In this document: positions 1 to 64,000 of the stretch, piece by piece | Layout of the letters: each line of letters opens with the position of its first letter | Numbering within the stretch: the first letter of the stretch is position 1 | Source: Haliotis rufescens | Taxonomy: Eukaryota | Assembly (NCBI RefSeq): GCF_023055435.1 | Contig: NW_025963796.1 | Location: 62,001 to 126,000 of the forward strand | Direction of reading: 5' to 3' | Length of the DNA: 64,000 nucleotides | Made by a program: the position numbers and the translations under genes | Notes under the pieces: generated by a model | What the model was told of the DNA's origin: nothing | What the model saw: the letters and a program-made list of their open reading frames with translations, nothing else | Databases searched by the model: none

Positions 1-55
1 ATCTGACATTCATAAACAGGACAAAGATGGCTTCACAGCTCTAGGAAATGTAAAG
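1..55 (+). CDS. Ankyrin-repeat protein, internal exon (runs off window start): SDIHKQDKDGFTALGNVK
   Basis: Ankyrin-like D-x-x-G-x-T-A-L motif; donor AAG|GTATGT at 56, phase 0, matching the next exon. Confidence 0.75.
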
Positions 56-466
56 GTATGTTTCAAATGTCCTTCAAGGCTGTTAATCGTTAGATCTGTT
101 GGCAACATTCTGTTTAAATAGATTGCGTGTTAACATCCATGCTTATCAAACATGATGAAATCTATTTCAGCACACACACACACATTGAAGAAGAATTCAC
201 AGTAACCATAGAGTCATACAATTTCGATTCGATCGCAGATAAAAGCGTCATTCAGACGTAATTCAGGGTGGTTACATTGGCAATGACGTTGTGCAGCAGG
301 GGTGCATGATATGGGGCTATACTATTGTATGAAAATGTAAATTAATTGGTAACTCTTAAACGTCTGATAAAATGAAGCTACCATACTTGTATGTATAACA
401 TCATTTATTTAACAAATCACAGTGATGAAGAATGACAAGAAATGACTGGTGTGTTTATTGATGCAG

Positions 467-1372
467 GTTTTACTGGATTCTGTCAACAGTGCAATGGAAG
501 GAATTCAAACAATATGTGATGAGGTTTCAGCGCTGATACAAAACAACAGTGTAGTTCATGATCTGCTCAAAGAAAGTGATATTGCAGAGACTGATATATT
601 TGGAAGAACAGCTCTTCATTACCTGTGTCTGAGTGAGCACCCTCACCAGGCTGATTTCCAACTGGTACCATGCAATACTGACGTCAACAAAGCTGACAAG
701 TGGGGTAGTACAGCCCTTCACAATCTGTGTAGGAGATATGACATTCAGCGGTTACCTAATTTGATACAATTACTTCAGATTCTGTTGGAATCAGGAGCTG
801 ACATAAACACGAAAGATGAGTATGGATACAGTTCTCTGTATTACTTACGTGAAATCATGAACGTCGAACTCCTAGGCATACTGATGTCACACTGCACACA
901 GCTAAACGAAGACAACGGGGATGGCCTCACTCTCCTGCACTATCTCTGTGCGACAGGATCAAGAGAATGCCTAGAGATGCTCCTTGATTATGTCGATGAT
1001 TTGGACAAAGAAGTGAGCCAGAATGTCACAAGCACAAGCGGTAATTGTGTTTTCGTTCAGGGTTTGACGGTCCTCCCGATTGCATGCATGACAAAAGGTG
1101 TTGACAAAGGTCTTATTGAGATGATTTTGCACAAAGGAGCTGATGTTAACACTGCTGACGTCCTAGGGAAAACGCCATTGCATTACATTTGTGAACGATC
1201 ATTGGTGTTCAGGTGGAACAGAGCTTGGTCCAAGAAGGCTTTGACATGGCTAAGTACAAACAACGTCACCGTGTACTGCTTCTTGTTGGATCGGGTAGCA
1301 GAAGCACAGAAAAAAGACAACCGCCATCGTCCCCCAAATGCATCCATTTTACAAAATCGATGTCAATTTCAG
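467..1372 (+). CDS. Ankyrin-repeat protein, large exon with about 6 ankyrin repeats
   Basis: Acceptor tgcag at 462-466; motifs GRTALHYLC, DVNKADKWGSTALH, GADINTKDEYG, GLTLLHYLC, GADVNTADVLGKTPLHY; putative donor CAG|GTTTGT at 1373 (3' end less certain). Confidence 0.85.
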
Positions 1373-1396
1373 GTTTGTTAATATTTGAAATATAAT

Positions 1397-1641
1397 CGTT
1401 TCTTTCTTTTTTATTTAACGCCGCACTCAGCAATATTCCAGCTATATGACGGCGGTCCGAAAATAAACGAATCTGGTCCAGACAATCCAGTACGTGACAC
1501 CATGAGCATCCATCCACGCAATTGGGATACGATAACATGCACCAACCAAGTCAGTAAACCTGACACCCGATCCCGTCAGTCGCCTCTGACGACAAGCATT
1601 GGTTGCTGAATCCCAATTCTAACCCGGATTCTTCAGGAGTC
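1397..1641 (-). mobile_element. SINE family C (5' end gacccgtgaagatcc..., tail ...gctggaatattgctgagtgcggcgttaaac)
   Basis: Multi-copy in the window; flanking direct repeat atttgaaatataa. Confidence 0.85.
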
Positions 1642-1863
1642 ATTTGAAATATAAAGTCGTAATGAGATGCTTTGTTACAATAACGAAAATCGTAAATTTA
1701 CTGAATTCTTAGAACAATTTAATATGCACAGTAGTTTTGTTTTGCATATTTCCAGGATGGTGTGTTTTTACTGAAGTTAAACAATTTACTCGCTTTCATT
1801 ATCACTGATTGGTCGGTTGATATACATGTTACCATGATGTATTAATGTTCAAATTGAATACAG

Positions 1864-1932
1864 GAGAATCAATTTCAGACTACCCTCTATTTCAACACAG
1901 TTTATGTAATTTTATTCAAACAATGTCACCAG
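1864..1932 (+). CDS. Possible small exon of the ankyrin gene (ENQFQTTLYFNTVYVILFKQCHQ)
   Basis: tacag| ... CAG|GTAACG, open in phase 0-0; no homology support. Confidence 0.3.
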
Positions 1933-2114
1933 GTAACGGTCAAAATATCGACCATTTTGGATTTCGGAAAATGAGTCGGTCCTATCTACCCATTCGCTCA
2001 AATGAATATACAAAACTGATTTTTTTTTAAATAACACATGCCGCTTCTCATTCATAGCTCGAAGAACAGAAAATACAATTTAATATTTTTCCCCATTGGT
2101 GCATTTCTTCCCAG

Positions 2115-2279
2115 CAGGATGAAGAGGAGGCACTGACATTATCTGAGAATGACGCAAAGGAATATGACTTCCTTCTTGATGAAGAGGAACTTACATACCT
2201 GACAATGCTGCTCAAAGAAAGAGCAGAAGAAAGGATTTCTGAACCCAAATTTATTTGGGGTGACGTGGATACATTCTAA
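2115..2279 (+). CDS. Probable terminal exon of the ankyrin gene (acidic tail QDEEEALTL...WGDVDTF*)
   Basis: Pyrimidine tract plus tandem CAGCAG acceptor (2112-2117); open purine-rich frame to TAA at 2277-2279. Confidence 0.55.
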   Translation, partial: QDEEEALTLSENDAKEYDFLLDEEELTYLTMLLKERAEERISEPKFIWGDVDTF

Positions 2280-2318
2280 GATGAACAAATCTGATGAAAA
2301 GTGGAGGCAAAATATGTA

Positions 2319-2419
2319 CAGTAAACTACGGTTATAACAAACTCAAAGGGATTACCAATTTTAGTTCGTTATAACCGTCAGTTCGTTATAAGCGTGTTCG
2401 TTATAACCGTAGTTTACTG
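2319..2419. mobile_element. About 100-bp MITE, Tc1/mariner-pogo type
   Basis: TIR cagtaaactacggttataac / gttataaccgtagtttactg; TA on both flanks. Confidence 0.8.
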
Positions 2420-2691
2420 TAATGTTGCAAACAACGCCGCCATGTACTGCTTGCTTTAGAAACTGCGAAACTCCATTTGCTAAATGTATAGTATAGAGTA
2501 TACCATTTGGTGTATAAACAAAAATGTAAATTCATTTTTGGGCATTGTACAGAAATATCTAAATCTGAGTACAGACAATGTCTTTGAAACACCTTTTTTC
2601 TAGACATGTATAAGTTGTACTTTTATCTGGTTTGATTTTAGAAACCCTACAATGATGAAGTTGGTGTCTTGAAACAATTTCTTGTAAATAT

Positions 2692-2926
2692 GGGGGGCGA
2701 TTCGTTGTGCAGAGTTGCGTCCCTTTGGCACGACAGAAACCTATGATTGTGGGTTCGAATCCCGGTTCGACCCGATTATGTTTCTAGGTTTGTCAGCACC
2801 ATACCCGGGCGAGTGGGTTTCACAGAAGTTGTAAACGTCTGAGACCTGCATCAAGCTGACACGCCGCGATACTGGAATACTGTTAAAAGCGGCGTTAAAC
2901 CCAACTCGTTCACTCGTTCACTCACT
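2692..2926 (+). mobile_element. SINE family D (tRNA-like head, V-domain-like core), internally deleted
   Basis: B-box gggttcgaatccc; matches copies at 9896, 46372, 52944 and 60891. Confidence 0.8.
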
Positions 2927-3104
2927 CAAGAGGTATTTCCAAGAGATGAATACATGTGAGTTCGGCACGCATGAACACAAAGAACCTAAACCGTTTACTA
3001 GGTGTATATTATGCCTAATGTTTGTTTTATAACGCAGTGGACATTTTGTAGTCCATGTTGTGTCACAATTTGTCTTCAACTTTATACATTGTAGCGTCTC
3101 ATTA

Positions 3105-3321
3105 AATACCATGCCGCAGTTTAACATGAATACCCCACTCAGACACAATATACTGACTCCGAGCCGACCAGTCCTTGTTTTAGCCCCTTAATGCCGAGCG
3201 CCAGACAGGGTAGCAACAAGTACCATCTTTTAACGTCTTTTGGTATGACGCGGTCGGGGATCGAACCCCGGACATTCCGCTCTCCGGGCGGACGCTCTAC
3301 CACTAGACCCCGGAGGCGGTC
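3105..3321 (-). mobile_element. SINE family B, 5' part
   Basis: Reverse complement of copies at 16849 and 57823. Confidence 0.85.
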
Positions 3322-3714
3322 GTAGTGAGAAAGGTCGTCCCGACATACCTGACATGATGAACCAGTTAGTGATGAGAACATGATTGACAAGTGATAGGTT
3401 TTATCTCCTAGGAGTTTTGATATGCTTAATTATGTTATACAAATTGATTCACTACAATGTATTTTTATGGGGTCATTCCTGTGTAAGATCGTATAATATC
3501 TTCACGGATATTCAGAACAACCAATGCTGTACACACGTTACTGACATTATTTTATATACATTATATACTGACATAGTTATGATTTAATGTATGTTGAACA
3601 CAATATATTTCATTATGTACATAGTTCACATAAACGCTATGGTGTTACAACTATAAATATAACAAAACATGTCCATTCAAAATCTATTTAGAGAGAGATT
3701 TGACATATAGTTGT

Positions 3715-3859
3715 TGAGTGAGTGAGTGAGTATGGTTTTACGACGCTTTTAGCAATATTCCAGCAATATCACGTCGGGGGACACCAGAAATGGGCTTCGA
3801 ACCCGGGTCTTCGGCGTGACGAGCGAACGCTTTAACCGCTAGGCTACCCGACCGCCCCC
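3715..3859 (-). mobile_element. SINE family A (tRNA-derived, about 165 bp)
   Basis: A/B boxes; flanking direct repeat catatagttgttga. Confidence 0.85.
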
Positions 3860-4808
3860 ATATAGTTGTTGACCAAGTGTAGAACATATTAAACTGAAAA
3901 CACAAAAACATATCCATGTTGACAACAACAAAAAACACAAAACCGCTGTGTTGCGATATTTCAATGAATGGGTTTGTTTGTACATAAGTGTGTGTAAATA
4001 GACCTCAAATGATTGTAGTATGTTCTAAACTAGCACATTTCCTTCATTTGTTGGGTTTATATGTTTGTGTATCAGTTGGTGTAAAAAGACTTGGGTTGTA
4101 TACACCCCACCGAGCTGGGAATGAAAATTCTCACTGATCCATTGACCGGGGTAATAATAGTGTAGCGCTATGAGCAACCACTTGGTCAATGGAATCTGGC
4201 GCATTATAAATGCACTTATTATTATCATTATAATTATTATCATTACTAAAAGTTTGTAGCACGTTCCGAATGATCATGTGTCCCTCATCATCGGTTACTG
4301 ATTTGTAGATTATTTAATTTTTTTCAATTTAACTCGCACATATTGTAGTTTCTTAGAAACGAAATAATGATAGAACAATATATGTCAAGGTTCCCTGGAG
4401 GGATGAAGAAGTTTACATGATACTATTTGTAATGTTTAACATTGTCTTGATTTCTGTATTCGTCTTCCATGTATTGCATATTGTCATAATGCATTAGTGT
4501 GTTTTACATTTGTACATAATTTATATATTGTTCTTGTTCTATTTCAAGCTGTATATCAATAGGTGAAATATTTGTTGTGGGCTTAATGTGTGACGTATTT
4601 ATTTAGTAGTCTTTTCAGCTGACAGTTACATATACCCAATTACTAACAACTGGAACATGTGTGGATGTGAATATCAATGCTAAAATTTGACATTTTAGTA
4701 GTCGAGTTCATAAACAAGTGAGCTACCGTGCTTTAACACTTTTTATCAAAGACTTTCAAATAGATACATGCTGAAACAACATGATTATATTTGGACATGT
4801 TAAAAGTA

Positions 4809-5153
4809 CCGTATTCGACGTAATAAGCACCCCGCTCTAATAAGCGCCCACGGCTATATTTATTAATATATTGGCTTGTGAACAATCTGAATTAGCACCC
4901 CTCCCGATTGATCAATGTACACAAGACTTATTTATTCGTGTAAAATACGCACTCGTGTGTTTTATGCACCCTTAAATATCGGTAATTAAATTCTGGAAAA
5001 ATATATTTGTCGCATATGAACATTTCAGGCTGTCAGCATAAACCACGAAATTTATCTTTCAACTCTGTTTTTGTTCATCAAAATACTATTCTAATAAGAG
5101 ACCCCTATTTCTAATTTTGAGAGCGCCGTGGGCGCTTATTACGTCGAATACGG
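4809..5153. mobile_element. MITE, Tc1/mariner-pogo type; partial second copy at about 58511-58690
   Basis: TIR ccgtattcgacgtaataagc / gcttattacgtcgaatacgg; TA TSD. Confidence 0.85.
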
Positions 5154-5819
5154 TATTCCAGATTAGATTAAAAATGTTTGATATCAGACCTAAAGTATAT
5201 ACAATGTTACAATGAACATGTTTACGTGTGGTCGATTGAAAAAGGTTTATTCAGATCATCCCATCTACGCTTGTCCAAACTATGCGTTACGCACATCCAA
5301 GCATGCTCTTTGACCATTCAGTAGCGGTCATTGTTACTTAGTATCATATATTGTTTGAAAACCTTTAAAATATGAAAAAAAGATGTTGTGCTAAAACATA
5401 AATAGCGTGACACATTGAGTATAGCCTACATAGTATAAAAAGAAAACTACAATTGCAATTCATTCCTGATGTAGAACATATAATATCTACACGGATATTA
5501 CAAAACACCAAATGCTATACAAACATTACTGACATGTTATATTTCTCATGCTATGATATACTGCTTGTGTATTGGACGTTTTATCATAAAACACAATATG
5601 TGTCATTATGTAAATAGTTAATTAATGTTGCAACTAAAAATATGAAAACATTTCCAAACGCCAATTTGAATAGACATTATGAAAGACCGTGGTAATCTTT
5701 TAAAGTTTTTATCATTAAGTTGTTGATCAACATCAAACGGCAAATACAAAAATCTATTCATGTTGACAAAAACCGTTGTGTTGATATATTACAATGGGAC
5801 GGCATCTCTTAATATATGT

Positions 5820-6054
5820 GACCCGTGAACATCTGGGGTAGAATAGTAAAATGGTAAAAAGCGACCATGCTTGTCTTAAGAGGCGACTAACGGGATCGGG
5901 TGGTCAGACTCGCTGACATAGTTAATGCATGTCATCGATCCCAATTGATGTCAATTACTGGATTGTCTGGTCCAGACTCGATTATTTACAGACCGCCGTC
6001 ATATAGCTGGAATATTGCTGAGCGGGGCGTTAAACAAACAAACAAACAAACAAA
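5820..6054 (+). mobile_element. SINE family C
   Basis: Family consensus with (AAAC)n tail. Confidence 0.85.
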
Positions 6055-6211
6055 TTTGAATATATCTTAAGTTGATATGTTTGTGCATATGAGTGTGTAT
6101 AAATAGACCTACAATGATTGTAGCATGTTCAAAACCAACAGATTTCCCTCATTTTCTATTTTTTCTCGCATTTATCGTAGTTTCCTAGAAACGAAATATT
6201 GACAGAACTAT

Positions 6212-7220
6212 AGTTATCATAGTTTCTCGGCAGGATAAAGCCAACGGATAAAAACGACATCCGTTTGGGTCATATGCGGAAAGAGATGCAAATATCAAAG
6301 GTCAAGTAGGGACTACTTTCAGTGTTTATAAACAAACATGGCGTCGCCCTTGTCATTCGGCGCTCGAGTCAGAACTAACCATCGTGAACCTGGATAAACT
6401 ACAGAGATAATTGCTATCATTATCAAAAGAACAGTCTAATATACTGAAAATCAGTGTCTAATTGTGACGTAGCTAAGGCATTTTATAAGTTTTGGCAACT
6501 TTGGAGATATAAATTTCGAAACAATTTTGCGAGGGCACTAGGCCTAGCCAAGCGGGATCAGTAGCCACATCTGTGCTTGTAGACCTCTGCGGCTTGAAAC
6601 CTTTTCCACAAATTAAAATAGTTGGATTTGGCCGAAATATGTTTGAATTGTTACCTTGTTTCGTTTTGTCGCTGTGTGTACATCTGATTGCACTTCTTAA
6701 CGTTATGACAGAACAGGCCGACTGTCAACACCGCCTGAACGTTGCCGTGACGTCTCATAGACTCGGATTAGAGTAGCTTCCCTTTGACAAAGGGCAGCTA
6801 CTCTAGCTGACAGACCGATGGATTGCCGCGAAATGCAAGTAAAAATAACTTGTTGTTTTGAGTATATGTTGCTTCGCCACTGTATAAGAAACAGATTTCA
6901 GTTGGAACTATATTCGATACCGCCACTGTCCGACTGACACATCACTTACCCTGTGACGTAATAAATATCAATGCGCGAATTCCAGGAAAACTCGCAATGT
7001 TTAGGTTTGTGAGAGAGGGAAAGCGATTTTCAAGCACAGAATTAAAGAATGACATTATATGATAAAGAGGTTATCACGCTTGTGTGTTTGGGGATGGTAA
7101 ATATCCTGTATTAGGAATAAACACTATGTATTTAGCTCGCCAAGGCTCGCTAAATACAATGTTTATTCCTAATGCAGGATATTTACAATCCCCAAACACA
7201 CAAGCGTGATAACCCCTATA
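6212..7220 (+). mobile_element. About 1-kb non-autonomous DNA element ending in a ~150-bp palindrome
   Basis: Inverted copies at 37728-38590 and about 28785-29620; hairpin at 7067-7217; absent from the paralogous site near 4380. Confidence 0.75.
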
Positions 7221-8491
7221 CATGTATATCAAGGTGATAGGTTATAATGTCTGACAATTGGAATGAGCCCTGCCAATTGGAGGAATGAAGAAGTTTACAT
7301 TATACTATTTTCAATTATCAACATTGTTTTCATTTCTGTAGTCGTCTTCCATGTAATTGCATATTGTCATAATGCACGTGTGTCTTTTAAATGTGTACAC
7401 AATTTATATATTGTTCTTGTTCTATTTGTATCTGTATCTTTCAAAAGGTGAAATAACTTTTGAGGGCATAATCTTTGAGGTATTTATGTAGTAGTAGCTT
7501 ACAGTTACATATACTCAATCAATAACAACACTGGAACGTGTAGAGGTGTACACATGTATGTTTAGAGGGGCACTTGTGGCTAAGTCGTCTGAGGTGCGTG
7601 TTAAAAAAAATGATAGTGGGTCCAGTTGTCCCCGATTTGGTTTCTGGGTTTGTCAGAATTATACCCGTGAAAACATATAAGACTAAAAGGTCTTAAATTG
7701 AATTATGCAAGTAAAATAAAAAATATAATTTGACTGACATACTTTCATTATTACCATTATAATGTATATTCGAATGGAATTCGAAATGAAGGGATATGTG
7801 TGTTTTATAGGTTAGGCTTTGATATATTTATTTCAAATACTAAATTATAATCATTAATTTAATGTATTGGTTTGGGTTCATGGTTATTTGATTAACTATT
7901 GAGTGATTTGTGACACTATATTTTTTTATGTTTATAATAGAAGTTTCACATATATTCTGTTTCACATTAACGCATGTATTTCATTGGCTTTGAAAACATT
8001 GTTGGGTATGTCTGTTTAATTTAAGCTGTTTTACAAATGCTGCTGGTTATTGCCATTTCAATGGTTAACAATGGTATACAATGTTTAAACAAATATAATT
8101 AAAATTAAAATTAAAATTAACATGACCGCAAGTTCCTAGGAGTTGTGCATACCTTGTGTAGAGATAATATACTTGTTGTTTGATTTTTATAATCAAGACA
8201 TGAACTGCTGGAGATCTGCTATGAATCTACATGTCAAAATTGTCAGGTTTAAAACATGTACGAAGATCAACTGCGTACCTACCAACTGAAATAACAATGA
8301 TCCAATATATCTGGAGGGCCAAACAACATAGAAACGTCTTCACGTAGTTTTAAGCCTTGTTAATAATTAATAAAAACTTATTAATTTATACAAAAATATG
8401 CATTCATAAACATGTAATGTATGTCTACTTAAACTGCATATCTCAAAATCAGGTTTGTTGGGCTCTAGACATGTGTTCACAAATTATGACA

Positions 8492-8912
8492 TATAGAGAA
8501 TCTCACCCTCGTGTCTTTTGATATCAAATATATCAACACGAGTTGATAAAAGTGGAAAAATTCCGAGGCTTGCCGAGGATTTTTGCCACTTTTATCAACA
8601 AGTGTTGATATATTTGGTATCAAAAGACACGAGGGTGAGATTTTATTTATCATCCAACATCATTCTTTCAACTTTTTCAATTTGTAGACAGTAATTTGCA
8701 GCGTCTTCAGTGCCAAAAGTACTGAAAACAGCTTCAGTAACAGAGCCATTAGTGATGTCATTTGATTGTGACGTCATGGTAACAAGTGATGTCACAATGG
8801 TCTGCAAACCATTGTGATGTAATTTCATTGCAGCGATATCTACAGTATAGATATCGCTTGATCTCATCCAAGCGATATCTCCTGTAGGAGCCAGTTTTGG
8901 ATGATAAAATAC
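8492..8912. mobile_element. Non-autonomous DNA element with ~145-bp terminal palindrome
   Basis: Arms at about 8499-8563 and 8578-8642 around cgaggcttgccgag; inner IR ttatcatcc...ggatgataa. Confidence 0.65.
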
Positions 8913-9709
8913 TGTATGGCTTTGGGTGCTTTTGTCGAAAGGGACATAGTCCGTCGATTTATTTCTGTGTATCAAGTTTGACTGTAGGCACATTTCTTTT
9001 AGAACATATATGTAAGTATTTGACCTGATAAATAACATTGATTTTGTAAACCTTTCCCAAACTGTGTTATGAACAAAGTATTATTTTGGCATTAGTTACT
9101 ATGAGATGAAATAATGCTTTAAGCTATATCAATGATTAAAATGTAAGAGATGCCAAATGGTTATACATTCATGTCAATTCTTGTCATTGGCACCCTTTAT
9201 GCATAGCCTGCATTGTGTTGATGTGTCTATTTCAGGAGGACATTCATGCCTCATGTTAAAAGGATATCAGTGAGTGGGTAAACTTTAGTCTGTCCCGTGA
9301 AATGTTAAAATCAATGTCATATTCAAAAGTAACGTTATATTCTTTAACATGGTTCCAGAGGTGAACTATAGTCTGCCCCGTGAAATGTAAATGTTTCATA
9401 GTTCATATGTATTCTGCAGCGAAAGTCGTTTTGTGACCTTAGTTGGTCTGATAAAAATAAATTATCGCAAATATATACAGAAATGTTTATGGCTTAACTA
9501 CGTTAATACTACAAGAGATACTCGTCAATACTGACTTCTTGAACGAAATAAATTATTCTTTATTGTCATGCTTACATTATTACCGTTACAATAAAATATT
9601 TTCCTTAAAATGTTAATGTATTATTTTATTCTTTCTTCAAGAGACATGCAGGGAACGCCAATAATCGCCGATGCAAAATGCTTAGTCACATTACATGCGC
9701 TTATTAGGA

Positions 9710-9869
9710 TTTGGTTGGTTGGTTTGTTGTTTTACGCCGCATTGAGCAATATTCCAGCTATATGACGGCGGTCTGTAAATAATCGAGTCTGGACCAGACA
9801 ATCCAGTGATTGACATCATTAGCATCAATCCACGCATTTGGGATCGATGACATGCATCAACCAAGTCAA
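9710..9869 (-). mobile_element. SINE family C, 3' part
   Basis: Family consensus. Confidence 0.8.
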
Positions 9870-9895
9870 CGCGTGTCACGCGTTACAATGTTACA

Positions 9896-10172
9896 GGGGG
9901 GCACGGCTGGCCCAGTCGTCTAAGGCGCCGCGATTCGCTGTGCAAAGTTGCGTCCCTTGGGCACGCCAGAAACCTATGATTGTGGGTTCGAATCCCGGTT
10001 CGCCCCGATTATGTTTCTAGGTATGTCAGCACCACACCCGTGCTCGTGGGTTTCACCGAAGTGGTAAACGTCTGAGACCTGCTTCACTTCGGGCTTTCCT
10101 TCCACATTAAGCTGACACGCCGTGATATAACTGGAATACTGTTAAAAGCGGCGTTAATCCCAACTCACTCAC
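9896..10172 (+). mobile_element. SINE family D, full length
   Basis: tRNA-like head with B box; TSD tacaatgttaca. Confidence 0.9.
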
Positions 10173-10763
10173 TAACTACAATGTTACAGATCAATTTTAT
10201 ACAAACTCAATACATAAGTAAAATATGTAACGCCCAGCCATAAGGCTTATGAGACACGATGAAAACATATAAAACATATTATTAATAAACAAGCTATAAC
10301 AATTTCAGCACTATATAAGTATTGTTAAAAACAATTCATATAAAAGATAATCGTTTATACATTTCTAAAAGGGTCTTAGATAAACAATGCTGTAAGTCGT
10401 CCGATTTCAATATAAAACATAACTTATGCATATCATCAAGGGTATAAAAACTCATTTGATACATTTGAAGCTTCATAAAATATTTAATATCTTAAACCTT
10501 TATAAATTGGACAACATATAAGAAAGTGGTTTTCATCTTCAGTTGTGCGGATATTTCTCTCTCTCTCTCTCCCTCTCTCATCGGAACAAAGCTAAAACAC
10601 GGCGTAGGTCCTCATATCTAAGCTTAAAAACAGAGTTTTCAACAGTCAAGTCGGATTTAAAAAGCCTGTATGTTCTTAACTTATTACCATTTTGGGTATA
10701 TCATTCCTATAGTCATCCCTCGGCGTATAACTTGACAGGGACAATGGAGCCCTACACGTGCAT

Positions 10764-11103
10764 GTTTGTTTGTTTGTTTGTTGTTTAACGCCGCACTCAG
10801 CAATATTCAAGCCATATGACGGCGGTCTGTAAATAATCGAGTCTGGACCAGACAATCCAGTGATTGACATCGTTATCATCGAACTAAGCAATTGAGATAC
10901 GATGACATGCACCAACCAAGTCATCGAGCCTGACCACCCGATCTCGTTATGGTTTAAACATATTTTCCTTTCAAAAGAAATCTGAATCGGTTAACAAGCA
11001 AAACTTGCTTATGTAAATACCTCTCCTCTCACCCGATCTCGTTAGTCGCCTCTTACGACAAGCATGGGTTGCTGAAGACTTATTCTAACCCGAATCTTCA
11101 CGA
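10764..11103 (-). mobile_element. SINE family C with an internal insertion
   Basis: Family consensus, interrupted at about 10950-11030. Confidence 0.8.
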
Positions 11104-11512
11104 TGTACATGGACATGAATAACAGTAACCAATAAATGCAGCCAGCCATAAAAGTAAAACAATCGTAACTTTTTCATCACGCTCACAACATGTGTAGCGT
11201 TGTACACTTCATTACCTGAATTAATGTTATTCATGTCTATGTATAACGTTCATAAAGTGCACAGTGTGTATTTATTATATATTTATTATACATAATTATC
11301 TATGCATAAAGATTTAGAGCAACAAAAACCTTTCCACGAGACTGTATGACAAGAAGGTCTTCAGTCAACTTTCCTTTTATGTCGAGTAACATATGTTGCA
11401 GTCAGTTCTTATAAATAAAAAGTCGGATACTGTCCAGACAGACATTTTTTCATTAACACAAAAAAACTACAGACAACGAAGTGACATCGGTCATAGGCAT
11501 GATGCAACACAG

Positions 11513-13710
11513 CCTACTTCTACTTCATTGTCATCAAGCACTAATCACGTACTTCTAATGCATTGTCATCAAGCACTTATCGCGTACTTCTACTCTATTG
11601 TCATCAAGCACTTATCACGTACTTCTTCTTCATTGTCATCAAGCACTAATCACGTACTTCTACTTCACTGTCATTAAGCACTAATCACGTACGTCTACTC
11701 TATTGTCATTAAGCACCAATCACGTACTTCTACTTCATTGTCATTAAGCACTTATCATGTACTTCTACTTCATTGTCATCAAGCACTAATCACGTATTTC
11801 TACTTCACTGTCTTTAAGCACTAATCACGTACGTCTACTCTAATGTCATTAAGCACTAATCACGTACTTCTACTTCATTGTCATTAAGCACTAAACACGT
11901 ACTTCTACTTCACTGTCATCAAACATTAATCAAGTACGTCTACTTCATTGTCATCAAGCACTAATCACGTACTTCTACTTCATTGTCACCAAGCACTAAT
12001 CAAGTACTTCTACTGCATTGCCATTAAGCAATAATCACGTACTTTTACTTCGTTGTCATCAAACATTAATCACGTACGTCTACTTCATTGTCATCAAGCA
12101 CTTATCACGCACTTCTACTTCATTGGCATTAAACACTAATCACGTACTTCTACTTCATTGTCATCAAACACTAATCACGTACTTCTACTTCATTGTCATT
12201 AAGCACTAATCACGTACTTCTACTGCATTGTCATTTAGCACTAATTACGTACTTCTATTTCATTGTCATTAAGCTTTGATGACGCACTTCTACTTCATTG
12301 TCATTAAGCACTGGTCACGTACTTCTACTTCATTGTCATAAAGCAGTAATCACGTACTTCTACTTCATTGTCATCAAGCACTGATCACGTACTTCTACGT
12401 CATTGTCATTAAGCACTTATCCCGTACTTCTACTTATTTGTCATCAAGCACTGATCACGTACTTCTACTTCATTGTCATCAAGCACTGATCACGTACTTC
12501 TACGTCATTGTCATTAAGCACTTATCCCTTACTTCTACTTATTTGTCATCAAGCACTGATCACGTACTTCTACTTCATTGTCATCAAGCACTGATCACGT
12601 ACTTCTACTTCATTGTCATCAAGCACTAATCACGTACATCTACTTCATTGTCATTAAGCACTAATCACGTACTTCTACTGCATTGTCATTTAGCACTAAT
12701 TACGTGCTTCTACTTCATTGTCACCAAGCACTAATCACGTACTTCTATTTCATTGTCATTAAGCTTTGATGACGCACTTCCACTTCATTGTCATTAAGCA
12801 CTGGTCACGTACTTCTACTTCATTGTCATAAAGCAGTAATCACGTACTTCTACTTCATTGTCATCAAGCACTGATCACGTACTTCTACGTCATTGTCATT
12901 AAGCACTTATCCCGTACTTCTACTTATTTGTCATCAAGCACTGATCACGTACTTCTACTTCATTGTCATCAAGCACTGATCACGTACTTCTACTTCATTG
13001 TCATCAAGCACTAATCACGTACTTCTACTTCATTGTCATTAAGCACTGATCACGTACTTCTACTTCATTGTCATCAAGCACTGATCACGTACTTCTACTT
13101 CATTGTCATTAAGCACTAATCACGTACTTCTACTTCATTGTCATTAGGCACTAATCACGTACTTCTACTGCATTGTCATTAGGCACTAATCACGTACTTC
13201 TACTTCATTGTCATTAGGCACTAATCACGTACTTCTACTTCATTGTCATTAAGCACTAATCACGTACTTCTACTTCATTGTCATTAAGCACTTATCACGT
13301 ACTTCTACTTCATTGTCATTAGGCACTAATCACGTACTTCTACTGCATTGTCATTAGGCACTAATCACGTACTTCTACTTCATTGTCATTAGGCACTAAT
13401 CACGTACTTCTACTGCATTGTCATTAGGCACTAATCACGTACTTCTACTTCATTGTCATTAGGCACTAATCACGTACTTCTACTTCATTGTCATCAAGCA
13501 CTAATCACGTACTTCTACTTCATTGTCATTAGGCACTAATCACGTACTTCTACTTCATTGTCATTAGGCACTAATCACGTACTTCTACTTCATTGTCATT
13601 AGGCACTAATCACGTACTTCTACTTCATTGTCATTAGGCACTAATCACGTACTTCTACTTCATTTTCACTAAGCACTAACCACGGGACGTACTTCTACTT
13701 CATTATCATT
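11513..13710. repeat. 35-bp minisatellite, about 63 copies (cacgtacttctacttcattgtcatyaagcactaat)
   Basis: Direct periodicity. Confidence 0.95.
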
Positions 13711-14129
13711 GGTACGTATTATTATAGCATTGTGGTTAAGACGTTCCCGTGTGACATACTTCTATTAAATTAGATTAATGTTTGACCGAATTAGTACCTT
13801 CTGAATATCATTGGAAACCGAACGCGTAGAGATTTAATTCGGGCTAACATTAGTATTATGATCAACAAAAGCAGGTTTATCTTCATTCCACCTGACCAAT
13901 GTAAAATCGAACAGACTTTCGTGCCGTGGAAGATTCGTCTGTGAAAGTTTCTTTGGTAAACGTTTTCTCATCTTCGTAACGTAACAATTTTTCGCCTGAA
14001 GAACACAAACAATTATTTTTAAAATGCAACATCTCATAAGATGTAAATAAGCAACAACTTGCTTATAAAATAAACAGAAACCAGCTGAACTGTTCTGTTC
14101 TGCTGTATTGCAGTGCCCTCCGGCAACAC

Positions 14130-14392
14130 TCAGATCCGGGGTAGAATAGGTCTTCAGCAACCCATGCTTGCCGTAAAAGGCGACTATGCTTGTCGTAAGA
14201 TGCGACTAACGGGTTCGTGTGGTCAGGCTCGCTGACTTGGTTGATACACGTCATCGTATCCCAATGGCGTGGATCGATGCTGATGATGTCAATCACTGGA
14301 GTGTCTGGACAAGACTCGATTATTTACAGACCGCCGTCATATAGCTGGAATATTGCTGAGTGCGGCGTAAAACAACAAACCAAACCAAAACC
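14130..14392 (+). mobile_element. SINE family C
   Basis: TSD ccggcaacact. Confidence 0.9.
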
Positions 14393-14436
14393 GGCAACAC
14401 TAAATAGAATAGCCTGACCTACTTATTTTCTTGGTG

Positions 14437-14551
14437 TGAGTGAGTATGGTTTAACGCCGCTTTAAGCAATATTCCAGCAATATCAAGGCGATAAATGGGC
14501 TTCACACATTGTACCTATGTGGGGAATCGAACCCGGGTCTTTGGTGTGACG
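14437..14551 (-). mobile_element. SINE family A fragment
   Basis: Family consensus. Confidence 0.75.
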
Positions 14552-14959
14552 GTCCGTCGGTCGGTCGGTCGGTGGGTCGGTCGGTCCGTCCGTCCGTCCG
14601 TCAGTCAGTGAGTGTCAGTCAGTCAGTCAGTAAGTAAGAAACCAAGGATAATAAGCTAATGTAGGTAACACAACCCTCTGAGGCGATGCAGCACTGCACA
14701 GCGAATTGAGGCCACTTAGACGACAGACGCCCCCCCCCCCCCCCCCCCCCCTTCCTCACACACACACATACACATACCCCCCTCTAACCCCACCCCTTGT
14801 CCCCGTCAACCATAACGGGGCGACGGTTATGTTATGAATGAACACCACACAGAGGATTACAGCAGAGTATTGAAACAGTTGTGCATATTTCAAATGGAAA
14901 CCTGCATTCACCATGTAGCTTGTCTGTGCACGTATTGGAGTGGAGAGTTTGACAGGCGC

Positions 14960-15012
14960 ACGGCCTGTAAATACGGACGCTCTACTGCGACACTGCTATC
15001 CCGTCACCTCAG
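14960..15012 (+). other. Probable non-coding first exon of the myosin light chain gene
   Basis: Perfect donor CAG|GTAAGT at 15013; the first coding exon has an acceptor at 16602-16603 upstream of the ATG; start position is a guess. Confidence 0.45.
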
Positions 15013-15059
15013 GTAAGTGGACGGAACTATACCTACCTCATCTTAACGTACAGCGTGGT

Positions 15060-16530
15060 GCAGTGTCTACTACTGAAAGTAGAACATGATATTGTGTCTA
15101 TCACTGAATGTACAACTAGATAAAGTATGTATCACTGAACGTATAACTTGGCACAGTGTCTCTCACTAAGAGTACAACTTGACCTAGTGTCTCTTACTGA
15201 GAGTACTACTTGACAGTGTCTCTTACTGAGAGTACAACTTGACCCAGTGTCTCTCAACGAGAGTACAACGTGGCACAGTGTCTCTTACTGAGAGTACAAC
15301 TTGACACAGTGTCACTTACTGGGCGTACAACTTGACACAGTGTCTCTTACTGAGAGTACAACTTGACCCAGTGTCTCTCAACGAGAGTACAACGTGGCAC
15401 AGTGTCTCTCACTGAGACTACAACTTGTCACAGTGTCTCTCACTGAGAGTACAACTTGACACAGTGTCTCTCACTGAGACTACAACTTGTCACAGTGTCT
15501 CTCACTGAGAGTACAACTTGTCACAGTGTCTCTTACTGAGAGTGTAACTTGACACAGTGTCTCTCACTGAGAGTACAACTTGACCCAGTGTCTCTCAACG
15601 AGAGTACAACTTGGCACAGTGTCTCTTACTGAGAGTACTACTTGTCACAGTGTCACTTACTGAGAATACAACTTGTCACAGTGTCACTTACTGGGCGTAC
15701 AACTTGACACAGTGTCTCTTACTGAGAGTGTAACTTGACACAGTGTCTCTCACTGAGAGTACAACTTGACACAGTGTCTCTCACTGAGAGTACAACTTGA
15801 CACAGTGTCTCTCACTGAGAGTACAACTTGACACAGTGTATCTCACTGAGAGTACTACTTGTCACAGTGTCTCTTACTGAGAGTACAACTTGACACAGTG
15901 TATCTCACTGAGAGTACTACTTGTCACAGTGTCTCTTACTGAGAGTACAACTTGACACAGTGTCTCTCACTGAGAGTACAACTTGACACAGTGTATCTCA
16001 CTGAGAGTACTACTTGACACAGTGTCTCTTACTGAGAGTACAACTTGACACAGTGTCTCTTACTGAGAGTATAACTTGACTCAGTGTCTCTTACTGAGAG
16101 TACAACTTGACACAGTGTATCTTACTGAGAGTACAACTTGACCTAATGTCTCTTGCTGAGAGTACAACTTGACACAGTGTATCTTACTGAGACTACAACT
16201 TGACACAGTGTATCTTACTGAGAGTACAACTTGACCCAATGTCTCTTACTGAGAGTGGGGTGGTCGGGTAGCCTAGTGGGTAAAGCGTTCGCTCGTCACG
16301 CCGAGGACCCGGGTTCGATTCCCGACAAAGGTACAATGTGTGAAGCCCATTTCTGGTGTCCCCCGCCGTGATATTGCTGGAATATTGCTAAAAGCGGCGT
16401 AAAACCAAACTCACTCACTCACTCTTACTGAGAGTACAACTTGACCTAATGTCTCTTACTGAAAGTACAACTTGACACAGTGTATCTTACTGAGAGTACA
16501 ACTTGACACAGTGTATCATACCGAGAGTAC
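15060..16530. repeat. 31-bp minisatellite (gtacaacttgacacagtgtctctyactgaga), interrupted by a SINE
   Basis: Direct periodicity. Confidence 0.95.
16257..16421 (+). mobile_element. SINE family A inserted in the minisatellite
   Basis: TSD ctcttactgagagt. Confidence 0.9.
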
Positions 16531-16615
16531 AACACGATTCCTATACTATTTCTTTACAACACACGCACGAATGAATCGGGTGCAGGTTTTTCCTCCATTT
16601 CAGTTCCATACAACT

Positions 16616-19600
16616 ATGGCACAGATACGCATCAGTATGAAACGACGCCGAAAGATGTCCAACGTGATGACCATGTTTGACCCGACTCAGATCCGGGAAT
16701 TTAAGGTGAAGTAACTTAGATCTATATCCATGTAGACCAAGTTCAGATCAGGAATATAAGTAAAGTAACTTAGATCTATGACCATGAACACCCAGTTCAG
16801 ATAAGGAATAGAAGTAAAGTAACTTAGATCTCTATCCATGTAGACCTACCGTCTCCGTGGTCTAGTGGTAGAGCGTCCGCCCGGAGAGCGGAAGGTCCGA
16901 GGTTCGATCCCCGGCCGCGTCATACCAAAAGACGTTAAAAGATGGTACTTGTTGTTACCCTGTCTGGCGCTCGGCATTAAGGGGCTAAAACAAGGACTGG
17001 TCGGCTCGGAGTCAGTATACTGTGTCTGAGTGGGGTATTCATGTTAAACTAGTGAGCTAGCACTATAAATCGGCATCAGTCCGGACTGGTACAAGCAGCC
17101 AAACAAACACACACACGTACATGCACGTCGCTATATAAGTGCAATGATCTTGGACGCGACGTTAAACCCCATTTCACCTCACCTCACCATGTAGACCTAG
17201 TTCAGGGCCCTGTTCCTACAAAGCCATCTTAGCGCCAAGGTGATCGTAACTCCCATACTTTAACACCGGCATACGATAGACGTAGCACTAAGATCGCTTT
17301 GAGGAACGATGCCCTGGAATATAAGGTAAGGTACGTTAAATCTTTATCCATGTAGACCAAGTTCAGATCAGTAATATAAATAAAGGAACTTAAATCTATA
17401 CAAATGTAGACAAAGTTCATATCAGTAATATATATAAAGTAACTTAAATCTATATCCATGTAGACCCATTTCATATCAGGAATATCATGTGCAATAAATT
17501 AGATCTATATCCATGTATACCCCTTTTTATATCAGGAATATAAGGTGAAATAACTTAGATCTATATCCATGTAGACCCATTTCATATCAGGAATATCAGG
17601 TGCAATAAATTAGATCTATATCCATGTAGACCCATTTCATATCAGGAATATAAGGTGAAATAACTTAGATCTATATCCATGTAGACCCATTTCATATCAG
17701 GAATATCATGTGCAATAAATTAGATCTATATCCATGTAGACCCATTTCATATCAGGAATATAAGTTGAAAAAAATAGATCTAAATCAATGTTTACCCATT
17801 TCATATCAGGAATATAAGGTGAAATAAATTAGATCTTTATCCATGTAGACCCATTTCATATCAGGAATATCAGGTGCAATAAATTAGATCTATATCCATG
17901 TAGACCCATTTCATATCAGGAATATAAGGTGACAAAAATAAATCTATATCCATGTATACCCATTTCATATCAGGAACATCAGGTGAAATAACTTAGATCT
18001 ATATCCATGTAGACCCATTTCATATCAGGAATATCATGTGCAATAAATTAGATCTATATCCATGTAGACCCATTTCATATCAGGAATATAAGGTCAAATA
18101 ACTTAGATCTATATCCATGTAGACCAATTTCATATCAGGGATATCAGGTGCAATAAATTAGATCTATATCTTTGTAAACCCAGTTCAGATCAGGAATATT
18201 AGCAAAGTAGCTTAGAGCCATGCCCATCTTTGACCCAGATCAGGTACAGGAATATAAACAAAGTAACTTAGAGCCATGCCCATCTTTGACCCAGATCAGG
18301 TCCAGGAATATAAACAAAGTAACTTAGAGCCATGCCCATCTTTGACCCAGATCAGGTACAGGAATATAAACAAAGTAACTTAGAGCCATGCCCATCTTTG
18401 ACCCAGATCAGGTACAGGAATATAAACAAAGTAACTTAGTGCCATGCCCATCTTTGACCAGGATCAGGTACAGGAATATAAACAAAATAACTTAGATTCA
18501 TGCCCATCTTTGACCCAGATCAGGTACAGGAATATAAACAAAGTAATTTAGAGCCATGCCCATGTTTGACCCAGATCAGGTACAGGAATGTAAACAAAGT
18601 AACTTAGAGCCATGTCCATCTTTGACCAGGATCAGGTACAGGAATATAAACAAAGTAATTTAGAGCCATGCCCATCTTTGACCCAGATCAGGTACAGGAA
18701 TGTAAACAAATTAACATAGAGCCATGCCCATGTTTGACCCAGTTCAGGTACAGGAATATAAACAAAGTAACTTAGAGCCATGCCCATCTTTGACCCAGAT
18801 CAGGTACAGGAATATAAACAAAGTAACTTAGAGCCATGCCCATCTTTGACCCAGATCAGGTACAGGAATATAAACAATGTAACTTAGAGCCATGCCCATC
18901 TTTGACCCAGATCAGGTACAGGAATGTAAACAAAGTAACTTAGAGCCATGACCACCTTTGACCAAGTCCGCATCAGGAATATAAAATAAGTAACTTAGAG
19001 CCATGCCCATCTTTGACCGGTATCAGGTACAGGAATATAAACAAAGTATCTTGGAGCCATGACCATCTTTGACCAGGATCAGGTACAGGAATGTAAACAA
19101 ATTAACATAGAGCCATGCCCATCTTTGACCCAGATCAGGTACAGGAATATAAACAAAGTAACTTAGAGCCATGCCCATGTTTGACCCAGTTCAGGTACAG
19201 GAATATAAACAAAGTAACTTAGAGCCATGCCCACCTTTGACCCAGATCAGGTACAGGAATGTAAACAAAGTAACATAGAGCCATGACCATCTTTGACCAA
19301 GTCCGCATCAGGAATATAAAATAAGTAACTAAGAGCCATGCCCATCTTTGACCAGTATCAGGTACAGGAATATAAACAAAGTAACTTGGAGCCATGCCCA
19401 TCTTTGACCAGTATCAGGTACAGGAATATAAACAAAGTAACTTAGAGCCAGCCATGCCCATCTTTGACCAGGATCAGGTACAGGAATGTAAACAAAGTAA
19501 CTTAGAGCCATGCCCATCTTTGACCCAGTCCGCATCAAGAATATAAACAAAGTAACTTAGAGCCATACCCATCTTTGACCAGGATCGAGTACATGAATAT

Positions 19601-21347
19601 AAACAAAGTAACATAGAGCCATGCCCATCTTTGACCCAGATCAGGTACAGGAATGTAAACAAAGTAACTTAGAGCCATGCCCATCTTTGACCCAGTCCGC
19701 ATCAAGAATATAAACAAAGTAACTTAGAGCCATGCCCATCTTTGACCAGTATCAGGTACAGGAATATAAACAAAGTAACTTAGAGCCAGCCATGCCCATC
19801 TTTGACCAGGATCAGGTACGGGAATGTAAACAAAGTAACTTAGAGCCATGCCCATCTTTGACCCAGTCCGCATCAGGAATATAAACAAAGTAACTTAGAG
19901 CCATACCCATCTTTGACCAGGATCGAGTACATGAATATAAACAAAGTAACATAGAGCCATGCCCATCTTTGACCCAGATCAGGTACAGGAATATAAACAA
20001 AGTAACTTAGAGCCATGCCCATCTTTGACCCAGTCCGCATCAAGAATATAAACAAAGTAACTTAGAGCCATACCCATCTTTGACCAGGATCGAGTACATG
20101 AATATAAACAAAGTAACAAAGAGCCATGACCATCTTTGACCAAGTCCGCATCAGGAATATAAAATAAGTAACTTAGAGCCAAGCCCATCTTTGACCAGGA
20201 TCAGGTACAGGAATATAAACAAAGTAATTTAGAGCCATGCCCATCTTTGACCCAGATCAGGTACAGGAATATAAACAATGTAACTTAGAGCCATGCCCAT
20301 CTTTGACCCAGTCCGCATCAGGAATTTAAACAAAGCAACTTAAAGCCATGCCCATCTTTGACCAGGATCAGGTACAGGAATATAAACAAAGTAACTTAGA
20401 GCCATGCCCATCTTTGGCCAGGATCAGGTACTGGAATATAAACAAAGTAACTTAGAGCCATGCCCATCTTTGACCCAGATCAGGTACAGGAATATAAACA
20501 AAGTAACTTAGAGCCATGCCCATCTTTGACCCAGATCAGGTACAGGAATATAAACAAAGTAACTTAGAGCCATGCCCATCTTTGACCCAGATCAGGTACA
20601 GGAATATAAACAAAGTAACTTAGAGCCATGCCCATCTTTGACCCAGATCAGGTACAGGAATATAAACAAAGTAACTTAGAGCCATGCCCATCTGTGACCC
20701 AGTCCGCATCAGGAATTTAAGTCACTTTGACCAATGTCCTGTGGAATTAGTAGAGTACAAGTATTAAAATCTGGGTCTCGAACTGTCTGCTGTTGTGACA
20801 GGAAGCGTTCAACATGATAGACCAGAACGGAGACGGGTTTATAGACAAGGATGACCTGAACAGGATGCTGACTTCCCTCGGGAAGACGACAACTGACGCC
20901 GATTTGGACGCCATGATGAAGGAGGCACCAGGACCCATAAACTTCACCATGTTCCTCTCAATGTTTGGACAGAAGCTGGAAGGTACAGATCCTGAAGACG
21001 TCATCGTGAACGCCTTCCACTGCCTTGATGGCAGACGTAGAGGTGAATATGCCATTGCAATATAGTTGCTTGCAAACTCCTTCATTCATCTAGTAGTAGT
21101 TGTCGTAGTAGCTGTTGCAGTAGTACAGGGTGTAGTTGTAGTTGTAGTAGTAGCAGTAGAAGATTACCCTTAGTGGTCGTATACGTTGTCGTTGTTTTAG
21201 TATAAGTAATTAGTAGCAGAGGTAGTAGTAGCAGAGAAGTAGTAGTAATAGTAGTAGTGGTAGTAGCAGAAGTAGTTGTAGTAGTAGTAGTAGTAGTGTA
21301 GTAGTAGTAGCAGAGGTAGTAGTAGCAGAGTAGTAGTAGTAATAGTA

Positions 21348-21386
<39 letters not shown>

Positions 21387-21540
21387 ATAGTAGTAGTGGT
21401 AGTAGTAGCAGTAGCAGTAGTAGCAGTAGAGTAGTAGTAGTTATAGTAGCAGTAGTGGCAGAGTAGTAGTAGTAGTAGTAGTAGCGGTAGTAGTAGCAGT
21501 AGTAGTAGCGGTAGTAGTAGTAGTAGTAGTAGTAGTAGCG

Positions 21541-21586
<46 letters not shown>

Positions 21587-21650
21587 TAGTAATCATCGGT
21601 TGCTGAAGACCTATTCTACCCCAGACCTTCACGGGTCGGTAGTGGTAGTA

Positions 21651-21695
<45 letters not shown>

Positions 21696-22086
21696 TAGTT
21701 TGTTTGTTTGTTTGTTGTTTAACGCCGCACTCAGCAATATTCCAGCTTTATGACGGCGGTCTGTAAATAATCGAGTCTGGACCAGACAATCGAGTGATTG
21801 ACATCATGAGCATCGATCCACGCAATTGGGATACGATGACATCCATCAACCAAGTCAGCGAGCCTGACCACCCGCGGGCGGGGCGGTTGGATAGCCTAGT
21901 GGTTGAAGTGGTTTAAGCGTTCGCTCGTCACGCCGAAAACCCGGATACGCTTCCCGACATGGGTATAATGTGTGAAGCCCATTTCTGGTGTCCCCCGCCG
22001 TGATATTGCTGGAATATTGCTAAAAGCGGCGTAAAACCGTATTCACTCACTCACTCACTCTTACGACAAGCGTGGTCGACTGGTAC

Positions 22087-22160
<74 letters not shown>

Positions 22161-22462
22161 GATGTTGCTGTTGCTGTTTTTGCTGCTGCTGTTGAGATGG
22201 TTGTTCATTTGAGTTATCTCCCCTAGGCTATCTCCCGGAAGATGAACTGCGCAGTGATTTGACAACAATGGGGGAAAGATGGACGGATGAGATGGTGGAT
22301 GACCTGTTCTTGGATGCACCCATTACCAACGGCAAGTTCAACTACAGCGAGTTCACCAGGGTGCTGAAACATGGCACCAGGGATGAGGATAAGGTAGAGG
22401 AGAGGGGGCCGGAGAGGACGGAGGAAGAACCCAACACGACACCTCGAGGCTGCTCTGCCTGA
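16616..22462 (+). CDS. Myosin regulatory light chain, non-muscle (sqh/MYL12-like) type, divergent; join(16616..16705,20802..21042,22227..22462), 188 aa
   Basis: [16 protein letters not shown]|[19 protein letters not shown]...[11 protein letters not shown]...[10 protein letters not shown]...[13 protein letters not shown]...FNY.EFTR.LKHG aligns with RLC hallmarks; GT-AG introns with phases 0 and 1. Confidence 0.92.
16849..17186 (+). mobile_element. SINE family B (about 340 bp, tRNA head)
   Basis: A/B boxes; TSD ccatgtagaccta. Confidence 0.9.
17203..17316. mobile_element. Small palindromic MITE (possibly PIF/Harbinger-like)
   Basis: Imperfect fold-back cagggccc...gccctg inserted in a repeat unit. 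Confidence 0.55.
18205..20721 (+). repeat. 56-bp minisatellite, about 45 copies; second derivative of the RLC exon end
   Basis: Unit agagccatgcccatctttgacccagatcaggtacaggaatataaacaaagtaactt. Confidence 0.95.
21090..21697. repeat. (GTA)n compound microsatellite; further (GTA)/(GTT)/(GCT) run at 22088-22193
   Basis: Direct. Confidence 0.95.
21697..22076. mobile_element. SINE family C (-) with nested family A (+, about 21879-22060)
   Basis: Family C sequence resumes (ctcttacgacaagc) after the family A tail. Confidence 0.8.
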
Positions 22463-23571
22463 CAGAAGTGCTCTGTGTAATGTGAATCTCTGTATCGTGC
22501 CAAGTATAGCGATGTTACAAGACATTACATAGCTATGGCGTCATAAAGGTATTTCGCTCGTTCTAACTATGACGTCATAAAGGTATTTCGCCTATCGTAC
22601 TGATTCGGAAAGCATGTTGACCCTTGGCCAGAATGTATTCTGTGCAGGATAAACGTAATTGGTGTTTGGCATATATGTTCAAACACAGATACAATGTGAT
22701 TTCACATAGAATCCAGACATGTGTAGATTAATGTTTAGGCCTCATAGAATTCCCTCGAATTAAGTGTACACGGATAGTTGCTTATATTGTTGTTTATGTA
22801 ATTGAAAATTGAAAGAAGTGTTTATGTCCATTTAACCATCACTCATTCCGGTATAGTTTTGCAAAACATAATCAGTGGCTGGGTAAAACTAGATTGGATC
22901 AGTGAAGAAGGGGTAAGAAATTAACTAAACGATCCAATGACCCCACCATGAAATGGAACTTTGTGGCGAAAAAAGCAAATGTATTGATTTTCACACATAA
23001 GATGTCTAAGATCACATCATCAGTGTATAATGCTAACATTCTTTTCTAAATTTTTAAAAAATTTAAATTTATTTATCTTTATTAAAATATAACCATTCGG
23101 AAATATTCCTTGAGTGCTGACTGAACGCAAGTACATTGATTTTTTTTATAATATTGCTAACTTAAGATATTTTCAAATGAATAACAAACATCAACTGAGA
23201 GGAGGTTTCATTTGCTTCTTAGTATAGAAATAATTCTTCAGAATAGTAGAAAATGATATGCACATTGTCCTTTGACAACAAATGAAAATTCATGAAGATT
23301 AAAACACTCTTCATTAGTATTTATATGCTTGTTGCTTGTCGTTTGCAGAATAAACTTTCATTTGATTTGTCGTTTGGTGCCACGTGATCAATGCAGGTTA
23401 CTTGATGCAGTCCGCAAACAAGTTGTTATGTCCCTCGTGCTTCAGAAATCATTTCCTTCGCCTGCCTTCAGTTGATGTAACCGATTATCAGTTGACACCA
23501 GTTGTTGATCATCCTAAATCCTATGAAAACATTGTATTGAATAGTCCAAACGGCATCACATATTGTTAATA

Positions 23572-23736
23572 GTGAGTGAGTGAGTGAGGTTTTACGCCGC
23601 TTTTAGCAACATTCCAACAATATCACGGCGGGGGACACCGGAAATGGGCTTCACACATTGTACCCATGTCGGGAATCGAACCCGGGTCTTCGGCGTGACG
23701 AGCGAGCTTTATCCACTAGGCTACCCGACCGCCCCC
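23572..23736 (-). mobile_element. SINE family A
   Basis: Family consensus. Confidence 0.9.
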
Positions 23737-23744
23737 ATATTGTT

Positions 23745-23794
<50 letters not shown>

Positions 23795-24170
23795 CGACGA
23801 CGATGATGATGATGATGATGACGACGACGACGATGCTGATTCTATTTCTAAGGCGGGGTTTTCCATCCAGTATGTGGTTGCTAAAAGCGCACAGGAGCAG
23901 TTGCGACAGTCAGAAGTTCTTTCACAAAGAAACGTCTTGAGACTGACCTTGAAAGCAGAAAGGGATGGAGAATGTTTCAGTTCCATCGGCAGATGGTTCC
24001 AGAGGAAAAGACACAGTGAGAAAATATTCTTTATCCAAAGGACTTTGGAACATAAAGGAGCATCTCGTCAACAGATCGTAGACTCCTGGTGGGGATGTAC
24101 TTCTGAACCGGGTCTGTTAAAGAGCCTGGGGCCAATCCTTGATATGAGCTGCAGACAAATGAACTTTAGT
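23745..24170 (-). mobile_element. 3' remnant of a CR1/L2-type LINE with a trinucleotide tail
   Basis: Minus-strand translation WNHLPMELKHSPSLSAFKVSLKTFL matches the typical ORF2 C-terminus; followed by (CAT/CGT/TGT)n. Confidence 0.7.
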
Positions 24171-26062
24171 GGATCCTGGTCACCATGTCAACACCCACAA
24201 TAGTCAATACATTTACAGGAACTTTAGCGGATTCTGATCACCATGGTAACACCCACAATAGTCAATACATTTACAGGAACTTTAGCGGATTCTGGTCACA
24301 ATGTCAACACCCACAATAGTCAATACATTTACAGGAACTTTAGCGGATTCTGGTTTCAATGTCAACACCCACAATAGTCAATACATTTACAGGAACTTTG
24401 GTGGATCCTGATCACCATGTCAACACCCACAATAGTCAATACATTTACAGGAACTTTGGTGGATTCTGGTTTCAATGTCAACACCCACAATAGTCAATAC
24501 ATTTACAGGAACTTTAGCGGATCCTGGTCCCCATGTCAACACCCACAATAGTCAATACATTTACAGGAACTTTAGTGGATCCTGGTCACCATGTCAACAC
24601 CCACAATAGTCAATACATTTACAGGAACTTTAGCGGATTCTGGTCCCCATGTCAACACCCACAATAGTCAATACATTTACAGGGACTTTAGCGGATTCTG
24701 GTCCCCATGTCAACACCCACAATAGTCAATACATTTACAGGGACTTTAGCGGATTCTGGTCACCATGTCAACACCCACAATAGTCAATACATTTACAGGG
24801 ACTTTAGCGGATTCTGGTCCCCATGTCAACACCCACAATAGTCAATACATTTACAGGGACTTTAGCGGATTCTGGTCCCCATGTCAACACCCACAATAGT
24901 CAATACATTTACAGGGACTTTAGCGGATTCTGATCACCATGTCAACACCCACAATAGTCAATACATTTACAGGGACTTTAGCGGATTCTGGTCCCCATGT
25001 CAACACCCACAATAGTCAATACATTTACAGGGACTTTAGCGGATTCTGGTCCCCATGTCAACACCCACAATAGTCAATACATTTACAGGGACTTTAGCGG
25101 ATTCTGATCACCATGTCAACACCCACAATAGTCAATACATTTACAGGGACTTTAGCGGATTCTGGTCCCCATGTCAACACCCACAATAGTCAATACATTT
25201 ACAGGAACTTTAGTGGATTCTGGTCCCCATGTCAACACCCACAATAGTCAATACATTTACAGGAACTTTAGCGGATTCTGGTTTCAATGTTAACACCCAC
25301 AATAGTCAATACATTTACAGGAACTTTAGTGGATCCTGATCACCATGTCAACACCCACAATAGTCAATACATTTACAGGGACTTTAGCGAATTCTAGTCC
25401 CCATGTCAACACCCACAATAGTCAATACATTTACAGGAACTTTGGTGGATCCTGATCACCATGTCAACACCCACAATAGTTAAGACATTTACAGGAACTT
25501 TAGCGGATTCTGGTCACAATGTCAACACCCACAATAGTCAATACATTTACAGGAACTTTAGTGGATTCTGATCACCATGGTAACACCCACAATAGTCAAT
25601 ACATTTACAGGAACTTTAGCGGATTCTGGTTTCAATGTTAACACCCACAATAGTCAATACATTTACAGGAACTTTAGTGGATCCTGATCACCATGTCAAC
25701 ACCCACAATAGTCAATACATTTACAGGGACTTTAGCGAATTCTAGTCCCCATGTCAACACCCACAATAGTCAATACATTTACAGGAACTTTGGTGGATCC
25801 TGATCACCATGTCAACACCCACAATAGTCAATACATTTACAGGAACTTTAGTGGATTCTGATCACCATGTCAACACCCACAATAGTCAAGACATTTACAG
25901 GAACTTTAGCGGATTCTGGTCACAATGTCAACACCCACAATAGTCAATACATTTACAGGAACTTTGGTGGATCCTGGTCCCCATGTTAACACCCACAATA
26001 GTCAATACATTTACAGGAACTTTAGCGGATTCTGGTTTCAATGTTAACAATAGTCAATACAT
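24160..26062. repeat. 58-bp minisatellite, about 33 copies
   Basis: Unit gtcaacacccacaatagtcaatacatttacaggaactttagcggattctggtcaccat. Confidence 0.95.
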
Positions 26063-26429
26063 GCACGTCGACGTTTTGCGCTTTGTTAATGTACAGACTG
26101 GCCGGAGGCGGACAGAACAAAGATTATAATCTGAGCAAATAAGAAATTTACACCCATGACCATCAGATCCTTGCGCGACGAAGGGAGATAATTCTGCACA
26201 TTTGAGTAGTGAGTGAGTGAATAGAGTTTATCTCCGCTTTAACCGTATTCCAGTTATATCTCGACCTGTCAGCTGTGTCTGGCACACGGGGTAGTCCCAC
26301 GTGACCTCATCCGGGAGATAAGATACAGGCAGCTACAACAAGGTAAATAATGTTTCGTTTCCTGTTCCAGAATTGAACAATAAACTCAAGAGCTTGGGTT
26401 GGGATATGTTTAATAATGGCATAAGCGTA

Positions 26430-26792
26430 ATAATGAATACGTATGCACGTATTATGGCCCCACATAGTACAGCGTCACAATGAATACGTATGTACGGTTT
26501 GTTGCCCCACATAGCACAGCGGCATAACAAAGACATATCCTCGTATTATGGCCCCCCAAAATGTTGCGTCATAATGAATACGTATGTCCGTATGCTGGTC
26601 TCACAAAGAACAGCGCCATAATGAATACGTATGTCCGTATGCTGGTCTCACAAAGTACAGCGCTATAATGAATACGTATGTCCGTATGCTGGTCTCACAA
26701 AGTACAGCGCCATAATGAATACGTATGTCCGTATGCTGGTCTCACAAAGTACAGCGCCATAATGAATACGTATGTCCGTATGCTGGTCCCAC
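26430..26792. repeat. 47-bp minisatellite, about 7 copies, just upstream of LU-CTLD gene 1
   Basis: Unit ataatgaatacgtatgtccgtatgctggtctcacaaagtacagcgcc. Confidence 0.9.
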
Positions 26793-26908
26793 ATTGCACG
26801 ACGTGTTCGTCGTTCGATAGTGGTCACGCATGCTGGGACGTGACACGTTTGCTGTCGTTTTGGCCTAGACATGATCGTGTTGTTGCTAATTCTGTGACGG
26901 GTACCATC

Positions 26909-28357
26909 ATGTACACAACACTCACAGTACTGGTAAGTTAGAACATTTAATGACCGTGTTAAGCTCATGATGGCATGTGAATTGGAAATTATAAATACTA
27001 ACGCGGAACATGACAGAAATGTTTTGATTTCTAATGGCACAACGTCGTGACATTTCCAGCTGAATGTCGTAAAACAATATTTGTTCATTACAATTAAATA
27101 TCTTTGTAGATACAGTATTTGTTTAAGGCGCCAGGTCATGTACTGGGCAGTAGACATGAAAACACGAAATGTAGTTCGATCGTGACATATTCTATAATAC
27201 TGCGTTTTGATTTGTCCGACAGTGGACAACGTACGACCATGATTACTCTCATTCCGTAGAACCGCAAAAGAAAATATTTAAACAAAAGCACTTATTTTCA
27301 CAAAATCGTGAGCAATTTCACCTACGGAAGATACTTAATAAACGTTGCGAAATCGCTTTGTGGGATTTGAAGCCATTTGGTTGCTACATTGTAGACAGAC
27401 ATTCTTATAAACAACGAGTAAAAGAGTATTGCTGACTTCAGGATTTTTTATTGTCTTACATTGTATCATGGTGAAAGTGATGGTTGGAGTATATGAGTGC
27501 AAACATACGCCGATTAGAACCGATACCAGTTGATCTCTGCATGTGACCATCTAACCGAATGAGGACTGCCTCCGTGGTCTAGTGGTAGAGCATCCGCCCG
27601 GGGAGCGAAAGGTCCGGGGTTCGATCCCCTGCCGCGTAGTACCAAAAGACGTTAAAAGTTGGTACTTGTTGTTACCCAGTATACTATGTCTGAGTGGGGT
27701 ATTCATGTTAAACTGCGGCATGGTATCTCAGTGAGCCAGCTCTATAAAATCGGCATCAGTCCGGACTAGTACAAGCAGCCACACACACACACACACACAC
27801 ACGTACATACACGTCGCTATATAAGTGCAATAATCTTGGAAGCGACGTTAAACCCAATTTCACCTCACCTCAAACTTGTATATTTTGAAGTTGCTTAGAA
27901 AGCAAATATTGTCAGATCAATATATACCAAGGTGATATGTTCTGACGTCTGACAACGGGACCACGTGTAGAACATGCAAAAATAACATTTGTATTTAGAA
28001 AAAAAAGACAAAAACGGTTCAACTCAGATATTAGATTGGGACAAAATTAAAGTTAATATGTTTGTGTATCAGTTTGTGTTAAAAGACATGGGTTGTATAC
28101 TCCCCTGGGAGCTGGAAAGGAAAATCGAGCGCTCACTGATCCATTGACAGGTCAAAGGAATCTGGCGTATTATAAATGCACTTATTATTATTATTATCAT
28201 TATTATCATAATTAAAAGATTGTAGCACGTTCCAAATCATCATGTGTCCCTCATCGTCGGTTACTGTTTTGCAGATTATTTAATCGTTTTCAATTTAACC
28301 CGCACATTTTGTAGTTTCTTAGAAACGAAATATTTATAGAACAATATAGTACAAGCA

Positions 28358-28418
<61 letters not shown>

Positions 28419-31400
28419 GTCGCTTTATGTGCAATCATCTTGGGTTGCGACGTTAAACCCCATTTTACCTCACCTATACCCCAATGAAAATATATGATGC
28501 AATGGATGCACAATCACTCATCAGTTCCGCTGTCACCGAATAATTTTTTTCACACTTTGTCATGGACGAATGGAGGTAAGCTCATTTACGAGGTTTCGAA
28601 TGTAGATTTGACACCTTCAGACGAAATGGTCAATGTTTGTGTTTTGGGTTTAAGTGTGGCGTTTGTTGTAGGTGGCGCTTATTGTGCAGGCAGTCGTCGA
28701 TGTGCGGTGTGACGTCACAGCTAGTAAGTACATACAGTCCAACACGTTCAGGATAACGCATGGTATATAATAGTCACGAGGATATATAGAGTTATCACGT
28801 GAATATTGTTTGGGATCCTTGCCTAACTGAATACTTTGTTTATTTCGAACACGATATATTTACCATCCCAACATTCACGGGCGAGATAACCTCTTGATCA
28901 TATAATGTCATTCTTAATTTCTGTCGTCGATAAACCTTTTCTCAGCACTTACAAACGGTATCTAAACATTGCAAATATTCCTGCAATGTTTTAATGCGTA
29001 TAACTTCTGAAGGTCAGTGATTTGTCAGTCGGACAGTGACAACAGGTGATATAGTTTCAAATGAAACCTGTTTTTAGACAGTGGCGTAACTTGATATAGG
29101 CAAAATAACAATTACCTACACATATCAGACTGTCCAGTTGTTTTCACGGCATTCCATCAGTCCGTCCGCTAGAGTTATTGCCCTTTATCAAAGGGAAGCT
29201 ACTCTAGTCTATGCGACGTCACGTTTGTTTGCAAACTGTCTGGCCTGTCCTAACGTCAAGAAATGTAGACAGATATCCACAGAGCGACAAAATTAAACAA
29301 CGTAACAATTCAGGCATATTCTGTTATAATTGGGGCAAAGTCTCCCATTACAGATAAGGAAACTAATTCCACGAGCGGTCTCACTAAAGTTGTTTCACAA
29401 TTTATATCTCTCTCTATATCCTATATATTAAAATGCTCAGTTTCACCCCTGCTAGACTCTGGTTTTCGGTATCTTAGACTACTAGATTTATAATGATAAC
29501 ATTTATCACAATAATTTGTCCAGATAAACAAGGGTGGCGCTATGTTTGTTTGTAAATAAGGAACTGCCTGCCTGACCTTTTATATTTGCATCCGCATATG
29601 ACCCCAACGGATACCAATTTCTGGTGTATAATGTATGCCGTTGGACGAAAATGACGTTCGTCGACGTATGAACAACATATTGTAAATTTCATACGTTTTC
29701 ACGAGAGAGTATTCTTGCCATGGCGTAAACACTGACGGACTACTTCCACATTCCTGGAGAATACATACAGAAGCGTTGTTTCCTATCATTTAGACTCTTT
29801 AATATTGAAGTCAGTGTATTAGCATACATTGGAAAAAGAAAGAGAGTTTGACTTTATGCCAGTTCGCGAATATCCTCCCTACGACCCATGACAGTGAATA
29901 AACCGAAGAAATGTACACTCAAACTATCAACTCGATCCCCGTCTTGACTGGCAACCTACAGCAATCTATGAATTTATCTCACCTGTCATGCTATTTATCA
30001 GTGATGACTGACACTTGTAACCGCCACAGGTTAATTTATAACTTCTGAAATCCCTCCCGTCACGATTTACAGTGTCCGACATTCTGACGTCCCGTACTTG
30101 TAAACGTATTACGACGCGCTGTCAAAGTCATCGACTGTCTGAGGTAGTTCTTAACAGTCAATTTGAACATACATACGCTCATGTCAGCTCTCCTTTTGAG
30201 GAACTGTTTGAATCGACTAGTTGTTGTACGTCTGTCAGTGTAAACATGAAGTTCCATGTGCTAAATCCAATTGTGTATACATCCTTCGAGGAATAAAAGA
30301 GTGATGAAACATTATCTACCGAACTCCGGTGTATAACGGTATACGCTGTCTAGAGTGTCATGTGCATTCCCTCATATCAACACCCCAGTTCTTAACAGTC
30401 AATTTGAACATACATACGCTCATGTCAGCGCTCCTTTTGAGGAACTGTTTGAATCGACTAGTTGTTGTACGTCTGTCAGAAGTTCCATGTGCTAAATACA
30501 ATTGTGTATACAGACTCGATGTATAAAAGCATGATAAAAAATGTCCACACTAGCTCCGGTGTAAAATGGTATACGCTGTCTAGAGTGTCATGAATATACA
30601 TTTATCTCCCCAAGCTCCGGTGTATAATGGTATACGCTGTCTGTAGTGTCATGAATATACATTTATCTCCCCCAGCTCCGGCGTATAATGGTATACGCTG
30701 CCTGTAGTGTCATGAATATACATATATCTCCCCCAGCTCCGGTGTATAATGGTATACGCTGTCTAGAGTGTCATGAATATACATTTATCTCCCCCAGCTC
30801 CGGTGTATAATGGTATACGCTGACTGTAGTGTCATGAATATACATATATCTCCCCCAGCTCCGGTGTATAATGGTATACGCTGACTGTAGTGTCATGAAT
30901 ATACATTTATCTCCCCCAACTCCTGTTTATAATGGTATACGCTGCCTGTAGTGTCATGAATATACATATATCTCCCCCAGCTCCGGTGTAAAATGGTATA
31001 CGCTGACTGTAGTGTCATGAATATACATTTATCTCCTCCATCTCCGGCGTATAATGGTATACGCTGTCTAGAGTGTCATGAATATACATTTATCTCCCCC
31101 AGCTCCGGCGTATAATGGTATACGCTGACTGTAGTGTCATGAATATATATTTATCTCCCCAAGCTCCGGTGTATAATGTTATACGCTGACTGTAGTGTCA
31201 TGAATATACATTTATCTCCCCCAGCTCCGGTGTATAATGGTATACGCTGACTGTAGTGTCATGAATATACATTTATCTCCCCCAGCTCCGGCATATAATG
31301 GTATACGCTGTGTAGAGTGTCATGAATATACATTTATCTCCCCAGCTCCGGAGTATAATGGTATACGCTGACTGTAGTGTCATGAATATACATTTATCTC

Positions 31401-34400
31401 CCCCAGCTCCGTTGTATAATGGTATACGCTGTCTAGAGTGTCATGAAGTGGCCAAGCCCTCGGACTGCACCATGTGGGTTTCATGTGGAGAGGAGGAAGT
31501 ATGTTTATTAAAAATACATATCACTAAAATATGAATGTGCCATGTAACTCCTGTCTGGAGCGTCATTGCGGGTTAAAGGCAATGTGTACCTGTATTCTAC
31601 CTGTGGTCTATCTGTGTCCTTCCTTTGGTCGGCATGTATTTTACCTGTAATCTAACTGTGTTCAAGCTGTGATTTGTTATCTACCTGTTTTCTACATGTA
31701 TGCTACATTCCGTTTACCTGTATATGCCACCTGTTTTCAAACTCTGATGTTCCTGTGATCGTCCTGCGATCACCTGTTATCTGCCTTGGTCTAACTGTGG
31801 TCTACCCGCAAAATGCATACATGTGTTCTACTTGTATTCAGCTTGATTGTACTATACCGATAATTTGCATGTATCCTTCTTTTGTCCTACCTGTGGACTG
31901 TATGTTGTGCAGCTGTGATCTACCTGTGGTTCACCGTGTTCGACATGTGATCCACCTGTTATCTATGTGTTTTCTACTAGTTGTCTTCGTTTGGTCTATT
32001 TGTGTTCTACCCACGTCCCACCTGTGATCTACCTATGTTCTATTCTACCTGTGGTATATCTATTATTTTCATACCTGCATTCTAAATGTGTTCTACCTGT
32101 CTTCTACTTGTGTCCTACTTGTGTTCTGTAAGTGTTCTATGTGTTATTTACCTTGTTCTACTTGCGTTCTTTACGTTTTCTGTGTGTGCTACCTGTGTTC
32201 TATATGTACTCTACTTGCGTTCTTTACGTGTTCTGTGTGGGCCACTTGTGTTACATGTGTACTCTACTTGTGTTCTTTACGTGTTCTACGCGTGATGTAC
32301 CTTGTTCTACTTGTGTTCTTTACGTGTTCTGTATGTGGCACCTGTGTTCTATGCAAACTCTACTTGTGTTCTTTACGTGGTCTACGCGTGATTTACCTTG
32401 TTCTACTTGTGTTCTTTACGTGTTCTGTGTGTGCCACCTGTGTTCTATATGTAATCTACTTGTGTTCTTTACGTGTTCTGTGTGTGCCACTTGTGTTCTA
32501 TATGTACTCTACTTGTGTTCTTTACGTGTTCTACGCGTGATTTACCTTGTTCTACTTGTGTTCTTTACGTGTTCTGTGTGTGGCACCTGTGTTCTACATG
32601 TACTCTACTTGTGTTCTTTACGTGTTCTACGCGTGATTTACCTTGTTCTACTTGTGTTCTTTACGTGTTCTGTGTGTGCCACCTGTGTTCTATATGTGCT
32701 CTACTTGTGTTCTTTACGTGTTCTGTGTGTGGCACCTGTGTTCTACATGTACTCTACTTGTGTTCTTTACGTGGTCTACGCGTGATTTACCTTGTTCTAC
32801 TTGTGTTCTGTACGTGTTCTACCTGCTTTCTATCTCTGTTTCAGGAGTGCTATACCAGGGAGTATTACAACAGAAACATGATACGAGGCTACCACATGGG
32901 CTGTGAGCTCAAGTCTGTAAGTGTCACAACTCACTGTATCAGACCTACCACATGGGCTGTGAGCTCAGGTCTGTAAGTGTCACAACTCACTGTATCAGAT
33001 CTATCACATGGGCTGTGAGCTCAAGTCTGTAAGTGTCACAACTCACTGTATCAGATCTACCACATGGGCTGTGAGCTGAGGTATGTAAGTGTCACAACTC
33101 ACTGTATCAGACCTTCCACATGGGTTGTGAGCTCAAGTCTGTAAGTGTCACAACTCACTGTATCAGACCTACCACATGGGCTGTGAGCTCAAGTCTGTAA
33201 GTGTCACAACTCACTGTATCAGACCTACCACATGGGCTGTGAGCTCAAGTCTGTAAGTGTCACAACTCACTGTATCAGATCTATCACATGGGCTGTGAGC
33301 TCAAGTCTGTAAGTGTCACAACTCACTGTATCAGACCTACCACATGGGTTGTGAGCTCAAGTCTGTAAGTGTCACAATTCACTGTATCAGATCTATCACA
33401 TGGGCTGTGAGCTCAAGTCTGTAAGTGTCACAACTCACTGTATCAGATCTATCACACGGGCTGTGAGCTCAAATCTGTAAGTGTCACAACTCACTGTATC
33501 AGATCTACCACATGGGCTGTGAGCTCAAGTCTGTAAGCGTCACAACTCACTGTATCAGATCTATCACATGGGCTGTGAGCTCAAGTCTGTAAGTGTCACA
33601 ACTCACTGTATCAGACCTACCACATGGGCTGTGAGCTCAAGTCTGTAAGTGTCACAACTCACTGTATCAGATCTACCACATGGGCTGTGAGCTCAAGTCT
33701 GTAAGCGTCACAACTCACTGTATCAGATCTATCACATGGGTTGTGAGCTCAAGTCTGTAAGTGTCACAACGCACTGTATCAGACCTACCACATAGGCTGT
33801 GAGCTCAAGTCTGTAAGTGTCACAACTCACTGTATCAGATCTATCACATGGGCTGTGAGCTCAAGTCTGTAAGTGTCACAACTCACTGTATCAGATCTAT
33901 CACATGGAATGTAACTCAAGTCTGTAAGTGTCACAACTCACTGTATCAGATCTATCACATGGGCTGTGAGCTCAAGTCTGTAAGTGTCACAACTCACTGT
34001 ATCAGACCTACCACATGGGCTGTGAGCTCAAGTCTGTAAGTGTCACAACTCACTGTATCAGACCTACCACATGGGCTGTGAGCTCAAGTCTGTAAGTGTC
34101 ACAACTCACTGTATCAGACCTACCACATGGGCTGTGAGCTCAAGTCTGTAAGTGTCACAACTCACTGTATCAGACCTACCACATGGGCTGTGAGCTCAAG
34201 TCTGTAAGTGTCACAACTCACTGTATCAGATCTATCACATGGGCTGTGAGCTCAAATCTGTAAGTGTCACAACTCACTGTATCAGATCTACCACATGGGT
34301 TGTGAGCTCAAGTCTGTAAGCGTCACAACTCACTGTATCAGATCTATCACATGGGCTGTGAGCTCAAGTCTGTAAGTGTCACAACTCACTGTATCAGACC

Positions 34401-37400
34401 TACCACATGGGCTGTGAGCTCAAGTCTGTAAGTGTCACAACTCACTGTATCAGATCTACCACATGGGCTGTGAGCTCAAGTCTGTAAGCGTCACAACTCA
34501 CTGTATCAGATCTATCACATGGGTTGTGAGCTCAAATCTGTAAGTGTCACAACGCACTGTATCAGACCTACCACATAGGCTGTGAGCTCAAGTCTGTAAG
34601 TGTCACAACTCACTGTATCAGATCTATCACATGGGCTGTGAGCTCAAGTCTGTAAGTGTCACAACTCACTGTATCAGATCTATCACATGGGCTGTGAGCT
34701 CAAGTCTGTAAATGTCACAACTCACTGTATCAGACCTACCACATGGGCTGTGAGCTCAAGTCTGTAAGTGTCACAACTCACTGTATCAGACCTACCACAT
34801 GGGCTGTGAGCTCAAGTCTGTAAGTGTCACAACTTACTGTATCAGACCTACGACATGGGCTGTGAGCTCAAGTCTGTAAGTGTCACAACTCACTGTATCA
34901 GACCTACCACATGGGCTGTGAGCTCAAGTCTGTAAGTGTCACAACTCACTGTATCAGATCTACCACATGGGCTGTGAGCTCAAGTCTGTAAGTGTCACAA
35001 CTCACTGTATCAGATCTATCACATGGGTTGTGAGCTCAAGTCTGTAAGTGTCACAACGCACTGTATCAGACCTACCACATAGGCTGTGAGCTCAAGTCTG
35101 TAAGTGTCACAACTCACTGTATCAGATCTATCACATGGGCTGTGAGCTCAAGTATGTAAGTGTCACAACTCACTGTATCAGATCTATCACATGGAATGTG
35201 AGCTCAAGTCTGTAAGTGTCACAACTCACTGTATCAGATCTATCACATGGGCTGTGAGCTCAAGTCTGTAAGTGTCACAACTCACTGTATCAGACCTACC
35301 ACATGGGCTGTGAGCTCAAGTCTGTAAGTGTCACAACTCACTGTATCAGACCTACCACATGGGCTGTGAGCTCAAGTCTGTAAGTGTCACAACTCACTGT
35401 ATCAGACCTACGACATGGGCTGTGAGCTCAAGTCTGTAAGTGTCACAACTCACTGTATCAGACCTACCACATGGGCTGTGAGCTCAAGTCTGTAAGTGTC
35501 ACAACTCACTGTATCAGATCTATCACATGGGCTGTGAGCTCAAATCTGTAAGTGTCACAACTCACTGTATCAGATCTACCACATGGGCTGTGAGCTCAAG
35601 TCTGTAAGCGTCACAACTCACTGTATCAGATCTATCACATGGGCTGTGAGCTCAAGTCTGTAAGTGTCACAACTCACTGTATCAGACCTACCACATGGGC
35701 TGTGAGCTCAAGTCTGTAAGTGTCACAACTTACTGTATCAGACCTACGACATGGGCTGTGAGCTCAAGTCTGTAAGTGTCACAACTCACTGTATCAGACC
35801 TACCACATGGGCTGTGAGCTCAAGTCTGTAAGTGTCACAACTCACTGTATCAGATCTATCACATGGGCTGTGAGCTCAAGTCTGTAAGTGTCACAACTCA
35901 CTGTATCAGATCTATCACATGGGCTGTGAGCTCAGGTCTGTAAGTGTCACAACTCACTCTTTCAGTTCTATTACACGGGCTGTGAACTTGTGTCTGTAAG
36001 TGTCACAACTCAGTCTGTCAGAACTTTCACATGGGCTGTGAGCTCCAATGCTGTTCTTGCATCAACATCTCTTTCAAGTTAAATGGTCGTCATATAACGG
36101 TTGTTATGTCTATGATATTTCCCAGATTCAGATATAAGCCATGTTTCCGATTTCGCCCCCAGAGATGTGACATGTACCGGCGCATGTCTGTCCTTTTAGG
36201 GAAGAGGGACACGCCCACCTGCTTCGAGTGTTGCGACAGTGACGACTGCAACAGTGCCCTCTGCGGTGTTGGGACAGGGCAGTCACCGACACAGAACAAA
36301 AGTAAGTAGACACCATAAAACCACCCACACAGAGCAACAGTAAGTAGACACGATAGCGCCACCGACACAGAACAACAGTAAGTAGACACGATAGCGCTAT
36401 CCACACAGAACAACAGTAAGAAGACACGATAGCGCTATCCACACAGAACAGCAGTAAGAAGACGCGATAGCGCTATGCACACAGAACAACAGTAAGTAGA
36501 CACGATAGCGCCACCCACACAGAACAGCAGTAAGTAGACACGATAGCGCCACCAACACAGAACAGCAGTAAGTAGACATGATAGCGCCACCCACACAGAA
36601 CAACAGTAAGTAGACACGATAGCGCTATCCACACAGAACAACAGTAAGTAGACACGATAGCGCCACCGACACAGAACAACAGTGAGTAGACACGATAGCG
36701 CTATCCACACAGAACAACAGTAAGAAGACACGATAGCGCCACCAACACAGAACAGCAGTAAGTAGACATGATAGCGCCACCCACACAGAACAACAATAAG
36801 TAGACACGATAGCGCTATCCACACAGAACAACAGTAAGTAGACACGATAGCGCCACCGACACAGAACAACAGTGAGTAGACACGATAGCGCTATCCACAC
36901 AGAACAGCAGTAAGAAGACGCGATAGCGCTATCCACACAGAACAACAGTAAGTAGACGCGATAGCGCCACCAACACAGAACAGCAGTAAGTGGACGCGAT
37001 AGCGCCACCAACACAGAACAACAGGAAGTAGACATGATAGCGCACCCCCACACAGAACAGCAGTAAGTAGACACGATAGCGCCACCAACACAGAACAACA
37101 GTAAGTAGACATGACAGCGCCACCTACCCAGAACAGCAGTAAGTAGACGCGATAGCGCCACACACACATTTCTTGTTTTTCTCACATTCTTAAGCAGAAA
37201 TGCTTGTTTTCAAGAATTTTCGGGGACAAGCAGCCTCCAATAAGCTGTTTTCTGTATTTGCAGATCACCGCTGCCTTGACTGTCACTCGGTGGCCGATCC
37301 CCGGATGTGCGACCGTTGGTCCGTGTGTGGAGTGGATGAGGTGAGTTGGACGGACAGACAGACACACGCACGTACGAGCGAGAGAAAAACGTCTGAAGGA

Positions 37401-40400
37401 TAGACAGACAGACACACGCACGGACGGACGAGAGAAATACGTCTGAGGGATGGACAGACAGACCCACGCACGTACGGACGAGAGAAATACGTCTGAAGGA
37501 TGGACAGACAGACCCACGCACGTACGGACGAGAGAAATACGTCTGAAGGATGGACAGACAGGTGTTGAATGGTTGAAAGGATGAAACACTTTTAACTGGG
37601 AACTGTGACACATGTGACAGAGAGACAAGTTACATATTTGAATGAAGTGATCAGGTTACAGGTGTGATGATGTACAGGTGTGATTATCTTATAGGTGTGA
37701 TACACAGAGCTTGGCGAGCTCAATGCATAGTGTTTATTTCCATCACAGGATATTTACCATCCCCAAACACACAAGCGTGATAACCTCTTTATCATGTAAT
37801 GTCATTCTTCAATTCTGTGCTCGAAAATCTCTTCCCATCACTAAGAAACATTACCTAAGAATTGCAGGTTTTCCTGGGATGTGCGCATTAATATATATTA
37901 CATCATAATGTCAGTGATGTGTCAGTCGGACAGTGACAGTAGCCAATATAGTTCCAACTGTGTCTTATACACGTGACTTCATATTTGCATAGCAACAACT
38001 GCCTACACAGGTTGTATCAACTTGCCTTGCGCGCCAATCCCTCGGTCTGTCCGCTGTCTGCTATTTATTAAAGGGAAGCTACTCCAACCCTAGTATTTGA
38101 GACGTCACGGCCACAGTCACGTTGTTGACAGTCGGCCTGTCTTGTTACAGTCAGATGTACACACAGCGACAAAACGAAACAGTAACAATTCGGACATATA
38201 TCGGCCACATCCAACTGTCCAAGCAGCAAAGGTCTACAAGTACAGATATCGAAACTGACCCCGCATGGTTGGTGTTCTCGCAAGAGAAAATTCGCAATAT
38301 ATATCTCGTTGCCAAAACTTGTGAAATGCCTTAGCTACGTCACAGTTAGACACTGTTTTTAAGTATGCTAGACTATTTTTTGGATAATAATAGCAGTTAC
38401 CCCAGTAGTTTCTCCAGATTCCCGATGGTTAAGTCTGACACGATCGCCGAATGACAAGGGCTACGCAGTGTTTGTTTATAAACACTGAAAGTTGTCCCTA
38501 CTTGACCTTCGATATTTGCATCTCTATCCGCATATGAGACCCAACGGATGTCGTTTTTATCCGTTGGCTTTATCCTGCTGAGAAACCTACCCGTTATAGA
38601 ATAAATGTGGGTGAGTATGGTTTTACGCCGCATTTAGCAATATTCCAGCAATATCACGGCGGGGGACACCAGAAATAGGCTTCACACATTGTACCCATTT
38701 CGGGAATCGAACCCGGGTCTTCGGCGTGACGAGCGAACGCTTTAACCACTAGGCTACCCGACCGCCCATACCCGTTATAGGATAAATGTGGGTATCCTTG
38801 TTCCAGGGGGACAGTCGGGTAGCCTAGTGGTTAAAGCGTTCGCTCATCACGCCGAAGACCTGGGTTCGATTCCCATCATGTGTACAATGTGTGAAGACCA
38901 TTTCTGTTGTCCCCCGCCGTAATATATTGCTGGAATATTGCTAAAGGCGGCGTAAAACCATTCTTTCTTTCACTCACTCACTCACTCACTCACTCACTCA
39001 CTCACTCACTTGTTCCAGGTTTGCTATACCCAGGCGTCCCTTGATTCCACAGGACAACTGCGGTTCAGGCTCGGCTGTGAGTTTCAGCAGGTCAGCATCT
39101 TTCTACATTCTACCAACTTACCAACCTCATCCCTGCGACATCCCATCCTCCCATATCTCTGTCCCGACTGTAATTCGTTAAGACCATTCAAGCCCACAGA
39201 CCACAACTACACCCGACTCCAGCACACACACCACTGCCACACCCACCCCAGCACACAGACCACAACCACACCCGACTCCAGCACACAAGCCACTGCCAAA
39301 CCCACCCCAGCACACAGACCACAACTACACCCGACTCCAGCCGCACACCACTGCCACACTAACCCCAGCACACACACCACTGCCACACTAACCCCAGTAC
39401 ACAGACCACAACTACACCCGACTCCAGCACACAGACCACTGCCACACTAACCCCAGCACACACACCACAACCACACCCGACTCCAACACACAGACCACTA
39501 TCACACCTCACACCAGCACACAGACCACTGCCACACCCGACTCCAGCACACACACCACTGCCACACTAACCGCAGCACACAGACCACAACTACACCCGAC
39601 TCCAGCACACACACCACTGCCACACCCACCCCAGCACACAGACCACAACTACACCCGACTCCAGCACACACACCACTGCCACACTAACCCCAGCACACAC
39701 ACCACAACCGCACCCGACTCCAACACACAGACCACTATCACACCTCACACCAGCACACAGACCACTGCCACATTCAAATCCAGCACAGACCACTGCCACA
39801 CCCGACCCAAGCACACAGACCACTGCCACACAAAATCCCAAAACACAGACCACTGCCACACCCACCCCAACACACAGACCACTGCCACACCCAGCCCCAG
39901 CACACAGACCACTGCCACACCAACCCCAAGCAAACAGACCACTGCCACACCCACCCCAGCAAACAGACCACTGCCACACCCACCCCAGCAGACAGACCAA
40001 TGCCACACCCAGCCCAAGCAAACAGACCACTGCCACACCCAGCCCCAGCACACAGACCACTGCCACACCCACCCACCCCAAGCAAACAGACCACTGCAAC
40101 AACCACCCCAGCAGACAGACCACTGCCACACCCACCCCAGCAGACAGACCACTGCCACACCCAGCCCAAGCAAACAGACCACTGCCACACCCAGCCCCAG
40201 CACACAGACCACTGCCACACCAAGCCCAAGCAAACAGACCACTGCCACACCCACCCCAGCACACAGACCACTGCCACACCCGACTCCAGCACACAGACCA
40301 CTGCAACACCCGACTCCAGCACACAGACCACTGCCGCACCCACCCCAGCACACAGACCACTGCGACACAAAATCCCAACACACAGACCACTGTCACACCA

Positions 40401-43400
40401 AGCCCCAGCACACAGACCACTGCCACACCCGACTCCAGCACACAGACCACTGCCACACCCACCCAAACACACAGACCACTGCCGCATCCGACTCCAGCAC
40501 ACAGACCACTGCCACACCCAGCCCCAGCACAAAGACCACTGCCACACCCAGCCCCAGCACAAAGACCACTGCCACACCAACCCCCACACACAAATCACTT
40601 CCACACCCGACTCCAGCACCAACAAGAGTTATGTCCATTGCCTTCTGCCAATGAGTGTGTGACCCCCAACAACCAAGAGTCCGACCACCGGGCTGACACC
40701 CTGTTCAATCTTCCTTCAGGCGTGTCTGGTCCCCAGCAACCAGACCGGGTCCGACCCCATGACGTGTATGGAGTGCTGTGAGTCGAACGACTGCAACAGT
40801 CAGCTGTGTCGCGCCGCCGTCAATCAAATCGCTTCCACCTCACCTGTCCCGCCAACCGATATTGCTGCAATGGGTGTGTATGACATCTTCCATTGTCCTG
40901 CTGAGATAATACCCTGGATCAATTCGCTACCATTGCTTTGTTTTTAGTCCGATTCGAAATAGACTAGACTAAAAAGAACGGTCCACTCAATTTACACTCA
41001 TGAGCTGAGTGCGGCGTTAAACAACAAACAAACAAACAACAACAAACACTCATGAGCGAAAGAACGTCAGTGATACGTGAGATAGAGATTATGACGTGTC
41101 CTGAACGAAACATTCATGAGCAACTCGTGCTATTCCGGGACAAGCCGAATAGCGACTCGTGTCCTCTCATGGCCATTTTTTGCGACTGGGTTCTGTCTTA
41201 GCGCAAACGGGCATACCTAAAACAATTGTCAACTCGTTGCGTAATGGTTCACATATATTTCCCCCATTCGTCACCACTCGCCCCTTTCCGTAACCTGCAA
41301 GAAGACTCGTCCCCCTATCGATAAATGTTATGTGCGAAAATTCGACAAACCAATCAGAATGCGCGTATGATTTCAAATTCTTCGTCAAAGAATCCCGCAG
41401 AAATTTTTGATTTTACATATGTGTTGCATCTAAAAATATACCAAAGACACAGATAAATGTGTTCAATCATACTGTATAATTCCGCGAGTCCCGATGTGCT
41501 TTAAATTGCATCTGAAATATATAAAGTATATTGGTAAAATGTGTGAACGATTACGCAAAGAGGTGACAATTGTTTTAGGTAAGCCCGTTTGCGCTAAGCC
41601 GGAACTCGGTCGCAAAAATGGCCACGAGAGGGGCACGAGTCGCTATTCGGCTTGGCCCGGAATAACACGAGTTGGTCACAAATGATATTTCCCCAAATAT
41701 TATATATATTTCAGATGCAATTTAAAGCACACCGGGACTCGCGGAATTATAAAGTATGTTTGAACACATTTAACTGTGTCTTGGGTATATATTTAGATGC
41801 AAGACATATGTAAAATCAAAATTATTTCTGCGGGATTCTTTGAAGAGGAACTTGAAGTCATACGCGCATTCTGATTGGTTTGTCGTGTTTTCGCACCTAA
41901 CATTCTTCGATAGAGGGACGAGTCTTCTTGCAGGTTACGGAAAGGGGCGAGTGGTGACGAATGTGAACGAAAATATAACTCCGAGTCCAGGGTATTTATC
42001 CTAATTGAACGGCGATTTTACACTCTGGATAATCGAGTGTAGCCAGACATTACCTTGTCATAACATCACTGGTACTATAGCACTCGGGAAGTACATCCAA
42101 CACTGTCTGGTCATAGCAATGTAGTATTGTTACTTTGTTAGCGCTTCAACAAACAACGAGGGGCGGTCGGGTAGCTTAGTGGTTAAAGCGTTCGCTCGTC
42201 ACGCCGAAGACCCGGGTTCGATTCCTGACATGGGTACAATGTGTGAAGCCCATTTCTGGTGACCCCCCGCCGTGATATTGCTGGAATATTGCTAAAAGCG
42301 ACGTAAAACCATACTCACTCACTCACTCAACAATCAACGAATTCCCCGCAGTCTTATATTTAAAGCGACGGCAAGCCCACCAATATTAAAATCAATTAAC
42401 TTACCACCGTGTCGTAGACCTACTATTATCTAACACGGGCGTCTCAGCGATGTGTTCATGTATTAATGACGTCATTAGAATGTTCTGTCATTGAAAGGAT
42501 GTCCCCAGAACTTCTCCAAGGGAGGTAACTCGTGCTACTACTTCTCCAACGAAACCAAGGCCTGGGCAACTGCTTTGACAGCGTGCAGAGGATTAGGGGC
42601 GGATCTTGTTTCCATAGAAACGCAGTCAGAAAGTGACGCTATAACTCAAATTCTCATTTCAACTTTACGTGAGTATATACATGATGCGGGTCGCCGTGCT
42701 CGGGTCTTTATCAAAGATGGACTCTCCTTTAAGTTTGTTGTAATTCGGGTAACTGTACATATAATACATGTCGCATCTCATCTACAAACATATACGTCAG
42801 ATCTGATCAAGGGGCACTGTTAAACACAACATACGTCAGATCTGATCAAGGGGCACTGTTAAACACAACATACGTCAGATCTGATCAAGGGGCACTGTTA
42901 AACACAACATATGTCTGATCTGATCAAGGGGCACTGTTAAACACAACATACGTCAGATCTGATCAAGGGGCACTGTTAAACACAACACATATCAGATCTG
43001 ACCAAGGGGTACTGTTAAACACAACATACGTCAGATCTGATCAAGGGGTACTGTTAAACACAACATACGTCAGATCTGATCAAGGGGTACTGTTAAACAC
43101 AACATACGTCAGATCTGATCAAGGGGCAGTGTTAAACACAACATACGTCAGATCTGACCAAGGGGCACTGTTAAACACAACACATGTCTGCTCTGATCAA
43201 GGGGCACTGTTAAACACAACACATGTCTGATCTGATCAAGGGACACTGTTAAACACAACATACGTCAGATCTCATCAAGGACCACAGTTCAACCAACACA
43301 TGTCAGATCTGATCAAGGGGCACTGTTAAACACAACACATGTCAGATCTGATCAAGGGGCACTGTTAAACAGAACACATGTCTGATCTGATCAAGGGGCA

Positions 43401-44095
43401 CTGTTAAACACAACACATGTCTGATCTGATCAAGGGGCACTGTTAAACACAACACATGTCTGATCTGATCAAGGGGCACTGTTAAACACAACACATGTCT
43501 GATCTGATCTATCAACACTGTTAAACACAACACATGTCAGATCTGATCTATCAACACTGTTAACCAAAACACATGTCTAGTCTGATCTATCAACACTGTT
43601 AAACACAACACATGTCTAGTCTGATCTATCAACACTGTTAAACACAACACATGTCTAGTCTGATCTATCAACACTGTTAAACACAACACATGTCTGATCT
43701 GACCAAGGACCACAGTTCAACGCAACACATGTCTGATCTGATCTATCAACACTGTTAAACACAACACATGTCAGATCTGATCTATCAACACTGTTAAACA
43801 CAACACATGTCAGATCTCATCTACATACACTGATACATATCTGTTCCCAGAGACGCAGGTGACAGGCTACTGGATCGGTGGGTACTATGTAACCGCGACC
43901 TCCTCCTGGACATGGCCCGACTACCAGCCCATCACGTTCACAAACTGGGGGCCCAGTCAGCCCCGGTACAAGTCGTACACCTACACGATCACCATGCTGA
44001 ATCCCCAGAAGAACTCGGGTTTCACTGTCTGGGGCTGGGCGTCCGTTGCCGCTACGACGGCATACAACTACATCTGCGAGACGAAGGCTCAGTAG
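26909..44095 (+). CDS. Secreted 2x LU/three-finger-like + C-type lectin protein (gene 1); join(26909..26932,28672..28723,31407..31498,32845..32916,36163..36301,37264..37340,39019..39090,40720..40873,42498..42668,43851..44095), 365 aa
   Basis: All introns GT-AG with compatible phases, total 1098 nt; hydrophobic N-terminus MYTTLTVLVALIVQAVVDVRC; two CxxC..C..C..C..GC..C..CxxCCxxxxCNxxLC domains; CTLD CP..SCYY..W..A...C...GADLVSI...WIGG...NWGP.QP...YICE; AATAAA at 44107. Confidence 0.85.
27563..27871 (+). mobile_element. SINE family B, internally deleted
   Basis: Family consensus. Confidence 0.85.
28785..29620 (-). mobile_element. Diverged copy of the 6212-7220 element
   Basis: Shared blocks, e.g. 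aaagggaagctactct and atatttgcatc...atatgaccc. Confidence 0.65.
30553..31447 (+). repeat. 61-bp minisatellite, about 15 copies; unit = 3' acceptor + start of gene 1 exon 3
   Basis: Unit tatacatttatctcccccag|ctccggtgtataatggtatacgctgtctagagtgtcatgaa; the last copy is the real exon. Confidence 0.95.
32090..32830. repeat. Pyrimidine-rich compound minisatellite ending at the exon 4 acceptor
   Basis: Recurring ctacttgtgttctttacgtgttct blocks. Confidence 0.9.
32890..36047 (+). repeat. 56-bp minisatellite, about 56 copies; unit = gene 1 exon 4 3' end + GTAAGT donor
   Basis: Unit taccacatgggctgtgagctcaagtct|gtaagtgtcacaactcactgtatcagacc. Confidence 0.97.
36284..37160 (+). repeat. 38-bp minisatellite, about 23 copies; unit = gene 1 exon 5 3' end + GTAAGT donor
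   Basis: Unit caccgacacagaacaaca|gtaagtagacacgatagcgc. Confidence 0.95.
37348..37560. repeat. 50-bp repeat, about 4 copies, directly after the exon 6 donor
   Basis: ggacagaca recurs every 50 bp. Confidence 0.85.
37728..38590 (-). mobile_element. Copy of the 6212-7220 element, with half of the palindrome retained
   Basis: Reverse-complement match along its length. Confidence 0.8.
38610..38768 (-). mobile_element. SINE family A
   Basis: About 25-bp flanking direct repeat tacccgttatagrataaatgtgggt. Confidence 0.9.
38807..39008 (+). mobile_element. SINE family A inserted at a splice acceptor
   Basis: TSD cttgttccag(g) at 38797 and 39009; (CACT)n tail. Confidence 0.9.
39190..40620. repeat. 29-30-bp C/A-rich minisatellite (cacagaccactgccacacccaccccagca)
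   Basis: Direct periodicity. Confidence 0.95.
41111..41963. mobile_element. About 420-bp MITE (Mutator-like TSD length) with an inverted copy of itself nested at 41265-41684
   Basis: Imperfect TIR cattcgtcaccactcg; outer TSD tgaacgaaa (9 bp); inner TSD atatttcccc (10 bp). Confidence 0.85.
42160..42328 (+). mobile_element. SINE family A
   Basis: Family consensus; imperfect TSD caacaa(a/t)caacga. Confidence 0.9.
42786..43820. repeat. 39-bp minisatellite, about 26 copies, in the last intron of gene 1
   Basis: Unit acaacatacgtcagatctgatcaaggggcactgttaaac. Confidence 0.95.
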
Positions 44096-44220
44096 GCTGA
44101 TATTTCAATAAAACATGGCTGTGAAGTTGTGCTGGTGTTTGAAATTTTTAATTGTGACGTAAATGGTTTAAATATATCACAGATATACATTGCAGTGATG
44201 TCATCAGGCGAATTGGGAGA

Positions 44221-44491
44221 GGTTGGTTGGTTGGTTGGTTTATTGTTTAACGCCGCACTCAGCAATATTCCAGCTATATGACGGCGGTCTGTAAATAATC
44301 TAGTCTGGACCAGACAATCCAGTGATTGATATCATGAGCATCGATCCACGCAATTGGGATCGATGACATGCATCAACCAAGTCAGCGAGCAAGACCACCC
44401 GATCCCGCTAGTCGCCTTTTACGACAAGCAAAGTTACCTTTACGGTAGGCATGGGTTGCTGAAGACCTATTCTACCCCGGAATCTTCACGG
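44221..44491 (-). mobile_element. SINE family C
   Basis: Family consensus; TSD cgaattgggagagg. Confidence 0.9.
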
Positions 44492-44682
44492 CTCGAATTG
44501 GGAGAGGGGGATGAGGGGGTTGGGGGGGGGGGGGGGGAATCTTGCCGAGCCTTGCCGTGTTGTTTGAAGGTCAGGATCACAGTACTGTACATGTACGTAG
44601 GTGGATCGTTGTATATCATGCACAGCGGTCTCTGACACGCTGACACATACTGTACAACCAGTACCACAGTTTGTACTGGAAA

Positions 44683-45840
44683 GACGGCATCTCACATAAT
44701 ACAGGAGAGACGGCATCTCACATAATACTGGAGAGACGGCATCTCACATAATACTTGAGAGACGCATCTCACATAATACGTGAGAGACGCATCTCACATA
44801 ATACAGGAGAGGCGGTATCTCGCATTTACTCTACAGGGGTCGGTGTATTAAATAAGCGGCCGTATCTCACATATCACAGGAGCGGCCGTATCTCACATTA
44901 TACAGGAGCTGTCGTATCTCACATATACAGGAGTGAATGAAAATCACATTATACAGGGGTGGCCGTATTTCACATTATACAGGAGCGGCCGTATCTCACA
45001 TTATACAGGAGCGGCCGTATCTCACTTTATACAGGAGCGGCCGTATCTAACATTATACAAGAGCGGCCGTATCTCACATTGTACAAGAGCGGCCGTATCT
45101 CACACTATACATGTACAAGAGCGGCCGTATCTCACATTATACAAGAGCGGCCGTATCTCACATTATACAAGAGCGGCCGTATCTCACATTATACAAGAGC
45201 GGCCGTATCTCACATTATACAAGAGCGGCCGTATCTCACATTATACAAGAGCGGCCGTATCTCACATTGTAAAACAGCGACCGTATCTCACATTACACAG
45301 GAGCGACCATATCTCACATTATACAAGAGCGGCGGTATCTCACATAATGCAGGAGCGGCCGTATCTCACATTATACAAGAGCGGCCGTATCTCACATTAC
45401 ACAGAAGCGACCGTATCTCACATTAAACAGGAGTGGCCGTATCTCATATTACACATGAGCGGCCGTATCTCACATTTTACAATAGCGGCCGTGTCTCACA
45501 TTATACAGGAGCGGCCGCATCTCACATTGTACAAGAGCGGCCGTATCTCACATTAAACAGGAGTGGCCGTATCTCATATTATACATTAGCGGCCGTATCT
45601 CACATTTTACAATAGCGGCCGTGTCTCACATTGTACAAGAGCGGCCGTATCTTACGTAATAGGAGCGGTCGTATCTCACATTATACAGGAGCGGCCGTAT
45701 CTCACAATATACAGGAGCGGCCGTATCTCACAATATACAGGAGCGGCCGTATCTCACATAACAGGAGCGGCCGTATCTCACGTTTTACAAAAGCAGCCGT
45801 GTTTTAAATTATACTAAAACGTCGGTGTCTCACATTATAA
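44683..45840. repeat. About 26-bp minisatellite upstream of gene 2 (gagcggccgtatctcacattatacar)
   Basis: Direct periodicity. Confidence 0.95.
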
Positions 45841-46035
45841 AGGAGAGCCGGTATACTATATTGGCCGCCTCAATCCCACTGACCATCATAACGAAAAAGC
45901 ACTGTTAATCCATAGGAGCTGTTCCAATTCTTATCAGACGCTGCCACACCGTGCTATCTGTGTGGTTGTGCATGGACATACTGCTGATAAGAGTTCCACC
46001 TCACAGCCTTGTGTGTCAGACCTCTTAGGACCAAC

Positions 46036-49000
46036 ATGGCGGACTTTGTGCAGTTGGTGAGTTGCTTGTTCCGCGAGAGACTTTCACCGCTGATGATCAT
46101 TTTCCGTATATACCTTCCTACCTACACGTGTCCATTGCTTTCAAATTTGAATGAAACAAGTAGTGTATCCATATCTACATGTATATGTTTGATTATTGCA
46201 CACCTCTAGCTGAGAGGGCGGTCGGGTAACCTCGTGGTTAAAGCGTTTGCTCGTCACGCCGAAGACCCAGGTTCGATTCCCGACATGGGTACAGTGTGTG
46301 AAGCCCATTTCTGGTGTCCCCCGCCGTGATATTGCTGGAATATTGCTAAAAGCGGCGGAAAACCATACTCACTCGCTGTGGAGAGTTGCGTCCCTTGGGA
46401 ACGCCAGAAACCTATGATTGTGGGTTTGAATCCCGGTTCGCCCCGATTATATTTCTAGGTTTGTCAGCACCATACCCGTGCTCGTGGGTTTCACTGAAGT
46501 GGTAAACATCCGAGACCTACATCACTTCAGGGTTACCTCCCACATTAAGCTGACACGCCGTGATGTAACTGGAATACTGTTAAAAGCGACGTTAAACCGA
46601 ACTCACTCGCTCAAGCTGAGATATTACTCGTATCCATTATACGATGAATACTGTTATGCAGAACACTGATCGACTGTTCAATGCTTGACCTTTAGATGAT
46701 GACCCTTCTGCTAATGTGTAACGTCATCGGCGCAACAGATGAAGAGGACTTGTCTAAACGCCAGAACGTCATAGGTACATCATACTTTATTACATCTAAC
46801 TGAACTAGGAATTCCTTGTACATCTACTATGACGTGGTACCTTAGTATGTCTCTCCTTGAAAAAGACCGCCTCCGTGGTCTAATGGTAGGGCGTCCGCCC
46901 GGAGAGCGGAAGTTCCGGGGTTCGATCCCAAGCCGCGTCATACCAAAAGACGTTAAAAGATGGTACTTGTTGTTACCCTGTCTTGCGATCGGTATTAAGG
47001 GGCTAAAACAAGGACAAGTATACTGTGTCTGAGTGGGGTATTAATCTTAAACTGCGGCATGGTATCTCAGTGAGCTAGCACTATAAATCGGCATCAGTCC
47101 GGACTAGTACAAAAAGCCACACACACACGTGCATGCACGTCGCTATATAAGTGCAATAATCTTGGATGCGATGTTAAACCCCATTTCACCTCACTTCTTC
47201 GAAAAATGTTATTAAATCATAATCCCTTGCCCCTCATACCCCGAGTGTATGTTTAAGTAGAATATATGGCTGGTGCCTTGCGCTGGTACGGTAATATGAT
47301 AGCTGTATCAGTGAAGCTTGTACCTGCTTGAACTTTGACCCCCAAACAAGTGATTGACAGTGTGAGTAAAGATAACAATCGGAGCAGAGAGAAAGCTGTG
47401 CTTGGTGGTCACCATATACGTTTTGTCCTCCCCATGAACGCGCGACCCGTGAAGATTCCGGGGTAGAATAGGTCTTCAGCAACCCATGCTTGCCGTAAAA
47501 GTTGACTATGCTTGTCGTAAAGGCGACTGACGGCATCGGGTGTTCAGGCTCGCGGACTTGGTTGATGCATGTCATCGATCCCAATTGCGTGGATCGAGAC
47601 TCATGATATCAATCACTGGATTGTCTGATCCAGACTCGATTATTTACAGACCGCCGTCATATAGCTGGAATATTGCTGATAGCGGCGTTAAACAACAAAC
47701 CAACCAACACACCCCTGAACGCGCTGCCGATGTATCTGTGACCTGTGAGCACTGTGACAATGTATCTCTATGACATGTGAGCACTGTGACGATGTATCTC
47801 TATGACCTGTGAGCACTGTGACGATGTATCTCTATAACCTGTGAGCACTGTGACGATGTATCTCTATGACCGGTGAGCACATTGACGACGTATCTCTATA
47901 ACATGTGAGTACTGTGACGATGTATCTCTATGACCTGTGAGCACTGTGACGATGTATCTCTATGACCTGTGAGCACTGTGACGATGTATCTCTATGACCT
48001 GTGAGCACTGTGACGACGTATCTCTATAACCTGTGAGCACTGTGACGATGTATCTGTGCCCTGTGAGCACTGTGACGATGTATCTCAATGATCTGTGAGC
48101 ACAGTGACGATGTATTTCTATGACCCTTGAGCACTGTGACGATGTATCTCAATGACCAGTGAGCACTGTGACGATGTACCTCTATGACCTGTGAGCACTG
48201 TGACGATGTATCTCTATGACCTGTGAGCACTGTGACGATATATCTCTATGACCTGTGAGCACTGTGACGATGTATCTCTATGACCTGTGAGTACTGTGAC
48301 GATGTATCTCTATAACCTGTGAGCACTGTGACGATGTATCTCTATGACCTGTGAGCACTGTGACGATGTATCTCTATAACCTGTGAGCACTGTGACGATG
48401 TATCTCTATGACCGGTGAGCACATTGACGACGTATCTCTATAACATGTGAGCACTGTGACAATGTATCTCTATGACCTGTGAGCACTGTGACGATGTATC
48501 TCTATGACCTGTGAGCACTGTGACGATGTATCTCTATGACCTGTGAGCACTGTGACGATGTATCTCTATGACCTGTGAGCACTGTGACGACGTATCTCTA
48601 TAACCTGTGAGCACTGTGACGATGTATCTGTGCCCTGTGAGCACTGTGACGATGTATCTCAATGATCTGTGAGCACAGTGACGATGTATTTCTATGACCC
48701 TTGAGCACTGTGACGATGTATCTCAATGACCAGTGAGCACTGTGACGATGTACCTCTATGACCTGTGAGCACTGTGACGATGTATCTCTATGACCTGTGA
48801 GCACTGTGACGATATATCTCTATGACCTGTGAGCACTGTGACGATGTATCTCTATGACCTGTGAGCACTGTGACGATGTATCTCTATAACCTGTGAGCAC
48901 TGTGACGATGTATCTCTATGACCTGTGAGCACAGTGACGATGTATCTCTATAACCTGTGAGCACTGTGACGATGTATCTCTATGACCTGTGAGCACATTG

Positions 49001-52000
49001 ACGACGTATCTCTATAACATGTGAGCACTGTGACGATGTATCTCAATGACCTGTGAGCACTGTGACGATGTATCTCTATAACCTGTGAGCACTGTGACGA
49101 TGTATCTCTATAACCTGTGAGCACTGTGACGATGTATCTCTATAACCTGTGAGCACTGTGACGACGTATCTCTATAACCTGTGAGCACTGTGACAATGTA
49201 TCTCTATGACCTGTGAGCACTGTGACGATGTATCTCTATAACCTGTGAGCACTGTGACGATGTATCTCTATAACCTGTGAGCACTGTGACAATGTATCTC
49301 TATGACCTGTGAGCACTGTGACGATGTATCTCAATGATCTGTGAGCACTGTGACGATGTATCTCTATGACCTGTGAGCACTGTGACGATGTATCTCAATG
49401 ATCTGTGAGCACTGTGACGATGTATCTCAATGATCTGTGAGCACTGTGACGATGTATCTCTATGACCTGTGAGCAGATTGACGACGTATCTCTATAACCT
49501 GTGAGCACTGTGACGATGTATCTCTATGACCTGTGAGCACTGTGACGATGTATCTCTATAACCTGTGAGCACTGTAATGATGTATCTCTATGACCTGTGA
49601 GCACTGTGACGATGTATCTCAATGGCCTGTGAGCACTGTGACGATGTATTTCTATGACCTTTGAGCACTGTGACGATGTATCTGTGATCTGTGACGATGT
49701 ATCTCTATGACCTGTGAGCACATTGACGATGTATCTCTATGACCTGTGAGCACTGTGACGATGTATCTGTGATCTGTGACGATGTATCTCTATGACCTGT
49801 GAGCACATTGACGATGTATCTCTATGACCTGTGAGCACTGTGACGATGTATCTCAATGACCTGTGAGCACTGTGACCATGTATCTCAATGACCTGTGAGC
49901 ACTGTGACCATGTATCTCAATGACCTGTTAGGTCTTTGATGGTGCACCAGTCTGCCCTGTGAGCCCTGTGATGGCCCTTCGCCTTCGCAACACCTGATAT
50001 GACATTGCCGGAACGATTCCTGTTCTTCAGACAGACGATGCTTTGAATGCCACGAGACAGACGCGCCCTTCAAGTGTCTGACACTGGCCAAATGTGGCAA
50101 CGGTGAGGTAGGTATGTCATCTGTGTCATCGGGATCATCTACATCACCCAGTGGGCGGGAACATCTATATCACCCAGTTGGCAGGAACATTAATATCACC
50201 CAGTTGGCAGGAACATCTATATCACCCAGTGGGCGGGAACATCTATATCACCCAGTTGGCAGGAACATCTATATCACCCAGTTGGCAGGAACATCTATAT
50301 CACCCAGTGGGCGGGAACATCTATATCACCTAGTGGGAGGAGACATCAATATCACCAAGTGGACGGGGACATCTGTATCACCCAGTGGATGGGGACATAT
50401 ATATTATCCAGTAGGTTCGGACATTTATATAATCCAGTGGGAGGGGACATCTATATCACCCAGTGGGCGGGAACATATATATTACTCAGTGGGCGGAGAC
50501 ATAGATGTTGCCAAATGGGCGGGGACATCCATATCACCCAGTGGGAGGGGCCATCTATATCACCCAGACATCTATATAATCCAGTTGGAGGGGACATCTA
50601 TATAATCCAGTTGGAGGGGACATCTATATAATCCAGTGGGAGGGGACATCTATATAATCCAGTTGGAGGGGTCATCTATATAATCCAGTGGGTGGGGACA
50701 TCTATATAATCCAGTGGGTGGGGTCATCTATATAATCCAGTGGGTGGGGACATCTATATAATCCAGTGGGTGGGGTCATCTATATAATCCAGTGGGTGGG
50801 GACATCTATATAATCCAGTGGGAGGGGACATCTATATAATCCAGTGGGAAGGGCCATCTATATAATCCAATGGGTGGGGTCATATATATAATCCAGTGGG
50901 AGGGGACATCTATATAATCCAGAGGGTCGGGACATCTATATAATCCAGTGGGAGGGGACATCTATATAATCCAGTGGGTGGGGACATCTATATAATCCAG
51001 TGGGAGGGGACATCTATATTATCCAGTATCGACTTTTCCATCAATTTCTCATCGACTTCTCAACATTGCACATACCCATCCAACCATTCCCTCACCCACC
51101 CATCCATCCATTCCCTCACCAACTCGACCTATCACTCATCCACCTATTCATTCACCCACACATCCACTCTCCGATTTATACACCCAACCACCCACTCATT
51201 CACTCAGCACTCAACAATCACTCACACATCTATCGATTCACTCACTCATCCATCGACCCACTCATCCATCCATCGACTCACTCACTCATCCACTCACTCA
51301 CCCATCCATCGACTCACTCACCCACCGATCAACTCACTCACTCATCCACTCACTCACCAATCCATCGACTCACTCACTCATCCACTCACTTACTCATCCG
51401 TCCATCGACTCGCTCACACATCCATCCAATCACTCGACCATCCATCGACTTACTAACCCATCCGAGCACTCACTCATCCACTCACTCGCTCACCCATCCA
51501 TCGACTCGCTCACACATCCATCCAATCACTCGACCATCCATCGACTTACTAACCCATCCACGCACTCACTCATCCACTCACTCGCTCACCCATCCATCGA
51601 CTCACTCACCCATCCATCGACTTACTCACCCATCCACTCACTCACTCACCCATCCATCGACTAACTCATCCATCGACTCACTCACCCATTCATCGACTAA
51701 TTCATCCATCCATCAACTCACTCACCCACCCATCCACTCACTCACCCATCCATCGACGCACTCACTCATCCATCGACTTACTCACCCATCCATCGACTCA
51801 CGCATCCATCGACTCACTCACCCACCCATCCATCGACTCACCCACCCATCGACTCACTCACCCATCCATCGACTTACTCACCCATCCACTCTCACTCACC
51901 CATCCATCGACTCACTCATCCATTGACTCACTCACCCATCCATCGACTCACTCACTCATCCATCGAATTACTCACCCATCCATCGACTCACTCATCCATC

Positions 52001-55000
52001 GACTAACTCACCCATCCATCGACTAACTCATCCATCCATCCACTCCCTCACCCATCCATCGACTTACTCACCCATCCATCGACTCACTCACCCATCCATC
52101 GAATCCCTCACCCATCCATCGACTTACTCACCCATCCATCGACTTACTCACCCATCCATCGACTCACTCACTCATCCACTCACTCACTCACCCATCCATC
52201 GACTTACTCACCCATCCATCGACTTACTCACCCATCCATCGACTTACTCACCCATCCGTCGACTTACTCACCTATTATGTTACAGATCTGCTTCACCCGG
52301 GAGTTCACGGACCACAACGGGAAACAAGGTTACCATCTTGGGTGTGAAGAGAAACAGGTGTGAAAATATAAACCCTGATGTCTGTAAATCACCAGCACTG
52401 AAGACCAGTACATATACATATAGGTTATCTCGTCAGTTAGTTTTGCAAAGGCAAATACCCTCTATCAGGAATATGAAGTGTATATTCCTAATACAGAATA
52501 TTTACCATTCCCAAAACACACAAGCGTGGTGACCTCTTTATCATGTAATGCCATTCTTAAAATGTCTTGTAAACAATTGTCTTCATCTCTCACAAGCGGC
52601 ACCCGTGAAGATCCGGGGTAGAATAGGTCTTCAGCAACCCATGCTTGCAATGAAAGCCAACTATGCTTGTCGTAAGAGGCGACTAACGGCATCGGGTGGT
52701 CAGACTCGCTGACTTGGTTTGTGCATGTCATCGTATCCCAATGGCGTGGATCGAGGCTCATGATGTCAATCACTGGATTGTCCGGTCCAGACTCGATTAT
52801 TTACAGACTGCCGTTATATAGCTAGAATATTGCTGAGTGCGGCGTTAAACAACAAACAAACACACAAACAAATCTCTCAAACGGTACCAAAACAAGTTTA
52901 AGTGAGTAATATTGAATTACTACACTCGTCCCCTTCGGATGCTGGGGGCACGGGTGGCCCAGTCGTCTAAGGCGCCGCGATTCGCTGTGCAGAGTTGCGT
53001 CCCTTAGGCACGCCAGGAACCTATGATTGTGGGTTCGAATCCCGGTTCGCCCCGATTATGTTTCTAGGTTTGTCAGCACTATACCCGTGCACGTCGACTT
53101 CACCGAAGTGGTAAACGTTTGAGACCTGCATCACTTCGGGCTTTCCTCTCACATTAAGCTGCCGCCACGATATAACTGGAATAATGTTAAAAGCGGCGTT
53201 AAACCAGACTCACCATTCACTCACCTTCGGATGCCGGTTATATTACTATTCGTGGACTTCAAAACGAATCTGTTTACGTCACTTTAGTTGATTAGATGGT
53301 GTCATATATACGGTATCGGACGAGGACTAACACTGTGAGCCTGCTGTATCCCACCGGAATATCCATATATCTTCAGCGGTGCCAGCTGTTCTCTAACGCT
53401 GCCACGTTGCTGGGGAGACGCGAGGCTGAGGACGGGGAGGATGACAGCGACCACTGCTTCCAGTGCTGTGACGCCGACGATTGCAACGCCCATCTATGTC
53501 TGGGATCTCTGGCTCGCAACAACGCCAGTCACCCTGGTGTAGGATATACCACGGGCAGTGAGTATCGGTGTATATCATATATCACAGGCAGTGAGTATCA
53601 GTGTATGTCACATACCACGGGCAGTGAGTATCAGTATGTATCACATACCACAGGCAGTGAGTATCAGTGTATATAACATACAACAGGGTGGGAGTATCAA
53701 TCAAGTCTATATCACATACAACAGGCTGTGAGTATCAGTGTAGATCACATACCACAAGCAGTGAGTGCCAGTGTATATCACATACCACAAGCAGTGAGTG
53801 CCAGTGTATATCACATACAACAGGCAGTGAGTACGAGTGTATATCACATACCACAGGCAGTGAGTATCAGTGTATATCACATACCACAGGCAGTGAGTAC
53901 CAGTGTATATCACATACCAAAAGCAGTGAGTGCCAGTGTATATCACATACAACAGGCAGTGAGTACGAGTGTATATCACATACCACAGGCAGTGAGTATC
54001 AGTGTATATCACATACCACAGGCAGTGAGTACCAGTGTATATCACATACCAGAGGCAGTGAGTACCACTGTATATCACATACCACAAGCAGTGAGTACCA
54101 GTGTAGATCACATACCACAGACAGTGAGTATAAGTTTATATCACATACTACAGGCAGCGAGTACCAGTGTTTATCACATACCACGAGCATTGAGTACCAG
54201 TGTATATCACATACCGCAGGCAGTAAGTATCAGTTTATATCACATACCACAAGCAGTGAGTATCAGTGTATGTCATATACCACAGGCATTGAGTATCAGT
54301 GTATATCACATACAACAGGCAGTGAGTATCAGTGTATATCACATACAACAGGCAGTGATTATCAGTGTAGATCACATACAACAGGCAGTGAGTACCAGTG
54401 TATATCACATGCAACAGGCAGTGAGTATCAGTGTATATCACATACAACAGGCAGTGAGTACCAGTGTATATCACATACAACAGGCAGTGAGTATCAGTGT
54501 ATATCACATACAACAGGCAGTGAGTATCAGTGTAGATCACATACAACAGGCAGTGAGTACCAGTGTATATCACATACAACAGGCAGTGAGTATCAGTGTA
54601 TATCACATACCACAGACAGTGAGTATCAGTGTATATCACATACCACAGGCAGTGAGTACCAGTGTATATCACATACCACAGTCAGTAAGTATCAGTGTAT
54701 ATCACATACAACAGGCAGTGAGTATCAGTGTATATCACATACAACAGGCAGTGAATGCCAGTGTATATCACATACCACAGTCAGTGAGTATCAGTTTATA
54801 TCACATACCACAGGCAGTGAGTATCAGTGTATGTCACATACCACATGCAGTGAGTACCAGTGTATGTCACATACAATAGGCAGTGAGTACCAGTGTATAT
54901 CACATACCACTGTCAGTGAGTATCAGTTTATATCTCATATACCACAGGCAGTGAGTATCAGTATATATCACAAACCACGGGCAGTGAGTACCAGTATATA

Positions 55001-57247
55001 TCACATATCACGGGCAGTGAGTACCAGTGTATATCACATACCACAAGCAGTGAGTATCAGTATATATCACATACCACAGGCAGTGAGTATCAGTGTATAT
55101 CACATACCACAATCAGTGAGTATCAGTATATATCACATACCAAATGCAGTGAGTACCAGTGTATATCCAATATCACAGGCAGTGAGTACCAGTGTATATC
55201 ACATACCACATGCAGTGAGTACCAGTGTATATCACATACCACAAGCAGTGAGTGCCAGTGTATATCACATACAACAGGCAGTGAGTACGAGTGCATATCA
55301 CATACCACAGGCAGTGAGTATCAGTTTATATCACATACCACAAGCAGTGAGTACCACTGTATATCACATACCACAAGCAGCGAGTACCAGTGTATATCAC
55401 ATACACCAGGCAGTGAGTATCAGTTTATATCACATACAACAGGCAGTAAGTATGAGTTTATGTCACATACCACAGGCAGTGAGTACCAGTGTATATCACA
55501 TACCACGAGCTGTGAGTACCAGTGTATATCACATACCGCAGGCAGTGAGTATCAGTTTATATCACATACCACAGGCAGTGAGTACCAGTGTATATCACAT
55601 ACAACAGGCAGTGAGTACCAGTATATATCACATACAACAGGCAGTGAGTATCAGTGTATATCACATACAACAGGCAATGAGTATCAGTGTATATCACATA
55701 CGACAGGCAGTGAGTATCAGTGTATATCACATACAACAGGCAGTGAGTATCAGTGTATATCACATACCACAGGCAGTGAGTACCAGTGTATATCACATAC
55801 AACAGGCAGTGAGTACCAGTATATATCACATACAACAGGAAGTGAGTATCAGTGTATATCACATACAACAGGCAGTGAGTATCAGTGTATATCACATACC
55901 ACAGGCAGTGAGTATCAGTGTATATCACATACAACAGGCAGTGAGTATCAGTGTATATCACATACCACAGGCAGTGAGTACCAGTGTATATCACATACAA
56001 CAGGCAGTGAGTATCAGTGTATATCACATACCACAGGCAGTCAGTGCCATTGTATATCACATACCACAAGCAGTGAGTATCAGTTTATATCACATACCAC
56101 AGGCAGTGAGTATCAGTGTATATCACATACAACAGGCAGTGAGTGCCAGTGTATATCACATACCACTGTCAGTGAGTATGAGTTTATATCACATACCACA
56201 GGCAGTGAGTATCAGTGTATATCACATACAACAGGCAGCATCCTTGTGTATTACTCCACAGTCGCGACTTCACAGACGGCTATGTCTAACATCAGATCCT
56301 CTCTGTTTTGTCTTCTCAAGGGTGTCCCCCGACTTTCGTGGCCGGACCTCGCTCGTGTTTCTACATGGCCAACTGGACGCTGTCCTGGGACAATGCCAGA
56401 CTGGACTGCCAGCGACGTGGGGCTGACCTCGCGTCCGTCGATGACCAGGCCGAAGACTTCTTCCTTGTGGGGCTCTTCAACTCTGTACTAGGTGAGCTTA
56501 AAGGCAAACAGGACGTACACCTCTGTACCAGGTGAGCTTCAAAGCATACAGGGCGTACCATCTGTACCAGGTGAGCTTCCAGGCGTACAGGGTGTACACC
56601 TTTGTACCAGGTGAACTTCAAGGTCTGCAGGAAGAACATCTCTGTACCAGGTGAGCTTCAAGGCATACAGGACGTAGAACTCTGTATCAGGTGAGCTTCA
56701 AAGCATACAGAGCGTACACCTCTGTACCAGGTGGGCTTCCAGGCGTACAGGGCGTACACCTTTGTACCAGGTGAACTTCAAGGCATACAGGACGTACACC
56801 TCTGTACCAGGTGAGCGTAAAGGAAGGTGCGTACAAGAGTGCGTACTTGTACCAGGTCAGCTACAGGATATACAATATTGAGTAATGATGAACCTTCAAG
56901 AACTTCTTTTTTTAGTGTTTTTGCACAAAATCGTACACATTCAAGATTTGCCCACGTTGTGAAGCATGCTGTAGCAGGTGTTGTCTGTTACTATGGCAGC
57001 GGCGACTCATCCGGCTTATTATTGGCTGGGGGGATACTACATCATGGCTACCACGGAGTGGGCGTGGCTGGATATGGCACGTGTCCAGTACACGAGGTGG
57101 GGGCCGAAAGAACCGGTCACAAGCACCTACAACTACCGCATCGCCATGGTCAACCCCGCCTCTCACGCCACCTACACCGACTGGATGTGGTCCTCCATCA
57201 CCGCCACCTCCGCTGAAGGCTTCATCTGCGAGAGGTCTTTCCTGTGA
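46036..57247 (+). CDS. Secreted pre-pro 1x LU/three-finger-like + C-type lectin protein (gene 2, paralogue of gene 1); join(46036..46056,46696..46774,50031..50107,52286..52357,53377..53557,56321..56491,57000..57247), 282 aa
   Basis: GT-AG introns with compatible phases, total 849 nt; exon sizes 77/72/171 shared with gene 1; MADFVQLMMTLLLMCNVIGA signal-like N-terminus; AATAAA at 57305. Confidence 0.87.
46214..46612 (+). mobile_element. SINE family A followed directly by a 5'-truncated family D copy
   Basis: Both consensus sequences abut at about 46372. Confidence 0.85.
46865..47195 (+). mobile_element. SINE family B
   Basis: Family consensus. Confidence 0.9.
47444..47710 (+). mobile_element. 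SINE family C
   Basis: TSD tgaacgcgc. Confidence 0.9.
47727..49928. repeat. 32-bp minisatellite, about 69 copies (gacctgtgagcactgtgacgatgtatctctat)
   Basis: Direct periodicity; 574-bp higher-order duplication. Confidence 0.95.
50135..51026. repeat. 26-bp minisatellite after the gene 2 exon 3 donor
   Basis: Unit ccagtgggwggggacatctatataat. Confidence 0.93.
51070..52272. repeat. (CCAT/CACT/CGACT) compound microsatellite running up to the exon 4 acceptor
   Basis: Direct. Confidence 0.93.
52600..52872 (+). mobile_element. SINE family C
   Basis: Family consensus. Confidence 0.88.
52944..53224 (+). mobile_element. SINE family D
   Basis: TSD ccttcggatgc. Confidence 0.9.
53545..56238 (+). repeat. 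33-bp minisatellite, about 82 copies; unit = gene 2 exon 5 3' end + GTGAGT donor
   Basis: Unit ataccacaggca|gtgagtatcagtgtatatcac versus exon end ataccacgggca|gtgagtatcggtgtatatcat. Confidence 0.97.
56481..56858 (+). repeat. 40-bp minisatellite, about 9 copies; unit = gene 2 exon 6 3' end + GTGAGC donor
   Basis: Unit ctctgtaccag|gtgagcttcaaggcatacaggacgtacac versus exon end ctctgtactag|gtgagc. Confidence 0.93.
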
Positions 57248-57822
57248 CCGAATGTACCCATCTTGTGAAGTTAAATTGCCGGTGTAAGCTTTGAATTATT
57301 GACCAATAAACGGTTCCTTTTTTGTCAATATAAATAATAATTTCCATTTATTACGAAAGGTTGCATTAGTTACAGACCGACGTCATATGGTTGGAATATT
57401 GCTGAGTGCGGCTTTAAACAACAAACGAACAAACAAAGATGGTACTTGTTGTTTCCCTGCCTGGCGCTCGGCATAAAGGACATTTAAACGAGGACTGGTC
57501 GTCACGGAGTCAGTATAAGTGTGTATTGGATATAGTGCCTGCCCAGAGGGAGGATTGTCGGTGCTCCGATCTAGGGCTGTGTCATACAAAAAGATGGTAC
57601 TTGTTGTTTCCCTGCCTGGGGCTCGGCATTAAGGACATTTAAACAAGGACTGGTCAGTATGGTCAGTATACTGTGTCTGAGTGGGGTATTCATGTTGGAC
57701 GTTAAGAAGTGGTGTTGTGTAATATCCCTCACTATGATATTAGGACATTCGGAAGTGGTATGGAGCAGTAACACTCACGAAGACGTTAAGTGGATATTTT
57801 GGAAGTGGTGCTGTGTAGTATC

Positions 57823-58169
57823 GACCGCTTCCGTGGTCTTGTGGTAGAGCGTCCGCCCGGAGAGCGGTAGGTCAGGGGTTCGATCCCCGGCCGCGTCATA
57901 CCAAAAGACGTTAAATGATGGTACTTGTTGTTACCCTGTCAGGCGCTCGGCATTAAGGGGCTAAAACAAGGACTGGTCGGCTCGGAGTCAGTATGCTGTG
58001 TCTGAGTGGGGTATTCATGTTAAACTGCGGCATGGTATCTCAGTGAGCTAGCACTATAAATCGGCATCAGTCCGGACTAGTTCAAGCAGACACACACACG
58101 TGCATGCACGTCGCTATATAAGTGCAATAATCTTGGACGCGACGTTAAACCCAATTTACCTCACCTCGC
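57823..58169 (+). mobile_element. SINE family B, full length (fragments of B and C at 57365-57700)
   Basis: TSD ctgtgtagtatc. Confidence 0.92.
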
Positions 58170-58899
58170 CTGTGTAGTATCACTCACAGCGACATTAAGT
58201 GGACGTTCTGAATTGAGCAATACCAGCATCTTAATCGTCATGGGAGTGTTAACTACATAAGTCACGTCCGAACAGAACATGTTGTCATATTCCCCCTCGA
58301 CAATACCTGCAGTGGAAATGGGATTAAATCCTCCAAAATCAATTACCATGGTCATCGTCCATATTGTAACGAGGGGATTTCTAAATTGAAACGCAATCCA
58401 CATATCTAAATTGTGAAATCAGTAAAACACCACTCAAATTCAATTTATAACCAACATATTATTTTCAGTTTTAGGTTAACAATCGCAAACAGCAATACAC
58501 TGCGTCAATTCCGTATTCGACGTAATAAGCGCTCCGCTCTAATAACCGCCCACGGCGATATTTGCTAATATATTGGCTTGTGAACAATCCCAATTAGCAC
58601 CCCTTCCGATTGATCAATGTACACAAGACTTATTTATTCGTGTATAATACGCACTCGTGTGTTATATGCACCCTTAATTATGGGCAATTAATCCTTTAAT
58701 TGTTGCAAACTAAAACTGTTTCAGATTTGGTAAAATACATAACATGCATTAAATCTTATTCAATGTCACAGGAACTTTTGTTGTTCAGTATAGTTCTCTC
58801 TAAACATGATCTTTGCTTTCTCCTAATATCCATGTATTGGGGTACACATGTTTTACCAATGCATAACGTTGAAACATGGATTCTATCGTCAGGGATTCT

Positions 58900-59090
58900 A
58901 AATTACCCCGTTCACTGGATCAGTGTGCACTGGATTTTCACATTCTCAGCTCCCTGGGGAGTATACAACCCAATCTGCATGTGAGGCGCTAGAAGGTTAA
59001 CAACCACATTACCATCTCATCCTACCGGGTACCCATTCACTGCTGGGTGAACAGAGGCACATTTCGAACAAAGTCACTTGCCTAAGGTGA
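58900..59090 (-). mobile_element. Old CORE-type SINE fragment; related 3' parts at about 4090-4245 and 28088-28210
   Basis: Minus-strand ccttaggcaagtgact...tgcctctgttcacccagcagtgaatgggtacc resembles the CORE domain. Confidence 0.55.
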
Positions 59091-59583
59091 GTGAGTGAGT
59101 GAGTATGGTTTTACGCCGCTTTTAGCAATATTCCAGCAATATCACGGCGGGGGTCTTGCCTAAGGAGGCACCACACGTGGTACTTGTGCATTTGTGTGGG
59201 ACAGGACCGACGCCCTAGAAACTCTCAGGAGCAAAGCTGCTGAACGCGGTCGTCACGCCGAAGGCCCGGGTTCGATTCTCAACATGGGTGAAGCCCATTT
59301 TCGGTGTACCCCGTCGTAATATTGCTTGAACATCGCTAAAAGCGGCGTGAAACAATACTCACTCACTCTGGAGCCTTTACTCATCAACCGCCATATATCC
59401 CAGCACAAGCTGATATCGCTCCATGAATCATCTGTGAGGACGTTATAATGTATATTCCCGCGTGTGATAGGCTACATCTTGTCACGTGTGCATCATGTGT
59501 GAAGGCTTGTACTAAGTTGTACCCCAGCCGGCGTGTGAAAACAATAAACTGTTCTAACTGTTCTAGCTGTTCTAACTTCACGA

Positions 59584-59920
59584 GACCGTCTCAGTGGTGT
59601 TGTAGCTAGAACGTCCTTCCGAGAGTGGAAGGTCGGTGGTTCGATTCCCAGCCACGTTAAAAGATGTTACATGTTGTTACCCTGCCTGGCGCTCGGCATT
59701 AAGGGACTAAAACAAGGACTGGTCGGCTTGGGGTCAGTAAACTGTGTCTGAGTGTTGTATTCATGTTAAACTGCGGCATGGTATCTCAGTGGGTCAGCAC
59801 TATAAAATCGGCGTTAGTCCGGAGTAGTACAAGTAGACACACACACGTGCACCACGTCGCTATATAAGCGCATTAATCTGGGACACGACGTTAAACCCCT
59901 TTTTACCACCACCACAACCA
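59584..59920 (+). mobile_element. SINE family B, diverged
   Basis: Family consensus. Confidence 0.85.
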
Positions 59921-59975
59921 CAGCGTGTTTTATCAGGGCTCGGTATATATAACGGAGGTGTTTCACACGCTAATA

Positions 59976-60140
59976 GGGGCGGTCGGGTAGCCTAGTGGTT
60001 AAAGCGTTCGCTCGTCACCCCGGGTTCGATTCCCGACATGGGTACAAAGTGTGAAGCCCATTTCTGGTGTCCCCCGACGTGATATCGATATTGCTGGAAC
60101 TTTGCTAAAAGCGGCGTAAAACCATACACACCCACACACC
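59976..60140 (+). mobile_element. SINE family A
   Basis: Family consensus. Confidence 0.85.
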
Positions 60141-60890
60141 CTAGGTCTCACACGCTAAAAGTGTATCTGAAGGGAGACAACTCCTGGAGTCATATGGGCA
60201 CTATATTGGTGAGAACACGAAGTCCCTATGTCCACCCGTTTAAAGGGTTTGAATGTTTACAACGGTCCGCGATCTATTTAAATCGTGCCTAAGGACCTAG
60301 GTTCCTAGTATGTTTCAGTATCAAAGATAAAGTTTATATTCAAGATGTCAGAAACATTGTATATCCGGGTCTAAGTTTCCCAAGTCCTGACCCGTGACTG
60401 TGGAATTTATGTTTTTTAGGTATTTTTTTTACTAAAAGCCTAGGCAAGTCTAGATCAAACTAACCAAGTCTAGTTTACTTGATTCCTGAAAACAGAAGAA
60501 GAGGAAAGGTTCTTTCAAAGAATAACAATAATAATTTGAAAGACTAAGTGTTAGTCTAAAGTGTGACATATTCTGCCAGGTATCTGCCTCCGAGGGAGTT
60601 TTGAACAACTTTGGCCTTGCTCCCTGTGTGGTTATATTGTATAGAGATGAATGGAGGATTACATATCGAAGTCAGACAAACGTACATCCTTGTCTCTGTG
60701 TGTAGATACTGACAGGTATCTAGTACAATCTACCTCCGAGGGAGTTTTGAACAACTTTGGCCTTGTAGTTGTATTGTATCGAGATGAATGGAGTAATTGG
60801 ATTACATATCGAAGTCAGACAAAATGTACATCCTTGTATCCGTGTGTAGAACGACCTTGGCCTCGCCATGAGGTCCTTGGCATAGACCTC

Positions 60891-61158
60891 GAGTGAGTGA
60901 GTGAGTTGGGTTTAACGCCGCTTTTAACATTATTCCAGTTATATCACGGCGTGTCAGCTTAATGTGGGAGAAAAGCCCGAAGTGATGCAGGTCTCAGACG
61001 TTTACCACTTCGGTGAAACCCACGAGCACGGGTATAGAAACATAATCGGGACGAACCGGGATTCGAACCCACAATCATAGGTTTCTGGCGTGCCCAAGGG
61101 ACGCAACTCTGCACAGCGAATCGCGGCGCCTTTGATGACTGGGCCACCAGTGCCCCCA
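60891..61158 (-). mobile_element. SINE family D
   Basis: Reverse complement of the 9896 copy. Confidence 0.9.
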
Positions 61159-61329
61159 CTGCCCAGTATAGCTGGGTCATGTGTCATAAACTGCCCGTTG
61201 CTGCCTTGTCTCAAGTATCAATTCCCGGTCGCTTCTATCATGCGGGCGAGCAGTCAATAGTATAACGAGCACCTGTAAATATTTAGGCTGTTGCTATACC
61301 CCGGGTCGACAATCCACACTTTCAATCCA

Positions 61330-61484
61330 AGTCGCCTGACCCACACGTCATCTGTATAATCACAATAGCTACAGCCTCGCCACGTGAGAAGTCTCGCGCT
61401 GCCACTTCACGCGAGATCTCCCGGCGTGGTTGGTCTGTATCGAGATTATAAGGGAGGATTAAAAATCGCACCCGGAGACACTAG
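61330..61484 (+). promoter_or_regulatory. Possible promoter and non-coding first exon of a further gene
   Basis: Local CpG enrichment; cacgtg and tctcgcg/cgcgaga motifs; donor TAG|GTAGGT at 61485. Confidence 0.3.
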
Positions 61485-62119
61485 GTAGGTAAAATATCTT
61501 CGCTTTCAATCACTATTGTCAGAGTACTTTTTACATACTTCAGAGTGTAAGTTTATAAATGAAAAGTATTTTTTAAAGCTTGCCAATGTTCATGAGGCGC
61601 GACCCACCGTATAAACGACTGTAATAAGACTTGTGTTTTGTGTCTTCTGATTAGGCACATAGCAACGGAAAGCACGGCTATCGTAAAGAAAACTATCTGT
61701 TCTGTACCAAAGGCGACTTACAGCTTGCTGATGCACTTGACTCCAGTTTAATTGTTAATTAACCTGAAACTTTATAGCATATAGGTGGTTAACAGTAATC
61801 GTTTGGGGGGAGTCCCTCACACAGGAGAGAGCATCTTTATGATGGAGATATAACGTAAGAAGAATGAACCACAAATGCAAGCTTACAGTTACTTTTTCCT
61901 AACCAAGTCAGCTCTAATTCCTTAACATTTTGAACGCTATATAATTGTACAAATTTGAAGACTGAAGGTGTGTTCCTTTGATATTGTGTGATGTACGTTT
62001 TCCGTAGATCGGTGGGTAGTGGACACTACGCACATCTTTAATATCACCGGGGCAAGTTCTGCATTTTCTGTCTTGAAAACTAGTACGCTGATACCTTCTA
62101 GCTCTATGGCCAAGTAAAA

Positions 62120-62286
62120 AAATAGTTGTGGAAATAGTTGTGGAAATAGTGTGGAAATAGTTGTGGAAATAGTGTGGAAATAGTTCTGGAAATTGTGTGG
62201 AAATAGTTGTGGAAGTAGTTGTGGAAATCGTGTGGAAATAGTTGTGGAAATAGTTGTGGAAATATATGTGGAAATAGTGTGGAAAT
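62120..62286. repeat. 10-12-bp tandem repeat (gtggaaatagtt)
   Basis: Direct. Confidence 0.9.
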
Positions 62287-62769
62287 TATATGAAGCAGGG
62301 ATAGACTTAGAAACTTAGTTACGTGTGATGTGATGACCTGTCCGACTGTCTGGCAGATAAGTATAAGACTACTTACGTATTCAGTTTTAATATAACGCGT
62401 TGTAGATTCTCAAGTTTGAATTATTTGAAATTAATCAAGACGTGATTTGTCTCTTAGTTTTCAATTTCGATTTTTCAATATTTATAATGCCTGAATGCGG
62501 GCTGGTAACTTAAAGGACTTGCAGGCAAGACTTAGTGGTCTGCTGTCTTATTTGGTATTTGGTTTTAAAATTATTTAAAACACTGGGGATGAGTAAATTA
62601 TTCAGAAACAAAAGTCGGTGGTTTCAGGACAGGTGTGGTGGGGAGAATGCAACTTCTCTGTATACACAGTTCCCTAGCTGTAGACGATTCTAATAAGGAT
62701 CTTAATAGTAATTAGAACGATCTGACACAACAGAATGCAGAAACACTAATTTATTTCAGTGTATGCACT

Positions 62770-63850
62770 TACCCCTACCTTCAGACCCGACACCCTATCC
62801 TACCCCCAGACCGACACCCGACTTTCCCCCCCGCCCGACACCCAACCCTACCCCAAAACCCGCCAAGCTATCCTTCCCCCAGACCCGACAAACACACCTA
62901 CCCCCAGACCCGACACTTACCCCTACCTTCAGATCCGACACTCACCCATACCCCCAGACCCGACACCCACCCCTACCCCCAGACCCGACACCCACCCCTA
63001 CCCTCAGACCCGACACCCAGCCCGACACCCACCCCAGCCAGACAACAGACACGGCCCCCAGCCCTACCCCCAGCCCAACACAAGAAACCAGACACGGCCC
63101 CCAGCCCTACCCCCAGCCCGACAGCAGATACCAGACACGAACCCCAGCCCTACCCCCAGCCAAACACCAGACACCAGACACGGCCCCCAGCCCTACCCCC
63201 AGCCCGACGGCAGACACCAGACACGGTCCACAGCCCTACCCCCAGCCCGACACCATACACCAGACACGGCCCCACAGCCCTACCCCCAGCCAAACACCAG
63301 ACACCAGACACGGCCCCCAGCCCTACCCCCAGCCAAACACCAGACACCAGACACGGCCCCCAGCCCTACCCCCAGCCAAACACCAGACACCAGACACGGC
63401 CCCCAGCCCTACCCCCAGCCCGACATCAGCCAGACACCAGACACCAGACACGGCCCCTATCCCTACCCCCAGCCAGACACCAGACACGGCCCCCAGCCCT
63501 ACCCCCAGCCCGACACCAGACACGGCCCCCAGCCCGACACCAGACACCAGACACGGCCCCCAGCCCAACCCCCAGCAAGACACCAGACACGGCCCCCAGC
63601 CCTACCCCCAGCCCGACACCAGACACGGCCCCCACCCCTCCCCCCAGCCCGACACCAGACACCAGACACGGCCCCGAGCCCTACCCCCAGCCAGACACCA
63701 GACACGGCCCCCAGCCCTACCCCCAGCCCAACACCAGACACGGCCCCCAGCCCTACCCCCAGCCAGACACCAGACACGACACCCAGCCCAACACCAGCCC
63801 AACACCAGACCTATCTTCCAACAGCAGTCATCCACCCGACACCCGACTGG
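62770..63850. repeat. C-rich minisatellite (cccccagccctacccccagcccgacaccagacacgg)
   Basis: Variable 36-43-bp units. Confidence 0.92.
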
Positions 63851-64000
63851 CGTCCATGCTGTTAACCAGCGATCGCTCTATTATGTACATATTTTTTCCC
63901 AATTATGGATTTCTTTTGTTCGTTCACACCTGAGTCCGTGAATATCCTGCTATAGAGTTACCGCTGTAGAAGTATCCAGCCACAGATACATTATAATCGA

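What the first reader, a model, noticed from the sequence alone, without database searches (positions are those of the whole stretch)
16670..56858. Recurrent splice-junction minisatellites: intronic arrays whose unit is the exon/intron boundary itself
Seen: at six boundaries in three genes, the tandem unit contains coding sequence plus the adjacent splice site, and the functional junction is the terminal copy of the array. The cases are: RLC donor 16706 (55- and 56-bp units); gene 1 acceptor 31406 (61 bp, about 15 copies), donor 32917 (56 bp, about 56) and donor 36302 (38 bp, about 23); gene 2 donor 53558 (33 bp, about 82) and donor 56492 (40 bp, about 9). Units are mutually unrelated, so each arose in situ. 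Expansion is always into the intron and most copies keep a consensus GTRAG or YAG. Inference: either the mutational process is biased to splice junctions, or junction-overlapping expansions are tolerated because they are spliced out. Either way the spliceosome must pick one of up to ~80 near-identical sites, and the arrays could supply variant exon ends through alternative splicing or gene conversion. I cannot say from sequence alone whether this is already described for this lineage.
Basis: partly seen in the sequence, partly recalled or inferred. Interest (0 to 1): 0.88.

Follow-up and report, generated by a model that had tools for sequence, protein, structure and literature searches.

The report
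Splice-junction minisatellites in abalone introns

Summary
All six arrays exist at the stated coordinates, and each unit holds the end or start of an exon plus its splice signal.

Independent evidence supports each exon model:
- RLC donor 16706: residue continuity with solved myosin light chains.
- Gene 1 (acceptor 31406, donors 32917 and 36302): a RefSeq Haliotis rufescens protein, apparently from this same contig, that matches the exons exactly.
- Gene 2 donor 53558: the H. rubra orthologue.
- Gene 2 donor 56492: spliced RNA contigs from four runs that join 56491 to 57000, so the first copy is the donor used.

Of the extra donor copies, 153 of 169 keep GTRAG. The splice positions are no better conserved than the rest of the unit.

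This is the "mirage" minisatellite of amphioxus. Human F7 intron 7 is a single similar case. I found no mollusc report.

The pattern recurs nearby. A calpain gene and a coiled-coil gene on the same contig carry at least five more such arrays. Many first-stage notes of this scan, and one follow-up on other DNA of this genome, describe the same thing.

In two gene sets, arrays span junctions about three times more often than uniform placement in introns predicts (8 observed, 2.4-3.1 expected). Those genes were chosen after the pattern was seen, so a junction-biased mutation process is suggested but not shown. I found no evidence that the extra sites are used or translated.

The parts
16616..16705 (+). 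Exon 1 of a myosin regulatory light chain (non-muscle/smooth type). Its last 19 nt belong to the repeat unit. The donor GT is at 16706.
   Evidence: Its K30 aligns to K35 of MYL9, and the first residue of exon 2 aligns to residue 36. Sequence read.
16687..16846 (+). First block of the RLC donor array: 54 bp x 2.9. The first copy holds the functional donor.
16850..17335 (.). Interspersed (tRNA-like SINE) insertion that splits the RLC array.
   Evidence: Sequence; interspersed-repeat mask.
17336..20702 (+). The rest of the RLC intron-1 array: 55 bp x 15.8 and 56 bp x 45. Both are subfamilies of the same unit.
20802..21037 (+). RLC exon 2 (EF-hand).
30552..31447 (+). Acceptor array: 61 bp x 14.7. 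The unit is 20 nt of intron ending in CAG plus 41 nt of exon. The last copy is the functional one (AG at 31405-31406).
   Evidence: The RefSeq model P0152 starts this exon here.
31407..31498 (+). Gene 1 exon LU1-a (Ly6/uPAR domain 1).
32845..32916 (+). Gene 1 exon LU1-b. Its last 28 nt are the exon share of the 56-bp unit.
32889..36045 (+). Donor array: 56 bp x 56. The first copy is functional (GT at 32917). 55/56 copies keep GTRAG.
36163..36301 (+). Gene 1 exon LU1-c, carrying the CCxxDDCN motif.
36284..37168 (+). Donor array: 38 bp x 23. The first copy is functional (GT at 36302). 21/23 copies keep GTRAG.
37264..37340 (+). Gene 1 exon LU2-a. It is joined to LU1-c in phase 1.
53377..53557 (+). 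Gene 2 exon c (end of the LU domain plus linker).
53546..56238 (+). Donor array: 33 bp x 81. The first copy is functional (GT at 53558). 71/81 copies keep GTRAG.
56321..56491 (+). Gene 2 exon d (first half of the C-type lectin domain).
   Evidence: RNA contigs start and end here. Pfam Lectin_C positions 3-33.
56481..56823 (+). Donor array: 40 bp x 8.6. The first copy is functional (GT at 56492).
57000..57244 (+). Gene 2 last coding exon (second half of the lectin domain).
   Evidence: Joint 56491|57000 in four runs. Pfam positions 39-107.

Best explanation
These are 'mirage'-type minisatellites. A short segment (33-61 bp) that happened to span an exon/intron boundary was duplicated in tandem. 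It was then amplified by the usual minisatellite processes (slippage, unequal exchange, conversion; inferred) in a very repeat-prone part of the red abalone genome.

A tandem duplication leaves the exon-side copy joined to its exon. The transcript therefore stays normal as long as the spliceosome uses that outermost site. This is shown for one junction by RNA and for the other five by protein models or homology. All other copies are then removed as part of the intron, so the arrays are nearly neutral passengers.

Use of an inner copy would shift the frame for the 38-, 40-, 55/56-, 56- and 61-bp units. Such transcripts would presumably be degraded (inferred).
For: Arrays and exon content.

First-copy donor use at 56492: spliced contigs of four runs, two studies and two organism labels join 56491|57000 with GT..AG. 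Exon depth is 21-114 and depth over the array is 0-3.7.

Gene 1: the RefSeq H. rufescens protein P0152 sits on a contig of 846,988 nt, the length of C18. It matches the gene 1 exons exactly and uses 31406, 32917 and 36302.

Gene 2: the H. rubra orthologue P0001 runs straight from exon c into exon d and from d into e.

RLC: residue numbering is continuous across the junction.

The introns are older than the arrays: LU1, LU2 and the gene 2 LU domain share intron positions and phase 1 but carry different arrays.

Splice positions in the copies are no better conserved than their neighbours.

Precedents: amphioxus mirages that do not disturb splicing (PMC3087553, PMC3902484), and F7 intron 7, where the most upstream of identical 5' sites is chosen by 5'-to-3' scanning (PMC1557585).
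Against: Direct RNA evidence covers only one of the six junctions, and contigs drop rare isoforms. The RefSeq and orthologue models are computational predictions.

Pure neutrality does not by itself explain why arrays span junctions about three times more often than uniform placement in introns predicts.

Copy-number instability, a hallmark of minisatellites, was not tested.
Confidence: 0.8

Rival explanations
1. Minisatellite birth in this genome is mutationally biased towards exon/intron junctions, for example through chromatin, transcription or splicing-linked DNA damage at exon edges. On this view the arrays are over-produced at junctions as well as tolerated there. This adds to the best explanation and does not exclude it.
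For: In the window genes plus a calpain gene, 8 of 25 intronic arrays span a junction against 2.4-3.1 expected (P 0.002-0.007). Fourteen of 25 have an edge within 30 nt of a junction against 3.6-4.6 expected (P<1e-4).

Ten of 13 window arrays lie in the short introns, which hold 27% of the unique intron sequence.

Several arrays begin 7-22 nt after a donor or end 4-13 nt before an acceptor.

Many first-stage notes report the same pattern elsewhere in this genome (unchecked).
Against: Both gene sets were picked because arrays at junctions had been seen in them.

The transposon mask rests on only 364 kb, so intron interiors may be younger insertions and the ancestral introns short. With introns of 100-200 bp, a third of random seeds would touch a junction.

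The exon share of the units varies from 6 to 58 nt with no preferred break point.

The genome-wide triple-donor pattern is only 1.24 times its reversed control in raw matches.

In 30 lectin loci chosen without regard to arrays, no array appeared, by eye, to lie within 30 nt of the matched exon. About 0.4 were expected, so that sample has no power.
Confidence: 0.3
2. The arrays are functional. They might act as decoy splice sites that tune splicing, or as a store of alternative exon ends. One example would be in-frame 11-residue insertions from the 33-bp array into the linker between the LU and lectin domains.
For: 90% of donor copies keep GTRAG.

The 33-bp unit is a multiple of three and is open in the exon's frame for the first four copies.

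The H. rubra orthologue differs from H. rufescens in exactly the residues before the 38-bp junction, and it begins LU1 with PE, a variant also present in one pseudo-copy.
Against: Splice positions are no better conserved than other unit positions.

Stop-creating variants in the 33-bp array are not depleted: 1 of 45 unique variants against 7 of 99 possible, P 0.16.

An indel breaks the frame after copy 4.

No protein in the database carries the repeat.

Contigs show only the first 40-bp donor.

Five of the six unit lengths would shift the frame.
Confidence: 0.07
3. Artefact or chance. Either the arrays are assembly errors, or the exon models were fitted to the ends of the arrays.
For: Long arrays are hard to assemble.
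Against: Exon ends are fixed independently by RNA joints, by a RefSeq model, by an orthologue and by PDB homologues.

Low-depth unspliced contigs from independent runs match the 40-bp array, with 0 differences in two organism-A runs and 3 differences in the organism-B run.

The arrays carry internal variants and subfamilies typical of real minisatellites.

Exon shares of up to 28/28 identical bases cannot be chance.
Confidence: 0.02

Closest known systems
'Mirage' minisatellites of amphioxus. They are reported in Adh3, troponin C, globins and PGBD5. The Adh3 case is attributed to the reference those papers cite, titled 'Minisatellite instability at the Adh locus reveals somatic polymorphism in amphioxus'. 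I read them as described in PMC3087553 and PMC3902484.
   Same: Tandem repeats whose unit spans an exon/intron boundary and duplicates the splice signal. Both 5' and 3' boundaries are affected. Unit sizes are similar (10-160 bp). Splicing stays normal. The mechanism of origin is unknown.
   Different: A mollusc, not a cephalochordate. The arrays are far longer here (up to 56-81 copies and 3 kb, against a few copies). They are also far denser: six in three neighbouring genes and at least five more within 264 kb. Instability and somatic variation, shown in amphioxus, were not tested here.
Human F7 intron 7, a 37-bp VNTR (PMC1557585).
   Same: The first element spans the exon/intron boundary, so the authentic donor is followed by identical pseudo-donors. 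Only the most upstream one is used. The contig evidence at 56492 shows the same.
   Different: F7 is a single locus with few copies. There the silence and the latent function of the pseudo-sites were shown with mutant minigenes. Here only the dominant isoform is seen.
Intron gain by tandem duplication of an exonic AGGT (the Rogers model, as discussed in PMC3087553 and PMC2891723).
   Same: A tandem duplication that carries splice signals.
   Different: No new intron is created here. The introns pre-exist at positions shared by paralogues, and the duplications only lengthen them.
Ordinary polymorphic intronic minisatellites of abalone, such as the 27-bp x 62 array in intron 3 of H. discus hannai TSSK1-like (PMC6905558).
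   Same: Same genus, and the same size class of intronic arrays.
   Different: That array is not reported to include a splice junction.
Coding tandem repeats in prawn C-type lectins (Rlecs, 33- or 30-bp units; PMC7536079, abstract only).
   Same: A 33-bp unit inside a C-type lectin gene.
   Different: There the repeats are translated. Here the 33-bp array is skipped in the orthologue model and is absent from all database proteins.

Membership tests
mirage minisatellite | Head-to-tail repeats with a minisatellite-size unit | tested here: met
   Tandem Repeats Finder: units of 33-61 bp, 2.9-81 copies, 82-95% matches.
mirage minisatellite | The unit spans an exon/intron boundary and duplicates the splice signal | tested here: met
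   Exon shares of 11-41 nt plus GTRAG or YAG. Exon ends are fixed.
mirage minisatellite | Normal splicing is kept and the authentic site is used | tested here: met
   RNA joint 56491|57000 in four runs. For the other five junctions the evidence is only protein models or homology.
mirage minisatellite | Both donor and acceptor boundaries can be amplified | tested here: met
   Acceptor array at 31406. Calpain acceptors at C18:139753 and 150991.
mirage minisatellite | Copy-number instability between haplotypes or tissues | not tested
No second haplotype or population data were available.
F7-type array of 5' pseudo-sites | The pseudo-sites have the same sequence as the authentic donor | tested here: met
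   48/56 and 60/81 copies share the 9-mer of the first copy. In the 38- and 40-bp arrays the copies differ from it by one base upstream of the GT.
F7-type array of 5' pseudo-sites | Only the most upstream site is used | tested here: met
   A single joint from the first copy, seen in all four runs. Contigs cannot exclude rare use of inner copies.
F7-type array of 5' pseudo-sites | The pseudo-sites work when the authentic site is removed | not testable with these tools
   This needs minigene mutagenesis.
intron gain by tandem duplication (Rogers model) | The duplication creates an intron at a new position | tested here: not met
   Intron positions and phases are shared by LU1, LU2, gene 2 and the H. 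rubra proteins.
translated tandem-repeat linker (Rlec-like lectins) | The repeat array is part of the mature coding sequence | tested here: not met
   The orthologue runs from GYTTG straight into the lectin exon. The frame breaks after copy 4. No database protein carries the repeat. Stop codons are not avoided.

The most novel reading that the evidence does not exclude
Minisatellite birth is physically coupled to exon/intron junctions, as a mutational hotspot at exon edges tied to transcription, splicing or chromatin. If so, mirages are a general process that independently shapes introns in abalone and amphioxus, and much of the intron length in such genomes grew out of the introns' own splice sites.
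Probability: 0.25. Interest if true: 0.75.

Novelty: new member of a known kind. Interest (0 to 1): 0.45.

Why it matters
Arrays of 9 to 81 near-identical donors, or 15 acceptors, placed right behind the authentic site are natural experiments on how the spliceosome chooses among equal sites. Here the exon-proximal copy is chosen, as in human F7.

The density in this region is high. Tandem arrays make up 45% of the window. Some introns are 80-97% array.

If the roughly 3-fold excess at junctions survives a genome-wide test, it would point to a mutation process tied to exon edges. The amphioxus papers left that mechanism open.

There is also a practical side. These arrays are likely length-polymorphic markers, and they are traps for gene prediction and RNA-seq alignment in abalone.

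Tried and rejected
1. Random genome sample. The genome-wide overlap test could not be run.

3. Genome-wide motif test. Three AGGTRAGT sites spaced 15-45 nt apart gave 9,320 matches, against 7,497 for the reversed control. The counts are dominated by a few long arrays: the control's first 100 matches all fall in one array. The test is not decisive.

4. Donor motif in array units over 264 kb. GTRAGT occurs in 9 of 71 units against 3.9 expected (P 0.012). Outside the window it occurs in only 5 arrays, against roughly 2.4 expected, which is weak.

5. The 32-bp array at 47728 as a seventh case. Rejected, because it starts at a transposon tail, not at an exon.

6. The arrays at 37348, 50130, 51218 and 32072. 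They lie 4-22 nt from a junction but do not include the splice dinucleotide, so they were not counted.

7. The 33-bp array as coding sequence. Rejected.

8. Thirty lectin loci as an unbiased exon sample. By eye, no array lay within 30 nt of a matched exon, but only about 0.4 were expected, so the sample has no power.

Exons were searched one by one by reference, and alignment A1 holds the exons as separate rows.

10. One literature search call was malformed and returned nothing.

11. Two other calls failed on first try and were corrected: a Pfam scan with an exon in the wrong reading frame (rerun), and an array-copy script that hit the time limit (rewritten).
Full report
**What is there**

The window is 45% tandem repeat. 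Tandem Repeats Finder lists about 20 minisatellite arrays in 64 kb.

Reading the sequence shows that each donor array begins 11-28 nt inside an exon and runs on through the GT. The acceptor array at 30552-31447 ends 41 nt inside an exon. The exon share of the functional copy matches the array consensus at 16/19 to 28/28 positions, which is far beyond chance.

The units are unrelated to one another except for the three RLC subfamilies.

**Whose genome, and are the exon models right?**

- A protein search found P0152, 'C-type mannose receptor 2-like isoform X1 [Haliotis rufescens]', 365 aa. It lies on a contig of 846,988 nt, exactly the length of contig C18 that holds the window. The gene 1 exons I checked match it exactly. 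The window is therefore red abalone.
- Gene 1 is one gene with two Ly6/uPAR domains and a C-type lectin domain. The annotated model uses acceptor 31406 and donors 32917 and 36302, which are the terminal copies.
- Gene 2 matches the H. rubra protein P0001 at about 88% identity. That protein runs from ...GYTTG straight into the lectin exon, and from ...FNSV into the last exon. This places the donors at 53558 and 56492.
- For the RLC gene, the last residue of exon 1 aligns to K35 of human MYL9 and the first residue of exon 2 to residue 36. No inner copy can be in use there.
- Pfam places Lectin_C positions 3-33 and 39-107 on the two lectin exons of gene 2.
- These protein models are computational, so I also laid RNA contigs (next section).

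Exons were handled one by one by reference.

**RNA evidence**

Contigs of four runs (two studies, two organism labels; guessed to be RNA) were laid on 56239-57700.

- All four carry one contig that covers 56321-56491, skips 508 nt with GT..AG, and resumes at 57000.
- Exon depth is 21-114. Depth over the 40-bp array is 0-3.7. The spliced joint and this depth contrast indicate that the runs hold cDNA.
- The donor used is the first of nine copies.
- Low-depth unspliced contigs match the array, with 0 differences in two organism-A runs and 3 differences in the organism-B run. So the array is real and is not confined to the assembled individual.
- Contigs cannot exclude rare use of inner copies, and read laying allowed only one call. 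The other five junctions have no direct RNA evidence.

**State of the copies**

- GTRAG is kept in 55/56, 21/23, 71/81 and 6/9 donor copies. YAG is kept in 10/14 acceptor copies.
- Copies are 87-96% identical to their consensus.
- Splice positions are no better and no worse conserved than their neighbours. Retention therefore reflects youth or homogenisation, not selection on the sites.
- Most acceptor copies carry in-frame stops in their exon share.
- The 33-bp unit is open in two frames. However, stop-creating variants are not depleted (1 of 45 unique variants against 7 of 99 possible, P 0.16). An indel breaks the exon's frame after the fourth copy. No protein among 5.8 billion carries the repeat. 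I therefore read that array as intron.

**Direction of origin**

- The three LU modules (gene 1 LU1 and LU2, and the gene 2 LU domain) share intron positions and phase 1, yet each intron carries a different array or none. The introns are therefore older than the arrays.
- The RLC exon end encodes the conserved QIxEFK motif. The exon therefore seeded the repeat, not the reverse.
- 'Expansion always into the intron' follows from topology. After any tandem duplication across a donor, the upstream copy is still joined to the exon and everything else lies downstream of the first GT.

**Is it more than chance?**

I fetched the 200 kb of C18 that flank the window. Over 264 kb there are 95 arrays covering 28% of the bases, so this is a very repeat-prone region.

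Scanning array edges for adjoining open frames, then checking with Pfam, the sequence itself and a tblastn map with a 632-aa calpain (P0007), gave further cases:

| Gene | Position (C18) | Type | Unit and copies | Exon share |
|---|---|---|---|---|
| Calpain | 147157 | donor | 27 bp x 43 | 7 nt |
| Calpain | 139753 | acceptor | 68 bp x 12 | 8 nt |
| Calpain | 150991 | acceptor | 56 bp x 5 | 9 nt |
| Calpain | 153437 | acceptor | 27 bp x 32 | array ends at the AG |
| Calpain | 132352 | 5'UTR-intron acceptor | 46 bp x 5 | 6 nt |
| Coiled-coil, minus strand | about 188159 | donor | 68 bp x about 17 | 58 nt |

I then simulated uniform placement of each seed in the tandem-free intron sequence, with and without masking of interspersed repeats. 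Over the window genes plus the calpain gene:

- 8 of 25 arrays span a junction, against 2.4-3.1 expected (P 0.002-0.007).
- 14 of 25 have an edge within 30 nt of a junction, against 3.6-4.6 expected (P<1e-4).

Three caveats apply:

- Both gene sets were chosen after junction arrays had been seen in them.
- My transposon mask rests on only 364 kb.
- If the ancestral introns were 100-200 bp, about a third of random seeds would touch a junction.

A genome-wide pattern count was not decisive.

**What is known**

The literature search shows that tandem repeats spanning exon/intron boundaries were named 'mirages' in amphioxus Adh3. They were later reported in amphioxus troponin C, globins and PGBD5. 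In those cases both boundary types occur, splicing is normal, and the origin is unexplained (PMC3087553, PMC3902484).

Human F7 intron 7 is a 37-bp VNTR whose first element spans the boundary. Experiments there show that identical pseudo-donors stay silent because the most upstream site is chosen by 5'-to-3' scanning (PMC1557585). That agrees with what the contigs show at 56492.

Searches for molluscs or Haliotis found only ordinary intronic minisatellites.

Within this scan, many first-stage notes on other pieces of this genome describe the same pattern. One follow-up on another locus had already called it a mirage. Those notes are unchecked leads, not evidence.

**Verdict**

It belongs to a known kind of repeat (mirage minisatellite). 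What is new is the lineage (a mollusc), the array sizes and the local density.

The best-supported mechanism is in-situ duplication of a junction segment, amplification, and passive removal with the intron, because the exon-proximal site is the one used.

A junction-biased mutation process is suggested by a roughly 3-fold excess but is not established. Nothing supports a function for the extra sites.

Noticed in passing
L031/L032 (C18:8680-12191), compared with window 14703-20720: A partial duplicate of the RLC upstream 31-bp array, exon 1 (30/30 residues identical) and the junction array lies 68 kb upstream. No match to exons 2 and 3 was found anywhere else in the 264 kb. The junction array therefore predates this segmental duplication.
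   Followed up: partly
L037-L039 (C18:132352-153612): A 12-coding-exon calpain gene (Peptidase_C2, Calpain_III, C2-like tail) carries 12 intronic arrays. Three span one of its own splice sites, a fourth ends exactly at one, and a fifth spans the 5'UTR-intron acceptor.
   Followed up: yes
L043:1028-2574 (C18:187028-188574), minus strand: A coiled-coil exon whose last 58 nt, plus 10 nt of intron, are repeated about 17 times (68-bp unit). Each unit carries both a CAG and a GTATGT.
   Followed up: partly
window 16257-16422 and 16850-17335: tRNA-like SINE copies are inserted into the 31-bp array and into the RLC junction array. These arrays are therefore older than those insertions.
   Followed up: no
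window 31326-31386 and 36284-36301, compared with P0153: The H. rubra orthologue begins LU1 with PEYNG, a variant found in the second-to-last pseudo-copy here (the functional copy reads PLYNG). Its linker just before the 38-bp junction is quite different. The array consensus reads ...TQNN where the functional copy reads ...TQNK. Conversion between copies may occur; this was not tested.
   Followed up: no
window 31587-32840: A pyrimidine-rich 11-bp/245-bp array fills LU1 intron a-b and ends 4 nt before the acceptor. Its units look like copies of the polypyrimidine tract without the AG.
   Followed up: no
window 62712-63938: Pro/Thr-rich frames stay open for more than 400 codons across the 25-, 43- and 72-bp arrays. 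This could be a mucin-like coding repeat or just a composition effect.
   Followed up: no
window 446-1378: A 311-codon open frame with ankyrin-repeat-like sequence, probably an exon of another gene.
   Followed up: no
whole genome: About 9,300 places carry three perfect AGGTRAGT sites spaced 15-45 nt apart. The first 6.8 Mb of contig C1 alone holds about 11 separate arrays of this kind.
   Followed up: partly
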